Virus record (IMG/VR): IMGVR_UViG_3300046171_000314
Span: 32,001-96,000 of that record
Length of the DNA stretch: 64,000 nt
Origin: a virus
Strand: one strand, 5' to 3'
Shown here: positions 1 to 64,000 of the stretch, piece by piece
Layout of the letters: the number at the start of each line of letters is the position of its first letter
How positions within the stretch are numbered: position 1 is the stretch's first letter
Program-made: the position numbers and the translations under genes
The notes under the pieces: model-generated
What the model was told of the DNA's origin: nothing
Databases searched by the model: none
Seen by the model: only the letters and a program-made list of their open reading frames with translations

Positions 1-156
1 GTCGATATTTCTGTTCTAATAGAACAACCACCAACGGAGGTCTCTTATTCTAGTGATGGGGCATACCTAAGGATAGGTTGGGATACACATGTTATTATGA
101 TGGGAAAGTACCCTTCTTGTGGGGTTAAGACTTATGTATCCAATAGAGCCAATTAA
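1..156 (+). CDS. 3' end of hypothetical protein (partial)
   Basis: Frame 1 open from window start to TAA at 154-156 (VDISVLIEQ...SNRAN). Confidence 0.5.
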   Translation, partial: VDISVLIEQPPTEVSYSSDGAYLRIGWDTHVIMMGKYPSCGVKTYVSNRAN

Positions 157-415
157 ACATATCAAAGGCGATGGGGATTGGAGCATCGAGAAACATCAAT
201 TCAAAATCCCATACCACCCAAAAAACAATGCAAAAGCAGATTGTGTTATTGGAGTTTGTCGTAGTCGAGGAATGGTTGTTGGGGTTATCGCAACAATTCG
301 AAAAATTGCCGCACCCTACAATGCTGATAAATATGAGTATGCTATTCAGTTAATATTGCACGAAATGATTATCCTTCATTTCTTTGGAAAAGAAGAAATC
401 GAGATTCCCTTCTGA
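134..415 (+). CDS. hypothetical protein
   Basis: ORF from ATG 134 overlapping upstream gene end. Confidence 0.55.
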   Translation: MYPIEPIKHIKGDGDWSIEKHQFKIPYHPKNNAKADCVIGVCRSRGMVVGVIATIRKIAAPYNADKYEYAIQLILHEMIILHFFGKEEIEIPF

Positions 416-494
416 ACTTCTAAAATAAGTTGAAGGAACTTTGTAAGTTCGATCAGCATCTTAGGGTTTATCTAAATACTTGAAAATACCCCTG

Positions 495-647
495 TTTCTA
501 AAACTACATCACAGTTTTAGAAATGTAAAAAAATTCGTGTTTTGTTTCAAAAACCCGACAATTATGTCAGACATAATTCAGGTTATTCCTCTATTATCTA
601 ACATTGAACACCGTTCAGTTTTTTATGTAACTTACATAAAAAAACGG
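495..647. repeat. cluster of near-perfect palindromes in AT-rich intergenic DNA
   Basis: TTTCTAAAACT-N7-AGTTTTAGAAA (495-523); AATTATGTC-A-GACATAATT (560-578); TTTTTTATGTAA-C-TTACATAAAAAA (619-643). Confidence 0.85.
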
Positions 648-832
648 CTTTCTTGGCAAGATGTGAAGTTCAAGTTCGTGCAATAATAAAGATTGTTTCT
701 AGGAAGATATGTTGCAACACTATAAAAATGAAAACGCTTCAAATGTTACGGACAAAACTTCGCAGCAATCGTGCTGTTTTTTGCGATGCTAATTTTTCTT
801 AATTTTTTGATGTCGTTTGGTGTTGAACTTTT

Positions 833-1270
833 ATGGGTAGGATAAGGAAACACAAGAGAGATGCTATGCCCCAAAAAGAGTTAATTTGTCAGTGCGGAGT
901 AAAGAGCCGAGCCTACTACAAGAAAGGTGCTCTTATCGTATATTGCGAACACTGTGGTGTCGGACACCCTCTTGCTTTCCCACCCTTTCAAGGGAAAACG
1001 TGTTTGACAGAGGAAGGAAAGGTTACTGCTTCTGAAGATATACCTAAAGGAGATCTTATAGAAAAATGCCCCTTACTTCCAATGCCAACCTCTCCTTTGG
1101 AAATAAGAAACAGTTTAGGGGAAAAAGTCGTTCCATTAGGATTGCTTCTTCGGTATGGAACATCAGAGCAAGGTAATGTAGTTCTGAAAGTCAAACAGAA
1201 ATTCATCTTTGTTTATGCCTTAGCCAATATTATGAAACACGAACCCCTAACTCTCAAGGAGAAGAAATGA
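833..1270 (+). CDS. Zn-ribbon + degenerate SET-domain protein
   Basis: N-terminal CQC/CEHC; ASEDIPKGDLIEKCP and ALANIMKHEPLT resemble SET motifs; NHS motif replaced by GTS. Confidence 0.55.
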   Translation: MGRIRKHKRDAMPQKELICQCGVKSRAYYKKGALIVYCEHCGVGHPLAFPPFQGKTCLTEEGKVTASEDIPKGDLIEKCPLLPMPTSPLEIRNSLGEKVVPLGLLLRYGTSEQGNVVLKVKQKFIFVYALANIMKHEPLTLKEKK

Positions 1271-1836
1271 ATGTAATCAATGCCCTCATAGAAAAATATA
1301 AAACCGAATCGTCCGTTCCCTTGCGGAATGACCAAAATATCTACAGTGACTTGATGATTTATCTTGAACCTGAAGAGGACTTTCAAGTTTTTAATAGGTG
1401 GGGCTTTGATATGGCGACAGAGTATAACTTTCAAGCATACAATGGTTTTGAAAACAAATACATTGCTCTTATTTCAGAAGATACTTTATACTCAAAACTT
1501 GTGACAGAGTTGTTAGAGAGAGGGTTGTTGATTGAGTATCTTGAAGGGTTCTCAAGGGATTGGACAACTGAATATTTTGATGATCACTTTGAAGAAGCCA
1601 CCTCTTACACAGAGGTCTATGAAAATGGAGAGGTGACTTTGAAAGGAACACAATCCGCTACAATTTCTTTTGATGATATTTTGAATGAGATAAAAGAAGA
1701 AAACCTTTTGAATTCCCTTTGTCGATTTCTTGATAAAGAAAGCCTCTGTCATTGGAGCAAAGGTTGGTATCAAGATTTGTCCTACACAAGAGAGGCTATT
1801 GATGACCCACGACAACTCAAACTATTCGTGAACTAG
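1267..1836 (+). CDS. hypothetical acidic protein
   Basis: 189 aa ORF, ATGA overlap with upstream gene. Confidence 0.75.
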   Translation: MNVINALIEKYKTESSVPLRNDQNIYSDLMIYLEPEEDFQVFNRWGFDMATEYNFQAYNGFENKYIALISEDTLYSKLVTELLERGLLIEYLEGFSRDWTTEYFDDHFEEATSYTEVYENGEVTLKGTQSATISFDDILNEIKEENLLNSLCRFLDKESLCHWSKGWYQDLSYTREAIDDPRQLKLFVN

Positions 1837-2297
1837 TTCTTAAAGCGATTGCTCTCACAGGTGTCACAAAGAGTTCTGTGCCACCCTTTGGTACGATGCA
1901 CACCTTGATTACACCCACAAGATTCACAAGTAGTGGAGGACAAGTCTTCGGCATCTGAGAAGATGTCTCGAATGTGGTCATCACCCCCATCAAAGTAAAG
2001 CCGAAGTGTTCCAAACTTTTCCTTCACTTGTGTGAATTCAGGATAGAAAAGTATCTTACTCTCGTCACGTCCTTCATTGACAACTATCTTGTGCCATTGA
2101 TCTATGGTCATAACAGGAACGCCTGCTTTCTCTTGTTCCTGTATGTATGTTTCCACTTTCTCACAGGCTTGATAGATAATGTCGAACCACCCATCATCGC
2201 AAGCACAGCCCCAACACATAGCGGTGTGAGTCATTGGCAAGTCTTTCTGTCGAAACATCTTGGGGAATCGATCATAAAGTTCTTGCTGTCTTTTCAT
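1833..2297 (-). CDS. conserved phage hypothetical protein with C-terminal Zn finger
   Basis: QVKEKFGTLRLY motif plus CESCG...TLCDTC. Confidence 0.75.
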   Translation of the reverse strand: MKRQQELYDRFPKMFRQKDLPMTHTAMCWGCACDDGWFDIIYQACEKVETYIQEQEKAGVPVMTIDQWHKIVVNEGRDESKILFYPEFTQVKEKFGTLRLYFDGGDDHIRDIFSDAEDLSSTTCESCGCNQGVHRTKGWHRTLCDTCESNRFKN

Positions 2298-2779
2298 TAT
2301 CTTTTCTCGCCATCAAGAAAAGGAATCACATCGAGGCAAAAATCCTTGTAAAGTCGTTCTTTTATATCGGCAAGCCCTGCTGATTGGATGGCAGGAGCAT
2401 AGTCACTTTTATGCGTTTCCTCGAAGAAACTCTTCGGTGCGGTTATCGGAGTGTACTTAGAAGGAGATTCCCCCTTTGCCAACGTGTAGGGGGAAGTTGC
2501 ATACCAAAACTCTAATCCTGCTTTGTCTGCAAAAAACTCTGTAAGCGTTCCCATGATAGTATTTTTAAATATATCTCTACACTTACTAATCGCATCCTCA
2601 ACTTTCTTATTGAGATAAAATTTGCGGATGCTTCCAAGTTCTGCTTCAAAGGCTTTGTCTTTCTTTTCAGAGAGGGCTTGAAACAACTCCCACGCTTGGA
2701 GCATAGATTCACGATCTTGTGCCTTACAAGCCCTTACCCAAAGTTCTTTAATCTTTCTTTTATGAGAGTTCGTTAGCAT
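2297..2779 (-). CDS. helical-leader family protein (putative virion protein)
   Basis: N-term HKRKIKELW..A...DRESMLQAWELFQAL shared with neighbours. Confidence 0.75.
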   Translation of the reverse strand: MLTNSHKRKIKELWVRACKAQDRESMLQAWELFQALSEKKDKAFEAELGSIRKFYLNKKVEDAISKCRDIFKNTIMGTLTEFFADKAGLEFWYATSPYTLAKGESPSKYTPITAPKSFFEETHKSDYAPAIQSAGLADIKERLYKDFCLDVIPFLDGEKR

Positions 2780-2782
2780 TAT

Positions 2783-3202
2783 CTAGTAGCCCCCATCTTT
2801 GTAGGGAATTTCTTCGTAAGCAAGGGCTTTATAGAGTTCGTCTACTTGTTTTATCATAGGGCTTTTTTTCATTTCTTTGGCAACCTGTGCGAACAGAAAA
2901 TCAATCGAGTCTTTATAGTTCTCACTATCATTCGGAAAAGCATCGTGAAACAACATTGCACTATCCTCAGTGTACTCTACAATTTCCTTTTTCATAATTT
3001 TAAGAACCGCCTGTTCAATATTGGATGCCCATTCAATGGCGGATTCATTTCTAATTCGTCTAAGTTTTTGTTCTAACTTTTTGTCAGTAGGATCAATGGC
3101 TTGAAACAACTCCCAAGCCTGAATGAGGTCAGCCCTATTTCGCTTTTCAAGCCCCTCTATCCAAAGAGATAGGAGTTTGTCTTTCTGATCTTTTGTTAGC
3201 AT
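2783..3202 (-). CDS. helical-leader family protein (putative virion protein)
   Basis: N-term QKDKLLSLW..G...NRADLIQAWELFQAI; C-term EIPYKDG resembles VIPFLDG of 2297-2779. Confidence 0.75.
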   Translation of the reverse strand: MLTKDQKDKLLSLWIEGLEKRNRADLIQAWELFQAIDPTDKKLEQKLRRIRNESAIEWASNIEQAVLKIMKKEIVEYTEDSAMLFHDAFPNDSENYKDSIDFLFAQVAKEMKKSPMIKQVDELYKALAYEEIPYKDGGY

Positions 3203-3226
3203 TGATATCTCCTGTATAAGGTTCTC

Positions 3227-3637
3227 TTACATATAAGGGGTCGGGATAATATCTCGAAAGAACCGTTTCTCTTCGTCTTTATTAAGGGCATCTATGAAAC
3301 GAGACATTTGTTGCGAAAACTTATCTGTTACTTCTTTTTTCATATGGGATTCTCGGTAATCGTGGTATCCGTACCAATTTCCTGCGATAACCATACTCCC
3401 CCAAGAGTCCCCATCAGGGTTTAGATAGAAGAGAGCCATCACAAGTTCTTTGTACTTTTTTTCCCACTTTGCCATCCAAGCATCCCAAATTTCAAAGGAT
3501 AGTTCGTGTATTTCTTCTAAGGTTAATCCATCTTTTCCAAGTGCTTGATTCAACTGCATAGCCTGTGAAGCAAGAGAGCGATCATTTTTTTTATAGGCAT
3601 CAAAGAACAACCTTTCGAGTTTCTTTTTATCTGACAT
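3227..3637 (-). CDS. helical-leader family protein (putative virion protein)
   Basis: Start MSDKKKLERLF...DRSLASQAMQLNQAL after GGAG RBS. Confidence 0.75.
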   Translation of the reverse strand: MSDKKKLERLFFDAYKKNDRSLASQAMQLNQALGKDGLTLEEIHELSFEIWDAWMAKWEKKYKELVMALFYLNPDGDSWGSMVIAGNWYGYHDYRESHMKKEVTDKFSQQMSRFIDALNKDEEKRFFRDIIPTPYM

Positions 3638-3672
3638 TTTTTTACTCCCGTAATAAACTACAAACCACATAG

Positions 3673-3687
3673 TATAGAAGGACTATT
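3673..3687 (-). promoter_or_regulatory. putative phage late promoter (RATAAT-N4-YTATA class)
   Basis: AATAGT-CCTT-CTATA upstream of the 3637/3202/2779 cluster. Confidence 0.6.
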
Positions 3688-3723
3688 GGTTGGTATAGTG
3701 TTTTCTAAAAAGAGGCTCACCAA

Positions 3724-3933
3724 ATGAAAGAGATACTGCAACAAAGACTGTCGGAACTAACGGATTGGAAAAGCAAAGAAAACACTTCTGCTGATGGAGA
3801 CTCCCTGCGGTGTTTGAGGAGTTTAACAGACACAAATGAAAATAACTATCGGAGAGTGCTCCCTCTCATTGTATTTTTTGGTATAGAACGTCAGGCTTAC
3901 GATTACTTACAGAATTCGATAAGGGGGTTGTAA
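3724..3933 (+). CDS. hypothetical protein
   Basis: GAGG RBS; TGGTATAGT upstream at 3691. Confidence 0.65.
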   Translation: MKEILQQRLSELTDWKSKENTSADGDSLRCLRSLTDTNENNYRRVLPLIVFFGIERQAYDYLQNSIRGL

Positions 3934-4226
3934 TGAGTGCTCATTGGTTTTACATACAGCAATGGTCAGCAAGAAGGTGGTCTTATGTGGATATGGAAAT
4001 GCCTTTCAAGGATGCCCATGACCTATTCAAGGCTTTGACAAATACCTTTTCAGAGGACTATTGCAAGCCTTTGGCTTTGGTACAACATCCTGAGGATAAA
4101 TCCATAGGGAAAGTTATTATGTCAGACGAAAATCTAAATGGTTGGGAAATCCTTATGTGTAATGGGCTGTACTCGAATGGTGGAAAAGACGAACCCCTGC
4201 TTGTAAAGAAGGTGCTTGATGGATAG
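3933..4226 (+). CDS. hypothetical protein
   Basis: TAATG coupling to upstream ORF. Confidence 0.65.
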   Translation: MSAHWFYIQQWSARRWSYVDMEMPFKDAHDLFKALTNTFSEDYCKPLALVQHPEDKSIGKVIMSDENLNGWEILMCNGLYSNGGKDEPLLVKKVLDG

Positions 4227-4345
4227 GTTTCGATACACCATTCATAATATGATTGGACACCCCCTAATGGAGATTTTTTCTTTGTTAGGAATGCACGAAA
4301 GAGCAACGTGGATTCACGATGTGACATTGCCAAAAGAGACCACCA

Positions 4346-4639
4346 ATGTCTAAGAGGATCATCTTGGGCAGATACTGCCCTGCTTGCGACCACACCTATT
4401 TCAGTAGGGCGAGGCACGACTTCTGTGCCTGCCCCTGTTGGCTTTCTAGTGGGAGAACAACAGGGGGCTACATTGATGGTGGTCGAGACTATGTAAAAGT
4501 TGGTGGAAAGGGAATTACGGTTCGCATAGAAATCTCACAATCGGACAAAGAATTAGAGGAAGATTGGCGAAGCGGAACAAACAAGTACGGTATCCTCAAA
4601 GGGTGTCAAGGAACACCGATACTTGGAGAGAAGAAATGA
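4346..4639 (+). CDS. small Zn-finger protein
   Basis: CPAC...HDFCACPC...IDGGRDY, common phage Zn-binding pattern. Confidence 0.65.
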   Translation: MSKRIILGRYCPACDHTYFSRARHDFCACPCWLSSGRTTGGYIDGGRDYVKVGGKGITVRIEISQSDKELEEDWRSGTNKYGILKGCQGTPILGEKK

Positions 4640-4932
4640 ACATAGATAGAGACCAACTGAGACAACTAGGTATGCAAAAGAGAAAGGTATATACCCTCCG
4701 AAAGAACCAAGAGGGTCTGTCTGCTATTTCAATCACAACCCCTCACATAGAACAAGTGCTTGCTTTATATTCAGAAAAACTATCTGCGGCTATGACGAGT
4801 GGTTGCTTTGTAGAACACGATTGTAAGATCGATCCTAAAAGATTGTTGGGAAAGACCATTATAAGAAAAATGACAATCACAACACAAGAGGGGGATACTT
4901 TTGAGTGGGTTCTCCTGTGTGAAGAAACCTAG
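4636..4932 (+). CDS. hypothetical protein
   Basis: GGAG RBS and ATGA overlap give start MNIDRD. Confidence 0.6.
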   Translation: MNIDRDQLRQLGMQKRKVYTLRKNQEGLSAISITTPHIEQVLALYSEKLSAAMTSGCFVEHDCKIDPKRLLGKTIIRKMTITTQEGDTFEWVLLCEET

Positions 4933-4979
4933 TTTTGATTCCTATAAATTATCCAAAATAAAATCAGAGATTGTTTTTC

Positions 4980-5561
4980 CTAAAAGAAATTGTTGATTGC
5001 TTTCGCAATGTATGCGATGTCTTTGCGATAATCTCCTGAAAGTTCACTCTTGGTTACGATATCGCCACCCTTTGCACCATCGTTGTATACCAACCAATCT
5101 GTATTTGGGTTCTCGTTAAGAGAAACTTGTTGCGAATCAAAGGGCTTGCCCCATTGATTCCTGTCTGCACCTTCTTCGTTCCATATCCGATACGCATGCT
5201 CAAAGTATTGAACTACCCACTTTCTTCCGAGAAGTTTAGCAATATCTTTGGCAACTTTATCCCAATTCGTTTCTATGCTGTCCCACCACATAATTATTTT
5301 CTTAACATCAAGTTCGAGTTCAAACTCCCCTTTCACATAAGCGGTGTCTCCTTTAACGACAACCTTAGTAGCCCCCATATACCCAAACCCATCTAAGATA
5401 TCGAGAAGAACAGAATCAATGCTTGCGTTCAAGTCTGCCTCATCTTCATATTCGATAGGATATGGTTTGAAGAATCCCGAACTTGCTTGCTTGTTGAGAA
5501 CATCTCTGATTTCATTGAGTTCTGCGAGTATTCGCTTTCGTGCTTGCTTAGATAATTTCAT
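4980..5561 (-). CDS. putative virion-internal protein with KQA-S leader
   Basis: MKLSKQARKRILAELNEIRDVLNKQAS leader; late motif at 5587-5601. Confidence 0.65.
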   Translation of the reverse strand: MKLSKQARKRILAELNEIRDVLNKQASSGFFKPYPIEYEDEADLNASIDSVLLDILDGFGYMGATKVVVKGDTAYVKGEFELELDVKKIIMWWDSIETNWDKVAKDIAKLLGRKWVVQYFEHAYRIWNEEGADRNQWGKPFDSQQVSLNENPNTDWLVYNDGAKGGDIVTKSELSGDYRKDIAYIAKAINNFF

Positions 5562-5586
5562 AGATACCTCTTTGTGGGTATATTTT

Positions 5587-5601
5587 TATAGGAAAATTAT
5601 T
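5587..5601 (-). promoter_or_regulatory. putative late promoter
   Basis: AATAAT-TTTC-CTATA. Confidence 0.65.
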
Positions 5602-5614
5602 GGGAGGAGAAGGA

Positions 5615-5905
5615 ATGTCTTTTACAGAGAAACAGAAAATGCTTATAGAGTTGTGTGTCCGAACTATACTTTGTAATCTATTAGAAAGAGAAGAAAGGGA
5701 TATAAATGATTTCACTGCGGGGCTGCACAACATAAACATAGGTTCTTTTGGAGAGAAAGGATTCAAGTTTGAGGATACCAATGATTGGGTTTCTTGTCTA
5801 CAAGACTTGCGTGATATAATCGCCATACTAGATCCTGTGTATCATCAACACACGATTGAAATGGGCGATAAGCCTGCCAAGTTAGAGGAAGAAGATGGCT
5901 CGTAA
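5615..5905 (+). CDS. hypothetical protein
   Basis: GGAGGAG RBS before MSFTEKQK. Confidence 0.65.
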   Translation: MSFTEKQKMLIELCVRTILCNLLEREERDINDFTAGLHNINIGSFGEKGFKFEDTNDWVSCLQDLRDIIAILDPVYHQHTIEMGDKPAKLEEEDGS

Positions 5906-6470
5906 AGTTTGGAAACGGAAAAAGGGTACAGACCTCAATGCAAAGTTAAACAACAGCCACCATCATACAGGGGCATTGACCGAGTGTTATTTCAGAGAAC
6001 TTGATGTACAACTCGTCAAGTTCATTGAAGAATCGGACAGTGTTGTTGGGTGCTTTGCTTGGCTCACAAATCAGAAGGTAATGAAAGCCCTTGTGGAAAA
6101 GCCCTGTTGTATGGTTCTCCAAAATGAATCTTGGCTCAATAAGAAAGGAGGTCTTGCTGTCAAGACACGCAATATGTACTCCGAACTCAGAGCAAGCAAA
6201 GATAAGTTCAAGGTCGATGGACAAGACATAGAAAAGGACATCTATGTTTGTGGGATGATTTCACACCCACAGAATATGCACCACAAGTTCGCTGTTCGTA
6301 TTGGGAAAGAGGGCACACCACAATCTGTTTGGACAGGCTCGTTCAATCCAACAACAAACGGAAACCAATCAATTGAAAATGCCCTCGTGATTCACAATGA
6401 GGAAGCGGCAAGGGCATACATACAAGAGTTCTTGCAAGTTCGAGATATCAGCAAACCCCTCAAAATCTAA
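5895..6470 (+). CDS. phospholipase D-family (HKD) nuclease-like protein
   Basis: AWLTN, MHHKFAV and VWTGSFNPT..NGNQSIEN motifs. Confidence 0.8.
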   Translation: MARKVWKRKKGTDLNAKLNNSHHHTGALTECYFRELDVQLVKFIEESDSVVGCFAWLTNQKVMKALVEKPCCMVLQNESWLNKKGGLAVKTRNMYSELRASKDKFKVDGQDIEKDIYVCGMISHPQNMHHKFAVRIGKEGTPQSVWTGSFNPTTNGNQSIENALVIHNEEAARAYIQEFLQVRDISKPLKI

Positions 6471-6973
6471 GAGTTGGGGTTCGGGTTCTCCGCCACCATC
6501 TTCTTGGCTATCTCTTTGAGTTTCTTTTCTTGCTGTTGCTCTCGGATAATAAGAAGGATCTCGTCTGTGTCTTTGTCGATCTCAACCAATGTTGTTTGGA
6601 TAGATTTTTCAACTCTATCAAGACCACTCTTTACATCATCTACGGTATCCCCAACCTCTGTTATTCGGATAATGGAGGATGACTCCATTCCCTCCAACCG
6701 TTGAACGGAATCGGTCAAGCCTTTGATGGCATCTTTGAGTTCTATCAAAAGAGTGTCTTTTTGGGTTTGGTATGTTTGTATGACTTTATCATACCTAGCC
6801 CTAATCATCTCTTCGTTGTCTTTATTATCCTTTCGCAACTTTTCAATACTTTCAAGAAACTTATCTTGCAGAGCATCCATCCGCTTTGTTCCTTGCAAGT
6901 AGTTCCAAATCATAAAAGCGAGGAACAGACCTGCCATTCCGTAATCAATTAATGCTGTGAACACTGAATCCAT
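6467..6973 (-). CDS. single-TM coiled-coil membrane protein, holin-like
   Basis: N-terminal TM (YGMAGLFLAFMIW) then coiled coil; late motif at 7004-7018. Confidence 0.5.
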   Translation of the reverse strand: MDSVFTALIDYGMAGLFLAFMIWNYLQGTKRMDALQDKFLESIEKLRKDNKDNEEMIRARYDKVIQTYQTQKDTLLIELKDAIKGLTDSVQRLEGMESSSIIRITEVGDTVDDVKSGLDRVEKSIQTTLVEIDKDTDEILLIIREQQQEKKLKEIAKKMVAENPNPNS

Positions 6974-7003
6974 AATGAACCTCCAATACATAGAGGTCAT
7001 CTA

Positions 7004-7018
7004 TATAAATAGATTATC
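7004..7018 (-). promoter_or_regulatory. putative late promoter
   Basis: GATAAT-CTAT-TTATA. Confidence 0.6.
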
Positions 7019-7122
7019 CACAATAACACGTACAAGAGCAAAGGGGAGTTTATACAAAGTTCGGTTATGGTCTATGGTTTGTGTTGAGAAATCTCAATCA
7101 ATATTTTTTTATATTTTGGTGA

Positions 7123-8047
7123 CTACCTTGCCAAGTCAATTTTTATAGCATCAGGAGCAATCTTTTTGGCGGCTTTCAGAACACCAATCACTGCATCATC
7201 ATACTCATATCCATAGGTCTTACAGAAAGCGAAGTCTTGTATTCCTTTTGAGAGATAAAAGTCTTCTCCAACATCTCCCAAAGAACCATTAAACAAAATA
7301 TAGTCATTTTTCAATTCGGGCTTGCCTTTTCCATTTCTGCCTCCAACCCAAAAGTCACCTCCATCAAAGGTGAGGATAGTCTTGGCTTCACGAAGAATTT
7401 TACTCCACTCTTTATCTGAGAAATCCCTACTCATATTCCAATAGTGCGTTCGACCTGCGGTGAGGTATCTTTGGGCAACACGATAAGAAGAAGGCTTCTT
7501 TGATGCCAATCGTATTTGAGGGGGCATTACTTGCACACCTCTCTGACTAATCTCAGGAGAAATCACACAAGCAGGTCTTCGAACCAAGTAGTTGGGGCCA
7601 CTTCTCATACCAAACCTTGTAAAACTGTTCCACAGACATAACACGAGTTGTTTCCATTGGGTTGGGCATATTCGGGTCTGCGATAGACACTTGTGTCAGG
7701 TCGTTAGACACAGAGTACACGACACTTGCGTGCGACCAATCACGACCTTCAGGGTTATAGGCAATGATTACAGGAAGCCCTCTGCTAGTCCATTCCTTCA
7801 ACTGCTCAATGTTGCAAGGGGCTGTCAGGGTGGCTCTCTTACCAAAGTGTTGTGTGGCGGCTACAACCTGCTCCCAAGTTGCCCCTTGCATAGGGCGAGC
7901 ACCCATCACTTTATTGACTTCTTCCTCTGTGAGATCCATACCAAGAGCATTAAGGCACATCATAAGCGAGCAAGGAACACAGGTATATTGGGTTCTTTGT
8001 CTTACAGGTGTCACCAAAGCCTCAGTTATGTAAGATTGAAATTCCAT
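7123..8047 (-). CDS. C39-like cysteine peptidase fused via RVAxxY tag to a second domain; one +1 frameshift near 7595
   Basis: RQRTQYTC (Q/C), WSHASVV (H), IADPN (D); removing one C from TGGCCCCAAC joins ORFs 7553-8140 and 7123-7644 (YEKWPNYLVRRPAC); 924 nt after correction. Confidence 0.75.
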
Positions 8048-8081
8048 AAAGCACCTCATATATTGTCTGTGGTGCGGATAA

Positions 8082-8096
8082 TATAAAGCAATTATT
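8082..8096 (-). promoter_or_regulatory. putative late promoter
   Basis: AATAAT-TGCT-TTATA. Confidence 0.6.
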
Positions 8097-8277
8097 GCAT
8101 TTCTTGGATCTGTACAATTGCTTCTGTTGTGCCTGCCCAAAATCCATTTATGTAGGCAAGTCGATAAATTTCCTCTTGAGATAGGTTAGGAGGCAATCTT
8201 TCTATATCTTTGGAGAAGTCCTTTCTCTTTAATGTTTTTCCTAGTTTTTCTCTTAGCAGACTAATGAATTTTTTCAT
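8092..8277 (-). CDS. hypothetical protein
   Basis: GGAGG RBS, 61 aa. Confidence 0.6.
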   Translation of the reverse strand: MKKFISLLREKLGKTLKRKDFSKDIERLPPNLSQEEIYRLAYINGFWAGTTEAIVQIQEMQ

Positions 8278-8303
8278 AATAACCCTCCGAAGTGGTCTTG
8301 AAC

Positions 8304-8669
8304 TTACCGACCACTTTCAAATTCTTGATCGAAAGCCTTGACTAGCAAAGGAGTCATATTCTCAATCCCTTTTAGAACCATCGTGTTTATGGCTGTGTAA
8401 ACCTTGTCTTTCAAAGAATCTTGTTCGAGAGGGCTTCCTTGAGAGATTGTTGAGAAAATGGCTAGATAAAGTTCTCTCTTAACCCCCTCATTCAACAGAG
8501 CACTTGCCACCTGCTCCATTCCTCCTGTGTCCCAATTTTCAAGAATGGTCTCATCTTCTTTTGTCTCAGGGTAGTGGTGTGTCATTATTCCCTTCTTTGT
8601 TTTACACACCTCGACACGAATATGGGCAAGAGCATATTCGTCGTGTACTCCGTGTTTTTTATCTAACAT
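8304..8669 (-). CDS. hypothetical protein
   Basis: GAGGTG RBS before MLDKKH. Confidence 0.65.
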   Translation of the reverse strand: MLDKKHGVHDEYALAHIRVEVCKTKKGIMTHHYPETKEDETILENWDTGGMEQVASALLNEGVKRELYLAIFSTISQGSPLEQDSLKDKVYTAINTMVLKGIENMTPLLVKAFDQEFESGR

Positions 8670-8717
8670 TTTATCACCTCTATTTTTATATGAACCACAA
8701 TACCCAACATAGGGTTG

Positions 8718-8732
8718 AATAATTTGCCTATA
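8718..8732 (+). promoter_or_regulatory. putative late promoter
   Basis: AATAAT-TTGC-CTATA, identical to 38013-38027. Confidence 0.7.
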
Positions 8733-8760
8733 CTTAAGGATTTGCAAAAACGGACAAGTA

Positions 8761-9015
8761 ATGACTCCTTCTGAAATAGCAGAAATCTCTAAGTATATGA
8801 CTATTTGGTTCAAGAAAACCCCGATGGGGTATTCTGATTTCAGGGAAGTTCCCACTAAATATGCTTTGGATATTTTTGATAAGATTAAGAAAGGCTCTGC
8901 CTACGATGTCGTTATTGATGAAGAGTTTGGAAAGGGGTTTTCGGAATACTTAAGAGAAGCAATGAAAACTATTGAAGAAATCCCAAAGCAGGCTTCTATT
9001 GATAAGTTTGGTTGA
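8761..9015 (+). CDS. hypothetical protein; possibly the N-terminus of the following in-frame ORF
   Basis: Same frame as 9037-11382, separated only by TGA 9013-9015; contains KQAS. Confidence 0.55.
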   Translation: MTPSEIAEISKYMTIWFKKTPMGYSDFREVPTKYALDIFDKIKKGSAYDVVIDEEFGKGFSEYLREAMKTIEEIPKQASIDKFG

Positions 9016-9036
9016 GGCGAGCAAGAACATCACGAG

Positions 9037-11382
9037 TTGCGTGATAATGGTGAATGGGAACATTACTTTGAAGATTGGGAAAAAGAATTAGGAATACAGG
9101 ATATGCGAAAACAAGCAAGCAGCGATGAAAAGGAACTTCGGAATATTTTCCGTTTGTTGCAACAACAGTTCGGCTCTGCCAATCGATGGAATCAATCGGG
9201 CTTTGAAGATCAATATGTTTCTATCGAAAAAGGAATACTACTGTTCTCTTACACAACAGGTCTTCGTGGAGAGGACTTAGATAACTCCGACTTAGAAGAT
9301 GATATCCGAATAGACAATAAAAAACAGGTCGAAAAGTTTTTGAAGTCAAAGGGCTATGACTTTGTTCTTGAATGCACAAACCCTTATTGTGATACCTTCA
9401 TGCTGACCTTGAAAGGCAAAGAGTGGATGAAAAAATACAACCCCAAGTATGCCAAGCAAGCAAAAGATGAGTGTTCCGACAAGAATAAAACAATGGAATA
9501 TGTCAAATGCCGAGCCGAGAAGATGGAGAAGGAACAAGGGTATCCTGTAGATAAAGCCTTCGCTACCGCTTGGTCAATCGCCTGTAAGCACAAGAAACTG
9601 CCTGACTCAAAAGAACACTGTCAAAAGAAACCTTCTGAATACTTTCCTAAAAAGAAAAAAGCATCCAATGGAGAAATCAATATGAAAAAATTAACTGCCA
9701 ACGACTTGATGTCCTCTGAGGACTATCAAGAAATACTCGCTGAAGAAATGACAGCACGGTTTGAAAAAGGTAAGCCTGCCGACCCAACTGAAAATATGTC
9801 TCCCGAACAAAAAGAAGAGTGGGAAGCCCAAAAGGAAAAGAACAAAGACAACTTCAAGAAGGCAGGCAAAGGTTTGTCCGAGAACGAGATGTTAGATCTC
9901 CTTGATGAATTGGGGTACTCCACAGAAGATTTTGAAGATGATGCCAAACTCCTTAGAGAGTATGCTTCTAATGAAGGGTATGAACAAAAGGGAGACAAGT
10001 TCCATAAAATCAAAGGCAAGAAAGCCGATGACTTGATGTCCGCAGAAGATTTTGAAGAAGTGCTTGCAGGGCATACTCCTGAGTCGTTCAAGAAAATGAT
10101 GAAAGATAATCCTGAACTTGCAAAGAAGTTTAAAGATGAAGAAGTCAATAAAGACAATTACGAAGAAAAATTGAAAGGCAAGAAAGCAGGACAATCTGTT
10201 CGTGAAAGTGAGATGGATATCGGTACTGTTTATGTTGGAACTTTCGGTCACCAAACTTGGCACTTCAAGCCCACCGCTGCGGCTGCTAAGAGCGGCAAGG
10301 TCAAAGGGTTGATAATGGGCTATGGGGAGAAGAAACCCAAGACCGCTTTCATTGGAAAGAAGACAGGTTATGATGGGGTCAAGTGGGAAGAAGCAAGTGA
10401 TGTTCCTGCTAAAATGAAATCTGCTGCAAGCATGACACCACAGCAAAAGAATATTCTGAAAACCATTTCTGAACTTGGCAAGAAGACTCCTCTTAGAAAA
10501 GCCTTTAAGTTGGATATCGAATACGCAACCTCTTGGGGCATTTCAGTAACCATTAAAGATGCCATCCCAAAGCATACAGTATCTAAATTAGATATCACCT
10601 ATATGAGCGAACCTGACTTTTTGTACTACACAATCATAGGTGCAAATGAAGAGGAAGAATACATAGAGGTGAGAAAAGCAGGAGCATTGATTGAAGCAGG
10701 GGATATGAGTGCCCTAGCAAATCCGCTTCTAAAAGGACTTAGAAAGTTCCAATCGAGATCTGCTGCCGAAGATATTATGGCAGGACACACGCCTGAATCC
10801 TTTAAGAAATGGTGCAAGGACAATCCTGATGCTTGTGCTGAGTGGGAAGAGAACACCGAGAAATATAAAGATGTCGTGAAAGACCAAAGTAAGAAAGCAT
10901 CTCCTATTGGAAAGGGCAAGATGGGTTATGTCGCCTTTTGGATAAAGGGTCGTGATGGTTCTGACCGAGTTGAAATTATGGCAGACAGTAAGTATGAGGC
11001 ACAACAGTTGGCAGTAGCATACTTTCAAAAAACCACACGCAAAAAAGTGAAAGGCTTTGATATCGCTATTGAACTTGCCGATACCCCTATCTCTACTCAA
11101 CACCTTGCAAACAAGGAAGCAGATTGTGGTTGTGAGGGATACCAAGTGTTCTATGTTCAACCTGAGCAACACGAACACTTTGATGCTTACGAGCCTGAAT
11201 ACTTTGCTCCTGAGCCTGAGCCTTATTCGCCACTAGATATGTCTATGTACGAACAAATGTTGGGCTTGCCTCGATTTGCGACACAACAAAAGATCGCTGA
11301 TGCCGAGCAATTAATAAAAGATAATGATGCCCTGTTGGAAGTGCTAGAAGCACAGACCGACATGATCAATAAACTATTTTAA
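9037..11382 (+). CDS. modular polyprotein-like putative internal head protein
   Basis: 781 aa; many K-x-A-[S/G/D/N] junctions; repeated DLMSxED and AGHTPESFKK..KDNP modules. Confidence 0.7.
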   Translation: MRDNGEWEHYFEDWEKELGIQDMRKQASSDEKELRNIFRLLQQQFGSANRWNQSGFEDQYVSIEKGILLFSYTTGLRGEDLDNSDLEDDIRIDNKKQVEKFLKSKGYDFVLECTNPYCDTFMLTLKGKEWMKKYNPKYAKQAKDECSDKNKTMEYVKCRAEKMEKEQGYPVDKAFATAWSIACKHKKLPDSKEHCQKKPSEYFPKKKKASNGEINMKKLTANDLMSSEDYQEILAEEMTARFEKGKPADPTENMSPEQKEEWEAQKEKNKDNFKKAGKGLSENEMLDLLDELGYSTEDFEDDAKLLREYASNEGYEQKGDKFHKIKGKKADDLMSAEDFEEVLAGHTPESFKKMMKDNPELAKKFKDEEVNKDNYEEKLKGKKAGQSVRESEMDIGTVYVGTFGHQTWHFKPTAAAAKSGKVKGLIMGYGEKKPKTAFIGKKTGYDGVKWEEASDVPAKMKSAASMTPQQKNILKTISELGKKTPLRKAFKLDIEYATSWGISVTIKDAIPKHTVSKLDITYMSEPDFLYYTIIGANEEEEYIEVRKAGALIEAGDMSALANPLLKGLRKFQSRSAAEDIMAGHTPESFKKWCKDNPDACAEWEENTEKYKDVVKDQSKKASPIGKGKMGYVAFWIKGRDGSDRVEIMADSKYEAQQLAVAYFQKTTRKKVKGFDIAIELADTPISTQHLANKEADCGCEGYQVFYVQPEQHEHFDAYEPEYFAPEPEPYSPLDMSMYEQMLGLPRFATQQKIADAEQLIKDNDALLEVLEAQTDMINKLF

Positions 11383-11395
11383 GAGGATATTATCA

Positions 11396-12313
11396 ATGGC
11401 TGCAAACCCTATGAATACCTTTGCTGACTTAATAGAACTAAGGGCTGCTTTTAATGCGGCTTTTACAGCAACAGACCTTACAAAAGAAACTCTTAAAAAG
11501 TTTGAAGCACTCAGCCTGCCTGCGGATGATAGCACAACCAAAAGATTGGAACTCCAATTGAAAAAGTTTGAAGCGGCTATCAAGAAGGCTCGGAAGGCGA
11601 TGAACACTGCCACAAAAAAGAAAGTTCCTGATGAGTTAGTGAAGTACTTCAAGAAAGAACTCAAGGCTTTGAAGAAAGTTCTTGGTGCAGGAGTTTTCGG
11701 AACACCTGCCTATGGGGTGGTAGCCTTCGGAGGAAGAAAGTTATCCTTTTATATCTCAGTTCCTTTGAAAGACAGTTCCTCTATAAATTTCCAATTGGTT
11801 CTTCAATATGAGGAAGCCAAAGAGGGCTACACAAATTATCGAAGAACTTACATTCCTCCTGTCCCTGCTAAGGTTAAAACTGAGGCTTTTATCTCCTTCG
11901 GCAGCCTTGAGAACACCGCATCTTATGGCAGAGGTTATGTAGATAGCAGCGGACTCCTTGAAAAACTGAAAAATGACAAGTATGTTCATTATCCGAACTT
12001 GGCTCAGATACAACAGCAACTCGATGCAGAGAAAGCAGAATTAGAGAGATTGTCCAACAGGGTCTCCCACCTAGAATTCAGAGACATTGAAGAAAGAAAT
12101 GGAACGTTTGTAGCAGAGTTCGAAACTCGGTACGACCTGCATTGGGAATATGACCAAGAGGGTATGAGCAGAAGAGAATGGGATGATCAAGCCAATGCGT
12201 ATCTTAAAGAGGATGCTGACCGCCTTCACAATATTTTTCCGAAAGACACCTATCGCATACAAGGTGACGTTATGGATAAAGGATACGCATCTTTCTATGT
12301 TCAAAAGAAATAG
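11396..12313 (+). CDS. hypothetical protein (late operon)
   Basis: GAGGA RBS, 305 aa. Confidence 0.75.
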   Translation: MAANPMNTFADLIELRAAFNAAFTATDLTKETLKKFEALSLPADDSTTKRLELQLKKFEAAIKKARKAMNTATKKKVPDELVKYFKKELKALKKVLGAGVFGTPAYGVVAFGGRKLSFYISVPLKDSSSINFQLVLQYEEAKEGYTNYRRTYIPPVPAKVKTEAFISFGSLENTASYGRGYVDSSGLLEKLKNDKYVHYPNLAQIQQQLDAEKAELERLSNRVSHLEFRDIEERNGTFVAEFETRYDLHWEYDQEGMSRREWDDQANAYLKEDADRLHNIFPKDTYRIQGDVMDKGYASFYVQKK

Positions 12314-12322
12314 GAAAAATTT

Positions 12323-13096
12323 ATGCTGTTACCCATTTATGAATATCGGAAAGCCCTAAAACTTGGAAAAGGGCTGCATCGAAAACAAATGCAGGAAGCC
12401 ACAGCGTTGTCCAAAGTCGATCCACAATTAGCACAGGCTATGGTTCAAATGGGCAATGGGGAAACAGACAGGGTTTCTATTGGACAAAAATCAGGAATCA
12501 AGGCATCTCGCCTATTGCCTTCTCAAAGAACTATGAGAATAAAACACGCTGTGGGGATTGCTCTTGGTATGCTCAAATCTAAAAAGATTGGAGGAGGGAT
12601 TGGAGCAATTATCTCAAAAGATGGGCACATTATGGATGGACATCACCGTTGGGCAGCGAGTATTTTAGCGGCAGGTGAGCAAGCAACCGTTGGAGGTTGG
12701 GTGGCAAACTTGGAAGGAAGAAAACTTGTGGCTGTTTTGAACGTTATCACCAAAGGATACTTTGGAAAACGAAATGGAAACAAAGGCACAGGAGACATCA
12801 AAAAATTTACCCCCCAAGAAACAAAAAAAGTTCTACTAGAATATACCACTCAGGGTCGAGGGGGTGCGTATGCTATGTCAGCAGAAGAGATTCAAGATAT
12901 TCTCATAGACTATTTCGGATCTGTTGAAATAGGTATTTCAACAATGTCCTCTAATGCTTCCTACATAACAACAAGCGTTCCAAGTTGGGCACCGGATCGT
13001 ATAGATATGCCTGTAATCGACTCTAATGAAGTTCCTGAAGCAGCGAAATTACTGAACAAGGGTTTGGTTGATTGGAATGAACCTTTTACACAATAA
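12323..13096 (+). CDS. ParB/Srx-like domain protein
   Basis: LLPSQ...IISKDGHIMDGHHRWAA motif. Confidence 0.7.
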   Translation: MLLPIYEYRKALKLGKGLHRKQMQEATALSKVDPQLAQAMVQMGNGETDRVSIGQKSGIKASRLLPSQRTMRIKHAVGIALGMLKSKKIGGGIGAIISKDGHIMDGHHRWAASILAAGEQATVGGWVANLEGRKLVAVLNVITKGYFGKRNGNKGTGDIKKFTPQETKKVLLEYTTQGRGGAYAMSAEEIQDILIDYFGSVEIGISTMSSNASYITTSVPSWAPDRIDMPVIDSNEVPEAAKLLNKGLVDWNEPFTQ

Positions 13097-13114
13097 AAAT
13101 GAATAGGAGAATCT

Positions 13115-13690
13115 ATGAGAAAACGACTTACTTGGAAAAAGAAAGCCACCACCAACACAGATCAGTTTGTTGAAAAACAAGCAGGATCAGGAATGTATGG
13201 CTCAACCAAAGCAATCGAGAGTTCTGTTCTTGCTAGTGTCCGTAAAATACAAAAGAGAGCCGATAAAATCGCAAAGGCGTTGTACAAGAAAAATGCAAAG
13301 ACCGCACAGTTCTTGGCAACACACTCAAAGCGTTCTAAGTCTTCCTCTGCAAAAGTGATTATGGATGCGATGGCGAATCTCGGACCTAAGTTCGCTGCTG
13401 ACAAAACAGCAGGACACGGAATGTATGGATACGAATCGAAAGTAGCCGCACTTTGTCTTGCAGGTTGCACAGAACTTAAGCAATATGTCGGTGAGGTCGT
13501 GTCCGACCTGCACAGAAGAAAAGCCGCAAAGCACGCCAATGTTATGTCCTTCTTGAAAACTCACAAGAAGGAAGCCAAGTGTGATTGTTCTTCAATGATG
13601 CTTTCTTACTACCCTGATGCGAGTACCAAGTTCGCTAGCAACACCCCCAAGACCGTAAGCGATTGGATTAAATGGGAGGATTGGAAATGA
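13115..13690 (+). CDS. putative virion protein with internal duplication
   Basis: Two repeats KxAG.GMYG...FLxTH.K..K; KFAA/KFAS junctions. Confidence 0.7.
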   Translation: MRKRLTWKKKATTNTDQFVEKQAGSGMYGSTKAIESSVLASVRKIQKRADKIAKALYKKNAKTAQFLATHSKRSKSSSAKVIMDAMANLGPKFAADKTAGHGMYGYESKVAALCLAGCTELKQYVGEVVSDLHRRKAAKHANVMSFLKTHKKEAKCDCSSMMLSYYPDASTKFASNTPKTVSDWIKWEDWK

Positions 13691-14265
13691 ATCAAAAAGA
13701 CAAATTACTGACCCTTGCTCGCCATGCCCGTAATAGTCGTGATTGGGAAACCCTTGAACAAGTGAAAATGCTCAATGAAACCTTGAATCTACTCTCCGAA
13801 AATGAAGAGGGTCTTCTTCATTGGGGTGTTTATGCTAAGTGGATAGCCCTTGCTATGAACTCAAACTTTTTCCACCACCTACGAGATTACAAGAAATACA
13901 ACTTGGGTGTGACCTTTTCAAGTGCAGGACAAGTCCTTGTAAGAGAAATTGTAGATCCCGACAAGGCTAAAAAGTTTTATGACTTAGGGTATGACATTAT
14001 CGAACTACAATTTGTTGCTTCCAACGTTATTCCTGAAGAATATCTTAGACGAGATTGGGATGACAAGATACTCGATGAGATAAGCGAAATTGAGAGTAAT
14101 GTAAAAGAAGCGGTCTCTACTTTTATGTCTGATATTGAGCAATTTGCGGAAACCTACGGGTGGATGAAATGTCGGCAAACAAAAATCTATGTTTCTTCTC
14201 GAAGGGAGTATGGCACGAATATAGTTCTCGAAACGGGAATCTCTCTCAAAGAAACCCTCAAATAG
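13687..14265 (+). CDS. helical-leader family protein
   Basis: MNQKDKLLTLARHARNSRDWETLEQVKMLNETL. Confidence 0.75.
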   Translation: MNQKDKLLTLARHARNSRDWETLEQVKMLNETLNLLSENEEGLLHWGVYAKWIALAMNSNFFHHLRDYKKYNLGVTFSSAGQVLVREIVDPDKAKKFYDLGYDIIELQFVASNVIPEEYLRRDWDDKILDEISEIESNVKEAVSTFMSDIEQFAETYGWMKCRQTKIYVSSRREYGTNIVLETGISLKETLK

Positions 14266-14269
14266 GAGA

Positions 14270-14848
14270 TTGGAAGTGAAAAATAAATTAATAGAATTGG
14301 CGAGGGGTGCGAAAGAGCAAAGAGACAAAGGTATCTTGGAGCAAGCACAGATGCTGAATGAGTCTTTGAATCTGTTTTCAGAAGAAGAGAAGATAAAATA
14401 CTTCATTTGGGATGTAGATAAGCAATGGGAAGCCTCAGGGTATCAAAGAAAACTCGAAGCCCTTGCAAAGAAGTTCGCAACAGGAGAAAGGGAGGTCATC
14501 TTTTATGGTGACTATGATAATACAGCAGAATTAGAAATAACTCTGAGACTCTATGATTATGTTCCTGATAAAGTCATTGACACATATATGGAAAATCCCA
14601 AATATGGAATGTATGAACTAGAAGAAACGAAACTTTGGGAGAAGACAGGGGCAAGGTTAAAAAAACAAGCCGAAGGATTTATCAAAGATATTGTTTCGGT
14701 GTTTAGTAATTCCGATCTCTATGATATAAAGTTCAAAGGAAGTAGGATTAGACCACGAAATATCCTTGTAAGGCGTGTCGAAGGATACTATGCAGGAGAT
14801 TATGACGCAGGGCTTTTATTATCTTTCGATATTGAGATTAAGGAATAG
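14270..14848 (+). CDS. helical-leader family protein
   Basis: KNKLIELARGAKEQRDKGILEQAQMLNESL. Confidence 0.75.
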   Translation: MEVKNKLIELARGAKEQRDKGILEQAQMLNESLNLFSEEEKIKYFIWDVDKQWEASGYQRKLEALAKKFATGEREVIFYGDYDNTAELEITLRLYDYVPDKVIDTYMENPKYGMYELEETKLWEKTGARLKKQAEGFIKDIVSVFSNSDLYDIKFKGSRIRPRNILVRRVEGYYAGDYDAGLLLSFDIEIKE

Positions 14849-15035
14849 GCAGTATCTTCCAAAAGTACTTGGATAGGTTTTGGCTGACAGCATAGGTGTC
14901 CAATATCATATACTCAGGAGGGTTCATTATTTCGATAGTGAACTCTCTATCGTTTTCAGCAAAGACCCTACAAACCATACCCTCTTTGAGGGTTGATCCC
15001 AAGTCTTGCAGTATGACATACACTTTTCCCACCAT
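14838..15035 (-). CDS. small hypothetical protein
   Basis: 65 aa ORF filling the gap between genes. Confidence 0.45.
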   Translation of the reverse strand: MVGKVYVILQDLGSTLKEGMVCRVFAENDREFTIEIMNPPEYMILDTYAVSQNLSKYFWKILPIP

Positions 15036-15088
15036 ATCTATTTTCGGTTATTGTCTTATTATTGGGGGACATATGTGAGAGGTGCATT

Positions 15089-15490
15089 ATGTCAGAAGTC
15101 ATAGACCTAACCCAAATCCTGAGAAGGAAAAAAATGGTGAGATACCTAACTGAAGGTATTCCCCTCGACCTATCCCCTGAGTTACTTGAAGAATTCAAGT
15201 TTCGGTTGGAACACGTCATTTCAGAGAAGGGCTTGTATACAAAGCACAACTATGAGTGCGAAGGGTTCGATGTGGATGAAATCGAAATCTATTTTAGTGA
15301 AGAGTATGAGATCGAAAATCGCTTGATGACCATTGCTTTCATAGATGGGGTGTTGACCTTCTTAATGCCTGATACTCTTGTGGTAGGCACAGAAAATTTT
15401 ACACTATTTGGTCGCATCGCAGTAGCCACCATTAACTGTTGGGAAAGTTTTGAAGAACTAATCAAGTTCATAACACAAGAACTCGATTAG
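15089..15490 (+). CDS. hypothetical protein
   Basis: GAGGTG RBS before MSEVIDL. Confidence 0.7.
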   Translation: MSEVIDLTQILRRKKMVRYLTEGIPLDLSPELLEEFKFRLEHVISEKGLYTKHNYECEGFDVDEIEIYFSEEYEIENRLMTIAFIDGVLTFLMPDTLVVGTENFTLFGRIAVATINCWESFEELIKFITQELD

Positions 15491-15552
15491 TATCCCCAAA
15501 ACTGTTCATAAGATAAGCCCTTGCAACGCACGAGCAATAATATATAGTCCAT
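15487..15552 (-). CDS. candidate 21-aa small ORF (MDYILLLVRCKGLSYEQFWGY)
   Basis: AGGAGG RBS that can pair with upstream CCTCC. Confidence 0.3.
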   Translation of the reverse strand: MDYILLLVRCKGLSYEQFWGY

Positions 15553-15621
15553 CACCGTTTCCCTCCTAGTTGTGAACGGAGGCTATGTTAACACATAAAA
15601 CACAGTTCGTTTGTGACTTGC

Positions 15622-16236
15622 TTATGACCAAAACCAACGAGCCAATAAAATACCTGCTGCTATGTCACTTGGGTAGTGCATACCCCCAACCATTCGAGTG
15701 CGAGAAATAAGAGCGGCTACTCTCATCCACTCATCTGCAAGTTCAGGATACAGGTTCGTGTAGTACAACCTCAACATTTCTGCCTGTGTTGTATGTCCTG
15801 AGGGATAAGACGCTGACCAAGCCGAAATACTATCCATCGGATAAAGTTCGACATCGTAGTAAGAAGCAAGTTGAAAGGGGCGTGCTCTATTGAAAGAGTA
15901 CTTCAAAAAAGCAACCACCTCTGCCACCCTATCACTGATGTTTTCAACCACAGGAATCATTGGGTCTATTTGATACTCGGCACAAACCTCATAGAACATA
16001 GAGGTCAGGTCTTCGTCTGCTTTTACGATGAGGGGTCTCATATAAGGTCGCTCTTCTTCTTGCAGAAGATACAAGTACTCTAATTCGGACAGGGTTTCTT
16101 CTGAACTATTTCGAGGGTGTTCAGGTAGTTGGGGGATATCCATTCCGCTTTCAACAAACTTATCGAGCAGTTCTTCGTGTGAGTCAGAAGGATTCCCATA
16201 GCCCAAGATATCATCGATGTACATTTGCCTCTCCAA
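15622..16236 (-). CDS. PAP2-superfamily phosphatase/haloperoxidase-like protein
   Basis: KYSFNRARP, SYPSGH and SRTRMVGGMHYPSD motifs. Confidence 0.85.
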   Translation of the reverse strand: MERQMYIDDILGYGNPSDSHEELLDKFVESGMDIPQLPEHPRNSSEETLSELEYLYLLQEEERPYMRPLIVKADEDLTSMFYEVCAEYQIDPMIPVVENISDRVAEVVAFLKYSFNRARPFQLASYYDVELYPMDSISAWSASYPSGHTTQAEMLRLYYTNLYPELADEWMRVAALISRTRMVGGMHYPSDIAAGILLARWFWS

Positions 16237-16249
16237 TAATGCCTCTATA
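16235..16249 (+). promoter_or_regulatory. putative late promoter
   Basis: AATAAT-GCCT-CTATA. Confidence 0.65.
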
Positions 16250-16282
16250 AAAATATAAAAGCATTATCGTGGAGGACGTTCT

Positions 16283-16633
16283 ATGAAAAACCCAAGCATA
16301 CAAAGAGTTGCCAACGCATACATCAAAGCCTCTTCTTTTGATATTGAGATGAGTACAGGTATGTGGAGTGATGGACAACAGTTCCTTAAGGCTATCAATA
16401 AAGAACTGAGTGCAGAGGGACTACCTGAGGTGTATCGAGTGGTGATTGACTCTCTGAAGGGATTCAATGGATATGAACTTATTCTTTCTTGGAAGGAGAG
16501 TTACGGTCAAGTAAAGAACACACAAATGTGCAATGTCATAAAGAACTATGCTGAAAAGAAATTTCCCACAAGCCTGTCGGTGCAGCCCTCAAAGATAACA
16601 GGCAGGGCACACTACAAAGTCATTTTGAAATAG
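16283..16633 (+). CDS. RVAxxY-tagged putative virion protein
   Basis: MKNPSIQRVANAYIKAS leader; GGAGG RBS. Confidence 0.7.
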   Translation: MKNPSIQRVANAYIKASSFDIEMSTGMWSDGQQFLKAINKELSAEGLPEVYRVVIDSLKGFNGYELILSWKESYGQVKNTQMCNVIKNYAEKKFPTSLSVQPSKITGRAHYKVILK

Positions 16634-16642
16634 GAAAACGCA

Positions 16643-16720
16643 ATGAAAACGCCAAGTATTAAAAGAGTTGCTTTTCACTACTTGAACAAAAGAGCGAGCC
16701 TATATGAGAGAAATCTTTAA
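16643..16720 (+). CDS. 25-aa leader-only mini-ORF (MKTPSIKRVAFHYLNKRASLYERNL)
   Basis: AGGA RBS; paralogous to the 16283 leader; TAATG-coupled to the nuclease gene; not in ORF track. Confidence 0.65.
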   Translation: MKTPSIKRVAFHYLNKRASLYERNL

Positions 16721-17076
16721 TGGAACTCTACACCTATAAAGCCACTATCACATCTGTCTATGATGGAGATACCTGCACCGCAGATGTCGATCTCGGTTTC
16801 TATATGATACAACGAAAGGTCAAGGTTCGCCTTTATGGTATCAACACCGCAGAACTTAGGGGTGGCACAGAGGAAACAAAACAAGCCGCTGTACAGGCTC
16901 GTGACTACCTCAGAAATTGTGTTCTCAACCAAGAGGTGTTGTTGAAATCTTGTGGGAAAGGCAAGTATGGTCGTTGGCTCTGCGAAATCTTTGTGGTTGA
17001 TCCACAGACAGGCGAGAAGACCAATGTCAATCAGAAACTAATCGAACTTGGTCTTGCTGTTCCCTATATGGTCTAA
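16720..17076 (+). CDS. thermonuclease (SNase-like)
   Basis: VYDGDT, VRLYGINTAEL, GKYGRWL motifs. Confidence 0.9.
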   Translation: MELYTYKATITSVYDGDTCTADVDLGFYMIQRKVKVRLYGINTAELRGGTEETKQAAVQARDYLRNCVLNQEVLLKSCGKGKYGRWLCEIFVVDPQTGEKTNVNQKLIELGLAVPYMV

Positions 17077-17486
17077 GAGTTCTTATCGTCTCGCAACTTA
17101 TCAAGGTTGTCAAGATACGGTGGTGATTTGACTTTGTAATCCCAAAGCCAAGCCCATCGTTTTCTCGTTGCAAGATACTCTAAGTTAGAGTCATTGACAT
17201 ATGCCTCTTGTTCGGCTCGGATACAATAGTAGGAGATGTTCCCTTGCTTATGTATCAACAGACCAATGAACCAATCCCATAGATACACAAACCAAAAGCC
17301 AATAAAGAACAGGTCAAGGTATTGTTGGTAGTGAATGGTTTCGTGGTTGCGGAGTTTCTCATCCATCTCACCACGAGCGATAACGACAAAGCCTAACGTG
17401 ATAGCCCCAATGGTGATAGGGGATACCTTACTTAGCCACACAGGTATGCGACTATTCTCAATAAATATGGGTTTCCAATTTTTCAA
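17073..17486 (-). CDS. membrane protein with HExxH motif
   Basis: AITLG..., NHETIHYQQ, hydrophobic segment, EQEAY. Confidence 0.7.
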   Translation of the reverse strand: MKNWKPIFIENSRIPVWLSKVSPITIGAITLGFVVIARGEMDEKLRNHETIHYQQYLDLFFIGFWFVYLWDWFIGLLIHKQGNISYYCIRAEQEAYVNDSNLEYLATRKRWAWLWDYKVKSPPYLDNLDKLRDDKNS

Positions 17487-17899
17487 AATACAAATCCTCC
17501 ATCTGATCCCTCTTGGATTACATCAAAGGCATAATCCAAAAGACTCAAAATCTGTTTCTGTTGTTTTCCTATTAAGGATTGCATATCGACTATCAAATGA
17601 TTGATAGTGTTTTCGTAAATCTTCGCATCCCCAATGTATGATAAAAGAGTATCGTTCAAGGCGTTCTCAAAGTCAAATCTTGGTGCTACGGTGGAAGCGA
17701 TGTTCCACGCATCGTTTTCTGCGTGGTTACGTCTGACATTTAACAAATGTCGTTCAAAATCTAAATCTCGACCATCCTCAGAAAGAGCCTCTATAAGAGA
17801 AGCCACTTGCAAAAGAGCCTCTCGGTTTTTATTTTTTAGACCTCTTTTCCAAATGGTGAATAGTTTCTTTTTGTGTTCTTGACTAATTGGTTTTTGCAT
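17483..17899 (-). CDS. helical-leader family protein
   Basis: EHKKKLFTIWKRGLKNKNREALLQVASLIEAL. Confidence 0.75.
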   Translation of the reverse strand: MQKPISQEHKKKLFTIWKRGLKNKNREALLQVASLIEALSEDGRDLDFERHLLNVRRNHAENDAWNIASTVAPRFDFENALNDTLLSYIGDAKIYENTINHLIVDMQSLIGKQQKQILSLLDYAFDVIQEGSDGGFVF

Positions 17900-17940
17900 T
17901 AGGAACTCCTTTCTACTTTATAGAATATAGAAAGAATAAA

Positions 17941-18086
17941 AAGAAACCCCTCGTTTCCTCAAAGTTCTGAACACCGACTGACTTGCAAGTGTCGAAAGGA
18001 AACAAGGGGGACATATCTCGTAGCAAAGATGCGATCTCGCAAGCAGGGAACATCAATGTTCAGAACTTTGCTCTGCGGTGAGATTT
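17941..18086 (-). ncRNA. structured 3' RNA element (terminator with crossing 14-bp helix)
   Basis: 17947-17959/17997-18009 stem (U-G pair on minus strand) followed by U-run; perfect 14-bp IR 17960-17973/18057-18070 crossing it. Confidence 0.55.
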
Positions 18087-18093
18087 TTCTTTT

Positions 18094-18279
18094 CTAATTT
18101 TTGTTTGAAACAAAAGCGTTGAGTTTCTTGGCTTCCTTGATTACATCTTCCGCTGTATATCCTTTCCACTCTTTATCGCCCGAAGCAGCGAACTGCATTT
18201 GAGCATTGTTTCTAAGAATTTCTTCGGCTAAGTGAAGGAGTTGTTGACGAATTTGATAAGCAGTTTGATTGTCTGCCAT
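18094..18279 (-). CDS. small conserved-type phage protein (YxIR..LL.LA...A..LN.FVS)
   Basis: GAGGTG RBS; 61 aa, two predicted helices. Confidence 0.75.
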   Translation of the reverse strand: MADNQTAYQIRQQLLHLAEEILRNNAQMQFAASGDKEWKGYTAEDVIKEAKKLNAFVSNKN

Positions 18280-18291
18280 GAGTCACCTCTT

Positions 18292-18314
18292 TATGTGTGT
18301 GTATGTGTGTGTAT
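18292..18314 (-). repeat. (CATACACACA)2 repeat in 5' UTR
   Basis: + strand TATGTGTGTGTATGTGTGTGTAT immediately upstream of the RBS of 18094-18279. Confidence 0.8.
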
Positions 18315-18427
18315 GAACCTATCTGATTGAAGGTTCGATATACTATACCCAAGAAAACTTCCTTGTCTTTTATTTATTTTTTTCAAATAAGACCCTTGTG
18401 TTTTCGGTACTATCCACAAAGGAGAGA

Positions 18428-18601
18428 ATGGTGATAGATACGCAAGCAGATGACTTTTGGGCGTGGGTGAGTTTAGGTTGGGCACTGACCCTACTCGTAT
18501 GGCTGTTGATACTTTGGGAAATACGAAGACCCCCAAGCCCCTGTGATGGAATTTATTTTAGAGAAGCACACCTAAGATGTCTTTGGGAGCAAAGTAAATA
18601 G
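18428..18601 (+). CDS. small membrane protein
   Basis: GGAG RBS; TM WAWVSLGWALTLLVWLLILW. Confidence 0.55.
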   Translation: MVIDTQADDFWAWVSLGWALTLLVWLLILWEIRRPPSPCDGIYFREAHLRCLWEQSK

Positions 18602-18611
18602 TTTCTCTATA
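18597..18611 (+). promoter_or_regulatory. putative late promoter
   Basis: AATAGT-TTCT-CTATA. Confidence 0.65.
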
Positions 18612-18642
18612 TTCTTTTCAAAGTGTATTGGAGAAAAACATA

Positions 18643-19143
18643 ATGGCTCGTTCAGACAAAGAAAAGAAAGAAATATATGACAAGTGGAAAGGCTTGATCA
18701 ATATGAGCCAATCGGCTCTCGATGAATGGGCTAAGAATCCTGCTCGTTTGGAAGCCTCTCTCAATAGAGCGAAAGCCAAAGATGAGGGTGGGATTCAAAG
18801 TGGTCTTGATTCTCTCCACCGCATCAAAAGAAGAAAGTCCAAACCTGTCAAAGAATGGTCTGACCAAGATTACGACAATGCGGCTCAGGAGAATGGGTTC
18901 AATGGTCGTATGTTGGGCGGCAAGATTGGACAGCCTGTAGGTAGTACAGGAATGTCCAAGTGGGAAATCTCACTACGCAATTGGGGACACGACCCTGCAT
19001 TGAGTTCAAGCCCTGCTAACGCCAAGTATAAGGCTTGGAAGAAAGCAAACAAGGATGCTATTGCAAAGTCCAAAGCGAAAGCCAAGAAGAAAGCCTCTGT
19101 CGAAAGAGTTGCATATCAATATTTAATTTCTAGGAGCAGATAA
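18643..19143 (+). CDS. DUF3140-like protein with C-terminal RVAxxY tag
   Basis: INMS..AL.EW and WEISLRNWGHDP; ends KKKASVERVAYQYLISRSR. Confidence 0.7.
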   Translation: MARSDKEKKEIYDKWKGLINMSQSALDEWAKNPARLEASLNRAKAKDEGGIQSGLDSLHRIKRRKSKPVKEWSDQDYDNAAQENGFNGRMLGGKIGQPVGSTGMSKWEISLRNWGHDPALSSSPANAKYKAWKKANKDAIAKSKAKAKKKASVERVAYQYLISRSR

Positions 19144-20210
19144 TGAGAAATAGGAGAGCAGGGAAAAAGTTCCCCCCATCAATGGGAATGAGAACCCCAA
19201 GCAATCAGAAGCACAAGAAAGATCCAAGACCAAAGGCTCGCCCTGCGGACACTTGGGATGACAAACAAGTCTCTCGTGGAAACTCTGCTTGGTATCGTGC
19301 TATGGATCGAATGATTGACAAGGGAATGTCCGAGCGAGATATCGTTCATTCTATTTCAAAAAAGTTCAAGATTGACCCTATGGCTATCAAGAAAGAACTT
19401 CGTGGTCGTATGCGAATGGCAAATGAGATGCTTGCCGACAGTGATGGCAACTATATGAGTGTTCAGAACATTGAGAGCATACTTAATGCCGCTGAGTTCC
19501 TTTCTGAAATGATCTATGATGGCGACGAAATGGAAGATTGGGTTGAGGACAAAATCTCTGTTGCTCGTGCCGCCCTGTCAGATGTCGCTCGCTATTACAA
19601 CAGTGGTCGTTCTATGTACGCATCAAGTCGAACCTTCTTGGCACATTCATACAAAGAAGCCCTCCGAAAAATCCAAATTCAAAAACTTATGGGTCAGGGA
19701 CAGTTTTCTTTGATTACCGCATATCGAAATGAGAACTCTAAGTCAGAGAACAAGCGTATCCAAACAGAGTTGAGAGTAGAACTTGCGAAAATGGGATACA
19801 AGCCTGAAACCTTGAAAGCATCTTGGGATGGAAAAACCGAACAATCTCTTCTTGTAAAAGGAATACCCTTTGGAAAGGCGAAAGCACTTGGCATCAAGTA
19901 TGGACAAGACGCTATTATTTGGAAAGGAGCAGGAGAGCCTTGGGTTGGGATGTATTATTTCAATGGCAAGAACGCAGGGAAGGTTGAGGTCGCTCTCGAT
20001 ACAAAGAATATGTCTGTCGATTATGATGTATCAATGGAGAAAGACCTGTACAGTAAGGCTCGTGGTTTATCCTTTGAGTTGGATTTCCATTGGGGTAAGT
20101 TTGTGAATACAAGCGGAGGTTACATAAAACCAAAGCACCTTGAGGAATGGCTAAGAACCTACTTTGATTTGGAAGCCATTGTGTCTAACAACGAGATACT
20201 TATCAATTAA
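19143..20210 (+). CDS. multi-module putative virion protein (C-terminal DUF3293-like domain)
   Basis: RRAG/RMAN/MYAS junctions; EDWVEDKISVA module; LITAYR..EN...L...KYGQDAIIW. Confidence 0.6.
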   Translation: MRNRRAGKKFPPSMGMRTPSNQKHKKDPRPKARPADTWDDKQVSRGNSAWYRAMDRMIDKGMSERDIVHSISKKFKIDPMAIKKELRGRMRMANEMLADSDGNYMSVQNIESILNAAEFLSEMIYDGDEMEDWVEDKISVARAALSDVARYYNSGRSMYASSRTFLAHSYKEALRKIQIQKLMGQGQFSLITAYRNENSKSENKRIQTELRVELAKMGYKPETLKASWDGKTEQSLLVKGIPFGKAKALGIKYGQDAIIWKGAGEPWVGMYYFNGKNAGKVEVALDTKNMSVDYDVSMEKDLYSKARGLSFELDFHWGKFVNTSGGYIKPKHLEEWLRTYFDLEAIVSNNEILIN

Positions 20211-20219
20211 GGAGGGATT

Positions 20220-20546
20220 ATGAAAAAGAGCATTGCAAAAAATCTTGAATCTGTGTGGTTTGGTAAATCTGCCAAAACATACGAAAGAAAGACCCCTAAA
20301 GAAGTGGTCAAAGAACATTACGCAAAACGACCCAAAAGAATGGGGGATGGATCTTCTATTTCGTGGCAAGGGGAGAAAGGTCGTGAGGGAGATAGGTTCT
20401 ATCCATTGACCACCTTTGAGGAATCCTTGTCTGAATTCGAAAAGAGAATAGAGAATGGTAACAGGGGAATTCCGGGCGGATGGCGGATATACTTTGATCC
20501 AAAGAAAAAGAAGCACTTTGCGTTTTCTTATTACAACTCAATGTGA
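20220..20546 (+). CDS. hypothetical protein
   Basis: GGAGG RBS. Confidence 0.7.
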   Translation: MKKSIAKNLESVWFGKSAKTYERKTPKEVVKEHYAKRPKRMGDGSSISWQGEKGREGDRFYPLTTFEESLSEFEKRIENGNRGIPGGWRIYFDPKKKKHFAFSYYNSM

Positions 20547-20564
20547 GTAGGAAATAAATACAAA

Positions 20565-20592
20565 AAAAGGGGAGTCAATTGACTCCCCTTTT
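20565..20592. terminator. bidirectional intrinsic terminator
   Basis: Perfect palindrome AAAAGGGGAGTCAATTGACTCCCCTTTT between convergent genes. Confidence 0.85.
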
Positions 20593-20613
20593 GATTATCT
20601 CAATCTGAGATAC

Positions 20614-21258
20614 TTAGAATGGTATGGCTTCAACCACAGGCTTTGGTATTTCATACCCCATTTCAAGGTAGGCTTCTTTAACTGAAAGTTCTCTCTTATG
20701 GGAGATGACATCTACCGCCAAGTTTTCTGCACGATGATAAAGGTCACTAGCCGTTGTTCCTGTGCCCCCTTGCTCTTGAAGGACTTGGTAAATGTGTCCT
20801 ATCGCTTGCCCAAATACACTTGCCCACTCAGGTTGGCTTGTTGCATAGTCGTGTGGGCTGTAGTCATATTGGTGTGGGTCTTCCTGCCACTCACCCCGTT
20901 CCATCAACTCAATAATGTAATCTCCTGTTCTGCTCATAGTTTCCTCCTTCAAATACGACAAGTAATCGGCTCGTTCGAGGGTGTTGTCTTTTGGTATTCG
21001 CATCCCCAACTGCACCTCGTGTAGATAAACATGCGAGAAATTATTCGCAAACCTCTTATAGACTTCCTCTTTGTCGATTCCGAACTGAGAGAGTTCTTCC
21101 GCAAGTGCTTGGATTTCTTCTCTGTCGAGGTTCATCCCTGTTGTGTGTTTCTCATTGAGGAAGGCGGATATCGCCATCTCAAATTCGTAGTTCAACCTGT
21201 CACAAACAGGTGTGTCTAAGTCCGAGTCGAAGATGTAGTCATCAAGGTTGATTTTCAT
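20614..21258 (-). CDS. hypothetical protein
   Basis: 214 aa in coupled minus-strand operon. Confidence 0.7.
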   Translation of the reverse strand: MKINLDDYIFDSDLDTPVCDRLNYEFEMAISAFLNEKHTTGMNLDREEIQALAEELSQFGIDKEEVYKRFANNFSHVYLHEVQLGMRIPKDNTLERADYLSYLKEETMSRTGDYIIELMERGEWQEDPHQYDYSPHDYATSQPEWASVFGQAIGHIYQVLQEQGGTGTTASDLYHRAENLAVDVISHKRELSVKEAYLEMGYEIPKPVVEAIPF

Positions 21259-21569
21259 TATACACCTCGTGCTTCAAAGTCTCGGCACGCATCCCACCCA
21301 CTTGCTGTAAGTTTGTGGGGCTTTCTCTTTTCAATAAATTCGTGATCTATTAAGAAAGATAAGAAAGGCTCAACGGGTCGTGTTGCCCTCAACCCTTTGT
21401 GGGCTGTCAAACACCACGCAGTTTTCATAACACAAAGATGCTCTAATGCTCTGTACTCCATTTCTTCTCTTGATAGGGAATCAAGTTCACAAAATTGGTC
21501 TTCCTTTAGATTGTCTCGGTAGTCATTGAACTCCCCATCTTTAAGAATTTTGAGTTTTGGCTTAGTCAT
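21258..21569 (-). CDS. hypothetical protein
   Basis: coupled ORF. Confidence 0.65.
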   Translation of the reverse strand: MTKPKLKILKDGEFNDYRDNLKEDQFCELDSLSREEMEYRALEHLCVMKTAWCLTAHKGLRATRPVEPFLSFLIDHEFIEKRKPHKLTASGWDACRDFEARGV

Positions 21570-21978
21570 CGCACACCCCCATCATCCCATTGATAATCTT
21601 CTGTCCTACCTCTGCAAACTCTGCCATTTCCCGTTTTTCTTCTTCTGTATACACGGGGAGAGGAAAGGGCACAAAACGTGCAATCTTGTGTTGGATATAT
21701 TTTTGGTTGTTATCCCCTGAATAATTAACTCTCAGGTTGTCCCTGCGATAGGCGGTGTCGGTTCGTTCATCTACGAAAGCCCAATAGTGAGTATCCACCA
21801 TTGACTTTGTGTATGCCCCTGTGTGGGTTGTGTTGTCTGTCAAAGATATCAAATGATAGTAGCCGATCTTCTTCTTGTCGAGATAGACAGAGTACTTTCC
21901 TTGATGTCGCCTAGACGAGAAAGTGACTCTCGCCATTTGGCGTTTCTTTTCTTCTTGTTGTTGTCGGATTGCGTTCAT
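21562..21978 (-). CDS. hypothetical protein
   Basis: AGGAG RBS. Confidence 0.7.
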   Translation of the reverse strand: MNAIRQQQEEKKRQMARVTFSSRRHQGKYSVYLDKKKIGYYHLISLTDNTTHTGAYTKSMVDTHYWAFVDERTDTAYRRDNLRVNYSGDNNQKYIQHKIARFVPFPLPVYTEEEKREMAEFAEVGQKIINGMMGVCDD

Positions 21979-21990
21979 TGTATTCTCCTG

Positions 21991-22245
21991 TCAGGTTTCA
22001 ATGATTGGTTGTTGTAATAAAAGTCTTGTCTCTGCTATACCGACATCGGATGGTTTTCCGTTTGTCTTGTCATAGTCGATCAATAAGCCGCTAAAGTCGA
22101 ACTCTATCTTCTGACCGCCTCTTGCTGTCCAAGATGTAAGCATCCCATATCTTCTGTTTGGGCATCGAGGTTTATTCATCAGGGCTTCAATGCGAGCCTT
22201 GTTCCGTTGCTTTCTTTGGAATCTTTTCTTTTGTTTGCGGTTCAT
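21991..22245 (-). CDS. small basic hypothetical protein
   Basis: GAGGTG RBS, ATGA overlap. Confidence 0.6.
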   Translation of the reverse strand: MNRKQKKRFQRKQRNKARIEALMNKPRCPNRRYGMLTSWTARGGQKIEFDFSGLLIDYDKTNGKPSDVGIAETRLLLQQPIIET

Positions 22246-22661
22246 TTTTCACCTCTCTTTTTGAAAGACACACGAGCCTTTCGGGTTTTTTGTTGCAGGG
22301 CTGTAAGTACTACCGATTTCATCTCGGTGGGTAGTTGTGGAAACACCTCTTCGAACTTTGGGTGCGTCCTGACATTGGTTTGGAAGAGCAATTGGAAATA
22401 GTGTCCAAGTCTTTGAGATAACTGACTATCCTCTAAAACAAGGTAGTCGGTCTTTGGCTCAGAGACAGAGAACTCTCCAAAGGGGGTTTCATATCTTCCT
22501 TTGCCCTTCTCTCGGAGTTCTTCTTTCCCTTGTTCGATGTAATCTTGAAGGGTGGATTGGAAGAGCCACATAATTGCGAGCAACTCTTTTCTATCCTTTG
22601 TGGTATCCCATTCCTTTTGAAGGGAATCGAATAGCCTTTGGAATTGTAGATAAGTAGACAT
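22242..22661 (-). CDS. hypothetical protein
   Basis: AGGAG RBS before MSTYLQ. Confidence 0.65.
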   Translation of the reverse strand: MSTYLQFQRLFDSLQKEWDTTKDRKELLAIMWLFQSTLQDYIEQGKEELREKGKGRYETPFGEFSVSEPKTDYLVLEDSQLSQRLGHYFQLLFQTNVRTHPKFEEVFPQLPTEMKSVVLTALQQKTRKARVSFKKRGEK

Positions 22662-22686
22662 AATATTCTCCTTTGAATTAAATACA

Positions 22687-22718
22687 AAAAAACTCCCCAC
22701 CCGAAGGTGGGGGTTCTT
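22687..22718 (-). terminator. intrinsic terminator
   Basis: CCCCACC-loop-GGTGGGG with U-run on minus strand. Confidence 0.75.
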
Positions 22719-22730
22719 TATAGGAATTCC

Positions 22731-23585
22731 CTATGCACATTCATAGTGAATAGGGTTTTTTGAATTCTCAACATCCCATATTGCTTTGCTGCCCATTTTG
22801 ATGGTTTTACCACACTTGTCACACTCAAGGTCACAAGGGGCTTCCATCACTGTTGCAGGGTCGATAACAGCACTTGACTTAGGGGCTTCAACCTCAACAA
22901 GATCCTCCCAAGATTCTTCAACCTTTTCAGGCTCTTCTTCTTTGGACTCTGCCTGTGCTTTGGCTTCCTCTTTTCGCTTGGCATCTTCAGCATCAAGCCC
23001 CTCTGCAATTTCGAGGAAAGCAAGGAAAGCAGTTCTCTTACAAGACCCTGCAAGAGGACAAGCCTTGCAAGTAGGACTTCTCTCTGCCCAATAACCAAAG
23101 CAAGAGGTTTGAGAGATAGCGATCTCTTTAATACTCTCGTCATTGTGATAAGTATCCTCAGGAATATCTCCGATTGTCCAAGACACCCCATCACCTTCTT
23201 CAAAGTTGGTGGGATTTGCAACAGGTTTGGTGACTCGAACTTCAACAACAGTATCTTCTTGCCATTCAACCTTTGAGGCAGGGGCGTTTCCTTTTGCCTT
23301 TGTGATACCCTCAGCGGTCAAGCCATACTTACCACGACCCTTCGCCTCGCCCAACCCTTCTTCACGAAGTTTGGTAAAGGCTTTGGTGATATTGTATCGT
23401 ACCCAAGAGCGAGGATTTTTCTGACTTGTCATATAACCCCAAGCATCTTCCTCAATAGAGTGATGGTCACAGAAGGCTGTGACCATATCATCAAGTTGAG
23501 TGTGATCCGCAGGGGTGGCTACCAAGCCGCCAAGCACTATCAGAAGAGAAGGCTTGAGTTTAGAGGGGGAAAGTTTTGTAGTCAT
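22731..23585 (-). CDS. Mrr_N-like winged-helix protein with two Cys-rich metal-binding domains
   Basis: RYNITKAF..L...GL....GRGKYGLTAEG; CFGYW....CKACPLAGSC; CDKCG...IHYEC. Confidence 0.6.
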   Translation of the reverse strand: MTTKLSPSKLKPSLLIVLGGLVATPADHTQLDDMVTAFCDHHSIEEDAWGYMTSQKNPRSWVRYNITKAFTKLREEGLGEAKGRGKYGLTAEGITKAKGNAPASKVEWQEDTVVEVRVTKPVANPTNFEEGDGVSWTIGDIPEDTYHNDESIKEIAISQTSCFGYWAERSPTCKACPLAGSCKRTAFLAFLEIAEGLDAEDAKRKEEAKAQAESKEEEPEKVEESWEDLVEVEAPKSSAVIDPATVMEAPCDLECDKCGKTIKMGSKAIWDVENSKNPIHYECA

Positions 23586-23644
23586 AATGACCTCCGAATG
23601 AAAAATGAAAGAGAAAAAATACAGCAGTTTATCAACTACATCCT

Positions 23645-23669
23645 CTATACGATAGAGAAAATTTTACGT
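23645..23669 (-). promoter_or_regulatory. putative ECF-like promoter ACGTAA-N10-ATCGTATRG
   Basis: Same motif at 36553-36577 and 36802-36826. Confidence 0.65.
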
Positions 23670-23676
23670 TACACCT

Positions 23677-24831
23677 TCAGGCTACTTTTATTTTAGCCTC
23701 TGCAATTCTGACAGGGATAAGCGTTGTCAAATCTCCACGATCCGACCCAATATAGGCTTCCTCGCCTTTTCTAGTGAGAGATAAGGTATTGATCCCTGTG
23801 GCTCTGATCAGCCCTGCGGATATCAAATTATTTACCATTTCAACATCTTTTGATGTCTCTTTGCCCCAAGATCCTGATTTCACTGCTCCCAAGATCACCA
23901 TTTGTCTGTGATGATCTTGACCGATCTTCAACAGGTCTTTTCTCATATAGGATTTGAGAACTCTTGCTCTGCTTTCAGATCGATCAATCTCCTCCGCCAA
24001 CTCCCCATCAGACAAATCTGACATAATTGCATTGAGGACTTGTGCGTTGAACTCCCCTTTATGTGTCCCCTCCATTGTATTTATGGCAAGGAGAATACCA
24101 CGATAGGACTCTCGGCTCTCCAACTCCTCTTGATCTATATAGACATCTTCAGGGCTACTGCTATGGTCTACCACCACAGATGTAATGTTGCCCTTATCGT
24201 CAGACACCACCGCTTGATCAAATGAGTCGTGTCGATGTTGAGATTGGGATTCCCCTGATATGACCTCTTGCTTAGACCTCTTGCCCCTTGCACGACAATG
24301 AGCATCTTGACCGCCTTTTTGCGTAGCATTTGTATGCTCTCGCATAGCAAAATTGACGATAACAGAAGCATACACCTTTTTGCCTGCTTTGAGTTGCTTG
24401 TCAAAGGCTCTGTTCTTCAGGGCTTTGGCATTGTAGTTTGCGAGAACATCCTCTGCTTCCTCACCTGTTCCATAAAGTTTGGAGGATAACTTGCGGAGGA
24501 TTTCCTTGTGCATTTTTGGATACTCTGTGCGATACCATGTGTCGGTGAGAGAGTTTTCTTCTTCGGTTTCGATAACAGGTCGTACAGGCTCTGTGGTCTC
24601 TAGGGTATGCTCATAGACACCCCAAGCGAAATCAACGAAGGTTACAGGCTCTGTGCGGCTGTAATAAACATCCTCAGTGATAAGATGGTTCTTATACTCG
24701 GTGAGGGATACCTTGAGATTGAGAGGGGCTACCTCTGTTCTTCTATATAGATTGTCTAGGACAATAGTGGTGTTCGTAATGAATTCTTTGGTATAGTTAG
24801 AAACGAACCACGCCAACGTGCGATTTTTCAT
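23677..24831 (-). CDS. divergent sigma-70/ECF-like factor
   Basis: Region-2-like EEAEDVLANY; region-4-like HTH LSDGELAEEIDRSESRARVLK. Confidence 0.6.
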   Translation of the reverse strand: MKNRTLAWFVSNYTKEFITNTTIVLDNLYRRTEVAPLNLKVSLTEYKNHLITEDVYYSRTEPVTFVDFAWGVYEHTLETTEPVRPVIETEEENSLTDTWYRTEYPKMHKEILRKLSSKLYGTGEEAEDVLANYNAKALKNRAFDKQLKAGKKVYASVIVNFAMREHTNATQKGGQDAHCRARGKRSKQEVISGESQSQHRHDSFDQAVVSDDKGNITSVVVDHSSSPEDVYIDQEELESRESYRGILLAINTMEGTHKGEFNAQVLNAIMSDLSDGELAEEIDRSESRARVLKSYMRKDLLKIGQDHHRQMVILGAVKSGSWGKETSKDVEMVNNLISAGLIRATGINTLSLTRKGEEAYIGSDRGDLTTLIPVRIAEAKIKVA

Positions 24832-24908
24832 AGGGGTCTCCCATTTTGATCAGTGATGTAGGATTAAGCGTGACCGTAGTCACAAAAGATGAAAATCTTT
24901 ATTACAGA

Positions 24909-24938
24909 CAGTATATCATAGATTCCGAAAAATCGTCA
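24909..24938 (-). promoter_or_regulatory. host sigma70-type promoter
   Basis: TTGACG-N18-TATACT with extended TG. Confidence 0.6.
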
Positions 24939-24963
24939 AGGTTTTTGTGCGATAAAGATCCTC

Positions 24964-24978
24964 AATAATTTGTCTATC
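24964..24978 (+). promoter_or_regulatory. putative late promoter
   Basis: AATAAT-TTGT-CTATC. Confidence 0.55.
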
Positions 24979-25016
24979 GAATGTGGTTGGTGAAACTACG
25001 GTTAGGAGTTACAAAA

Positions 25017-26513
25017 ATGAATTTCAAGAAAAAGGCTTTCAGCACAAAAGATAAATCGACCCTGATACGGACATTTATTAATGACCCAAATTTTGGGAAC
25101 TTGAGTAACTATCCTGATATTGTGAGTGCTACGGATTCCCAATTAGCGGAGATGTTTGACTACGTTGTTGTTCAAGGAAAAAGACAGTGGAAAACTGGAC
25201 CTTCAAATATGAACTCAAAGGAATGGACAGAAGAGATAGAGTCAAGGTTCTCCTATTATCTAAGTGGGCAAAACATCAATACGACTATTGATACAACAGT
25301 TGATGACCCCACCCAAATGATAAAAAATGTTCACAGACAAGACAATATTCTTGGGAGGAACATACAAGGTTATATCGGAAGTAAGCCTGCTAACGAGCAG
25401 CACGTAGGACAACTTGCCGCAGGGTTCATTAAGTTTATGGCATCTCGTGTAAAGGATATGCAGAAAAACCATAAGATTATGAGAAGGCACATCAAGAATG
25501 TCACAGAACTTGGTGGGAATACTGATGAAGATGGTGGGCTAGATATAGAAAATATGGCAGATGAAGCCGCTATGGGTGGAGGTCGAGCCACAGGACACAG
25601 GTACTTTTTAAGAAATTGGCACGACTACTACAAGTACTCATCAGAGGTACAACAAATCGGAGAAGCCATTGAAGGCATTGATAGTGTTTTTGTCGACTTG
25701 GTTCAAAATGCGATAGAGCCTGCGATCCTAAAGCAAACCTTCAAGGCAGGCGGTCTGACAATTGAAGAAGAGCGGTTCATCTTCTATGCAGGATTTGGAT
25801 TAGATTACTTCGTTCCTTTTTCAAGTGGATCATCTGAAAACCAAACTCAACAATTGGGGAATATGCGAATTGTTCCTCCTTTCAGAAAGCCCTCTGTGTA
25901 TGACCTTAGTTACTATTTGCTTTGTTCTGCTTTGAAGAGAAGTGGGATGACCTTAAAAGAATTCGGAGATGTTGAAGAGGTAGCAGGAAAAAAATCCAAA
26001 GGGAAGATGTCTGCTAGTGCGAACTATAAGAAATACTTGAAAGCAATAGAAATGGCATTCAATGGGGGGTCAGGAAAGCCTTATGATCAAGTCTATGGGA
26101 ACGCAGGAAAAACAGCCCAAACAACCGCTGCCAAAATAAAAAACACTAATCAATTTGAAGCGAAGGATTTGAACGGATTGCGAGCCATCATCACTAAGAA
26201 GATTGGGTCACAAGGACAGTTTGAGAAAGCGGCTTTCGAACTAACTCAATTCCACATTGAAATGGACGAGGATAAGTCTTATGCGGAATGGCTTCCTGAG
26301 GGCTTTGCTTCGAACTATCCAAAGTACGCAAAAGAACTACTCAAGCACTTTGAAACGTTAGATATAGGACTTACCATCCTTGCAAGTAAGAAAACAGCCT
26401 CTGCTGTTCGTGTTGCAAATGCTTATATGGATAAGTACAAGAACAATCGACTTATCCAACGAGTGGCTTACAAGCACTTGATGAATAACGCCAACCCCAA
26501 AATCAGTTTTTAG
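25017..26513 (+). CDS. RVAxxY-tagged large protein, possibly sigma-like
   Basis: AGGAG RBS before MNFKKKAF; ends KKTASAVRVANAY...IQRVAYKHL. Confidence 0.6.
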   Translation: MNFKKKAFSTKDKSTLIRTFINDPNFGNLSNYPDIVSATDSQLAEMFDYVVVQGKRQWKTGPSNMNSKEWTEEIESRFSYYLSGQNINTTIDTTVDDPTQMIKNVHRQDNILGRNIQGYIGSKPANEQHVGQLAAGFIKFMASRVKDMQKNHKIMRRHIKNVTELGGNTDEDGGLDIENMADEAAMGGGRATGHRYFLRNWHDYYKYSSEVQQIGEAIEGIDSVFVDLVQNAIEPAILKQTFKAGGLTIEEERFIFYAGFGLDYFVPFSSGSSENQTQQLGNMRIVPPFRKPSVYDLSYYLLCSALKRSGMTLKEFGDVEEVAGKKSKGKMSASANYKKYLKAIEMAFNGGSGKPYDQVYGNAGKTAQTTAAKIKNTNQFEAKDLNGLRAIITKKIGSQGQFEKAAFELTQFHIEMDEDKSYAEWLPEGFASNYPKYAKELLKHFETLDIGLTILASKKTASAVRVANAYMDKYKNNRLIQRVAYKHLMNNANPKISF

Positions 26514-26749
26514 TTTAATCCATACTTAGCCAACAACTCAGGGGAGGGGATGAATCCAATGTCATTTCCTCCCTTGAACTTTAACAAGAGTTCCTTCACC
26601 TGAGCATCATTCAATCCTCTCAATGCGTTCTCTTGTGCTTGCCAATGAGCCTTTGCAAGTTTTGCAGACTCAGCAGGAACACCAAGACCCTCTATTTTTT
26701 CAATGGGTTGGGGTTTGTTTATTGCAACACTTCTTTTTAGGAAAGCCAT
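26510..26749 (-). CDS. hypothetical protein
   Basis: GAGGTG RBS before MAFLKR. Confidence 0.6.
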   Translation of the reverse strand: MAFLKRSVAINKPQPIEKIEGLGVPAESAKLAKAHWQAQENALRGLNDAQVKELLLKFKGGNDIGFIPSPELLAKYGLN

Positions 26750-26785
26750 AGGACACCTCACACAAAGGGGGGGGGAATAAAAGAG

Positions 26786-27610
26786 TTATTGACCATCAAA
26801 GAAAGAGCGTGTCAATTGACGAACTCTTTTGATGCGAGCCGATATCTCTTTGGGTTCTATTTGAAGGCTCTCTGAAATTTCTTTTCGAGTCATTCCTAGC
26901 AAGAGCATATCTAGTATTGGTTCAAGATTTTTTCCGTGCTCTCTTATGAACTTGGCGAGGCTCTTTTTAGCAACCTCTTCCTCTGTCGCATTTTGAGGAG
27001 ATGTATAGTAATCCTCAATTGCTGCTGCTGAGACATCAACAAAGGCTTTGTTTCCATTTTCATCAAAGCCCATTATTCCAACCTGTTCTCTTTCTTTGAG
27101 TTTGTTCATCTTGCGATGATAGTTGGCTACGATACAACCGCACACCATATGGACATAATGTCCAAAAGAACTTTTTGCTGCATCGAAAGGACAGATGCCC
27201 TTATTTCGAGCCAAGATGCCACGATAGATTTCTTGCAAAACATCTTCAGGATCATACCCTGCGGCATAGCATTGTCTTCCAAATCCTGCGTAGAATAGTT
27301 TGCGAACTTCGTGAGATCTGTTCTTCAGATCTATTCCAAGATGAGCGGTACTGACTCTGTGTAGTTCTGCAATAGGGTCGAAAACAGGTTGGGCTTCATT
27401 TGTCCATCGAAAGTATTGTTGGAAAGACATTCTAGTTTTCTTTCCATATAAAGTAGAGAAGAATTGGTAAGCAGACAAGTATTCCTCACCATCCATTTCA
27501 AAGACAACTTTCTCGCCCTTCTTTTTTAATCTGACAAGTCTTGACCCATGTTCTCGTTTGGTGTACATCTCCTGTCCGATAAATTTTTCATAAATTGCAG
27601 TAACCGCCAT
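26786..27610 (-). CDS. sigma-70 family factor with extra N-terminal domain
   Basis: YDPEDVLQEIY...FDAAKSSFGHYV (region 2); MTRKEISESLQIEPKEISARIKR (region 4). Confidence 0.8.
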   Translation of the reverse strand: MAVTAIYEKFIGQEMYTKREHGSRLVRLKKKGEKVVFEMDGEEYLSAYQFFSTLYGKKTRMSFQQYFRWTNEAQPVFDPIAELHRVSTAHLGIDLKNRSHEVRKLFYAGFGRQCYAAGYDPEDVLQEIYRGILARNKGICPFDAAKSSFGHYVHMVCGCIVANYHRKMNKLKEREQVGIMGFDENGNKAFVDVSAAAIEDYYTSPQNATEEEVAKKSLAKFIREHGKNLEPILDMLLLGMTRKEISESLQIEPKEISARIKRVRQLTRSFFDGQ

Positions 27611-27647
27611 CTATCCCCCCTTTCTGTGATTTGCAAGATTAAGGTGT

Positions 27648-27676
27648 ATTGTAAGAGAATAGGTCTTGACTGTCAA
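27648..27676 (-). promoter_or_regulatory. host sigma70-type promoter
   Basis: TTGACA-N17-TACAAT upstream of the sigma gene. Confidence 0.75.
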
Positions 27677-27694
27677 AGATTTTAATCAAGATTA

Positions 27695-28054
27695 TCAGTT
27701 AGCCTTTGGCATAAAAAGCCCAAACAATTTCGCCATTTCAGTAACCATTTCGTCATAGTGAGTGAAAATCCAAAACATAAGAATTACCCCTTGTTCTGAT
27801 ACTGTTGCAAAAACAGAGTCCTCCCATTCTTCTTTGGGCGGAAGATCCTTTAGTGCTTCCTCATTGTCCGTTAAGCACTCCAACATAACAAACCACATAC
27901 TTTGCCCCATCAGGTCACCATTACGGAATAGGATCTTACTGCCGCCTTTTAGTACTGCCTTGTGCTTAACCTCCCAACTGATCATTGTTGCCAATGCTGT
28001 TTCAATGGCTGATTTTACTGATTTATATTCGTCTTCTTCCACAGAAGCCCCCAA
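27695..28054 (-). CDS. hypothetical protein (start uncertain)
   Basis: C-terminal part of ORF 27695-28321 that does not overlap thyX. Confidence 0.45.
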   Translation of the reverse strand: MGASVEEDEYKSVKSAIETALATMISWEVKHKAVLKGGSKILFRNGDLMGQSMWFVMLECLTDNEEALKDLPPKEEWEDSVFATVSEQGVILMFWIFTHYDEMVTEMAKLFGLFMPKAN

Positions 28055-28109
28055 CGTTAATCTTTGTATACTTAGGAGGGTATATCTAAGGATTATCAAA
28101 GGATATGAA

Positions 28110-28757
28110 ATGAAAAAAAATGTCTTGGATAAGGGCTTTGTATCCCTTGTCGATTCGATGGGCAGTGACCTATCCGTAGTAAACTCCGCTAGAGTTTCGT
28201 TTGGAAAGAGAACTGAAAAGATGCGACCTCGTGATGAGAAACTTGTCAAGTACCTTTGGGAGCACAAACATAGTTCTCCTTTTCGACACGCAACTTTGCA
28301 GTTCCATATCAAAGCACCCATTTTTGTTCTCCGACAATGGATGAAACATCAGGTGGGGTGTTCTTGGAATGAGGCGAGCGGCAGATACATAGAGTTCGAA
28401 GGAGATTTTTATCATCCTGAAACATATCGACTTCAAAGTTCCGACAACAAACAAGGCTCGCATGGGCAGATACCAAAACAAGATCAAGCAAAAACCATTT
28501 ACGAAACATGTATGGTGTATGCTCTTAGAGATTACACACGATTACTTGAACTTGGTGTGTGTAAAGAACAGGCTCGTATGGTGTTGCCTCTTTCCCTTTA
28601 CACTGAATGTTATTGGACTTGCTCCCTCCAAGCCCTGATACACTTCCTTTCTTTAAGAGAAGATTCGCACTCTCAGTGGGAGATACAAGAGTATGCTCGT
28701 GCGGTAAGAGAGTTAGTAAAAGAGTTATTTCCTGTGTCCTTAAACTTAGGTCAATAA
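28110..28757 (+). CDS. thyX: FAD-dependent thymidylate synthase
   Basis: DSMGSDLSVVNSARVSF, HSSPFRH, RQWMKH...WNEASGRY, EQARMVLP, HSQWEIQEYA. Confidence 0.95.
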   Translation: MKKNVLDKGFVSLVDSMGSDLSVVNSARVSFGKRTEKMRPRDEKLVKYLWEHKHSSPFRHATLQFHIKAPIFVLRQWMKHQVGCSWNEASGRYIEFEGDFYHPETYRLQSSDNKQGSHGQIPKQDQAKTIYETCMVYALRDYTRLLELGVCKEQARMVLPLSLYTECYWTCSLQALIHFLSLREDSHSQWEIQEYARAVRELVKELFPVSLNLGQ

Positions 28758-28767
28758 CTCTCCTATA
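28753..28767 (+). promoter_or_regulatory. putative late promoter
   Basis: AATAAC-TCTC-CTATA. Confidence 0.6.
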
Positions 28768-28794
28768 TTTACAGAGGAAATGAAAGGAGAGCAT

Positions 28795-29109
28795 ATGCAC
28801 GGACTACATACAACGGCTTGGGTCTTCGATACAACTGATTACAAAGCAATCAAAGTTATCGACCAATACAGAGATGCAGACCACGCTCTTGCAGGTGCTT
28901 TAAGGATTATCAAAGGCATTATGGAAGAGGTTGTTTCAGAATACACCATTACTTTTTTGAATGATGATGTTGTAATAGGTGGAGAACTCATCAGGGGTAT
29001 TTGCGTGACCGTTGAAGATGCTCCTGTTGGAACTTTTGTGCCTCAGACAGAACTTGAAGAACCCTTCCAACTCGTCGTAGATGGGGAAGAGCACTTTTAT
29101 TTATATTAG
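28795..29109 (+). CDS. hypothetical protein
   Basis: AGGAG RBS before MHGLHT. Confidence 0.65.
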   Translation: MHGLHTTAWVFDTTDYKAIKVIDQYRDADHALAGALRIIKGIMEEVVSEYTITFLNDDVVIGGELIRGICVTVEDAPVGTFVPQTELEEPFQLVVDGEEHFYLY

Positions 29110-29118
29110 GAGAAAACT

Positions 29119-30154
29119 ATGAGTTTAGCGGAGAAAATTCTTGATTGTGATGACCTCATTACTTGGGATTCAGGAAGCATTTCAAGAGAAGATGCTATCG
29201 AAGAGATTGAAGATGCTTTAGACAACAGCCCTTATGGGGGTTATGGGTACAGCCTCAACTCAAAAGATTTGATTTATGTTGAAAAAAAATTGGGTTGGCT
29301 CAGACACCGTACTCATTTTTGAAGACATGGAAGATGCCGAGAAAGAAGCCAAAGAGTATTGGAGAGACTCCTTAGAAGGAGACTCAGGTCTTGTCAATAT
29401 GGAAGAGGCAGGTCGCAATGGGTTCTTGAACAAGTCACACAAAGAAGTTGAAGATGATTGGGTTGAGGGAGAAGTCGAGACATATCAAAAAGACCCTGAT
29501 GATGCTATCTCAGACTTTCAAAGCCTCTCTGATAAAAATGATGAATGGACAGAAGAGATCGAAAGCATTGAAGAAGAACTCGATAACATTAACGATGGTT
29601 GGGATGAAATCAAATATCTTATGAAAGGGATGAGAAAGCCTAAGGAAAAGCCAAGTAGAAAGTCCATCTCACACGGAGAGAAGATTACAGTACTTTTGAT
29701 GTCTGATGACGCAGGTAAAAGACAAGCGGTTGAACTTTTAGAAGCCCTTGCCGATATAGATGAGAATGATCCACAAGAGGTTGCGGATCTCTACGGAATG
29801 TTAGACAAAGCCTATGACACTATGAAAGATGCTTACGATGAGAAAGACGATGAACTAACAGATAAGAAAGATGATTACAAAGATTGGTATCAAAATGACC
29901 TTATCGATCTCATTGCTGATGAAGTAGAAGATCAGGTAAGATCCGACATTCAAATGAACTATCACGGTGATATGTTCTCTTATCTCACTATGCACTACGG
30001 TTTAGATGAAGAAAATGTAATTGAGAATTACTATAATGGCATCGACTATGAAGCCTATGCCGAGCACATCGTAGATCACGGTGGTGCAGGCACTCTGAAC
30101 TCTTATGATGGGAACATTTACGAAGAGTGTGGATTAGTTTGGTTACTCTTTTAG
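29119..30154 (+). CDS. very acidic protein with internal helical-leader-like segment; +1 frameshift in A8 run near 29285
   Basis: Removing one A joins 29119-29322 and 29276-30154 (YVEKNWVGSD); 1035 nt after correction. Confidence 0.6.
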
Positions 30155-30177
30155 AGACTGACTTGTTTTCTGACAAT

Positions 30178-30208
30178 AAAAAAGCCGATCATACTTGATC
30201 GGCTTTTT
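30178..30208. terminator. bidirectional intrinsic terminator
   Basis: AAAAAGCCGATCA-TACT-TGATCGGCTTTTT. Confidence 0.85.
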
Positions 30209-30227
30209 GCATTATGAGGTGTGTGTT

Positions 30228-31747
30228 CTATTTGTCATTGACAGGTTCTATTTCTTGGGAGATAACTCCTCTTTCCTTTGAAACAACATAGGCTGTTAAG
30301 GCTTTCCGAGATTTGTACCCTGACTTTGCGTGCCAAGCATCTGTTCCTGCCAAAGAAGGCATACGAAATACGGTCACATTACCAAAAGTTGGTAGTTCTC
30401 TTTCGGTGTGAAAGTGTCCTGTGAAAATAAACTTGTTACTTGTGATACCCCATTTCTGTCTTTCTTCTCCTGCAATGATAGCGGGGCCAATCTTTTACTG
30501 AACCGATGTCACCGTGCAAGAAAGCAAGTAAGTTCTCTCCGTAAACCACATACTGTCTGTTGAGCAAAGATTCAACGACCTCAACATTTTCTGTGTTGTG
30601 AAACCAACCCTTCATCGATGCTCTCAATAAGGTGCTCGTGTAGTAATCGTGATTTCCTGCAATAACAAACAAGGTGACAGGAGCGAACTGCCGAACAAAA
30701 TCAACATACTCTCGACAAAGTTCGACCCAAGACCAAGCCAACTCTTCAGGAGTGCCATCACAATCTTGTGCTGTCCCACGAGTAGTCGTCTTACTTTGAT
30801 TGTCTATGTGTAAGCCATCTCCACCAAGAGCAAGGAAAATCTTATCAGGCTGTCCTCTATTTTCTAGTCTTGATAACAATCCTGCTGTTGCAGAAAACAA
30901 ACGCTCCTTTGCTATTTGCCTGTTGTAAGGATCACCTCCAAACTCAGGTCCGTACTTGCCCCAATGAAAGTCAGTTGGAGAGATGACCACAGAATAAGCC
31001 TCCTTCGATTCTTTTAATTTCAAAGGGCGGACTTTATAGTCCCCTGATGTTTGTATGATCTTGTTGAACAGGTCTGCTTGGAGGAACTCCCTTCTTCTAA
31101 ACTTCTCAGCATCTTTCTTTATCTTATTCCATTCCTTTCTTTGGGCTTTCACAAGAACTTGCTCTTCTTTCTTTCTAAGTAGATCTTCAACCAAGTGTAT
31201 TTGTTCTGTGCCTGACATCTCTTCGTCTGTCCAAGGGGCTTGAATCGTGGGTCACACCCATAACTCTCAGTAGTTCAACTACGGTCTTTCGTGACAGCCC
31301 TTGCTTTCTGCAAATCTCATTTATGCTTGCAGGAGCACCATCCCAATTTGAATAGGCTTCCTTGATAGACCTCCAACGAACCGCAGGAATAGCAAGTGGT
31401 CGCTTTCTTGATGGCAAATGTACAACATATAAATCACGATCTTTGTCGTACCAATAAGTTTGATTGTGCTCCCAATTGTCTACTTCAAGTGGAGGAAGAT
31501 TTTCCTCTGAAGCAGACTCAGAACCATAAATCTCTTCCTCAGAAATAGTGTCCTCTTCTTCTATGTCAGGGCTTAATATGTTTTTCAAACACCAAGTACC
31601 AACAGCCTTTGCTTCTTTGTATGAATCAAGACCTAAAAATTCTCCGTGCCTGTCATAAAGCCTCTTCCAATTATATGTTCTTGCTAATGACTTAATGGTC
31701 GCTCTCTGTCCCTCCGACAGAGAACTCCAAAACTTTTCGATATTCAT
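30228..31747 (-). CDS. HTH + calcineurin-like metallophosphoesterase; two +1 frameshifts (about 31235 and 30485)
   Basis: DFHWG, GDGLH, GNHD, HGD and, after the second shift, TGHFH; 1518 nt after removing 2 bases. Confidence 0.8.
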
Positions 31748-31806
31748 AAAGAAAATCCCCCATAGTAGTTTCACTAATAGGGGCATAATAGAACGATTAA
31801 CAGAAC

Positions 31807-32898
31807 TTAGGGGATTCCTATGTATTCATGTGAATAACAAACACGAATTTTTTCCCTGTTCGAATGATCTTTATTTTTTTGAAAAGACTCAACCATTGTT
31901 GTGTATCGATCCGTTCGATATACTCGGTTTTTTGAGGTAGGCTTCCACTTGGGTGATCTTTCTCTTTGCTCTCCTAATCTTGGGTGGGCTGTTTTTCCAA
32001 AAAACCTCTTATCTTGATCTATATACGTTTGAGCAACCGCCTCTATCAATCGAACCCCAATACCAAAACCTTGATACTTTGGAAGAACCACCAATCGATG
32101 TCCTCTCACTGCATTCTTTATAGTGCCTGAGGGAAAGGGGAGAATTGCAAGAAAGCCCACAGGTTTTTCATCTATCAAAGCGAGATAACAAGTGCTTGCT
32201 TTATTTATCTGACCTGTCAGGTAGTGATACTTAGCAAACATTCCCCAATAATCAGTACTTGTTCTGAAGATTTGTAACTGCAAAGGTGTCCGAAGTGACC
32301 TCCCTACGGACAAAACACCCGTATTAGTGTTGAACACCCAATCAGGGCAAAGCCATTCTAAGATATCTTCGTGACAAGTAGCCACCACCACACCTTTCAG
32401 GTTTTCTTTGTCTATGTATCGTCGGACAGACACGGACAGGCTTTTGGCAGTGTCCCTGTCGACAACACTTGTGAATTCATCAAACACCGCCCCATCTTTC
32501 AAACCTCTTGCGATCTTAGCCCTGTACTGCTCACCGAAGGAAAGAACGTGGTGTGGTTTCAACCAAGAGGGGATCGTATTCAACCCAACAGACATAAGCC
32601 TTTCTATGGCATCATCAGGAGTTTGGAAATGAGAAACTATTGCTTTGTGTCGTTCCCAAGTGAAGTTCTCTTCTTCTCCAAAGTCTTTCAATAAAAGACT
32701 TTTCCCTGTGCCACTGTCACCAACGATCATTCCCACTGTAAAGTCTTCGGGTATATCAGGCTTATCCCATAGTTCGAACTCAGTGTATCCTTTGAAGGTG
32801 TAGTCTAGAGCCTCGCAAGCACGCTCTACAAATTCATCCATCTCTACTTCCGCTCGAACCTTTCTACGTTCTCCCATTAATAAATCAAGTATGTTCAT
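31807..32898 (-). CDS. ABC-type ATPase fused to GNAT acetyltransferase
   Basis: GDSGTGKS, LSFGEQYR, VFDEFTSVVDR, ATCH; HRLVVLPKYQGFGIG. Confidence 0.85.
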   Translation of the reverse strand: MNILDLLMGERRKVRAEVEMDEFVERACEALDYTFKGYTEFELWDKPDIPEDFTVGMIVGDSGTGKSLLLKDFGEEENFTWERHKAIVSHFQTPDDAIERLMSVGLNTIPSWLKPHHVLSFGEQYRAKIARGLKDGAVFDEFTSVVDRDTAKSLSVSVRRYIDKENLKGVVVATCHEDILEWLCPDWVFNTNTGVLSVGRSLRTPLQLQIFRTSTDYWGMFAKYHYLTGQINKASTCYLALIDEKPVGFLAILPFPSGTIKNAVRGHRLVVLPKYQGFGIGVRLIEAVAQTYIDQDKRFFGKTAHPRLGEQRERSPKWKPTSKNRVYRTDRYTTMVESFQKNKDHSNREKIRVCYSHEYIGIP

Positions 32899-32934
32899 AA
32901 TCTCTCCTTTGAGAGACTATACCGATTTCTATTG

Positions 32935-33222
32935 TTACTTTGGTTTTGATAAGAGTTCTTTTATGTCATCTACCTTTTCGGTCATTGAATCCATCTTGCC
33001 ATCGAGTTTTACAAGTTGGATAGAGTTCTGCATAACGGTCTTTTCAATGGTTTTCATTGCTGTTTCGTTCTCAGCAACCTTTTGTTCAAGTCGGGATAGT
33101 TGTTCATTCTGAACAGCCATTGTTATTTCAAGTTTTATCCCCCAAACAAGCAAGGGAAGCACGAGGAGGGCTAGTCCATCTCGTATGTAAGACCAATAGT
33201 TGGGGGTACTTGGGGCAGACAT
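32935..33222 (-). CDS. single-TM coiled-coil membrane protein, holin-like
   Basis: TM LALLVLPLLVWGI then coiled coil; late motif at 33263-33277. Confidence 0.5.
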   Translation of the reverse strand: MSAPSTPNYWSYIRDGLALLVLPLLVWGIKLEITMAVQNEQLSRLEQKVAENETAMKTIEKTVMQNSIQLVKLDGKMDSMTEKVDDIKELLSKPK

Positions 33223-33262
33223 AATAACTCCAATAAAAGAATATTCTCTAATATCAATTGAA

Positions 33263-33277
33263 TATAGAAAGATGATT
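33263..33277 (-). promoter_or_regulatory. putative late promoter
   Basis: AATCAT-CTTT-CTATA. Confidence 0.55.
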
Positions 33278-33300
33278 GAACTTAAGAACTGCCCTCTGAA

Positions 33301-34077
33301 TCAACTAACTAGGGCATGTCTTAGTTTATCTATTTCACGAAAAATGATTTTTCTCACCGCCTCTCTCGATAAAGAAAATTGTTGTGCAATTTTGTTCAAA
33401 GATTGAGGGGTTTCGCCTGTCAATCCGAAACGCTTTTTTATAATCTCTTGGTGTCTTTGATTGCTTAGTTTATCCAATGCCTCAAGCAGCAACCTTTTTT
33501 CTTCCTCTTCTAAGGTGTGGGATAAAGGATCTTGCACCTGATGATCGACAATAATATCTTTCAGCAGGAAATCTTCTGAGAGGGGTGTCTCTAAAGAGGT
33601 AGGTGGGGGTGGGATGAGGGATATTTGGTCATAATGTTTCTTAGAAATGGCTGTCATTGCCAAACAATCTTCTAAGGAAAACCCTTGTTTAATCATTGCT
33701 TCTATTTGTGAGCAGTGCTTCATTTGCTCTTTTCGATATTCAGGGATAGCAATCAAGTCCGAGTGACACCTCCTCATTGCTTGCTTAATCCACCAAGTTG
33801 CATAGGTTGAGAACCGAAAACCCTTTTCAGGGTCATACTTTTTTGTTGCAATCATCAAGCCGATGTTCCCCTCTTGGATGAGATCCTCAAGAGGGCTTGG
33901 GTTTCTCTTCACTTCTTTTTGAGCAAGAGAAACCACCAAACGGAGGTTTGAAACAATCATTTTCTCAAAGGATCTGACACACCCTTTCTGTATTTTTGTG
34001 CCAAGTTCTAACTCTTCTTTTGCAGACAAGAGTTTGTGGTTCTTCAGTGATTCTAAATACGAGTCAATATCATTCAT
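33301..34077 (-). CDS. RpoD/RpoS-like sigma-70 factor
   Basis: SNLRLVVSLA, DLIQEGNIGL, KYDPEKGFRFSTYATWWIKQA, RFGL...SLNKIA..LSREAVRKI. Confidence 0.95.
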   Translation of the reverse strand: MNDIDSYLESLKNHKLLSAKEELELGTKIQKGCVRSFEKMIVSNLRLVVSLAQKEVKRNPSPLEDLIQEGNIGLMIATKKYDPEKGFRFSTYATWWIKQAMRRCHSDLIAIPEYRKEQMKHCSQIEAMIKQGFSLEDCLAMTAISKKHYDQISLIPPPPTSLETPLSEDFLLKDIIVDHQVQDPLSHTLEEEEKRLLLEALDKLSNQRHQEIIKKRFGLTGETPQSLNKIAQQFSLSREAVRKIIFREIDKLRHALVS

Positions 34078-34513
34078 TCTTTTTCCAAATGTATTCTAGG
34101 ACAGGAACATCTGCCCACTGAGAATAATACTCAGGCTTTTTCTGATAAAGTTTTGATCTGTGAGATCGGTGGAAAGATTCATCCCCTAGCCAAATCGGAG
34201 GTGTGATAAATTCACGCCAATGCTCTCCTCCAATGGCTTGTGCTTTCTGTTCTATCTTACCCAAACACGTGTCCTTATAGCCTCGACCAAGCCACTCTCT
34301 GCAAATTGCCATCCCATATTCACACAAAGACAACTCCGCATTTTCCCACATTATAACCGCAGGGTGGTTGACCCATCCTTTTTGAATTCCTTCTCTCCTA
34401 TTTTGCAAAGCATTAAGTATTTGAAGCGTTTCCACTCTTTGTTTGCCCAACCTTGCTCTATCAAGGGTTTTGGCAGATTTTTCAAAGTTCTCATAAGGTA
34501 AAAAAGTTTGCAT
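34070..34513 (-). CDS. pyrimidine-dimer DNA glycosylase / endonuclease V-like protein
   Basis: MQTFLPY..F..SA..LD..RLGKQRVE..QIL, NHPAVIMW, SHRSKL..K.PEYY. Confidence 0.85.
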   Translation of the reverse strand: MQTFLPYENFEKSAKTLDRARLGKQRVETLQILNALQNRREGIQKGWVNHPAVIMWENAELSLCEYGMAICREWLGRGYKDTCLGKIEQKAQAIGGEHWREFITPPIWLGDESFHRSHRSKLYQKKPEYYSQWADVPVLEYIWKKNE

Positions 34514-34547
34514 AGTATTCTCCTGTTGTGCAAGGCTTTTACCGAAT

Positions 34548-35093
34548 TCACTCTTTGGAGAGATCGGATTGTTCCTTTGCTATTTGTTTGAAAATATCAT
34601 CGATGTTTGGCATATGTTCCTCCCACTGATCTCGAAGGTAGGTGATTGTCGTTTGTCCTGTTGCAACAGGGTGTATCATAAAAATAACGAAAAGGTTGTC
34701 AGGCAACATCTTGTACAAACCTTTCACATCGTTACGGAGTTCGACCATCTTCCCAACAGAATCACTTAGACAAATTTTATAGAAGTAAAAAAACTGTTCG
34801 TCTTCCTCAATATCATCGAAAGGAGGGTGCGTGTTCATAACTCCCTCAATCAAAAGCATAAACCTCTCAAATGATAAAACGAATGGTCTCGCACCTGCCC
34901 ATTCTCTTGGTATCTGCTTAGTTCCAAAGACCACCTTAGCAGGAGATTTTCTTTCGAGGAGTTGATTCATCACACTCATAAAAAAATGATCGTGAAACCA
35001 ATTAAAAGTCGCCCACGCAAAGCCTTTATTTCCATTATTAATTCCAATAAGTTCTGAGCCATCTGACACAAAAACTGCAAGGTGGTTTTTCAT
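34548..35093 (-). CDS. hypothetical protein
   Basis: GAGGAG RBS, 181 aa. Confidence 0.7.
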   Translation of the reverse strand: MKNHLAVFVSDGSELIGINNGNKGFAWATFNWFHDHFFMSVMNQLLERKSPAKVVFGTKQIPREWAGARPFVLSFERFMLLIEGVMNTHPPFDDIEEDEQFFYFYKICLSDSVGKMVELRNDVKGLYKMLPDNLFVIFMIHPVATGQTTITYLRDQWEEHMPNIDDIFKQIAKEQSDLSKE

Positions 35094-35203
35094 AACGCTC
35101 CTCTAGTTACCTAGACCCAAATATAGAAACTTAATTGAAGTGCCCCTCTTGGGAAAAAAAGACCCCCAAAGTTGGGGGTAGTGATTTTGTCAAATTCCAT
35201 AGA

Positions 35204-35491
35204 CTAGAAGACTAGGTGATTGTAATAAGTCCAAGCAATATCACAGGCTTGGGGGCATTCTTTTCTCAAAGAGCCAAGATGGGAAATAAAATCTTTTTTG
35301 AGTAAAGGAAAGTCTCCATCAAAAAGATCAGGTGCTTCTTCAAGCACCCCCATTACAGCAGACCAAGCAAGGGTTTCACATTGTTTTTGCCAATGCTCTT
35401 CCTGTGCCCTTTCTACATTTTCAAGGGCTTGCTCTTCTCGCTCCTTAGCCTCTTCTATCCATTTTGTGATGTTCATATGAATTGACATAAT
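35204..35491 (-). CDS. hypothetical protein
   Basis: AGGAGG RBS before MSIHMN. Confidence 0.6.
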   Translation of the reverse strand: MMSIHMNITKWIEEAKEREEQALENVERAQEEHWQKQCETLAWSAVMGVLEEAPDLFDGDFPLLKKDFISHLGSLRKECPQACDIAWTYYNHLVF

Positions 35492-35657
35492 AGCCTCCTT
35501 ATTCTTTGTCATAGCCATCGAACCAAACACCTTCTTTTCGGGTCTTTGGGTCACGACAATGGGCTTGGGCTTGTTCAAGAGACAAGCCTCGTTTGATGAT
35601 GCGTTTGCGATTGTGGTTCTTGTAGAACCGAATGATTTTGTAAGTCATACTGACCTC

Positions 35658-35870
35658 CTAGTGGTGTGTTTTTTCTATTTCAGAGATACGAACAAGAGCG
35701 TTAGGAAACTCGGCAAGGGTTAGTTCTTTGAACATATCCCTCGTCATTGGAATCCCACATAAGAACTGTGGGAAATTCCTCTCAACAAACTCTATCTTGT
35801 GGCAAAGCCCTTCCACACCCTCAGGATATGGAATAGGGGTTTTAATCTCAAAAGTAACGATATAAGTCAT
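35658..35870 (-). CDS. hypothetical protein
   Basis: GGAGGTCA RBS before MTYIVT. Confidence 0.6.
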   Translation of the reverse strand: MTYIVTFEIKTPIPYPEGVEGLCHKIEFVERNFPQFLCGIPMTRDMFKELTLAEFPNALVRISEIEKTHH

Positions 35871-35905
35871 AGTGACCTCCTGTAAAATGTTATGTAATGT
35901 TATAT

Positions 35906-36503
35906 TTAAGCAACTCGCCAACCGCCCTTATACGACTTCTTGACAACGATTTCTTCACCGCCTTCGCAACCTTTTGCATCAGCAAGCCAACAGGCGATAG
36001 CGATTTCAGTGTCTTTCACAATGATATGTCCTTTCGGATACCAAGCCTCAACACCACCGATTGCCGCCTTGATTGCTTTGTCAGACTCGGCAAGGATAGC
36101 CAAGCCCTCAAACTTGCGGTGAGTAGGAACAGCGACCTCTTTGGCTTCCTCAGCCCCCTTGTCAGCCTTCGCACGATTTACCCAACGATGGGCAACCGCA
36201 TTAATATGCTTGCAAGGGTCAAGTTTGAAAGGGGCAGTGCCCTTCAGGGTTCATTCTTTTGAAGGATCTACAAGTACAAGAGATTGAGCCTGTACCGACA
36301 GGGTTCTCTTTTGTAGAGTAAGGGTTGAAGTCAGCAGAGATAGCCACAACATAATCAGCAGTGCCTTTGCAAGTCGCTGTAATGCCTTTTGAGTTGGCTT
36401 TGGCATCAACCACAGTGGTATCAGCGACTCGCTCTGTGTAGCGAAGTCTAGTTGCTTTGAGAACATCGTTTGCGGCTTTGTCTAGGATTTCTGTAATAGT
36501 CAT
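35906..36503 (-). CDS. SWIM zinc-finger protein; +1 frameshift near 36230-36250
   Basis: SCTCRSF in frame 0 and PCKHINAVA in frame +1 complete CxC...CKH; 597 nt after correction. Confidence 0.75.
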
Positions 36504-36552
36504 TATTGACCTCCGATTGAGTAAAAAATTGAGTGGTTATTGGATTCATTGT

Positions 36553-36577
36553 CTATACGATTGTCGAAAATTTACGT
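36553..36577 (-). promoter_or_regulatory. putative ECF-like promoter
   Basis: ACGTAA-ATTTTCGACA-ATCGTATAG. Confidence 0.65.
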
Positions 36578-36597
36578 TAGGGTTTCAAGCCTTAATC

Positions 36598-36777
36598 TCA
36601 GTGCCAATGATGATCATTGTCCCCACAAACATATTGATTGTGGTATCGCTCTTCCAACTCAGCGAGAAGAGCCTCGTCACGAGCCTTTTCTTCTTCAAGT
36701 TGTTTTTTGTAGTTTTCAATGTCACGATCAACTGCATCTTGGGCATCGATATCAGGTGTATTGTATTCATTTTCCAT
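36598..36777 (-). CDS. small acidic hypothetical protein
   Basis: GGAGGTCA RBS before MENEYN. Confidence 0.6.
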   Translation of the reverse strand: MENEYNTPDIDAQDAVDRDIENYKKQLEEEKARDEALLAELEERYHNQYVCGDNDHHWH

Positions 36778-36801
36778 ATTGACCTCCGTTGTTGTCCCTT
36801 C

Positions 36802-36826
36802 CCATACGATTCTCAAAATTTTACGT
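36802..36826 (-). promoter_or_regulatory. putative ECF-like promoter
   Basis: ACGTAA-AATTTTGAGA-ATCGTATGG. Confidence 0.65.
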
Positions 36827-36897
36827 CATAGTTTTGGAATATTTTTTTTATACTTTTCAATGGTTGGTACTTTATTTGGAACGCATTGGAGGAGAAA

Positions 36898-37908
36898 ATG
36901 TACGACCCGTTGGTAACTCTTTTTGAGAGAATAAAAGAGAGTGGGGGATTTGTTAATGCCCACTGCCACCTTGATAGAGCCTATACTCTAACGAAGGTAG
37001 ATGTAGAGCAGGGAATGATTTATGCCCCCCTTGAAAAAAAGTGGTTATTGGTGGATGCCCTCAAAGCCGAACTCAGCGAAGATGATTATGAAATAAGAAT
37101 GAAATTCGCCATCAAGAAGCAAAAAGAAATGGGTGTGTCTACTTGTTTGAGTTTTATCGACATTGATCCTGTTGTCGGAATGAAAGCCATCAATGCAGCA
37201 GTAAAGGTCAAGGCTTACGCAAAAGAGGAACTAGAACTTGATCTTCTCTTGGCGAGCCAAACCTTGAAAGGCGTTAATAATGCGGACTCTAAGAAACTAT
37301 TAGAAAAAGCCTTACAAGATCAAATGCTTGATGTGATTGGATCTCTCCCAAGAGCGGACAGGGATATGAACAGACATTTTGATACAATCTTCTCTATGGC
37401 TCGTGAAGCCAACCTACCTGTCCATTCGCACGTCGATCAGAACAATACTCCCACTGAAAAGGAAACCGAACTCCTTATTAATAAGGTGAAAGAGTTCTCT
37501 TATTTTGGAAAGACTACCGCAGTGCATAGCATCTCACTAGCCACACAAAAGAAAGGATATCGGAAAATGGTGTATTCAATGGCGAGGGATGTGGGATTGA
37601 ATTTTGTGTCCTGCCCTACTGCTTGGATTGACCACAAACGAAATGAAATGATGATGCCCTTCCATAATGCCCTCACTCCTGTAGATGAACTGTTGGAACA
37701 TAACCTTGTTGTTGCAGTGGGGACAGACAATATAAACGATGTGTATAAACCTTTTTGTAATGGGGATATGAAAGTAGAACTACGTTTGCTGTTGGAAGGG
37801 AACAAGATTTATGATTCAAACAAGTTGTTTGACATAGCCACAAGAAACGGTCTTATCTGTTGTGGTGGGGGAACTTTCCAAAAACCCTCTTTGCGGTTGC
37901 TGTATTAG
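36898..37908 (+). CDS. amidohydrolase, cytosine-deaminase (CodA)-like
   Basis: FVNAHCHLD, HSHVDQ, AVHSISL, VSCPT, VGTDNIND. Confidence 0.8.
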   Translation: MYDPLVTLFERIKESGGFVNAHCHLDRAYTLTKVDVEQGMIYAPLEKKWLLVDALKAELSEDDYEIRMKFAIKKQKEMGVSTCLSFIDIDPVVGMKAINAAVKVKAYAKEELELDLLLASQTLKGVNNADSKKLLEKALQDQMLDVIGSLPRADRDMNRHFDTIFSMAREANLPVHSHVDQNNTPTEKETELLINKVKEFSYFGKTTAVHSISLATQKKGYRKMVYSMARDVGLNFVSCPTAWIDHKRNEMMMPFHNALTPVDELLEHNLVVAVGTDNINDVYKPFCNGDMKVELRLLLEGNKIYDSNKLFDIATRNGLICCGGGTFQKPSLRLLY

Positions 37909-38012
37909 GAAAGTTCAGTTCAAGTACATCGACTCTATCGTACGCTGCGGATGAGTTAGTATGTTTGCTCCAATCTTTATTAGGGTTTGTTATTGAAGAA
38001 TTAGGGAAAAAG

Positions 38013-38027
38013 AATAATTTGCCTATA
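38013..38027 (+). promoter_or_regulatory. putative late promoter
   Basis: AATAAT-TTGC-CTATA. Confidence 0.7.
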
Positions 38028-38056
38028 AAATTTTTAGGGTAAAACAGAGGAGTTAT

Positions 38057-38929
38057 TTGATGTATAATTTTGGATATACCAAACTCAACCAAGACATAGC
38101 AGAAACAATAAATTTCTTGGAAAGAAATTATAAACAAGAAATTAAATTGAAACCCCTGAAAGATGCCAATTGGAAAAAGTTGCTCACTTCCTTGAAAACT
38201 CTTGATAAGGCAAACATCAAGCAAGCCATAAGTCTTGCTGAGGCAATAGATGTGCGATACCTCGCCTCTACCTACGAATTTCTTCAACAAGTAGTTGAGG
38301 AATACGACATTGATGATCAAATAGAGCGGATGTCCTACTCAGGAGTCGGAGAATGGTTCAATATGATGAAGTGGGCTTGGCGAACCGAAATGGACAAAGA
38401 TTTTTACTCTTGGGTGTATCAAGGCAAAGCCATCTACTCAGGCAAGTTCGAAAAAGCAGTGTATAAGTATATGGGAATTAAGGATTACGAAGAAGTAATT
38501 GTAGAAGATCTTATTCTTGAGAAGCGAAACATCCTAATCGATTTTGAGGGAGGTCTTCTTCGAGAAAAATCAATAGATGCTGTTTGCACCACCACCTCCA
38601 TAATCTCTATGGGTGCTCGTACTCCTGTGGAAGTTTCAATTGAGAATATCGACAAGATAGACATATCTAATGCTCTATCTTACACAGACACCTCCCCTGA
38701 CGAGGACACTCGAATACAAAGAGGTGTTTTATACTTACAAATCCCATTCATAAACAACGAAACTTTTGAGTTAGACCATCGCAAGCCTCCAATCGTTGAA
38801 TGGACAGGCACATTACATTTCGTACAAGAAAACGGACAACCCCTGCCCCTTGATCAAGATGTGGGAGTAACACTTCGATTAAACTTCGACAGTGATTATC
38901 TGAGGGAACTTGGGGTAAAAAGTTGGTAA
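38057..38929 (+). CDS. helical-leader family-related protein
   Basis: WKKLLTSLKTLDKANIKQAISLAEAI segment; GAGGAG RBS. Confidence 0.65.
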   Translation: MMYNFGYTKLNQDIAETINFLERNYKQEIKLKPLKDANWKKLLTSLKTLDKANIKQAISLAEAIDVRYLASTYEFLQQVVEEYDIDDQIERMSYSGVGEWFNMMKWAWRTEMDKDFYSWVYQGKAIYSGKFEKAVYKYMGIKDYEEVIVEDLILEKRNILIDFEGGLLREKSIDAVCTTTSIISMGARTPVEVSIENIDKIDISNALSYTDTSPDEDTRIQRGVLYLQIPFINNETFELDHRKPPIVEWTGTLHFVQENGQPLPLDQDVGVTLRLNFDSDYLRELGVKSW

Positions 38930-39001
38930 GGTTTCCCTAATAAGAAAAGCCCCCAAGATATTTCTATCGAGGGGGCTTTAATTTTTTGTGAATAAGGAGG
39001 A

Positions 39002-39166
39002 TTACTCAGAAGCGGTATCTTCACCTTCGCCCTCTTCTGACTCTTCATTTTCGGAAGAGGTATCTTCATTTTCCACTACTGATGTGTCAGATTCTTCCAC
39101 AGCAGTATCTTGTTCTTTATCTTCACAACCAAAAATTGTGATCAAAAATATAATAGTACTAATCAT
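39002..39166 (-). CDS. 54-aa acidic lipoprotein
   Basis: GGAGGTG RBS; MISTIIFLITIFG-C lipobox then EDKEQDTAVEESDTS...; not in ORF track. Confidence 0.7.
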   Translation of the reverse strand: MISTIIFLITIFGCEDKEQDTAVEESDTSVVENEDTSSENEESEEGEGEDTASE

Positions 39167-39348
39167 AGGTCACCTCCAATGTGAGATTAGACAAACAAGT
39201 ATATCGTAAATTATATTTTTTCGCCAAAAAATATAATGAGAGTCTATCTCTATTGTTGAACTTAAAGCAACATCACGACTCTTTTGTTTGCCTATATCCT
39301 CTGTAATATGTTGAGGATACTTGTGTCCTCTCTTAACAGAGGTGAGAC

Positions 39349-40675
39349 TTGAAAAGTTTGTATGTTATAGACACATCGGTTTTAATACACGACCCTGATT
39401 GCATATATAAGTTTGTGGGAAATGATGTAGCCATTCCGATATTCGTCATTGTAGAACTTGATGATTTGAAAGAGAAGAAGCATAAGCCCAACGTTGCTTA
39501 TGCCTCTCGTTGTGCATCAAGAACCATTCAAAATATCCATGAACTTGGAAACATTAGGGAAGGAGTTTACTTAGAAGAAGAAAATATAAATGTTAAAGTC
39601 ATCGGAACAACAGGAGGAGAAATCCAAGCCCTTCAAGATAGCACCAATCCTCGAAAAATGGATTTGTGGATTATGCAGTGTGCTCTTTCAATGAGAGAAG
39701 AATATGACAATGTGATTCTTGTGTCGAAGGACTTGAACCTAAGGCTTCTCTCAGAGGGAGAGGGGCTTGTCGCAGAGGACTATGAAAGCAATAAAGTACT
39801 TGTCAGTGAGGTGTATAAAGGATTCAGAGAAATAGGAGAGCAGGAAAGAGCAGCAGAAGTTTATATTCCCAACATCGAGATAGAGGCAGAAGAAATGGTA
39901 GATGAGCCAATTCCAAATGAATTTTACATAGCCACCTGTGAAAAGAGAGACTTCCTTTTCAAGAACTTAGCAGGGTATGTGAGACCTGTTTCAAAAGAAT
40001 TTTCAGACCAACATGTTTCAGTCTCCCCTAGAAACATCGAGCAAAGAATGGCTCTTGATATTCTGTTGAACCCTAATATATCTCTCTTGTGTTTGGTTGG
40101 GAAAGCAGGAACAGGAAAGACCTTCTTAGCCCTCGCAGCAGCATTAGCACAGATCCACAATGGGTATGAAAAGATTATACTTTCAAAGCCGATTATGGAT
40201 ATGGGGAACTCCATTGGATTCTTGCCCGGCGATTTGGATGAGAAACTTGCCCCCTTGGATGGAGTCATACTTCGACAACTTAGACCAACTTATTCCAACG
40301 AAAACCACGATTAGTTGGGGAGGCAAACAAAAGTCTGAACCCAATTGGAAGTACCTATTAGACACAGGGGCGATTGTGATGCAGCCTATCAACTCCATTA
40401 GAGGAAGAAGCATTTCGAACTCTATAATGATCATTGATGAAGCACAGAACCTCACACCACACGAAATAAAAACAATCATTACTCGTGCCGCTGAGGGCAC
40501 AAAGGTTGTTCTTATGGGTGATCCATTCCAAGTAGACAATCAGTTCCTTGATCGAAACTCTAATGGATTGACTTACGTCTGTGACAAGATGAAAGGGAGT
40601 CCTATTTTTGGGGCTGTGTTCTTTTCACAAGGCGTTCGCTCAGAGTTGGCAGAAGAAGCCGCCAATAGGTTGTAA
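39349..40675 (+). CDS. phoH: PIN-domain PhoH-family ATPase; +1 frameshift near 40252
   Basis: VIDTSVLIHDP, VSKDLNLR, GKAGTGKT, IGFLPG, IRGRS, IIDEAQN, GDPFQVD; LAPWMESY restored by removing one base. Confidence 0.9.
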
Positions 40676-40677
40676 CA

Positions 40678-41046
40678 ATGATCTATTGGTATGTTTTCCT
40701 GTTCATTATATTAGAACTCACTATCTTCGTGAGGGGCAACGCTAAGTTTGTTTGGGGCTTAGAGTTGCACCCCTTACAATGGTGGATTTATGTGGGGTGG
40801 CTTAGTTCTCTTGTGGGTCTGACATCTTGGTGGGGTCTTGTACAAGAGATGGGGATTTGGAAGGCAACGGTCTTTGCGATGGCTCTCTCGTTTACCGTGA
40901 GTTTTCTTCTCAAGGCTTGGTTTTTCAACCCCCCTAGTCCAAGAAACTTTATTGCATTGGCATTATGTTGGTCGGCTGTATTTATCTCAGAGGGGCAGCC
41001 GACAGAAACGGAGGAAGAGGACACTAAAGAAGAACCTAATGATTAA
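40678..41046 (+). CDS. 4-TM membrane protein
   Basis: Four hydrophobic segments. Confidence 0.7.
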   Translation: MIYWYVFLFIILELTIFVRGNAKFVWGLELHPLQWWIYVGWLSSLVGLTSWWGLVQEMGIWKATVFAMALSFTVSFLLKAWFFNPPSPRNFIALALCWSAVFISEGQPTETEEEDTKEEPND

Positions 41047-41371
41047 TTGCTATCCAATTCTTTTTATGCCTTATCGTTTGCAAGCAGTGATAGGTTAGTT
41101 CTTCTTCATCCCCTTGTTGGGAATAAACATATATCAAAAACCCACAAATCAAAAAGACCCCTTGACCACTTGGATCGAGGGGCTGTTTTTTTTCAGCGAA
41201 GTACCATCGCTGTATGACAGACGATAAGTGTTCTTTAAGCATTTTGGTGTGGTTTTGCGGAGGTAATCTCAGAACCCACCAAAGAGCACGACCAAAAAAA
41301 CCCAAAGCCATTTTAGAAAGGACATTCCACACCCCAAACATCCGACAAAAGAATTTAATATCTTCGAGCAT
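41036..41371 (-). CDS. hypothetical protein
   Basis: ORF in coupled minus operon. Confidence 0.55.
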   Translation of the reverse strand: MLEDIKFFCRMFGVWNVLSKMALGFFGRALWWVLRLPPQNHTKMLKEHLSSVIQRWYFAEKKQPLDPSGQGVFLICGFLIYVYSQQGDEEELTYHCLQTIRHKKNWIAINH

Positions 41372-41537
41372 CCTTTAAGTACCTCTTCCCCAACTCAGGC
41401 TTGAGACCCAATTCCTTGTGCCTCTTATCTCTTTCTTTTTCATAGGCTTTGCCACTAGAGCAACTACAAATGCCTCTCAACACTTTACCACCAAAGTAAC
41501 CGTTGGCATAACCACGACCACCACACTTAGGGCACAT
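41355..41537 (-). CDS. small Zn-finger protein
   Basis: CPKCGG...CSCSSG. Confidence 0.6.
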   Translation of the reverse strand: MCPKCGGRGYANGYFGGKVLRGICSCSSGKAYEKERDKRHKELGLKPELGKRYLKDARRY

Positions 41538-41860
41538 TATTTTTTCACTAAATTTGTGGTATCCGAGCCATCAGGTAAGCGATCACAGATCACCCCTGTC
41601 AAGTCTACGTTGTGTAGGGCAGATTTCAGTTCATTGAAAGATCTCTTCCAATCCTGTTCCATTACAACCTCTGTCCGACCCTCGTGTCCGTGAATAGACC
41701 TGACATCCCCCATGCTATCGTACATTGCAACAGAAGGAGTATCCGACAGCCAAGTAAGGGCGACTTTCCCATTATCAAAAATCACCCCTTGTGCGATTCT
41801 ACCTGTGCCACTAATCCCATTCTCATCTTCAATTCTTTGTAAATAAAATAATTTCGCCAT
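41537..41860 (-). CDS. conserved phage hypothetical protein
   Basis: FYLQRIEDENGISGTGRIAQGV.F.NG...IHGHEGRT. Confidence 0.75.
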   Translation of the reverse strand: MAKLFYLQRIEDENGISGTGRIAQGVIFDNGKVALTWLSDTPSVAMYDSMGDVRSIHGHEGRTEVVMEQDWKRSFNELKSALHNVDLTGVICDRLPDGSDTTNLVKK

Positions 41861-41861
41861 T

Positions 41862-42215
41862 TCAATCTCCTTTACAGAGCAACCATTGATGTAATTTGTT
41901 TTCCCATTCATCTGAGAGTGTTCCTTTGAAGGGGGGTTGCCCCATATCTTCTTTTCTATAATTAAAGATCAAGTTCCGAAGCCTCCAAATGTTCGGAGGA
42001 ACTCGACAAGAGTGTTCTACTCTTCTATAAGGAGTACCCTTAAAGAAGCACAGAACTAATAAATGATGCCTCGCTTCAAATTTTGCTTCATTCAGTTTCG
42101 TCTGAAACCTTGACTTGAATCTGCTCTTCTTGTGGGTTTTCCTAATGATCCTACAAATGTGCTCAAACTTCTTTATTTCTAAGCGTAGTAACTCAAATTG
42201 AAGCCTATTCATCAT
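41862..42215 (-). CDS. basic hypothetical protein
   Basis: EARHHLL....KGTPY..VE. Confidence 0.65.
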   Translation of the reverse strand: MMNRLQFELLRLEIKKFEHICRIIRKTHKKSRFKSRFQTKLNEAKFEARHHLLVLCFFKGTPYRRVEHSCRVPPNIWRLRNLIFNYRKEDMGQPPFKGTLSDEWENKLHQWLLCKGD

Positions 42216-42492
42216 CTTCTTTGTTCAACTCTTGCTTAAGTTTCTTGCCACATTTGAAGGTAGCAATTGTCCTATCAGGAATCTTCAAAGGTTCGTTGGT
42301 TCTTGGATCTACCCCATCAAAGCCTTTTCTATCAGAAACATTGAATGTTCCAAAATCCGATAAAGTGACTTTATCCCCCTCAACAAGAGATTTCTGTATC
42401 TCTTCTAAAAAGGAATTGATCAGAAGGGTCAGTTCTTTCCTTGTTTTTCCGTGCTTCTTTGCCATCGCAGCAATAATTCTAGTCTTATTCAT
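42205..42492 (-). CDS. hup: HU/IHF-family DNA-binding protein
   Basis: MNKTRII, VTLSDFGTF, GVDPRTNE, FKCGKKLK. Confidence 0.9.
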   Translation of the reverse strand: MNKTRIIAAMAKKHGKTRKELTLLINSFLEEIQKSLVEGDKVTLSDFGTFNVSDRKGFDGVDPRTNEPLKIPDRTIATFKCGKKLKQELNKEDDE

Positions 42493-42597
42493 ATTCTCTC
42501 CGACTATCACTTCTACGGAAAAACATTGAAAGAATAACGAGATTTCAATTGAGAAAGAAAAAATCGCTATCTGTCTTCTGTGGTATAGTGTATTTAT

Positions 42598-43098
42598 TGG
42601 GGTTAAGAATCGAGTTCTTGATTAGTTTCCTCTTGAGGAATTTTCTGTCTTTGTGCTGTTCAATTTTATATGTGTAATTGCTGTTATATTTTTCTTAGTT
42701 TCTATGGCAGTTTTACTTTTGGTAGTTTTATTTTTGGATAGTGTAGGTGGGTCTTTCAAGAGGGACTTAAATAAATTCAATTCTTAACCCTATATTTATT
42801 AAGATTGAATTCTTACATCTACATAAAGAAACAAAGGATAGGAATCCAATTCGATAGTCCTTTATGTTCTGTAAGTATTTAAACATCACCTGTGTAGATC
42901 CTTCCCTTTGGTTATTCAAACCAAGTATGAATCTTTGATGGCTCATACTTGGTAGGGGAGGCAGGTGAGTCTTCTTATTCAGAATAAGACGAAGTGTTCT
43001 TTATTCGAGATCAAGCGGTAACTCTCTCAATCAAGAATTAATCTTGTTGCCAAGATCGAACTTCTCGTACCAACGGTCAGTTGTAAAAATCAAAGAAC
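42598..43098 (+). ncRNA. candidate ~500-nt structured non-coding RNA
   Basis: ORF-free; nested stems tile the interval; many G-U pairs on + strand; TGGTATAGT just upstream. Confidence 0.6.
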
Positions 43099-43305
43099 GA
43101 GGCTTTTGGGGGCTTTCGTTTTAATCCCTAACCCCTCAGGAAATATGAAGATATTGATCGACACATCTTCTGATGCTTCTTTTCTGATGAGAATCTTTTG
43201 GGTATCGAAGCCATAGGGTTTCTCAATAGATCGGAGAACACAAGGAAAAAGCATTTTGATTGTATAGTAAAAATCCAATTCCTGCAATAATTTTTCAATA
43301 AGCAT
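43090..43305 (-). CDS. hypothetical protein
   Basis: 71 aa ORF, weak RBS. Confidence 0.35.
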   Translation of the reverse strand: MLIEKLLQELDFYYTIKMLFPCVLRSIEKPYGFDTQKILIRKEASEDVSINIFIFPEGLGIKTKAPKSLVL

Positions 43306-43326
43306 AGAAGGGTAAAAGGAGAACTT

Positions 43327-43662
43327 GTGCCGAAGATAGCAAACCCATTGACAGGTGAAGAAGCCGAAAAAATATTATCCTCTTATGTGATCGATCTCTT
43401 GATGGGGAAGGGTTTAGTGTCTTTCCCCCTATCTTCTATCGGAACTCCTTCTCCTGTTGTGTTGGTTAAGGGAACGCACTCTTCGATTTACGTAGATCGA
43501 GATCAGTGGCAGACTTGTGTCCGACCTATCTTAGAAGATGAATCCTATAAAATATTAAAAACCCCAAAAGGTCGTGAGTTGACAAGAGGGCATGGGTATC
43601 ACCGTTGGCAAGATTTGATAGGAAAAGCCTTGAGAAAGAAGTTCAATTCAAACGGCTACTAG
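43327..43662 (+). CDS. hypothetical protein
   Basis: AGGAG RBS, GTG start. Confidence 0.65.
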   Translation: MPKIANPLTGEEAEKILSSYVIDLLMGKGLVSFPLSSIGTPSPVVLVKGTHSSIYVDRDQWQTCVRPILEDESYKILKTPKGRELTRGHGYHRWQDLIGKALRKKFNSNGY

Positions 43663-43705
43663 AATTATTTCGGTATTGTGAAAGCATTCAAATAACGGAA
43701 TCACG

Positions 43706-43861
43706 ATGAAAGATATTATTGTTTGGGTGGCTTGCAGAGCCACAACTAAGTGTGAGGGTCAGCGAGCCAAGCAGGTACGACACATTAAAACAGAAGGTGG
43801 TGGTCACATCACCCATTACAGATGCTTAACTTGCAATAAAAAGTTTGTGGTGCGAGTATGA
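43706..43861 (+). CDS. 51-aa Zn-ribbon protein
   Basis: CRATTKC...YRCLTC; ATGA overlap with next gene; not in ORF track. Confidence 0.6.
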   Translation: MKDIIVWVACRATTKCEGQRAKQVRHIKTEGGGHITHYRCLTCNKKFVVRV

Positions 43862-44457
43862 CCGCACGACTTATTTATGGCAGTGGTGCTTACGATAAAG
43901 CCCTTGAAATCGCACATTCCTTGACCAAAAGAGTATACGACTTTGGTGGGGATAGTCTTTCGACAGAACAAGCCAAAGCAGCCACAGAGAAGATGATCTA
44001 TGCTCCCATAGGCTCAGACCTATGTTGTGTTGTTGTAGGTGCTGTGGATAATGCTAGGGGGTCTGCAACCGATGCTCTCTTGAAAAGCATAGAGGAACAC
44101 CCTGAGTTCATTTTACCCATCTTGTGGGCGAATGGGCTAGACCGTGTGCCCTCTACGATTCGTTCAAGGTGTTCCGCAGAGTGGACAAAAGATACAGACT
44201 TTGCTGATGACTTGTCTGAGTACCACAAATTGGTAGAGGCTTGTTTGGTGTCCGATTATCATATTGCTTTGATGTTGGGCACAGATATAATCTCCGAAAG
44301 TTCTGCGAAAGGATTGTTGATTGGTTTTTCTAAGGTGCTTTCCACGAAGTCTTTTGATAACCCTAAGGTATCTATTTTATGGCAAAGGGTTCGTGAGGCG
44401 TTGATGCAGAATTACCCTCTATCAAAGACAGAGGCATTGGGGGTTATATGTATCTAG
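43858..44457 (+). CDS. holB: clamp-loader delta-prime-like subunit
   Basis: ATDALLKSIEEHP...VPSTIRSRC. Confidence 0.7.
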   Translation: MTARLIYGSGAYDKALEIAHSLTKRVYDFGGDSLSTEQAKAATEKMIYAPIGSDLCCVVVGAVDNARGSATDALLKSIEEHPEFILPILWANGLDRVPSTIRSRCSAEWTKDTDFADDLSEYHKLVEACLVSDYHIALMLGTDIISESSAKGLLIGFSKVLSTKSFDNPKVSILWQRVREALMQNYPLSKTEALGVICI

Positions 44458-45407
44458 TTTATGGTGGTCACGAGTTCCTTTGTCGGAGGTCTATTAACGA
44501 CATTCGGAAGGCTATGACAGCAAAGGGTTTCTCGGTACACACTGTTTCCTCTGAAAACCTTGAAGAAGAGGCACAACCAATGTTGTCTCCTGTTTTATCT
44601 TTTATGGGGGGTTCTACTGAAAAGAGTGCCTTTGTAGTGGATGAGGGAGTGGAAGACCTTGACTTGGAGTATGCGTCTTCTCTCGAAAAGGATTTTGGAA
44701 TTCCAATTGTCTTATACTTGAATGGGTCTTTGCCAAGATCAAAAAAACATCCCTTACATTCTTTCATTAAAAAAATACCAAAGAAATGTGTCATTAAACA
44801 TCTTGTGCCAAGCACCTTCAAAGAACATGAGGTCGCTATCACCTTTGTCTTAGGGGAAGCCTCTCGATTAGAGAAAGAACTTAATTCTCAATTGGCAGAA
44901 GGAATTGTTAAAATTTCAGGAACAGATCTCGGTATTCTTTCTTTTGAAATCCTTAAAGCGAGTTATCTTGCTCACGATTCAAAGGAGTTGAAACCTGAAC
45001 ATTTTCGAACCATTTCTTCATTAGCCGAAACCTCTGCTCTTCCTCTTATCCAATCTATTTCAACAAAAAACTTGAAAGAAGTGTTGAAACAGTTTGGGAA
45101 GATGAGAACCACCTATCATCGAGATCCTACTTTGATGGTGTGTGGTTGGCTAGGGTCAGAGGTCTGTAAGTGGCTTACAACCGCTTCTGCTTTGAAGAAA
45201 GGATCAGTAAAACCAAGCGACCTAAATATTCATCCATATGTTTTTCAAAAAAATATCTTGCCTGCGGCAAAAAAATGGGGAGAAAATTCTCTGTTGAAAT
45301 TGCTACATATTATCTCAAATGTTGAAAGGTATGTAAAAACAGGCGGCAAGCACGCTCTTGATAGATTAGAGGTTGAACTTGTATTTCTGATCAAAGAGAA
45401 TCCTTAG
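44448..45407 (+). CDS. holA: clamp-loader delta-like subunit
   Basis: MYLVYGGHEFL, GTDLGILSFEILK, IHPYV, ERYVKTGG...LEVEL. Confidence 0.75.
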   Translation: MYLVYGGHEFLCRRSINDIRKAMTAKGFSVHTVSSENLEEEAQPMLSPVLSFMGGSTEKSAFVVDEGVEDLDLEYASSLEKDFGIPIVLYLNGSLPRSKKHPLHSFIKKIPKKCVIKHLVPSTFKEHEVAITFVLGEASRLEKELNSQLAEGIVKISGTDLGILSFEILKASYLAHDSKELKPEHFRTISSLAETSALPLIQSISTKNLKEVLKQFGKMRTTYHRDPTLMVCGWLGSEVCKWLTTASALKKGSVKPSDLNIHPYVFQKNILPAAKKWGENSLLKLLHIISNVERYVKTGGKHALDRLEVELVFLIKENP

Positions 45408-45502
45408 TTAGGTTTTCGTTTCTCTTTTGATAAACATTACTATGATACCGCCATCTTCTAAAGGGCGAATCTCAAACCATCTAAAAAACTTGGAGTACAA
45501 CA

Positions 45503-47440
45503 ATGAACAGCCCCTTAAAAACCATATACTTCCCCAACTTATTGTCTGAGTTTGTGTACACTCGAACCTATTCTCGTTGGAATGGTGAAAGACGAGAGAC
45601 TTGGCAAGAGTCCGTGTCTCGATACATCTCTTTCCTCAGAAAGGAAAGACCACAAGTTCCCCCTGAAGTTTTTCAAAAAGCAGAACAATTGATTTTGAAT
45701 ATGGAAGTGATGGGTTCTATGCGAGCCTTGTGGTCGGCAGGAAACCCTGCAAAGAGAGATAACACTTGTATATACAATTGCTCATTCATTCCTTTGGACA
45801 ATCTCAGAGCCTTTTCAGAGGGTCTTTATATTCTTATGCAAGGGACAGGTGTGGGTTTTTCTGTTGAGCGTCAGTTTGTTAATAATCTTCCTGTGGTTTC
45901 AAAGAAAGATCTTCATAAAATCCTCACACACAAAATTGTCGATAGTGCTGAGGGATGGGCAGAGGCATTGTTCACCGCTTTATATGAAGGATTCACAGGT
46001 GGGTTTGTAAATTTCGACTACTCAGATGTCAGACCTGCGGGAGCAGTTCTCAAAACAAAGGGTGGGAGAGCAAGTGGTCCTGAGCCTTTGAAGAACCTTC
46101 TTGATTATGTTGCTGTTGTGTTGGCGAATGCAGCAGGGAGAAAGTTAACCTCCTTGGAATGTCACGACATTATGTGTATGGTGGGTGAAATAGTTGTTAG
46201 TGGGGGTGTCCGAAGATCGGCTCTTATTTCTTTTTCTGATCCTGACGATGAGGAAATGAGAAACGCAAAGAATTGGAAATTGGGAGAGTTTCCCAAGCAT
46301 AGGTATATGGCGAATAACTCCGCTTACTATGATGAGAAGCCAAGCGAAGATGTGTTTTGGGCAGAATGGGAAGCCCTTGTAGATTCGCAAAGTGGTGAGA
46401 GAGGGTTTTCTATTGGAAATTGGCACACTCGTGCTGATCGACCTTCTTCTGATGTTCGGTCAAACCCTTGTCACGAAATAGGCTTACGGTTTCTTAGGGC
46501 GACTAATCCAATAACAGGTGAAGGTGGTGGCGGTCAGTTTTGTAATCTAAGTGCTGCTATTATGCGTTCGGAAGATACAGAGGATTCTTTTGCTGAGAAG
46601 ATTCAAATAGCCACTTGGATTGGGGCTATTCAAAGTTCTTTCACACACTTTCCGTATCTTAGAAAGGGTTGGGTTCAAACCTGTCAAGAAGATCGCTTAT
46701 TGGGTGTGGATATAACAGGACAATGTGATAACCCTGCATTATCTCAAAATGAGATATTTATGAAGAAGATGAATGATCTCGCCATTAGCACATCCATCAA
46801 AGCAGCGGATTGCTTAGGGATTAACCACCCTGCTGCTGTTACTTGTGGTAAGCCGAGTGGCAATACCTCTCAACTTGTAGATTGTGCAAGTGGTTTTCAT
46901 CCTCGACACAGCAAGTTCTATTACAGACATGTTCGTATTGCAGGACACGACCCTCTTTGTCAGATGATCCGAGATCAAGGCGTTCCGATGTTCAAAGAGA
47001 ATGGAGAAGAAGGGCTAGCCGACAAAGACGTTTCTACTTGGGTTGCTCGTTTCCCTGTCAAAGCCCCTGATGGTGCAATGCTTCGAGACTCTGAAACAGC
47101 CCTTGAGATGTGTGAGAGATACTTACAGATTATGCGGACTTGGTGCTCTGACAAAGGACACAACCAAAGTGTGACTATTTATGTTCGAGAGGGAGAGTGG
47201 AAGACAGTAGGTCAATGGGTTTATGATCACTTCGATGAGATTACAGGACTTTCTTTCTTGCCTTATTTTGGAGGTAACTATCGTCTTGCCCCTTACGAAG
47301 AAATTGATGAAGCAACCTATGAGCAAGCAATGAGCGAAATGCCTATGATAGATTTCTCTCATCTTTCCCACTATGAGAAAGAAGATCGAGGAGAGGGTGC
47401 TCGTGAACTTGCTTGCGTTGGTGGTTCTTGCGAGTTGTAG
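45503..47440 (+). CDS. nrdJ: class II (B12-dependent) ribonucleoside-triphosphate reductase
   Basis: RTYSR, YNCSF, GTGVGFSV, GGRASGPEPL, NPCHEI, FCNLS, KPSGN, C-terminal CVGGSCEL. Confidence 0.95.
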   Translation: MNSPLKTIYFPNLLSEFVYTRTYSRWNGERRETWQESVSRYISFLRKERPQVPPEVFQKAEQLILNMEVMGSMRALWSAGNPAKRDNTCIYNCSFIPLDNLRAFSEGLYILMQGTGVGFSVERQFVNNLPVVSKKDLHKILTHKIVDSAEGWAEALFTALYEGFTGGFVNFDYSDVRPAGAVLKTKGGRASGPEPLKNLLDYVAVVLANAAGRKLTSLECHDIMCMVGEIVVSGGVRRSALISFSDPDDEEMRNAKNWKLGEFPKHRYMANNSAYYDEKPSEDVFWAEWEALVDSQSGERGFSIGNWHTRADRPSSDVRSNPCHEIGLRFLRATNPITGEGGGGQFCNLSAAIMRSEDTEDSFAEKIQIATWIGAIQSSFTHFPYLRKGWVQTCQEDRLLGVDITGQCDNPALSQNEIFMKKMNDLAISTSIKAADCLGINHPAAVTCGKPSGNTSQLVDCASGFHPRHSKFYYRHVRIAGHDPLCQMIRDQGVPMFKENGEEGLADKDVSTWVARFPVKAPDGAMLRDSETALEMCERYLQIMRTWCSDKGHNQSVTIYVREGEWKTVGQWVYDHFDEITGLSFLPYFGGNYRLAPYEEIDEATYEQAMSEMPMIDFSHLSHYEKEDRGEGARELACVGGSCEL

Positions 47441-47446
47441 TTTTTC

Positions 47447-47461
47447 AATAGTTTATTTATA
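47447..47461 (+). promoter_or_regulatory. putative late promoter
   Basis: AATAGT-TTAT-TTATA. Confidence 0.6.
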
Positions 47462-47510
47462 TCCTGTGGGTGTTTGACATCCTTGCAGGATATATTTTTT
47501 GAGGTTTGCT

Positions 47511-48122
47511 ATGAATAGAAGCGTTTACTCCGATTGGGACGACTTTACTGTGGGAGATGATTATGTTTATTGTGAAGAGGACTTTAAGACCTTTCAATAT
47601 CTTGTCGACAAGTTAGAGAAACAAACAAAGAAAGGCATCGATGCTCTTTTACAAAAACACGGTTTCGGAAATCTGACAGTAGACTTTTTTGACATAGAAG
47701 AAACCGAAATGGATGAAGATGGTTACGATATTCATGCCGTAATGTTTTTCAATGGTAAAGGAATCTCTACCTCAAAACTGCAAGAGATTACTTTCACTCT
47801 CACAGGCGATGTGTCCCTCAACACAGAAGAATATGAGTATATGGGCACAGTTCAATCTTGGATGGAATCCCCTCCATATGAGGTTGGCTACATTGAGGTT
47901 ATCTGCCCTGATCGGAAGATAAGTTCCTTTGAGATTATTAAGGGAAAACGTGCAAGTTCTAGTTTTTCGGCTAATGCCTTTATTAAGGCAATTGATGAAT
48001 ACTTAAATAATTTTAGCAAATCGAGAAGAGCCTCAGATTTGGCAAGAGTCCGAAAAAAGAGAGCACATCAAATCTCCAAGAGAAGAAAGCGTTCTAGTGG
48101 GTGCAATTGTCGTAAAAAATAA
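47511..48122 (+). CDS. acidic protein with basic tail (KRAS/RRAS junctions), putative virion protein
   Basis: Late motif upstream; inserted between nrdJ and recD2. Confidence 0.6.
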   Translation: MNRSVYSDWDDFTVGDDYVYCEEDFKTFQYLVDKLEKQTKKGIDALLQKHGFGNLTVDFFDIEETEMDEDGYDIHAVMFFNGKGISTSKLQEITFTLTGDVSLNTEEYEYMGTVQSWMESPPYEVGYIEVICPDRKISSFEIIKGKRASSSFSANAFIKAIDEYLNNFSKSRRASDLARVRKKRAHQISKRRKRSSGCNCRKK

Positions 48123-48149
48123 ACCTTGTGTTATAATTCTCCTTTGTTT

Positions 48150-48182
48150 TCCCCTCCAACATTATGTTGGGGGGGTTTTTTT
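48150..48182 (+). terminator. intrinsic terminator
   Basis: CCCCTCCAAC-ATTAT-GTTGGGGGGG followed by T-run. Confidence 0.7.
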
Positions 48183-48209
48183 ATTTGCAAACAAATGGGG
48201 GTGTTGCTT

Positions 48210-48217
48210 CGGTATAA
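48210..48217 (+). promoter_or_regulatory. putative middle promoter (CGGTATA class)
   Basis: Recurrent TCGGTATA upstream of replication genes (also 50592, 54402, 62759). Confidence 0.55.
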
Positions 48218-48241
48218 ACCATTCAAACAATAGGAGATAGA

Positions 48242-50599
48242 ATGGAAAAGTACTCAGGCAAGATTCAAGCAGTTGTCTTCAAGAACCCTGATGATCATTT
48301 TTATATAATGAAAATACTTCTTGATAAAGTCCCATCAAATAAAGGCTTAACAAAAGAGGTCATTGCTACAGGGAAGGTTTTTGGGGTTCGTGTTCAAAAA
48401 GGTACTTGGCTATCTTTTGAGGCTAACATCACCAATCACGCTAAGTATGGAAACCAACTTAAAATAACAAAAGCCCCTGCATTTGATTCAAAGAATATGA
48501 CCCCAAAAACAATACAGGGGATTCTTCAGGGTCAAGGTGTTTCAGAACTTGTGGCTCGTGCAATAGTCAAAAAGTTCGGAGAGAGTACTTATGGTGTCTT
48601 ATCAGGGGAAGATGCCTCAGAAGCCCTTCAAAGCATATCAGGCATTAACATGATTAGTGCTGACTTCATTCTTCAAAAGTGGAGAGATTTCTTAGCCCTA
48701 CACCAAACGTTTTCCTTCTTCGAGAAGATAGGGTTGTCTAGCAAGAAATATCAGCAGGTTTTCGCTCACTTTGGATCTGATGCAAAAAAAATTATTTCAG
48801 AAGACCCTTACTTATTGACCGACATAGAGGGGATAACCTTTGAACAAGCAGATGCGGTGGCTTCTCATATAGGGATTCCAAAGAACTCTGTGAAGCGAAC
48901 ATCAGGCTTGGTCTTCTCTGCCTTAAAGTCCGATAGGTCTATGGGACATCTTTATCTAACTCCAAGACAAGTCTTTGACTTTGCTAGAAGAAAGGTTGGT
49001 TCTCTTACGGAAAGCGGTTTGTTGACATCTCTCATATACCTGCACAACCATAAGCGACTTGTTTTTAATATCCCTGACTTTGAATCATTGGGCAAGGTCT
49101 TTTCAGTGAAAGATTCTTTTGACTTGGAGGTATCTTCTCTATCCAAAGAAGAGAGGTATATCTTCTTTGAAAAGGGCTGTGTGTATTCTAAGTGGAATTT
49201 CTTAATAGAACAGAGAAGTGCTGAGATGCTTTTGAAAAGACGAGAGACTATATTGCAGGGAGGTAATGTTTGGACAGAGGTTGAAAAAACATTAGAGGAT
49301 GTTCTCTCGGATGACTCCATAGAAATCACTCTTTCTGAGTTACAAAAAGAAGCAATTGTTACCGCATTATCGAACCCTATCTCGGTTATCACAGGGCTTC
49401 CCGGAACAGGAAAAACCACAACCCTGAAAGTTCTTGTGAAGGTTCTTGATAGAGCAGGGATTACTTTTCAGATGGTTGCTCCAACCGCTATTGCTGCAAA
49501 GAGAATATCCCAAGTGACAAGCAAGCCTGCCTATACAATTCACCGAGCCTTTGGTTCAAAGGGCGGCAAAGATCAAGACAACGAAAGGGAGAACACTTAT
49601 TATGGAGTGGTTGGAGAAAAGAAGCCATCTAATTCGACAGAGAGTTCTCAAACCTTTGAGGGGTGGGAGAAAATGCTTTCGGCTAATATCTTGATTTGTG
49701 ATGAGGCAAGTATGGTCGATCAGCATCTTTTGTATCGTATGTTGAAAGGGACGCACGGTAGGTGTCAATTAGTCTTTGTCGGAGACCACGCACAGTTGCC
49801 AAGTGTGGGGGCAGGAGATGTACTGAAGAGTCTTCTACACTACTTTCCTTCTGTTGCTCTCACTGAAATCTTCCGACAAAGCGACACAAGTGATATTGTG
49901 TATGCCGCTCACGACATACACAAAGGTAACACCCCTGATTTGGGGGATACCTCCGACTCTGATTTTGTTTTTATTTCTTGCGAAAGCCACGTTCAGATTC
50001 AAAATCTTATTCTTAAATTATCTCAGAGAGTGTACGAAAAGAGAGTTCCTTTTCAAGTTTTATCTCCAAGACATTCAAGCGAGTTGGGAGTCACAGAACT
50101 CAATCAAAGATTGAGAGAACTACTAAACACCACAGAAGAGCAAAGTGTTATTCGAGTGGGTAGTCAGTTCTTACGAGAGAATGATCGAGTGATGATCACA
50201 AAGAATGATTACAATCGTTCTGTCTTCAATGGTGACACAGGCAAGATTTATCGTATTATGCAGGATAAAAAGGTCATTGTGAAAATACACGGAGAGCAAG
50301 ACTTCTATGTAGATTTCACACCCAACGAGATTTCAAAGTATTTGCGATTGGCATACTGTACAACGGTACATAAGATGCAGGGTCAGGAAACAGGGATAAT
50401 TATTATGCCCTTAGTTCGTATGTTTTCAAGTCAATTGCAAAGGAACTTGTTGTACACAGCAATAACAAGAGCCAAAGAAAAGGTCATTCTTATAGGACAT
50501 CAAGACTCTTTGATAAAAGCCATAGACAATGACAAAGCCTCAGAAAGAAACACAAGACTTTTGGACAGGCTGCAAGAATACGTTTTGGAATCGGTATAA
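48242..50599 (+). CDS. recD2: RecD2/TraA-family SF1B helicase
   Basis: HAKYGNQL, GLPGTGKTT, APTAIAAKR, TIHR, DEASMVD, GDHAQLPSVGAG, TVHKMQGQE, YTAITRAK. Confidence 0.95.
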   Translation: MEKYSGKIQAVVFKNPDDHFYIMKILLDKVPSNKGLTKEVIATGKVFGVRVQKGTWLSFEANITNHAKYGNQLKITKAPAFDSKNMTPKTIQGILQGQGVSELVARAIVKKFGESTYGVLSGEDASEALQSISGINMISADFILQKWRDFLALHQTFSFFEKIGLSSKKYQQVFAHFGSDAKKIISEDPYLLTDIEGITFEQADAVASHIGIPKNSVKRTSGLVFSALKSDRSMGHLYLTPRQVFDFARRKVGSLTESGLLTSLIYLHNHKRLVFNIPDFESLGKVFSVKDSFDLEVSSLSKEERYIFFEKGCVYSKWNFLIEQRSAEMLLKRRETILQGGNVWTEVEKTLEDVLSDDSIEITLSELQKEAIVTALSNPISVITGLPGTGKTTTLKVLVKVLDRAGITFQMVAPTAIAAKRISQVTSKPAYTIHRAFGSKGGKDQDNERENTYYGVVGEKKPSNSTESSQTFEGWEKMLSANILICDEASMVDQHLLYRMLKGTHGRCQLVFVGDHAQLPSVGAGDVLKSLLHYFPSVALTEIFRQSDTSDIVYAAHDIHKGNTPDLGDTSDSDFVFISCESHVQIQNLILKLSQRVYEKRVPFQVLSPRHSSELGVTELNQRLRELLNTTEEQSVIRVGSQFLRENDRVMITKNDYNRSVFNGDTGKIYRIMQDKKVIVKIHGEQDFYVDFTPNEISKYLRLAYCTTVHKMQGQETGIIIMPLVRMFSSQLQRNLLYTAITRAKEKVILIGHQDSLIKAIDNDKASERNTRLLDRLQEYVLESV

Positions 50600-50615
50600 G
50601 AACACAGAGGATATT

Positions 50616-50915
50616 ATGAGAACTTTAGAAGAAATACAAAAAGGACTATTGGTGGGACAGGTAACCGCCACTAGAACTCTTAGGAGTAAGTCAGGAGACA
50701 TCATCACTTCAATCATTGGTGAGTGGGGCAGTGATACAAACAAACTCAGTTTGAAAGAGGTACAGGTCGCCTACCTATTGGTTTCTCGTGAAGCCGATAT
50801 AGGGGCTTTACGGTCACAATATGCCAAAGGGCTAGTAGATGCCATTGAATTTGAAACACAATTGCAGAGTATGAAATATCGGTATGAAGAACAGATAAAG
50901 GAGATATCAAAATGA
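50616..50915 (+). CDS. hypothetical protein
   Basis: GAGGA RBS before MRTLEE. Confidence 0.65.
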   Translation: MRTLEEIQKGLLVGQVTATRTLRSKSGDIITSIIGEWGSDTNKLSLKEVQVAYLLVSREADIGALRSQYAKGLVDAIEFETQLQSMKYRYEEQIKEISK

Positions 50916-51574
50916 CAACACAAATACCTGAAATAACTCAAGAGTACATCGACAAGATTTTCGAGGAACTTGGGAAAATGCAAATCGTCTTAGACAAAGA
51001 ACCTTTACGATTTGGTCCGAGCCGCCTTAATGAAAAGGTTGCAGTGACAAGAAATATGCTCACAAGATGCGAGCAACTTTTTAATTCGGTTTCGCACCAT
51101 TTGCAGTTGTACTCTTTGGAGAAGAGAAAAGCCGATCTTACTTTTTCCCTCAATGAGAAAAATCTTATCGCTAACGATCCTGAGGTTCGTGCAGGAAGGA
51201 ACTTGAAGGACAGAGAGGCAGTTGCTCATTTGAAACTTAGAAAAGAAATAGAAAGCCTGACTTTTTTGGAAGCCACTGTTCATAATTTGGAGATTGTATT
51301 GTCTATGGTAAAAGCCAAACGTTCAGATCTTCGTGATGTACAAGGCAGGCTCAAAGACCAAATCAAGTTGTGTCAGGAAGATATCGGCATTGGTCGCAGA
51401 TGGGGTCACGAAAAAACACAAGCCTCCCCTAAACCCATTGTCACCCCTGATATGGCAGAGGAACTTTTGTCTCCTATCAATGAATCTTATCAAGCCGAGC
51501 AAGTCACCGAGCAAGATGTGAGTGAGGGTTTGGTGGATATCGACGCTTTACTAGACAGTGTTGATCAATATTAA
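50912..51574 (+). CDS. coiled-coil hypothetical protein
   Basis: 220 aa, helical. Confidence 0.7.
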   Translation: MTTQIPEITQEYIDKIFEELGKMQIVLDKEPLRFGPSRLNEKVAVTRNMLTRCEQLFNSVSHHLQLYSLEKRKADLTFSLNEKNLIANDPEVRAGRNLKDREAVAHLKLRKEIESLTFLEATVHNLEIVLSMVKAKRSDLRDVQGRLKDQIKLCQEDIGIGRRWGHEKTQASPKPIVTPDMAEELLSPINESYQAEQVTEQDVSEGLVDIDALLDSVDQY

Positions 51575-51704
51575 TTTTTTTCACCAACAACGATCAATTA
51601 TAGATCGGAACTTGGTATAACTACTCGGCACTAACATTTTGTGCCTTTCTATAAACCTCGCACTAACAAAATAACAAATGTGCATTTTACATAAGGAGAT
51701 TCCT

Positions 51705-52460
51705 ATGAGTGGATTCATGGAATTTGATCTCGGTAATACCGATAAAGCAATAAAAAAACCTGCATCTCGATTTAAAGTCGAAGATGGCAAATCATATCGT
51801 GTCAGCCTTGCTTGGTGGATGCCCCTCAGTGGCTCTGACTCCAAGTTTGATTTCGAGTCTAACCCTAAGTTTGTGAAAGCGGCTCGCTACTACAAGCAAG
51901 GACTTGGTTATGTCATTCACGATGAAAGTGTTGGAGCGGAGTTGAAACGACTTATGGGGGGCAATCCTCAAGAGCGATTTGCAACCATTCTCATTCAGTG
52001 GAAAACAAGTGATGATGGAACTCTTGATCAAAACGCTTTCGTACAAGGTCGTGACTACAAAGTCTTATCTTGGATTATGTCACAAGAGAAACTTACAACC
52101 ATTCTTCGTGTTCACAAAAACTTCGGCATCAGCGAAGTGGATATTAATATTACCTGTCCTAAAGGCGGCTCACAGTATCAGAAGATGGATATTATGCCCA
52201 TAAACCGCTCTTTCAAAAATGTAAAGCACGGAAACCTCCTCCGCTTTGCTATGGAAAGTGACAAAGAAGGTATGACAGCGATGGCTTCCAAGATTTACAA
52301 AGAGGTACAAGACACTGCTGAGACCATTAGAGATCAGATTGGTCGTCAATATTCTATCTCTGAAATCAAAGAGAAGTTGGGCTTGGAAGACAACACAGCC
52401 ACTGCTGATGTTGGTGTAGACAATGCTGATGATATTTTGGATAACATCTACCCTGTCTAA
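51705..52460 (+). CDS. putative single-stranded DNA-binding protein
   Basis: AGGAG RBS; acidic tail DNADDILDNI; located beside ruvC/recA. Confidence 0.45.
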   Translation: MSGFMEFDLGNTDKAIKKPASRFKVEDGKSYRVSLAWWMPLSGSDSKFDFESNPKFVKAARYYKQGLGYVIHDESVGAELKRLMGGNPQERFATILIQWKTSDDGTLDQNAFVQGRDYKVLSWIMSQEKLTTILRVHKNFGISEVDINITCPKGGSQYQKMDIMPINRSFKNVKHGNLLRFAMESDKEGMTAMASKIYKEVQDTAETIRDQIGRQYSISEIKEKLGLEDNTATADVGVDNADDILDNIYPV

Positions 52461-52530
52461 TTCAACAACTATCTTGATGATTGAGGGGTGAGGGTATTTT
52501 TCCTTTGCCCCTTTTTTATTGGAGTCTTTT

Positions 52531-53160
52531 ATGAAAATACTTGGTCTTGACCCCTCTCTCACCAATTTTGGTTGGTGTTTTATAGATGACGATGGCTCTA
52601 CTGTGATAGAACGAGGTCGCTTCAAAACAACCTCCAAGCAAATCTTTATTGAACGTTATGTACAACTTAGAGGGGAACTTTCGGATCTCATAGATAGGTT
52701 GAAACCTGATCGAATAGGGATTGAGAGTCCTATTTTCAATGATATGTTCAGTGAAGGAATGTACGGTCTCTTCCTTTTCTGTAACGAGGTCTTTATGACC
52801 AAAAAGAAAGATGTGGCTTTCTTTTCTCCTCCGCAAGTGAAGAGCCACGCTTTTGTTTTCCTAAAGCGACCTAAGGGTTGGAAGATGAAAAAGCAGGATA
52901 TGTGCGAAGCATCTAGAACTAAGTCAGGTGGTGGAAAATGGAATCACAATGAAGCAGATGCCTATTGGGTTGGGGTGACCGCCTACAGGTTTTGGCAATA
53001 CTACGATCAAGTTCTTTCGGTGGATGATCTTACAGAAAAAGAAAAACACCAATTTACAAGAATTCATACATTTAAGAGAGGAAAGAAGATCGGAGAGACA
53101 GTAAAAAGCGGTTTAATACATAGGGAAGATGATCGATTTTTCCTTTGGTCACAAAAATAA
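52531..53160 (+). CDS. ruvC: RuvC-like Holliday junction resolvase
   Basis: ILGLDPSLTNFGW, IGIESP, PPQVK, HNEADA. Confidence 0.85.
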   Translation: MKILGLDPSLTNFGWCFIDDDGSTVIERGRFKTTSKQIFIERYVQLRGELSDLIDRLKPDRIGIESPIFNDMFSEGMYGLFLFCNEVFMTKKKDVAFFSPPQVKSHAFVFLKRPKGWKMKKQDMCEASRTKSGGGKWNHNEADAYWVGVTAYRFWQYYDQVLSVDDLTEKEKHQFTRIHTFKRGKKIGETVKSGLIHREDDRFFLWSQK

Positions 53161-53174
53161 ATTAGGAGGCTATT

Positions 53175-54392
53175 ATGGCTAGAAAAACTAAGAAGTCATC
53201 AGCAAAACCAAAGCAAAATGTGAGTGCTTTGGCTAATGCTATGTCAAAAATGAATACTGTTTTCAAGGGGGAGGATGTTGTTGTTTCGTTAGATATCTCT
53301 TCTATGAAACAATCTGTTCCTCATATCCCCACAGGTGCTCTTGCAGTGGATTACTTGATAGGGGGTCGCCCAAATCGTTACGGTGTAGCCCCCTGTCCGG
53401 GACTCCCCAAAGGTCGTATTCTGAACCTTTATGGACACGAGGGCAGCGGCAAGACAACACTTGCTTTGACTACTGTTGCACAGGTTTGTGCCACAGGAGG
53501 GACTGTCTGTTATATAGATTTTGAAAATGCCATTGTGCCTGATTATGCCGCACAAATAGGTGTGCCCATTGAAGATCCAAACAAGTTCTTATTGGTATCC
53601 CCTGAAACCCTCGAAGATGGCATCAAGATAATGTACATTATGTTGAGTGAAGGTGTTGATCTTATCTGTATTGATTCTGTTGGAGCAGGAGTTCCAAAAA
53701 TCGAGTTTGAAAAATCGATCAAAGATACAGACAAACACGCAAAGGTTGGGGAACTTGCACGACTATGGTCGGGACATCTCCCTAAGTTGAAACAAATCGC
53801 ATCAAAGAAAGGCACAACGATTATCGCCATTTCTCAGATCAGAGATAAGATTGGGGGGATGGGCTATGGAGAGCAATCCACTGTTCAAGGGGGTAAGGCA
53901 TGGAAGTTCTATGCGGCTCTCAGAATGAAACTCAGGCGAGTACAACAAGTTAAGGGCAAGGTTTTCAATGCCATCACAGGTCGTTATGAAGACCAAACAA
54001 TTGGGTCTGTTACACGAGCCAAGTTAGACAAGTGTAAAGTAAGTTCTTCTCAAGGTCAAGAGATAGACTTCCATCTTCGACAAGGCGAGGGGATTGACAA
54101 TGCAAGCACCCTCATTGACATTGCAGCAGCACACGGATTCATCAAGAAAGGTGGTTCTTGGTATACTTGGGAAAGACCTCACGCACAAGACATCAAAGTG
54201 CAGGGTTCTGAGAAACTTCGTGAAATGCTCCTAGATGACGATGCCCTCTTTGATGAACTTTGGGCACACTGCATACCGTTATTGTCAGGGGGCAAAGCGG
54301 AAGAAGGAGTCATTCTTGGAGATGACACTCCTGAGGAAGCCTCTGAGTATTCAGACAAAGACCTGTTGAAGGACTTGAAAGATTTAGAATAG
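53175..54392 (+). CDS. recA: recombinase A
   Basis: IPTG, GLPKGRI, GHEGSGKTTL, IDSV, QIRDKIG, GGKAWKFYA, IKKGGSWY. Confidence 0.97.
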   Translation: MARKTKKSSAKPKQNVSALANAMSKMNTVFKGEDVVVSLDISSMKQSVPHIPTGALAVDYLIGGRPNRYGVAPCPGLPKGRILNLYGHEGSGKTTLALTTVAQVCATGGTVCYIDFENAIVPDYAAQIGVPIEDPNKFLLVSPETLEDGIKIMYIMLSEGVDLICIDSVGAGVPKIEFEKSIKDTDKHAKVGELARLWSGHLPKLKQIASKKGTTIIAISQIRDKIGGMGYGEQSTVQGGKAWKFYAALRMKLRRVQQVKGKVFNAITGRYEDQTIGSVTRAKLDKCKVSSSQGQEIDFHLRQGEGIDNASTLIDIAAAHGFIKKGGSWYTWERPHAQDIKVQGSEKLREMLLDDDALFDELWAHCIPLLSGGKAEEGVILGDDTPEEASEYSDKDLLKDLKDLE

Positions 54393-54452
54393 TATTGTTT
54401 TCGGTATAAAGAGAGGGGGGTAGTCCCCTCTCATTTTAATTAGGGAGATCTT

Positions 54453-55523
54453 GTGGTAAAAGTACAAGTAAAAAACTTTCAATCTATCAAAAGTGCTACC
54501 GTAGAGATTGAAGGATTTACGGTCATAACAGGGAAGAACAACTCAGGGAAGACCGCTTTGCAAAGGGCGGTTCGTGGTGTTTTTGAGAACGCACGAGGAC
54601 ATTCTTTTGTTCGACATGGGGAGGATAGTTGTGAAGTTTCTGTTTCCTTTGAAGATGGGAATAAGGTTACTTGGCACAAAGGCAAGAAAGAAAACAAGTA
54701 TGTTATCAATGGAAAAACTTACGACAAGGTTGGTTCAGGCACTCCTGAACCCCTGAGAGATTTCGGTGTATACCCTATCACCTGTGGGGGTAAGGTTATC
54801 TCCCCCCAAATCGCACCGCAGTTCACAGGACAAGTATTTCTTTTGAATGAAACAGGTGCAGTTTTGGCAGAGGCTGTTTCAGATGTCGAGCGTGTGTCTG
54901 TGTTGAACAAGGCTCTCAAAGAGTCGGAAAAGGATAAGAGATCCGCAAGTTCTGAGTTGAAAATCAGGAAGAAGGATTTGAAAGGTCTTGAAGAGTCCTT
55001 GCTTTTTTATGAAGGCTTGGAAGACTTGGGTGGTGAAATAGAAGACCTAGATGCTTTACAGCAGGAATTAAAACAAACTCAAGAATCCTTATCGGAACTA
55101 ATTTCTCTTAGAGATAGATATAAGACAGCACAAAGTATCGTCTCACACCTAGAGGATGTCGGAAATTTGAGTATTCCGAATGAATCCTTGTCGGAAATCT
55201 CAAACAACGTGTCCGACTTACGCTCCTTTCAAAGTAGATTGGTTCGGTGTGATAAAAATATTTCTTTATTAGAACGTATTCTTAATGGAGTGCAACCCTA
55301 TGTCAGTGTTTTGGAAGAGAGCACCGTAGGGATGGATAGATGTTCCTCAGGGATTTATCTTCTTCAGGGATATCAGGACAGGGTATTGTCTTCTTATTCA
55401 GAGGTTGCCTCTATACAACAAGAAATCGCTTCGGTTGAGGCTCAGTTAGAGCAGATAGCAGAAGAGTTGCAGGCTTCACTAGAGGAACATTCTGAATGTC
55501 CTTTATGCGGAGGTGCTGTGTGA
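54453..55523 (+). CDS. sbcC: SbcC/Rad50-like ATPase, N-terminal half ending at the Zn hook
   Basis: VKNFQS, GKNNSGKT, Q-loop, coiled coil, terminal CPLCG. Confidence 0.85.
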   Translation: MVKVQVKNFQSIKSATVEIEGFTVITGKNNSGKTALQRAVRGVFENARGHSFVRHGEDSCEVSVSFEDGNKVTWHKGKKENKYVINGKTYDKVGSGTPEPLRDFGVYPITCGGKVISPQIAPQFTGQVFLLNETGAVLAEAVSDVERVSVLNKALKESEKDKRSASSELKIRKKDLKGLEESLLFYEGLEDLGGEIEDLDALQQELKQTQESLSELISLRDRYKTAQSIVSHLEDVGNLSIPNESLSEISNNVSDLRSFQSRLVRCDKNISLLERILNGVQPYVSVLEESTVGMDRCSSGIYLLQGYQDRVLSSYSEVASIQQEIASVEAQLEQIAEELQASLEEHSECPLCGGAV

Positions 55524-55633
55524 CAAATTTTATCTTGTTTTTCTGTGCGGTGTTCTTGTCTTTCCTTCTTTACTCAGGACTTTCTTACCTATACCACCGT
55601 TGGAAATGGGATCGATTTGGAAGAGATGATTAA
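55520..55633 (+). CDS. 37-aa membrane peptide
   Basis: GGAGG RBS, GTG start, hydrophobic FILFFCAVFLSFLLY. Confidence 0.45.
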   Translation: MTNFILFFCAVFLSFLLYSGLSYLYHRWKWDRFGRDD

Positions 55634-55672
55634 TATCTTTTGTTGTTTCGGTAGTTCTATCGGAGGTTATTT

Positions 55673-56641
55673 ATGAAACTTATATGGCGAACAGACATAC
55701 ACCTTTCTGACAAGACACCTGTGAGCAGGAAGGACAATTGGAAAGAAACAATATTTAAGAAGATTCAGCAGGTCGGAAAGATCGCAGAAAAACACGATGC
55801 AGTTGCTGTTCTAGATGGGGGTGACTTCTTCGATATCAAGTCGCCTTCACGGAACTCACACGAACTTGTTAGGGAAGTTCTCGATGTTCATAAGGAATAC
55901 CCTTGCCCTGTCTATGCGAATGTGGGCAACCACGATTGTGTATATGGTGATTATCAATTCTTGCCACAACAACCTCTTGGGGTTCTGTTCTCAAGTGGGT
56001 GTTTTCAAAGGCTCTATGACGAGCACGAGGTCACCTTTGAAAAAGATGGTGTCAAGGTTCGGGTTGTGGGCGTTCCCTATCACGGTGTTGAATATGATAT
56101 GGAAAGATTCAAAAGCATAAAGAAGGGGGACGAGGATTGGCTTGTCTGTATTGCCCACGTTCTTGCTTCTGAGAAAGGCGGTACAATGTTTGAGGGGGAG
56201 GATATCGTCAAGTATAGCGACTTGACCGATCTAGACCCTGATGTATTTTGTTTTGGGCATTGGCACAAGAATCAAGGGATTAAGAGTATCTCTCACACAA
56301 GACAACAATGGGTTGTGAACATAGGTTCTCTTTCAAGGGGTAGTCTCACACAGGACAACTTAGACCGAGTGCCTTGTGTGGCATTAATGGAATTCAATAA
56401 AGAGGGCATACATCTCATAGAGATACCTCTTGAGATAGAAGATGCTGAGGAGGTCTTTGACATTGAAAAACGATTACAAGAGCAGGTTCGTGAGGACACA
56501 ATGAATCAACTTGTTTCGAGCATACAAACGAAGTTAGAGTCTACACAAGGACTAGACCTTCGGTCTGCTGTCAAGGCATTAGATCTCCCTGATACAGTGA
56601 AGGAACGAGCCATCTCATATATAGAAAAAGTAGACCGATAA
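55673..56641 (+). CDS. sbcD: SbcD/Mre11-like nuclease
   Basis: TDIHL, GGDFFD, VGNHD, GHWH, NIGSLSR. Confidence 0.9.
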   Translation: MKLIWRTDIHLSDKTPVSRKDNWKETIFKKIQQVGKIAEKHDAVAVLDGGDFFDIKSPSRNSHELVREVLDVHKEYPCPVYANVGNHDCVYGDYQFLPQQPLGVLFSSGCFQRLYDEHEVTFEKDGVKVRVVGVPYHGVEYDMERFKSIKKGDEDWLVCIAHVLASEKGGTMFEGEDIVKYSDLTDLDPDVFCFGHWHKNQGIKSISHTRQQWVVNIGSLSRGSLTQDNLDRVPCVALMEFNKEGIHLIEIPLEIEDAEEVFDIEKRLQEQVREDTMNQLVSSIQTKLESTQGLDLRSAVKALDLPDTVKERAISYIEKVDR

Positions 56642-56651
56642 TCTCCCTATA
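56637..56651 (+). promoter_or_regulatory. putative late promoter
   Basis: GATAAT-CTCC-CTATA. Confidence 0.65.
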
Positions 56652-56687
56652 TTTTCATCTTCTTATGAACCATAGGAGAAATTTATT

Positions 56688-57032
56688 ATGTCTGATAAGA
56701 ATTTAAGAAAGAAACTAATACGCCTTGCTCATACAAACCCTGAACTCCGAAAGGACTTGCTTCCTTTGTTGAAAGAGGCTGCGGAAACTCCTAATGAATG
56801 GTTTGACGCTTTCAGTGATTGGTGGGGTGGTATTAAGAACAGCATCCTTGCTGACGATGATAATGAAGTTCGTAACTCTCTTGGTTGGGATCTTTATCAA
56901 ATTTGTGTTGGCTATGATCAAAGTTCGAAAAGTCGAAAGGATAATGCACAGAGGGCTATTGATCAGTTTTCTAAGCGTCTTATGAAAGAGATTGATGTTC
57001 TCAATAAAAAAGCAGATGACCTTAAAAAATAA
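56688..57032 (+). CDS. IRLAHxNPELR-leader putative virion protein
   Basis: MSDKNLRKKLIRLAHTNPELRKDLLPLLKEA then unique domain. Confidence 0.75.
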   Translation: MSDKNLRKKLIRLAHTNPELRKDLLPLLKEAAETPNEWFDAFSDWWGGIKNSILADDDNEVRNSLGWDLYQICVGYDQSSKSRKDNAQRAIDQFSKRLMKEIDVLNKKADDLKK

Positions 57033-57046
57033 GACTTGGGGAAAAA

Positions 57047-57397
57047 ATGTCAGACTTACGCAGTAAAATTATCCGTTTGGCTCACGCAAACCCTGAACTC
57101 CGCAAAGACTTGCTTCCCTTGTTGAAAGAGGCTGTTCCGATGGTATCGAACTATGACATAAATGGATACTTCAATAGCCCACAGGAATACCTTGATGCGG
57201 AAGAGGTTCTTTTCAAGAAGAGACTTATTATGGACAACACCAATTGGAATGACAGTGGATCGCAAACGGGTTCTTTTCTGTATGCGGTTTCCCCAAAGAA
57301 TGTTCGTAAGGTCGAACAGATTATTAAGAAAATGGGTGGCACGATTACAAGTAAGGTTGCTCGTGGCGAAGATGGACAAGAGATAGTAGCAAGATAG
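57047..57397 (+). CDS. IRLAHxNPELR-leader putative virion protein
   Basis: MSDLRSKIIRLAHANPELRKDLLPLLKEA then unrelated domain. Confidence 0.75.
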   Translation: MSDLRSKIIRLAHANPELRKDLLPLLKEAVPMVSNYDINGYFNSPQEYLDAEEVLFKKRLIMDNTNWNDSGSQTGSFLYAVSPKNVRKVEQIIKKMGGTITSKVARGEDGQEIVAR

Positions 57398-57421
57398 TAG
57401 ATACACTCTTTCATCCTAATC

Positions 57422-57446
57422 AAGAACCCCTCTTGGGGTTCTTTTA
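57422..57446 (+). terminator. intrinsic terminator
   Basis: AAGAACCCC-TCTT-GGGGTTCTT-TT. Confidence 0.8.
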
Positions 57447-57487
57447 CTTTTCTTGGGTATCATTGTTTCACAGACACAGGTGAAATA

Positions 57488-58420
57488 ATGGCAAGAAAAT
57501 TTAATGTGATGTATTGGTCTACCTTTGACCTATATGAAAATTGTCCTCAGAGGTTTCTTTGGCAAAGAGGTTGGAAAGGAATTGATCTTGGGTATGGAGT
57601 TGGCGAACCTATTCCTTCACCAAAGAAGGACAGTATGCACCACGCAGTTATGGGGATAGTCCTCGCAAAAGCGATGGAGGACTTATACAATGATCAACTT
57701 TATCTTGACCCTCCAACTCTTCGTGAGAAGTTAGAGGACATTGTTGAAAAGGAACTTCGCTATCAGATAACAAGAAAGCACATAGATTGGAATCAGACCT
57801 CTCACGAGGAAATGTTGAAGATTTGTTTGGATGGTATTCGTGGGTACTTGACCACAATGAAGCACAACAAACTTTTGGGGCAGTATGCAAGAAGCGAGGT
57901 CGACTTGGTTGCTGAATTGAAAGAGGGGCATCTCATTGGTGGTCGTGCAGACCTTATTATTAAGAGAGGTTCAGAGGTTGGCGTATATGATGGGAAGAAC
58001 TCTAAGAGTAAAGGAAAATATACAAGCCCTGATCAGTTGCGTTGGTACGGTCTTTTGTACAAGGCTTGTGAAGGTGTTCTTCCTGATAAGTTGGGTTTTG
58101 TTTATTTCAGATATCCTTTTGGAACTCCAAAGGAAGATGGGGGCATTGAGCAGGGGGTTGAATATGTCGATTGCAATGAGGTCGACCTGCAAACTCTTAG
58201 CGAACGTGCTATTCAAGCAAGGGATAACATAATGGCACAGAAATTTGATGCCAACCCACAACCCAAATATTGTATGTGGTGCGAATATAATGAGATGTGT
58301 GAACCAAGACAGGAGCAGAGGAAAGCCAACTCTAAGAAAAGGAAAAAGTCTTTGGGTTTGGAATTGGACACAAAGGGAGAGGTATTTTTTGAATTTTCTT
58401 TGCCTCGCACGATCAAATAA
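57488..58420 (+). CDS. PD-(D/E)xK exonuclease (RecB/Cas4-like)
   Basis: YENCP, GRADL, YDGKNS, QLRWY, CMWCEYNEMC. Confidence 0.85.
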   Translation: MARKFNVMYWSTFDLYENCPQRFLWQRGWKGIDLGYGVGEPIPSPKKDSMHHAVMGIVLAKAMEDLYNDQLYLDPPTLREKLEDIVEKELRYQITRKHIDWNQTSHEEMLKICLDGIRGYLTTMKHNKLLGQYARSEVDLVAELKEGHLIGGRADLIIKRGSEVGVYDGKNSKSKGKYTSPDQLRWYGLLYKACEGVLPDKLGFVYFRYPFGTPKEDGGIEQGVEYVDCNEVDLQTLSERAIQARDNIMAQKFDANPQPKYCMWCEYNEMCEPRQEQRKANSKKRKKSLGLELDTKGEVFFEFSLPRTIK

Positions 58421-58459
58421 AGATTCTGATTCTGTATAGGACAGAAGGAGGGTTCTAAT

Positions 58460-58723
58460 ATGACAACCGAACGATTAAAACAGGCTCTTGATAAGAGAGA
58501 CAAGTTGAATACAACCTTACAACGATTGAAAGGTCGATTAGAAAAGTCTCAACAGGATAGGGATAGTATTATCTCAGAGATTAGAGATAAAAATCTAGAT
58601 CCCGAAAACCTAGATCAAACTATTTCTGTACTACAAGAAAAATACACAAATCTTCTTCAGAAGTTTGAAGAAGACCTGAACACCTTACAAAACAATCTCA
58701 CTCAATATATGGAGAAAAAATAA
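58460..58723 (+). CDS. small coiled-coil protein
   Basis: Heptad pattern over 87 aa. Confidence 0.7.
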   Translation: MTTERLKQALDKRDKLNTTLQRLKGRLEKSQQDRDSIISEIRDKNLDPENLDQTISVLQEKYTNLLQKFEEDLNTLQNNLTQYMEKK

Positions 58724-58725
58724 AA

Positions 58726-59880
58726 ATGAAACTTACGATAGCAAAAAATGACCTAATGTCTTCTTTATCCTTAACCTCTCACGCATTGGGCAAGGACACT
58801 TGGACTACCCATTATTTTGTCAGAAAGCACAACGATAGTAAAGTAGAGGTTCTTTCTACAAACCATCGATATTGCTCATCGGCACTTGCTCCTTGTCACT
58901 TGGATGGGGAACTTGGAGAATTCACACTCGAAGGAAGTCGAGTAAAGACTTGGTTGAAAAATGTGTCAGATGGCGTAGCCCTTGTATTGGATAGTGATGG
59001 AAAAGTTGTTAATGCAAAGTCGGCTCGTGGCTCTGTTCGTTGGAACTGTGCAGGCACAGGGGACTTCCCCTATTGGGATGATGCTTTGAAGAAAGCAACC
59101 ACACAATGCACAATAGATGCCAATGAGTTCTTTGAGATGCTTTCGCACGCAAAGAACTTTGTGGGCAAGCCTGATGCAAAGAGTTTAGCCTTTCGTTATA
59201 TTCGTGTTGAGAAAGGTGCGGTATTTGCAAGTAATGGTCTTTCTCTCAGCATTATATTTTGCGATAAATTGAAGAAAGCCAATTTCTGTTTCAATGCCAA
59301 CGATGCCTCCCCTCTCTTGGGATTTTTGAGCAAACTTGAGGGCGATGTCGAGATCTTGTCCACTGACAGGATCGTCTTTTTCAAGGGATCAAATGAGGCA
59401 GTATTTGGGCTGACGTTGCCTTCTAAGCGTTCGATTGCAGGACTTGGAACACTTGCTCCTGATAAGTACCAAGCCACCTTGAATAGTAGTGTAGGCTCTT
59501 GGGAAGCCACAACTAAAGACCTTCAACAAACCATAGGGTTGTTAGAGTCATCTATGAATAGCGATGATCAAGTCATTAAGGTTTCTTTTGTCAATGATGA
59601 AGATGGGGAGAAAGCCTTGTCTTTGTCTGCTGTTTCGGTCACAGGAGATGTCGACAGTTTGAATGTGGGATTGTCTTCTTATGTTGATGAAGAGGGGATC
59701 GTAGAGAAGGGGCAATACCTCAACAAAGAGATAATGTTGAAGGTATTACAAATCATTGACTCACCGACAACTACGATTTCGGTATTAAAGTTGCTCAGTA
59801 ACTCGGCTTGTTTGGAGCACGAAGTTCTTGGGTACACCTCATACTCAGTGGTCGTTCCTTTGCCCAATAAGACTTTTTAA
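58726..59880 (+). CDS. dnaN: DNA polymerase III beta-clamp-like protein
   Basis: MKLTIAKNDL, STN, GDFP, ASNG; 384 aa. Confidence 0.7.
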   Translation: MKLTIAKNDLMSSLSLTSHALGKDTWTTHYFVRKHNDSKVEVLSTNHRYCSSALAPCHLDGELGEFTLEGSRVKTWLKNVSDGVALVLDSDGKVVNAKSARGSVRWNCAGTGDFPYWDDALKKATTQCTIDANEFFEMLSHAKNFVGKPDAKSLAFRYIRVEKGAVFASNGLSLSIIFCDKLKKANFCFNANDASPLLGFLSKLEGDVEILSTDRIVFFKGSNEAVFGLTLPSKRSIAGLGTLAPDKYQATLNSSVGSWEATTKDLQQTIGLLESSMNSDDQVIKVSFVNDEDGEKALSLSAVSVTGDVDSLNVGLSSYVDEEGIVEKGQYLNKEIMLKVLQIIDSPTTTISVLKLLSNSACLEHEVLGYTSYSVVVPLPNKTF

Positions 59881-60521
59881 TGTTTGAACAAGTAAAACAA
59901 GATTATGCAAAATTGCTTGGTCGGAAAGAAGCCCTACAAGAGCGGATTCTTACGACCAAGCAGAACATTACAACACTATCAAATGAAATAGAAACTCTTG
60001 ATAGTGTTGGGGTGGTCTTTCGTCAGTTGCTTGATGATGAGGTAGCCTCCTCTGTGAAAGCAGTGGAGGAACTTTTGTCAGAAGCCCTACAAGCCGTTTT
60101 CACCGATCAAAGTCTTCGTGTTCGTGCTAACATTTCTGTCCTTAGGGGCAAGGTTTCCGTAGAACTTTTGACTATTCAAGATCACGGTGGAGGGGTAATT
60201 ATTGAGGGACAGAGTTCTGAGGGTTTTGGTGGGGCTGTTACTACAGTTCAATCTATCATTCTGCGTATTCTTGTTTGCTTGAAGCGAGGTATGAGACCCT
60301 TTCTCCTTTTAGACGAGTCCTTGCCTGCCTTTGACTCTAATTATGTTCATAATATGGGGAATTTCCTATCTTCCTTATGTGGGAGGTTGGGTATAGATAT
60401 TCTTCTAGTCACACACAATCAGCATCTTGTTGAGGCTAGTGACAAAGCCTTTATCATTGATAAAAAGAAAGGGAAAGCAACCTTTTCAAAAGTTGTGAAG
60501 GGTTCTGTGTCAAAGACATAA
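59880..60521 (+). CDS. sbcC: SbcC/Rad50-like ATPase, C-terminal half
   Basis: Coiled coil, signature GFGG, Walker B LLLDES, VTH. Confidence 0.85.
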   Translation: MFEQVKQDYAKLLGRKEALQERILTTKQNITTLSNEIETLDSVGVVFRQLLDDEVASSVKAVEELLSEALQAVFTDQSLRVRANISVLRGKVSVELLTIQDHGGGVIIEGQSSEGFGGAVTTVQSIILRILVCLKRGMRPFLLLDESLPAFDSNYVHNMGNFLSSLCGRLGIDILLVTHNQHLVEASDKAFIIDKKKGKATFSKVVKGSVSKT

Positions 60522-60530
60522 GAGGGAAAA

Positions 60531-60935
60531 ATGGCGTTGTTGGGAAAAGTGGTTCAGAAATTTAAGCAGGTTCGATTTAGATACTTGAAGAAGTTTTTAA
60601 ATGATCATCTTAATAAAGAATCCAAGAACTGTGTGTACAATCGATCAACAACCTTTTCACAAGGAGGCTGCGATAATGTCGGCTTGTGTGCTTTTGGTTT
60701 TGAGGAGAAGGCTTGGCTAGGGGGTGCTTGTGATTCAAGGGTAAACCCTGAACTTGCGAAAGGGTGCGAGGACTTTCTTTCGTTGTATAAGAAAGAGGAC
60801 TTAAAGAAGGTGTTCAATGATTTCTTGGAGACATCGACTTTGGCAGATATCACAAAACACTATCCTGACCTTGCTACTCTTATGTGGGTGATGGAACAGG
60901 CGAACATAGATATAGAAGACTCAGAGGAGGAATAG
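60531..60935 (+). CDS. Cys-containing hypothetical protein
   Basis: NCVYN, LC, AC..GC pattern. Confidence 0.65.
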   Translation: MALLGKVVQKFKQVRFRYLKKFLNDHLNKESKNCVYNRSTTFSQGGCDNVGLCAFGFEEKAWLGGACDSRVNPELAKGCEDFLSLYKKEDLKKVFNDFLETSTLADITKHYPDLATLMWVMEQANIDIEDSEEE

Positions 60936-61472
60936 GTGTCGCATTTATTAAAGTTAGTGAAGTTTGATAAAGTAAAGCCTTCTATTCAGCCCCTTGCGTT
61001 TGAGTTTCAGGCTAACAAGGAGGCTACTCCTTTTTTGGTTTCGACAAGCAAATCTTTGTTGTGGATAACAGAAGCCCCAACAAATGTTGTTCGAGCAGCA
61101 GTTAGACCCAAAACAAAGATACAAGATTTTTATCTTGAGGTTATTCAAGAAGTAGTGGAGGTGGGGGAAGAGTGTTCTTGGGGAAATAATTACTCTTTTA
61201 ATAAAGAGGGGGTGTTGTCTGCTGTTTCCTATGTAAAATCTTATGGCATTGAGGAGGTGGTTTGTCTATTAAGTTCCTCTACAAAAAGCAGAACTAATTT
61301 TTTGCAGGGAACAGGGGTGGAGTTTTCTATTTGTAATTGGTTGCCGCAAGACTTTATTGCTGTCGTCCCCAAAGACAGATCTCTATTAGGGTTCGTTGGT
61401 GTGATGAACTCAGGGTTTGTTTCGGTAATACAAAATCCAAGCAGGTGTTTGGCTTTTGCAGGTGCTATATGA
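60936..61472 (+). CDS. hypothetical protein
   Basis: GAGGAGG RBS, GTG start. Confidence 0.65.
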   Translation: MSHLLKLVKFDKVKPSIQPLAFEFQANKEATPFLVSTSKSLLWITEAPTNVVRAAVRPKTKIQDFYLEVIQEVVEVGEECSWGNNYSFNKEGVLSAVSYVKSYGIEEVVCLLSSSTKSRTNFLQGTGVEFSICNWLPQDFIAVVPKDRSLLGFVGVMNSGFVSVIQNPSRCLAFAGAI

Positions 61473-62191
61473 GAGAATGGCTTGAAAATTCATTGTACGA
61501 CTTAACGGAAGATCAGGAGACGTATCTCTTAGGTCGAGGAGTTCTCAGAGAGGAGATTCGTAATGTGAACTTTCAATCTTGGTGTCCTGAGAAGCCTTGT
61601 CCTGCAAAAACCACAGAAGGGCAAGACTTTGTTAAGAGATTTGGGGAGTACGGTCATCGTCTTAATGATCTTCTATTGACTCCTTTGTACTCTCCTTCTA
61701 GCAAGTTGGTTGGTGTTGAAGGTCGTTCCATAGATGGCAACAAAACAATAATGAGAGTCCTTTCCTTTGAGTCTAAGTGGTGTCCGATATGGATAGGGCT
61801 TGGCAAAGCAGAGATGCTCAGGATTTGGAATGGGTATGATGTGTGGATAGTAGAAGGGATCTTCGATCTTACAACTCTGAGAGCCATAATGCCTCACGTA
61901 GTTGTTCTAGGGTCTTTGAGAGCCAACCTCACCAAGAAACATTTAGAGTTCCTTAGTCGCTTTGTGAAGGGCACAATTTACGTTGCTTACGACAACGATG
62001 AGACAGGACAAAAGGCTATGTACGGTCACTTCGATCCTAATGGTCGAAGACAACAAGGTATCATAGAAAAAATTAACAAATTACGATTAAACGCAGTGCC
62101 TGTTCGGTATAAGGGTGGCAAAGACCCGAATGAGATATGGCAACAAGGTGGCTACGATCAAGTTCGTAAATCTTTCATTAACTACCTATAA
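61469..62191 (+). CDS. DnaG-like primase Toprim domain
   Basis: YLLGRGV, VEGRSI, IVEGIFD, AYDNDETGQKA, KDPNE. Confidence 0.85.
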   Translation: MREWLENSLYDLTEDQETYLLGRGVLREEIRNVNFQSWCPEKPCPAKTTEGQDFVKRFGEYGHRLNDLLLTPLYSPSSKLVGVEGRSIDGNKTIMRVLSFESKWCPIWIGLGKAEMLRIWNGYDVWIVEGIFDLTTLRAIMPHVVVLGSLRANLTKKHLEFLSRFVKGTIYVAYDNDETGQKAMYGHFDPNGRRQQGIIEKINKLRLNAVPVRYKGGKDPNEIWQQGGYDQVRKSFINYL

Positions 62192-62206
62192 TATAAGGAG
62201 CATAAT

Positions 62207-62677
62207 ATGCCTACTGAAATATGGAAAGCAACAGAGGACATACAGGATTCTGTTAAAAAACTTGTTGCGAATCATCACCCTGACCTAATACTTGCCGCTG
62301 ACGAGATTGTGGTTCTCTTTCGTGAGAAAGCCACAAAGAAAGGTGGGAAAGTCATCTTAGGATCAAGCAAGAAAGCCCCCTCGATATTGAATGTTCTATC
62401 TGATGTTGAGTGTAAGTTTATTATCGAACTTGCGGCAGACGAATGGGTGGGTCTTACATCAAACCAACAAACCGCTTTGTTGGATCACCACTTGTGTGCG
62501 TTTCAAGTAGAAGAAGACCCCAAGACAGGAGATGTGAAATACTTTATCGCTCCTCCTGACATCGGATACTATCTTGATGAATATGAGCGGTATGGGGATT
62601 GGAGACCAAAGCAAGAAGAGGACACCACTGTGAAAGTGGATACAGTAACAGCAGACACCATCTTAGATGGACAGTAA
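62207..62677 (+). CDS. putative phage metallopeptidase-family protein
   Basis: FIIEL..DEW...QQTALLDHHLC...PPDI. Confidence 0.6.
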   Translation: MPTEIWKATEDIQDSVKKLVANHHPDLILAADEIVVLFREKATKKGGKVILGSSKKAPSILNVLSDVECKFIIELAADEWVGLTSNQQTALLDHHLCAFQVEEDPKTGDVKYFIAPPDIGYYLDEYERYGDWRPKQEEDTTVKVDTVTADTILDGQ

Positions 62678-62789
62678 GCAGTTTTAATTGGCTTTATTAA
62701 AGGTGGGCTATTGCTCACCTTTTTTTGTTTATGGGGTGGTTGGAACGTAAGAGCACTTCGGTATATTCAAAAACAGATAGGAGAATACA

Positions 62790-64000
62790 ATGGCATTTGA
62801 TACAAAATATCGTCCTAATGGATATGACTCGGTTATTGGGCAAGAAGCCAATGTAAAGGTTCTACAGAGCATCGTGAAGAATGGATCAGGCTTTCACCAA
62901 TCTTATGTATTTTGTGGGCAGCACGGTACAGGAAAAACCACATTGGGTCGGATTCTTGCACGAGCCTTGCTTTGCGAAAATCCTCAGGAGGGTAATCCTT
63001 GCGATCAGTGCTCTTCTTGTTTGTCTATTTTGGAGAATGGTAGTTCGGAGGGGTTCATAGAAATAGATGCGGCTACAAACTCAGGCAAGGGAGACATTAA
63101 AGAGATAGTGGATCAATTAGAATACGCTACTGTGACAGGAAAGAAAAGGATTTATCTATTTGATGAGGCACATGAGTTATCAAGACAAGCCCTTGATGGT
63201 TTATTGAAGCCGATGGAAGATACAGAGGTGGGATCTGACGATAAAAAGTTGGTGTGCATCTTTTGTACAACCGAGCCTGAGAAGATGCGAAAGACCATCT
63301 TCTCAAGGTGTGCCCCTGCTTTTGTTATTCGTGTTCCAACCCCTCAGGATATAGCAGACAGACTTGTATATGTCTGTGAGAAGGAGGAAATAGAATATGA
63401 CTATGAAGCCCTTGTATCTATTTCGGAGTACTGTTCCTGCCACGTTCGAGATTCTCTTAAGTCTTTACAAGGTGTCTCTTCTTTGGGCAAGGTCGATATG
63501 GCAGCCATTAAGCAATACCTGCGATTAGATGTACAGATAAAATGTTTAGAGGTTCTTGATAACTTAAGATCCGATTTTGCAAAGGCAATCGAGAACTTCG
63601 ATGCTTTAAGGATTATTGCTTCTCCTGCCTCTTGTTACGAGCAACTATCCAAGTTGTCCTTGATGGCATATAGAAAATCATTGGGGGTTTCAAAGATCCC
63701 CGTTTATTTGGATTCCAAAAAGATAGACTCAATCTCTAAACAAGGGCAGCAACTTATAGTTCTCACCCAAAGTTTGCTTTCACATCCACATAATCCCTCT
63801 CACGAAATGCTACTATGTGATCTGTCTAATTATCATTTTGGACAAGCCCCTATACAGACTATAACTAAAGTAGTCACCCAAACTTTAGAACCAAAAACAC
63901 AACCAACACAAAAAAATTCTCAACAGATACCACAAAGTTCGGTATCGTACCAACAACAAAAGCCTACAATTATAAATGGGGTATATCGAGAAGCAAGGGC
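62790..64000 (+). CDS. dnaX: DNA polymerase III gamma/tau subunit (partial, runs off window)
   Basis: KYRP...VIGQE, GQHGTGKTT, PCDQCSSC, EIDAATNSG, FDEAHELS, LLKPME, TIFSRC. Confidence 0.95.
   Translation, partial: MAFDTKYRPNGYDSVIGQEANVKVLQSIVKNGSGFHQSYVFCGQHGTGKTTLGRILARALLCENPQEGNPCDQCSSCLSILENGSSEGFIEIDAATNSGKGDIKEIVDQLEYATVTGKKRIYLFDEAHELSRQALDGLLKPMEDTEVGSDDKKLVCIFCTTEPEKMRKTIFSRCAPAFVIRVPTPQDIADRLVYVCEKEEIEYDYEALVSISEYCSCHVRDSLKSLQGVSSLGKVDMAAIKQYLRLDVQIKCLEVLDNLRSDFAKAIENFDALRIIASPASCYEQLSKLSLMAYRKSLGVSKIPVYLDSKKIDSISKQGQQLIVLTQSLLSHPHNPSHEMLLCDLSNYHFGQAPIQTITKVVTQTLEPKTQPTQKNSQQIPQSSVSYQQQKPTIINGVYREAR

Follow-up and report, generated by a model that had tools for sequence, protein, structure and literature searches.

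Two portable peptide tags in a huge, uncultured relative of Bacillus phage G: probable labels that direct proteins into the phage head

Terminal peptides that bind the interior of an HK97-fold shell are represented by the C-terminal capsid-targeting tail of the HK97 prohead protease and by the cargo-loading peptides of encapsulins, the latter remaining attached to their cargo rather than being removed. The capsid targeting sequence (CTS) of phage T4 is carried by the internal proteins IPI-III, by Alt and by gp24, and is removed by the prohead protease gp21 (PMC5694885, PMC9024508); both reviews give Mullaney & Black 1996 as the original study. This peptide comprises 10-20 aa, is exclusively N-terminal and is cut after Glu (L/I-x-E). 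The head and ejection proteins of phiKZ and SPN3US bear long propeptides which are cut at A/S-x-E by gp175 and gp245, respectively (PMC5694885, PMC10052503), and SPN3US gp245 also cleaves its own C-terminus (PMC5694885). The characterised prohead proteases of T4 and phiKZ/SPN3US cleave after Glu and not after Ala (PMC5694885). In phage P1, DarB possesses an N-terminal packaging signal, the first 30 residues of which are enough to load TetR-mCherry, and the Dar proteins have no consensus signal in common (PMC9024508); cleavage is not included in the P1 model.

In this study, a window of 64,000 nt (the whole stretch of DNA that was analysed) and, separately, the entire 148-kb contig were assessed. 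Judged from its sequence, the source is a huge, uncultured phage that belongs to the lineage of Bacillus phage G (Donellivirus-related huge phages), with homologues in phage G of its portal (27%), MCP (39% over the full length) and prohead protease (37% over the core). The initial annotation of the window had proposed that about 20 otherwise unrelated genes share some combination of an upstream motif (RATAAT-N4-YTATA), one of three peptide tags (here A, B and C) and a [K/R]-x-A-[S/G/D] junction at the tag/payload border. That number is a fair one, as the window holds 12 tagged genes and about 10 promoter-only genes (Table 1); with regard to the proposal as a whole, the promoter and tags A and B stood, the border motif stood in part, and tag C as a portable tag did not.

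Table 1. Promoters, tagged genes and associated features of the window
Position	Strand	Feature	Remark
2297..2779	-	Tag C family member, 160 aa	
2783..3202	-	Tag C family member, 139 aa	
3227..3637	-	Tag C family member, 136 aa	Only tag C gene with a class I motif immediately upstream
3673-3687	-	Class I motif, one mismatch	Ahead of tag C gene 3227..3637
5587..5601	-	Class I promoter, exact	Upstream of untagged gene 4980-5561
7004..7018	-	Class I promoter, exact	Upstream of untagged gene 6467-6973
7123..7608	-	Tag A gene	Carries RVAQRYL (nt 7462-7482); second gene of the 8082-8096 promoter unit
8082..8096	-	Class I promoter, exact	Upstream of 7553-8047 and tag A gene 7123
8718..8732	+	Class I promoter, exact	Head of operon 8761 through 14848
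9037..11382	+	Unannotated 781-aa protein	Top [KR].A[SG] excess on contig (6 vs 1.15); K-K-A-S/G sites
13115..13690	+	Basic 191-aa protein	Three K-x-A-[SG] sites
13687..14265	+	Tag C family member, 192 aa	Acidic
14276..14848	+	Tag C family member, 190 aa	Acidic
16235..16249	+	Class I promoter, exact	Upstream of tag A gene 16283
16254-16268	-	Divergent class I motif	Drives PAP2 gene 15622-16224; partner of 16235..16249
16283..16633	+	Tag A gene, 116 aa	N-terminal RVANAYI, residues 8-14 (nt 16304-16324)
17483..17899	-	Tag C family member, 138 aa	Without class I promoter
18597..18611	+	Class I promoter, one mismatch	AATAGTTTCTCTATA; 32 nt ahead of tag A gene 18643
18643..19143	+	Tag A gene, 166 aa	C-terminal RVAYQYL, residues 155-161 (nt 19105-19125); KKAS-VE ahead
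24964..24978	+	Class I promoter, one mismatch	39 nt ahead of tag A gene 25017
25017..26513	+	Tag A gene, 498 aa	KTAS-AV, then a C-terminal tandem of RVANAYM (nt 26409-26429) and RVAYKHL (nt 26460-26480)
26786-27610	-	Weaker sigma-like gene	
33301..34077	-	Sigma-70-family factor	phrog_351, E=1.5e-47; candidate reader of the phage-specific promoter class (inferred)
38013..38027	+	Class I promoter, exact	Upstream of untagged gene 38060-38929
47447..47461	+	Class I promoter, one mismatch	Upstream of 47511-48122
47511-48122	+	203-aa protein	Two K/R-R-A-S sites (2 vs 0.21); within replication cluster
56637..56651	+	Class I promoter	GATAATCTCCCTATA; 37 nt ahead of tag B gene 56688
56688..57032	+	Tag B gene, 114 aa	Tag residues 1-31 (nt 56688-56780), end LLPLL-KEA; payload unannotated
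57047..57397	+	Tag B gene, 116 aa	Tag residues 1-29 (nt 57047-57133), end LLPLL-KEA

The promoter motif, here termed class I, was borne out: RATAATNNNNYTATA occurs eight times in the window against 0.17 expected, and each of the contig's 15 exact sites is intergenic and shares the strand of the next gene, with 14 at 26-46 nt upstream of the gene start. Spacer length is strict (a single site each with N3 and N5), and tolerance of one mismatch yields 34 promoter-proximal genes. Class I promoters also head the post-portal head gene 80256 and the homologues of tail sheath and minor tail genes (113524 and 108004, respectively), and since these are tail and head genes, inference supports class I being a late, structural promoter class, presumably recognised by a phage-encoded sigma factor (Table 1). 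A T4-type late promoter was rejected, as TATAAATA (at -10 of late genes) is not enriched, with eight sites against 16 expected and one suitably placed; in its place, the late motif is bipartite (RATAAT-N4-YTATA). Two further promoter classes (II/III) were identified in the left arm (13 sites against 0.07 expected) and at replication genes; neither lies upstream of any tagged gene, the promoter-proximal tagged genes all being class I. The association between tags and promoter was upheld, with 18/26 tagged genes being first or second in a class I unit, compared to 38/194 others (p=6e-7); by tag, this applies to 9/11 genes for tag A and 5/5 for tag B. Furthermore, the exact class I motif again lies upstream of tag B genes in close relatives, and in distant relatives a GC-variant motif, defined post hoc, precedes tag B genes in 8/79 cases versus 9/1842.

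Tag A, likewise confirmed, is a seven-residue helix core, R-V-A-x-R-Y/W-L, with 13 matches to R[VIL]A.[RKNQA][YWH][LIM] compared to 0.1 in shuffles, and four carriers in the window (Table 1). It occupies N-terminal, internal and C-terminal positions and is located at both ends of two proteins; in the product of gene 7123, RVAQRYL is at residue 43 when the long ORF is taken and at residue 16 when translation starts from the internal Met. Relatives contain 19 tag A sites versus 2.4 expected, 11 of which are terminal, and orthologues do not all carry the same copies; tag A sites are encoded by varied codons. Within the head module, the core protein g84324 retains a tag A-like helix, [SA]xxRVAxA[FWY][VI][KR]K, in every orthologue, and the topoisomerase IB bears a C-terminal tag A in relatives. 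In structure models the RVA helix of g84324 scored a pLDDT of 38-54, and 68418 a mean pLDDT of 44.5.

Tag B was also substantiated, in two window genes and five on the contig, as a 28-residue peptide (LRxKIIRLAHxxPELRKxLLPLL) whose pattern reads as two helices split by a proline. It recurs in 3,370 clusters (50% identity) from uncultured huge phages, in carriers of 61-1,780 aa, at either terminus or internally and in 1-7 copies per protein, individual huge-phage genomes holding 6-15 copies apiece. Copies differ by 6-14 synonymous versus 3-7 non-synonymous codons and display 58-81% nucleotide and 70-87% amino-acid identity, nucleotide identity being random immediately past the tag, and the protein sequence is kept across phages of very different GC content. 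Together, these comparisons support the portability of both tags and selection on their protein sequence. Pfam returned no hits for ten window carriers or for multi-tag proteins, and PHROGs offered sub-threshold matches to tag B at best (E about 3e-3), with no curated family for either tag. The payload domains fused to tags comprise zinc ribbons, ParB-like domains, LRV repeats, GNAT and DUFs; the payloads of the two window tag B genes are unrelated to each other. This pair is, as had been suggested, inserted inside the replication/recombination cluster, between sbcD and an exonuclease gene, and in four relatives (L043, L051, L052 and L059) tag B genes adjoin the MCP gene. Tag B is missing from 21 protease-centred head modules and from the large sister genomes G004, G005 and G006, which share MCP and protease; the tags are therefore optional, and a conserved receptor is not inferable from co-distribution. 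Neither tag was found in the cultured relatives phage G and Tunturi_5.

In the case of tag C, a shared N-terminal region of approximately 40 aa is indeed present in six window genes (10 on the contig), although the exact pattern originally written has no matches. The region is N-terminal in every carrier, such that use of N-terminal, internal and C-terminal positions applies to tags A and B only, and all carriers are acidic. Database matches amount to 15 proteins of 109-200 aa, exclusively from this phage or near relatives, and tag C displays neither a significant promoter association nor a K-x-A junction. Contrary to the notion of three tags of one system, tag C lies outside the tagging system and is, from these sequence features, an N-terminal region conserved within a family of small acidic proteins that is specific to the lineage.

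The claimed junction motif held in part: it is not enriched proteome-wide (89 versus 74) and is lacking at tag C, yet it is present at the borders of tags A and B. In the wider family, [KR]-x-A directly follows 156/278 (56%) non-C-terminal tag B copies, versus 4.7% by chance; copies at the C-terminus lack it. K-x-A-[SGDT] lies at most 14 residues upstream of 4/15 tag A copies (p=7e-4), with K-[KT]-A-S ahead of three C-terminal copies here and K-D-A-S ahead of one in L089. Against local shuffles, and in counts that pool orthologues and hence are not independent observations, [KR].A[SG] is enriched 5.0-fold in the scaffold-like family, 3.3-fold in the protease and 3.0-fold in g69026, compared to at most about 1.5-fold for permuted motifs in these families, and the MCP family has none against 5.2 expected. 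In this phage alone the excess is modest, its own scaffold-like protein having drifted at two of three sites. Conserved columns place PQPKKASxG and VSKEAS just ahead of the C-terminal tail of the scaffold-like protein, and V-RTAS and VV-RVAS-SD at domain borders of the protease. In phage G, gp19 has three sites versus 0.44, gp7 six versus 1.1 and the MCP none. The protease, a homologue of phage G gp19 with no Pfam family match, possesses a conserved C-terminal helix (E-x-R-V-x-V-R-V-G-x-L-L-S) loosely like tag A and helix 1 of tag B, a resemblance that is not significant with the tag B profile (E=9.8). Enrichment and positional conservation in scaffold and protease, with avoidance in the shell protein, are as in generic prohead-protease substrates, and this distribution fits a maturation-protease site. 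Additionally, the 9037..11382 product is a candidate processed late protein, and the N-terminus of the 13115 product (MRKRLTWKK) resembles that of the scaffold-like head protein (MRRRRLTWKK).

The best reading, to which we would give an even chance, is capsid loading followed by trimming. Two unrelated portable peptides would sit on unrelated, mostly unannotated accessory proteins expressed from class I promoters; the tag would dock its carrier on a component of the assembling procapsid, the carrier would become enclosed, and the gp19-type prohead protease would then trim the tag at the K/R-x-A-[S/G/A] tag/payload junction. The same protease would be expected to cut, at the same motif, the C-terminal tail of the scaffold-like protein as well as its own N-terminus and C-terminal domain. 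The internal multi-copy tag B arrays with charged linkers argue against a simple cleavable leader.

As with the T4 CTS, unrelated late proteins have a short peptide in common, the border of tag and payload carries a short consensus, the carriers are expressed with head genes and the proposed logic is to dock, enclose and trim. Unlike the CTS, there are two unrelated tags, they are not confined to the N-terminus and can be multi-copy, the junction is K/R-x-A-[S/G/A] rather than the after-Glu L/I-x-E consensus, and their function is predicted. phiKZ and SPN3US are similarly giant phages with many packaged proteins, among them the diverged paralogues gp53 and gp54 with identical N-termini, and the auto-cleavage of their protease C-terminus parallels the conserved RVAS ahead of the protease C-terminal domain here. 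However, their propeptides exceed 100 aa and are family-specific, in contrast to the one portable module here, they are cut at another motif by a protease of another family, and sequence comparison revealed no relationship to that propeptide system. P1 DarB offers a terminal signal of approximately 30 residues, close in size to tag B, that directs a large accessory protein into the head; unlike in the Dar proteins, one consensus occurs here in thousands of proteins. The loosely tag-like C-terminal helix of the protease recalls the HK97 tail and the encapsulin peptides, although the retention of the latter differs from the trimming proposed here.

The tags could instead dock to a shared partner other than the capsid, such as packaged or replicating DNA, a phage compartment or filament, a host hub protein or the membrane, in which case K-x-A would merely be the usual end of a helix and start of a linker. 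Both tags are basic, tag B is often repeated between charged, probably disordered linkers in the manner of a multivalent sticker-spacer protein, its genes lie genome-wide in variable islands that are mostly outside head modules, and sister phages with the same head genes are without tags. Such docking would nonetheless leave unexplained the identical junction motif at the borders of the scaffold-like tail and protease domains and its avoidance in the MCP, the tag A-like helix kept in a core head-module protein, and the confinement of promoter-proximal tagged genes to the late structural class with none in classes II/III; we regard it as possible, though doubtful. It is rather improbable that the tags target the head but remain uncleaved, with carriers staying intact as internal or decoration proteins and K-x-A-[S/G] reflecting a structural or linker preference. 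This would suit the placement of tags at both ends of proteins and within them, which is also open to encapsulin-type loading peptides, and the C-terminal tag B copies that do without a junction, yet the order and register of the motif are specific, permuted forms not being enriched in the scaffold-like, protease and g69026 families, and it lies exactly at the domain borders of the usual prohead-protease substrates (scaffold tail and protease termini).

That the shared ends are the conserved heads of duplicated, fast-diverging paralogue families with no addressing function is true of tag C, in all the respects given above. For tags A and B it is very unlikely and already contradicted by copies at both termini, internally and in tandem, by fusion to unrelated known domains in thousands of proteins, and by orthologous bodies that gain and lose tags. 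A role at the DNA level, with promoter and leader as a recombination handle for swapping downstream ORFs and the peptide functionless, is hardly credible: tagged genes do occur in cassettes and tandem arrays and similarity ends abruptly past the tag, but the mainly synonymous differences between tag B copies already contradict such a role at the sequence level, and the varied codons of tag A and the retention of the tag protein sequence across phages of very different GC content also speak against it.

The further supposition that any payload is injected found no support, the payloads being nearly all unannotated, and the domains that are recognisable do not point to ejected effectors. Returning to capsid loading and trimming, the K-x-A motif that borders tags A and B also marks the head scaffold and protease, so that both tags probably serve as address labels by which proteins are directed into the phage head.

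The source IMG/VR viral contig, of which the window comprises bases 32001-96000, is 147,878 bp long and was estimated by CheckV to be 56% complete; its 220 genes were called heuristically and their start codons are therefore approximate. The encoded portal protein is 67% identical to that of an uncultured 485-kb phage, 39% to that of Tunturiibacter phage Tunturi_5 and 27% to that of Bacillus phage G, the major capsid protein (MCP) is 39% identical to phage G gp27 across its full length, and the corresponding figure for the prohead protease and phage G gp19 is 37% over the catalytic core. As these three proteins are homologous to those of phage G, the phage was assigned to the phage G lineage of huge phages. 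Among relatives (loci L038-L089) the 290-aa MCP (L012:10294-11166) retains 85-94% identity, while the same relatives are far more diverged at the portal (60-84%), the protease (40-64%) and the scaffold-like protein encoded between protease and MCP (35-57%); constraint on the shell protein is unusually strong.

Two short peptides, here termed tags A and B, recur in otherwise dissimilar proteins of this phage. Tag A is a helix core (RVA-x-R-Y/W-L) whose pattern R-[VIL]-A-x-[RKNQA]-[YWH]-[LIM] occurs at 13 sites in contig proteins against 0.1 in shuffles, either 5-15 residues from the N-terminus, up to about 35 residues from the C-terminus, or internally. Two proteins carry it on both ends, gene 25017 (bare gene numbers give the start in window coordinates) has two tandem C-terminal copies, and the copy of gene 7123, the start codon of which is uncertain, may be N-terminal rather than internal. 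Tag A carriers are mainly basic, and the codons of the tag differ from site to site. Approximately 0.9 Mb of related phage DNA contains 19 distinct sites (2.4 expected), 11 of them terminal, and orthologous bodies vary in their copies: 97417 has gained a C-terminal copy in locus L033, 98468 also occurs without its N-terminal copy, and orthologues of 99781 hold only degenerate copies. The back-translated DNA pattern was detected at eight sites in this phage, four in the close relative G002 and 0-3 in other relatives, and was not found in the phage G and Tunturi_5 genomes.

Tag B, a 28-aa peptide (MSDKxLRxKIIRLAHxxPELRKxLLPLL), is located at the start of window genes 56688 and 57047 and of three more contig genes, and similarity among these proteins stops where the tag stops. 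Synonymous codon differences among the five copies (6-14) exceed non-synonymous ones (3-7) and nucleotide identity drops to random level right past the tag, which indicates selection on the peptide itself; the possibility that the tags are a recombination handle was rejected, as changes inside them are largely synonymous. An exhaustive profile search (E<=1e-3) returned 3,370 clusters with proteins of 61-1,780 aa, in which the tag is N-terminal, internal or C-terminal and present in up to seven copies. In multi-copy proteins K/E/D-rich linkers separate the tag B copies, the last of which often coincides with the protein end. All matches are metagenomic, many originating from contigs of 140-530 kb, and individual huge-phage genomes contain 6-15 copies, often as tandem arrays. 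Nearly all of the 1,909 proteins obtained in a second search lack a Pfam domain, the few annotated payloads being zinc ribbons, a ParB-like domain, LRV repeats, GNAT, DUF2958 and DUF7007; Pfam and PHROGs searches of the tag carriers yielded nothing useful. Identification of tag B as an LRV/HEAT repeat unit was rejected, since the LRV matches of the database protein P0185 lie on the payload, outside the tag. Tag B was found neither in the cultured relatives phage G and Tunturi_5 nor in three large sister genomes that share the MCP and protease of this phage, and no description of it was found in Pfam, PHROGs or the searchable literature. Strict tag A copies are absent from the database tag B carriers (0.16 expected), the sole near-match being P0167, a metagenomic protein of 866 aa with a tag A-like N-terminus (SSRVTDRWLQK), two ParB/sulfiredoxin-like DGHHRW domains and tag B in four copies; both tags can therefore be present on one polypeptide.

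At least three promoter classes are present in this phage. Class I (RATAAT-N4-YTATA) has eight sites in the window against 0.17 expected and 15 on the contig, all 15 lying between genes and oriented like the gene that follows; its spacing is rigid, with 26-46 nt to the start codon at 14 of these 15 sites, and 34 genes are promoter-proximal if one mismatch is allowed. It precedes homologues of the tail sheath and of a minor tail protein, the first post-portal gene and several genes around the capsid gene, a context from which it is predicted to be the late and structural class. A T4-like TATAAATA was rejected as late motif because it showed no enrichment. At 16235-16268 two overlapping class I motifs on opposite strands form a near-palindrome, driving the tag A gene 16283 one way and a PAP2-family phosphatase gene (15622-16224; PF01569, E=5e-15) the other. 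Auxiliary genes also occur amid late units: one for an amidohydrolase-family protein (36898-37908), preceded by a class I motif with one mismatch, and, close by, one for a PhoH-like ATPase (39349-40314). Class II (ACGTAAA-N10-14-CGTAT), for which 0.07 sites were expected, occurs 13 times, in every case between genes and mainly in the left arm; long T/C-rich leaders and then a GGAGGTCA ribosome-binding site are seen downstream. Class III, an extended -10-like T[TC][CG]GGTAT situated 26-66 nt upstream of the helicase, sbcC and exonuclease genes and gene 62790, probably depends on the host sigma factor as an early or middle class.

Promoter sites and genes referred to in the text (window coordinates unless stated otherwise)
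Feature	Position	Strand	Remarks
Class II sites, long form ACGTAAA-N10-14-(T)CGTATAG	22731-23660, 36219-36560, 36598-36830; left arm -31000 to -10000		27-85 nt before starts
Class III sites	48208, 54400, 57453, 62757	+	also 43669 and 18345
Sigma-70-family factor	33301-34077		weaker sigma-70-family candidate at 26786-27610
Replication/recombination cluster	right half of window		RNR, Dda-like helicase, UvsX, SbcC, SbcD, exonuclease
Head module	just past window end		terminase, portal, protease (gene 84890), MCP (gene 88293)
Topoisomerase IB gene g80256	80256-81413 (L011:17257-18414; contig 112256-113413)		PF01028, E=4e-24
Protein 83915	83915-84301 (L012:5916-6302)		poly-Glu N-terminus, Arg-rich C-terminus

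Of the 26 tagged genes, 18 occupy the first or second place in a class I unit, compared to 38 of the 194 untagged genes (p=6e-7), and no tagged gene lies behind a class II or III motif. The initial annotation had proposed that a single promoter class accompanies three tags; this association was retained for tag A (9/11) and tag B (5/5), but not for the helical region termed tag C (4/10 vs 38/194, p=0.13). For the tag B cassette at 56637-57397 the promoter is class I, and for its neighbours, sbcC and an exonuclease gene, it is class III. The exact class I motif is also found upstream of tag B genes in close relatives, and in GC-richer relatives a variant that was defined only after data inspection, G[GCT]TAG-N5-[CT]TAT[CA], is enriched there (8/79 vs 9/1842).

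Tag C indeed represents a shared feature, i.e. an N-terminal helical region of approximately 40 residues common to ten contig proteins (six within the window), although the exact pattern originally written for it matches none of them. Its database matches are limited to 15 proteins, which are all 109-200 aa long and stem from this phage or its near relatives. As the region is N-terminal in every carrier, all carriers are acidic, and neither a significant promoter link nor K-x-A at the tag was observed, its proposed status as a third addressing tag was abandoned, and we interpret it as the N-terminal part that members of a small paralogous family have conserved, not as a portable tag.

Proteolytic junctions of the type [KR].A[SGD] had likewise been suggested; a proteome-wide count shows no enrichment of this motif (89 vs 74), and at the tag borders it is enriched. 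In 156 of 278 non-terminal tag B copies [KR]-x-A begins one or two residues past LLPL[LI], compared to a random-position rate of 4.7% (p about 1e-129), while in the 40 C-terminal copies the protein ends 1-5 residues past the tag without [KR]-x-A. The form K-[KT]-A-S occurs seven times proteome-wide against 2.2 expected and is found 2-7 residues upstream of three C-terminal tag A copies; additionally, K-D-A-S precedes the C-terminal tag A of the topoisomerase IB orthologue in locus L089.

The distribution of [KR].A[SG] in head proteins was assessed in 21 protease-centred head modules, with expectations derived from local 30-residue shuffles. The scaffold-like protein shows a 5.0-fold excess of the motif, the protease a 3.3-fold and g69026 a 3.0-fold excess (permuted motifs in these families reach at most about 1.5-fold), counts among orthologues being non-independent and the excess in this phage alone modest. 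Conversely, the MCP has no site where 5.2 were expected, and no excess was seen in g87595, portal or terminase; that of the g80256 family was discarded as not motif-specific. Conserved columns containing the motif are PQPKKASxG and VSKEAS, right upstream of the C-terminal tail LSxLWxSAPD[IV]S of the scaffold-like protein, and, in the protease, V-RTAS near the N-terminus and VV-RVAS-SD at 85% of the length, upstream of the C-terminal domain. The same pattern is present in the tagless phage G, where gp19 has three sites against 0.44, located at both ends near residues 9, 248 and 274, gp7 has six against 1.1 and the MCP has none; the phage G omics paper contains no cleavage or targeting data. Judged from sequence, the distribution in scaffold-like protein, protease and MCP matches what a maturation-protease site should look like. 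The C-terminal tail of the protease resembles a diverged tag B or tag A by eye, yet not significantly (tag B profile E=9.8), and serves as a lead only. Inside the replication cluster, an untagged 203-aa protein (47511-48122) with a one-mismatch class I promoter has two K/R-R-A-S sites against 0.21 expected and may be another late processed protein.

Several features connect the tags to the head module. The g84324 gene is directly upstream of the protease gene in every head module, and all its orthologues retain [SA]-x-x-RVA-x-A-[FWY]-[VI]-[KR]-K-x-[LI]-Y-W-A, with a Pro/Gly-rich linker on one side and a zinc ribbon on the other; the AF2 model shows two confident flanking domains (pLDDT about 80) and an isolated RVA helix of low confidence (a model of protein 68418 was of poor quality). 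The class I gene following the portal, g80256, contains a type IB topoisomerase core, and its orthologues carry tag A internally (L069) or C-terminally past a charged linker (L089). In g80256 the catalytic core is fused to a Cys/His peptidase-like C-terminal part, and in relatives it forms part of 981-2,130-aa proteins or of a 331-aa protein with tag A at the end; the presence of a topoisomerase IB gene in a phage head module points to an enzyme packaged into the virion, as in poxviruses. Tag B genes are situated between the scaffold-like gene and the MCP gene in locus L043 and right past the latter in L051, L052 and L059, and none was present in the unbiased sample of 21 head modules. Furthermore, an FDPxxI...ESDE[AP]YM motif is common to head-module protein 83915 and the metagenomic proteins P0002 and P0003, which carry multiple tag B copies; it appears as FDPNDIGE...ESDEAYMNDF...ELRSKQ in 83915 and lies between tag B copies in the other two. 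A basic 191-aa protein (13115-13690) begins MRKRLTWKK, similar to the starts of the scaffold-like protein 86326 (L012:8327-9391; MRRRRLTWKK) and its L043 orthologue (MSRRRLTWN); this shared start is a possible fourth terminal motif and would link the late operon 8761-14848 to head assembly.

The weaker claim, in which tags A and B are portable tags that dock their carriers to a common partner, is made with high confidence. The best-supported explanation is more specific: the tags would be address peptides that deliver late accessory proteins to the inside of the assembling head and are trimmed at K/R-x-A by a gp19-type protease; we would put its chances at even. Its main rival holds that the tags dock to a non-capsid partner and that K-x-A is a mere helix end; this would leave the motif distribution in scaffold-like protein, protease and MCP unexplained. 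Extending the address-peptide proposal to a general plug-in cargo system in huge phages of this lineage is more tentative, and we consider it somewhat improbable. In such a system, a 7-residue helix (tag A) and a 28-residue hairpin (tag B), at either protein end or in multiple copies, would dock late proteins into the procapsid, with tag A imitating a helix of the core head protein g84324; a gp19-type prohead protease cutting K/R-x-A before S/G would then free the payloads, and multi-tag proteins with charged linkers would serve as multivalent hubs of an internal core. Injection of the payloads into the host is unsupported. The logic is akin to that of the T4 CTS, the phiKZ/SPN3US propeptides and the P1 DarB signal (PMC5694885, PMC9024508), but here two unrelated tags are employed, at either terminus and in multiple copies, and the junction motif and protease family are different.

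Even if the proposed destination is wrong, tag B constitutes an undescribed module that thousands of proteins contain, and a first regulatory map of this phage emerges from its three promoter classes. The cargo system, if true, would represent a new capsid-targeting code and supply the first cleavage specificity for the gp19-type protease family. If the address-peptide proposal is right, sequence would predict which of the many unannotated proteins of uncultured huge phages travel in the virion, the predicted cleavage specificity of the phage G-type prohead protease would be K/R-x-A before S/G, and short tags functional at either terminus could be usable for loading foreign proteins into large capsids.

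Follow-up and report, generated by a model that had tools for sequence, protein, structure and literature searches.

The stretch between the HU gene and the replication genes of this phage, an uncultured marine jumbo phage, is an undescribed control region that is real and selected. We consider the chances even that it is a composite control region read on the plus strand, and not one large non-coding RNA. Its conserved units are probably a promoter (P1), a fold-back module with a probable mini-ORF, a unique core and a second promoter (P2). A single 500-nt RNA, a mimic of 6S RNA and an origin primer are each possible, but less likely. According to the composite reading, transcription from P1 (GGTATAGT class) would begin 1-3 nt ahead of an 18-bp stem, which would join the 5' end to a segment about 175 nt downstream and thereby close a module of about 195 nt. 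The U-rich interior of this module would be a current or recent mini-ORF for a hydrophobic peptide of 30-45 residues, with a weak Shine-Dalgarno sequence (SD) in a hairpin and its stop in the closing stem. Lineage-variable hairpins would come after the module, in some lineages as a true terminator. The core of about 145 nt would then act as a sequence-specific cis site, either as RNA leader or as DNA, that governs entry into a replication operon with its own promoter P2. The sequences themselves show that the region is conserved, that the closing stem covaries, that the interior of the module is periodic and that the promoter motif recurs; transcription, translation and the action of the core we infer. 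If the composite reading is true, it provides a first handle on how replication genes are switched on in an uncultured clade of marine phages of about 290 kb. The switch would involve a promoter of the early type and a fold-back mini-gene, together with a unique site that is conserved, and one more 'structured non-coding RNA' recognized by eye would turn out to conceal a gene for a tiny membrane peptide. As the element is restricted to a small clade of uncultured phages, it is of limited wider importance for now.

The window, which denotes the whole analyzed stretch of 64,000 nucleotides, covers positions 32001-96000 of an IMG/VR virus contig of 147.9 kb with a completeness estimate of 56%. 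The gap (42493-43326) is bordered on one side by the HU gene (42205-42492, minus strand; 92 bits to Pfam PF00216), which probably starts at ATG 42492. On the other side lies an ORF of 111 amino acids (43327-43662, plus strand) with a GTG start at 43327 and an SD-like AAGGAG close upstream, followed by clamp-loader-like genes, ribonucleotide reductase and a RecD2-type helicase. The 111-aa ORF is conserved at the head of the replication cluster in both clades of relatives. A confident alpha/beta model was predicted for its product (pLDDT 87); the protein belongs to no Pfam or PHROG family and the model has no PDB fold match, so it gives no hint on function. The gap had been described as the longest ORF-free stretch. 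A crude ORF map bears this out insofar as it is the longest ORF-poor stretch of the 148-kb contig, where no other gap is as long or as rich in AT (GC 0.34 versus about 0.41), but an ORF of 44 codons lies inside its rod-shaped part.

Related loci were gathered via the delta-like protein, the 111-aa protein and HU. They fall into a close clade with alignable gaps (L003; L005, L038 and L039; L007-L010 and L027; L032-L034; L037) and a distant clade (L011/12, L013/14, L015, L016 and L030/31). Proteins neighboring the gap in the distant clade are 42-46% identical to those of the window, the gene order is the same and the gap comprises 775-900 nt. One distant relative sits on a 289-kb contig. By synteny, the gap is present in at least nine lineages from the two clades. 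Profiles of four gap blocks gave no distant-clade match with nhmmer, and BLAST of the gap found no match in 50,697 phage records or 72,556 plasmids. In IMG/VR and JGI, protein queries and a pattern of 21 nt from the core added a single genuine relative (L027); the remaining 11 matches to the pattern were due to chance. There is no close cultured phage: among phage records, the best match at the protein level has 38% identity and stems from a 485-kb uncultured phage. A third HU lineage (L044-L046, HU 72% identical) has a gap of just 167 nt before a 70-aa gene, which shows that the long gap is not universal in phages with this HU. The leftward HU operon harbors a gene of the Acb5 family (41537-41911 in the window, and in relatives), an anti-CBASS family name that was taken from precomputed Pfam hits of the relatives; in the window this gene is assigned to PHROG 7499. 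A PhoH/PIN gene is located further left in relatives.

Comparison of the window with L003 revealed 45 substitutions in 757 aligned bases of the gap, corresponding to 94% identity, whereas four-fold sites of four flanking genes are only 59-75% identical (about 67%). Every segment of the gap is 88-100% identical between the two, and the indels comprise 3, 1 and 10 nt. With respect to L005, L007 and L032, identity at four-fold sites is 41-54% and thus near saturation, whereas the core segment 43041-43122 is 83-84% identical to all three. Identity in the gap well above that of four-fold sites indicates that the region is functional and no spacer; judged from these alignments, this holds throughout its length, and selection is strong. 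Three-base periodicity is absent from the gap substitutions between window and L003. Coding in other frames or strands was not detected, as these substitutions show no periodicity outside the rod and the minus-strand register of the rod ORF contains stops. With only about four independent close lineages, statistical power is low.

P1 is a -10-like octamer on the plus strand (42582-42589) with the sequence GGTATAGT (GGTATAAT in relatives), invariant as GGTATA(A/G)T in 7/7 sequences of the close clade. The 148-kb contig contains 10 copies of GGTATAGT, at least six of which are intergenic and face a gene start; some are directly followed by an SD and an ATG. The earlier note had placed the beginning of the structured stretch about 9 nt after TGGTATAGT, and this sequence is indeed found at 42581-89, with the first stem starting at 42599. 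Since the stem begins 10 nt past the P1 octamer, the 5' end of the RNA would sit at the foot of the stem, with a predicted transcript start at about 42596-42598. This position of P1 directly before the first stem is the main argument for a reading on the plus strand. The surplus of G-U pairs, which had been taken to point to a plus-strand product, is not decisive: the plus strand folds with lower energy, but z-scores are alike on both strands. In curated helices the ratio of G-U to A-C ranges from 10:3 to 20:11, compared with 1.2-1.7 expected from base composition alone, and counts over all possible helices were uninformative on the strand.

The second promoter-like sequence, P2 (TTGATTGTATAGT, 43256-43268, plus strand), is conserved in all close-clade lineages, precedes the 111-aa ORF and the replication genes, and has GTATAGT in common with P1. 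At the opposite end of the gap, the HU-proximal motif CATTGAAAGAATAACGAG (42523-42540) is the sole gap sequence common to the close and the distant clade. It is probably part of the minus-strand promoter of HU or of the HU 5' UTR, and may be an operator. Allowing at most one mismatch, its core 12-mer occurs at 6 sites in the window versus 1.2 expected. Three near-identical promoter-like sites of the form AACGTAAAATTTT-N6-8-ATCGTATRG are located on the minus strand of the window at 23645, 36553 and 36802. These ECF-like sites (AACGTAAAATTTT...CGTATAG) have GTATAG in common with P1 and P2, and a single -10 element may be combined with different upstream elements in this phage. The conserved core of the gap does not match this ECF-like promoter class.

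The module downstream of P1 is a rod of about 195 nt (42597-42792) with a folding z-score of -5.8 on the plus and -4.7 on the minus strand, and the rod stems listed in the earlier note are present in the sequence. Its closing stem H1 is formed on the plus strand by a 5' arm at 42599-42616 and a 3' arm at 42774-42791. In 7/7 sequences the first 28 nt past the promoter pair with a segment 160-220 nt downstream; the duplex reaches z-scores of -3.5 to -5.9, and for each sequence at most 1 of 500 shuffles was as good. The 5' arms differ between lineages (GGGGUUAAGAAU... in the window, GAGGUUUAGAGUAGA... in L005, GGAGUUAGAGAAUUAG... in L007 and GGAAUAGAGAUU... in L032), and in every case the partner arm shows matching alterations, among them a paired deletion of one base in L007 versus L032. 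Compensatory changes preserve H1 in four diverged lineages. Arms that change in step across lineages are good evidence for a selected single-strand pairing, and the RNA-type covariation expected of a structured RNA is real in this closing stem. The column-wise covariation count for the rod from the MAFFT alignment was unusable, because the arms of L007 and L032 were out of register, and per-sequence duplex tests were used; in the rod alignment, compensatory changes occur in 10/28 alifold pairs. A small hairpin further inside (UUCCU-CUUG-AGGAA, 42627-42642, plus strand) is kept by RNAalifold with compensatory changes in four lineages and holds the only SD-like GAGGA upstream of the mini-ORF. 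The long-range stem 42629-42636/42756-42763 proposed for this part holds in the window and L003 only.

A functionless relic of a miniature inverted-repeat transposable element (MITE) would also have terminal inverted repeats like those of the rod, which in the window is in addition flanked by an 8-bp direct repeat (TATTTATT at 42591 and 42794). However, the arms covary instead of decaying, and the rod occupies the same site in every close lineage. The transposon reading was rejected because the rod is single-copy in the contig and the flanking repeat, which is restricted to the window and absent in L005 and L007, is not conserved. A relic of this kind is barely credible.

The interior of the rod is the least conserved part of the gap, being 88% identical to L003 and 52-56% identical to the other lineages. 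It harbors a candidate mini-ORF of 44 codons (42653-42787, plus strand), which extends from GTG 42653 to TAA 42787 with its stop inside the 3' arm of H1. The predicted product consists of a transmembrane segment rich in F, L, V and I and a basic tail, and comparison with Pfam, NCBIfam and PHROGs gave nothing meaningful. In the window, 23/28 codons contain T at position 2, which alone is not significant (39 of 300 shuffles). The T periodicity is significant in 7 of 12 sequences from relatives (L007, L032, L037, L011, L015, L016 and L030), where no more than 7 of 300 shuffles of the same composition attained the observed level. As T at position 2 keeps the frame open automatically, the openness of the frame adds nothing beyond this periodicity.

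Indels in the rod interior of the close clade are in frame (3 nt between window and L003, and 3 nt between L005 and L039), and the hydrophobic ORF of L005 and L039 comprises 37-38 codons. L037 (195-451, minus strand) carries a 57-nt tandem duplication in the rod interior relative to L032, which is in frame with the hydrophobic frame. The distant clade has an ORF of 31-40 codons at the same place, with a GTG or TTG start and one conserved TGA stop context. Its indels are nearly all multiples of three, substitutions increase from codon position 2 over 1 to 3 in most pairs, and no clear SD was found upstream of it. The mini-ORF is broken in L003, where the GTG start is changed to GTA, and in L007, L032 and L037, each with one in-frame stop. 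Substitutions between window and L003 are distributed 3/5/5 over the codon positions as read by hand from the alignment, without third-position bias. The spacing to the SD is long, with GAGGA 13 nt upstream of the start and inside the small covarying hairpin. The rod probably carries a gene for a tiny membrane peptide, and the mini-ORF of the window may be translated with a chance near one half.

An SD in a hairpin together with a stop in the closing stem would point to a hok-type fold-back, i.e. a translation-restrained mRNA for a small peptide, and not to a decoy of RNA polymerase. The hok/sok mRNAs, known from work of the Gerdes laboratory, reportedly combine a hydrophobic ORF of less than 60 codons with a 5'-3' fold-back and a ribosome-binding region in a hairpin. 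By analogy, the rod may be compared to them with respect to its candidate short hydrophobic ORF, the 5'-3' fold-back (H1) and the SD-like site in a hairpin. In contrast to hok/sok, however, the module lies in the replication control region of a lytic phage, its ORF is not intact in all lineages, and the mini-ORF matches no known toxin family in Pfam, NCBIfam or PHROGs. No gene for an antisense antitoxin was detected; for an antisense or divergent antitoxin RNA, only one weak promoter-like site was found on the minus strand (42759-42730, 9/12 matches), and direct reading showed that its -10 part is not kept in L005.

A decoy had been proposed in the form of a 6S-like RNA, in which case the rod would sequester host sigma-70 RNA polymerase. 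The rod is similar to 6S RNA in size (about 190 nt; here about 195 nt) and in shape, with paired 5' and 3' ends and an internal unpaired U-rich part. The 6S model (RF00013), however, did not match at the gathering score, at E<=10 in a 1-kb search (1051 nt) or at E<=5 in the gap of L007. Nor could a conserved central bubble of fixed geometry, as a mimic of an open promoter, be aligned, and the interior is not alignable between lineages. This interior is hypervariable, tolerates the 57-nt duplication in L037 and shows a codon-like periodicity, and a 6S-like decoy therefore fits poorly, whether the ORF is translated or not. We regard it as highly improbable. Matches to miRNA precursors in L007 were rejected, as they reflect long hairpins only.

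The hairpins that follow the rod vary between lineages. Domain 2 (42796-42880, plus strand) is a weakly folding, poorly conserved spacer with z-scores of -1.8 on the plus and -2.4 on the minus strand, and its identity to L005, L007 and L032 is 49-51%, which is about the neutral level. The two stems proposed for it, D2a and D2b, exist in the window but fail in other lineages, and folding is marginal. Only a 4-bp mini-hairpin, D2c (42836-39/42844-47), covaries and is the sole part of this domain that is kept. Domain 3 (42881-42969, plus strand) is a stable branched hairpin (z -4.8 on the plus and -4.2 on the minus strand) that is restricted to the subclade of window, L003 and L005. It is 74% identical to L005, in which the proposed stems D3b and D3c are kept, but other hairpins occupy its place in L007 and L032. 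The next hairpin (42970-42992, plus strand) is kept in position, whereas its sequence is replaced in L007 and L032: the window has UCUUAUU/AAUAAGA, L007 has AUCUCUC/GAGAGAU and L032 has AUUUCUC/GAGAAAU, which is compensatory with respect to L007.

A canonical intrinsic terminator is located 12 nt past the closing stem in L007 and L032, with an 11-bp stem followed by UGUUCUUUUU. In L007 it lies at L007:3198-3236, where the 11-bp stem is followed by TGTTCTTTTT, and L032 has it in the same place. L005 and L007 harbor about 133 extra nt between rod and Domain 2; the L007 terminator is inside this insertion, which is absent from the window and L003. A scan of the plus strand inside the gap of the window revealed no terminator-like site.

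These differences bear on the proposal that the gap encodes one large structured non-coding RNA of a new class (about 510-700 nt), which would begin at P1, end with the invariant GGCUUUU (about 43107) and act in trans. The 518 nt under consideration fold better than dinucleotide shuffles (z -3.8 on the plus and -5.5 on the minus strand), and known RNAs were not recognized: a scan for tRNA and tmRNA found none, and no Rfam family was detected at gathering score or E-value thresholds in the window, the gap (E<=10) and nine related loci. Such an RNA would fit P1, the stem at the 5' end and the conserved core at the 3' end, which finishes with a helix and CUUUU; it would also fit the strong selection across the whole gap and the folding of the rod and Domain 3, far better than that of shuffles. 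As a long non-coding stretch of a phage that is conserved and structured in part, the gap is also reminiscent of GOLLD and ROOL, although there is no Rfam match and the architecture is modular and much less structured here. However, the folding signal is uneven among the domains. The canonical terminator separates rod and core in L007 and L032, Domains 2 and 3 differ between subclades, about 133 nt are inserted in some lineages, the rod interior resembles coding sequence and the core, including the proposed multiloop, is without a folding signal. A single RNA of about 500 nt is thus not supported as the conserved unit. Of the 'new large phage RNA', what stands is a conserved, selected and undescribed region with covariation in a stem, but not the one large RNA, which we consider unlikely. 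A discrete, abundant and structured RNA of about 510 nt in the window to about 700 nt in relatives, which would be made from P1, end at the invariant GGCUUUU and represent a new class of large phage RNA that acts in trans or as a replication primer in this clade, and in which the hydrophobic ORF would be a mere relic of its origin, is quite unlikely too.

The best-conserved part of the gap is the core (42993-43137, plus strand), a unique sequence of about 145-150 nt whose motifs do not recur in the contig. The multiloop proposed for this part was not supported: 42965-43140 folds no better than shuffles (z 0.0 on the plus and -1.1 on the minus strand), the closing helix 42996-43002/43092-43098 never covaries and is broken in L032, and the helix 43006-10/43063-67 fails in L005. 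It fits slightly worse than a four-helix structure (43041-46/43051-56, 43063-68/43097-102, 43071-74/43080-83 and 43108-12/43132-36), in which 91% of the cells are paired in six sequences. Compensatory changes were observed in 4/21 pairs of the core versus 0-2 in slid controls. The first of these helices coincides with a 6-4-6 palindrome or hairpin (43041-46/43051-56) and the third is a small hairpin (43071-74/43080-83); the core also contains the invariant GGCUUUU, and 43108-12/43132-36 is a possible helix only. The four compensatory pairs could reflect RNA pairing or symmetric protein sites on DNA, and the core may accordingly be an RNA element or a DNA site. Within the composite control region, it stands out as the strongest candidate of these genomes for a regulatory or replication site that acts in cis.

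In a rival reading, the gap would be a lytic replication origin that is activated or primed by transcription from P1, via an R-loop or an RNA primer. The core would then be an initiator-binding or primer-transition site, and HU would assist. Transcription-primed origins are represented by oriF and oriG of T4 and by RNA II of ColE1, and the gap resembles these in that a unique conserved site beside replication genes is preceded by a promoter some hundred nt upstream (here about 500 nt). Its length and AT content exceed those of all other gaps, it is located at the head of the cluster of clamp-loader, RNR and RecD2 genes, and its core is unique, conserved in sequence and thermodynamically unstructured, with a 6-4-6 palindrome. 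However, the core is devoid of iterons and repeated boxes, and no similarity was found in 72,556 plasmids, ColE1-type origins included. The gap shares no sequence similarity with the known origins. Moreover, GC skew tracks gene direction only, and neither a long-range covarying stem nor uniform conservation over all 800 nt is expected of an origin. The support that the unique, sequence-conserved site beside the replication genes lends to an origin primer is circumstantial, and we consider an origin fairly unlikely.

The core segments at 43006, 43063, 43098 and 43113 change together in L007 and L032, which fits alternative pairings, but these yielded no convincing terminator. A leader-peptide attenuator is not supported, because pairing 1:2 fails in L005, pairing 3:4 is a weak stem of 5-7 bp, the ORF stop lies 220 nt upstream and the scan of the gap of the window gave no terminator. 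A near copy of the core palindrome ATCTTG-N4-CAAGAT, ATCTTGTCGACAAGTT, is located at 47599-47614 of the window inside a 207-aa gene and is probably due to chance.
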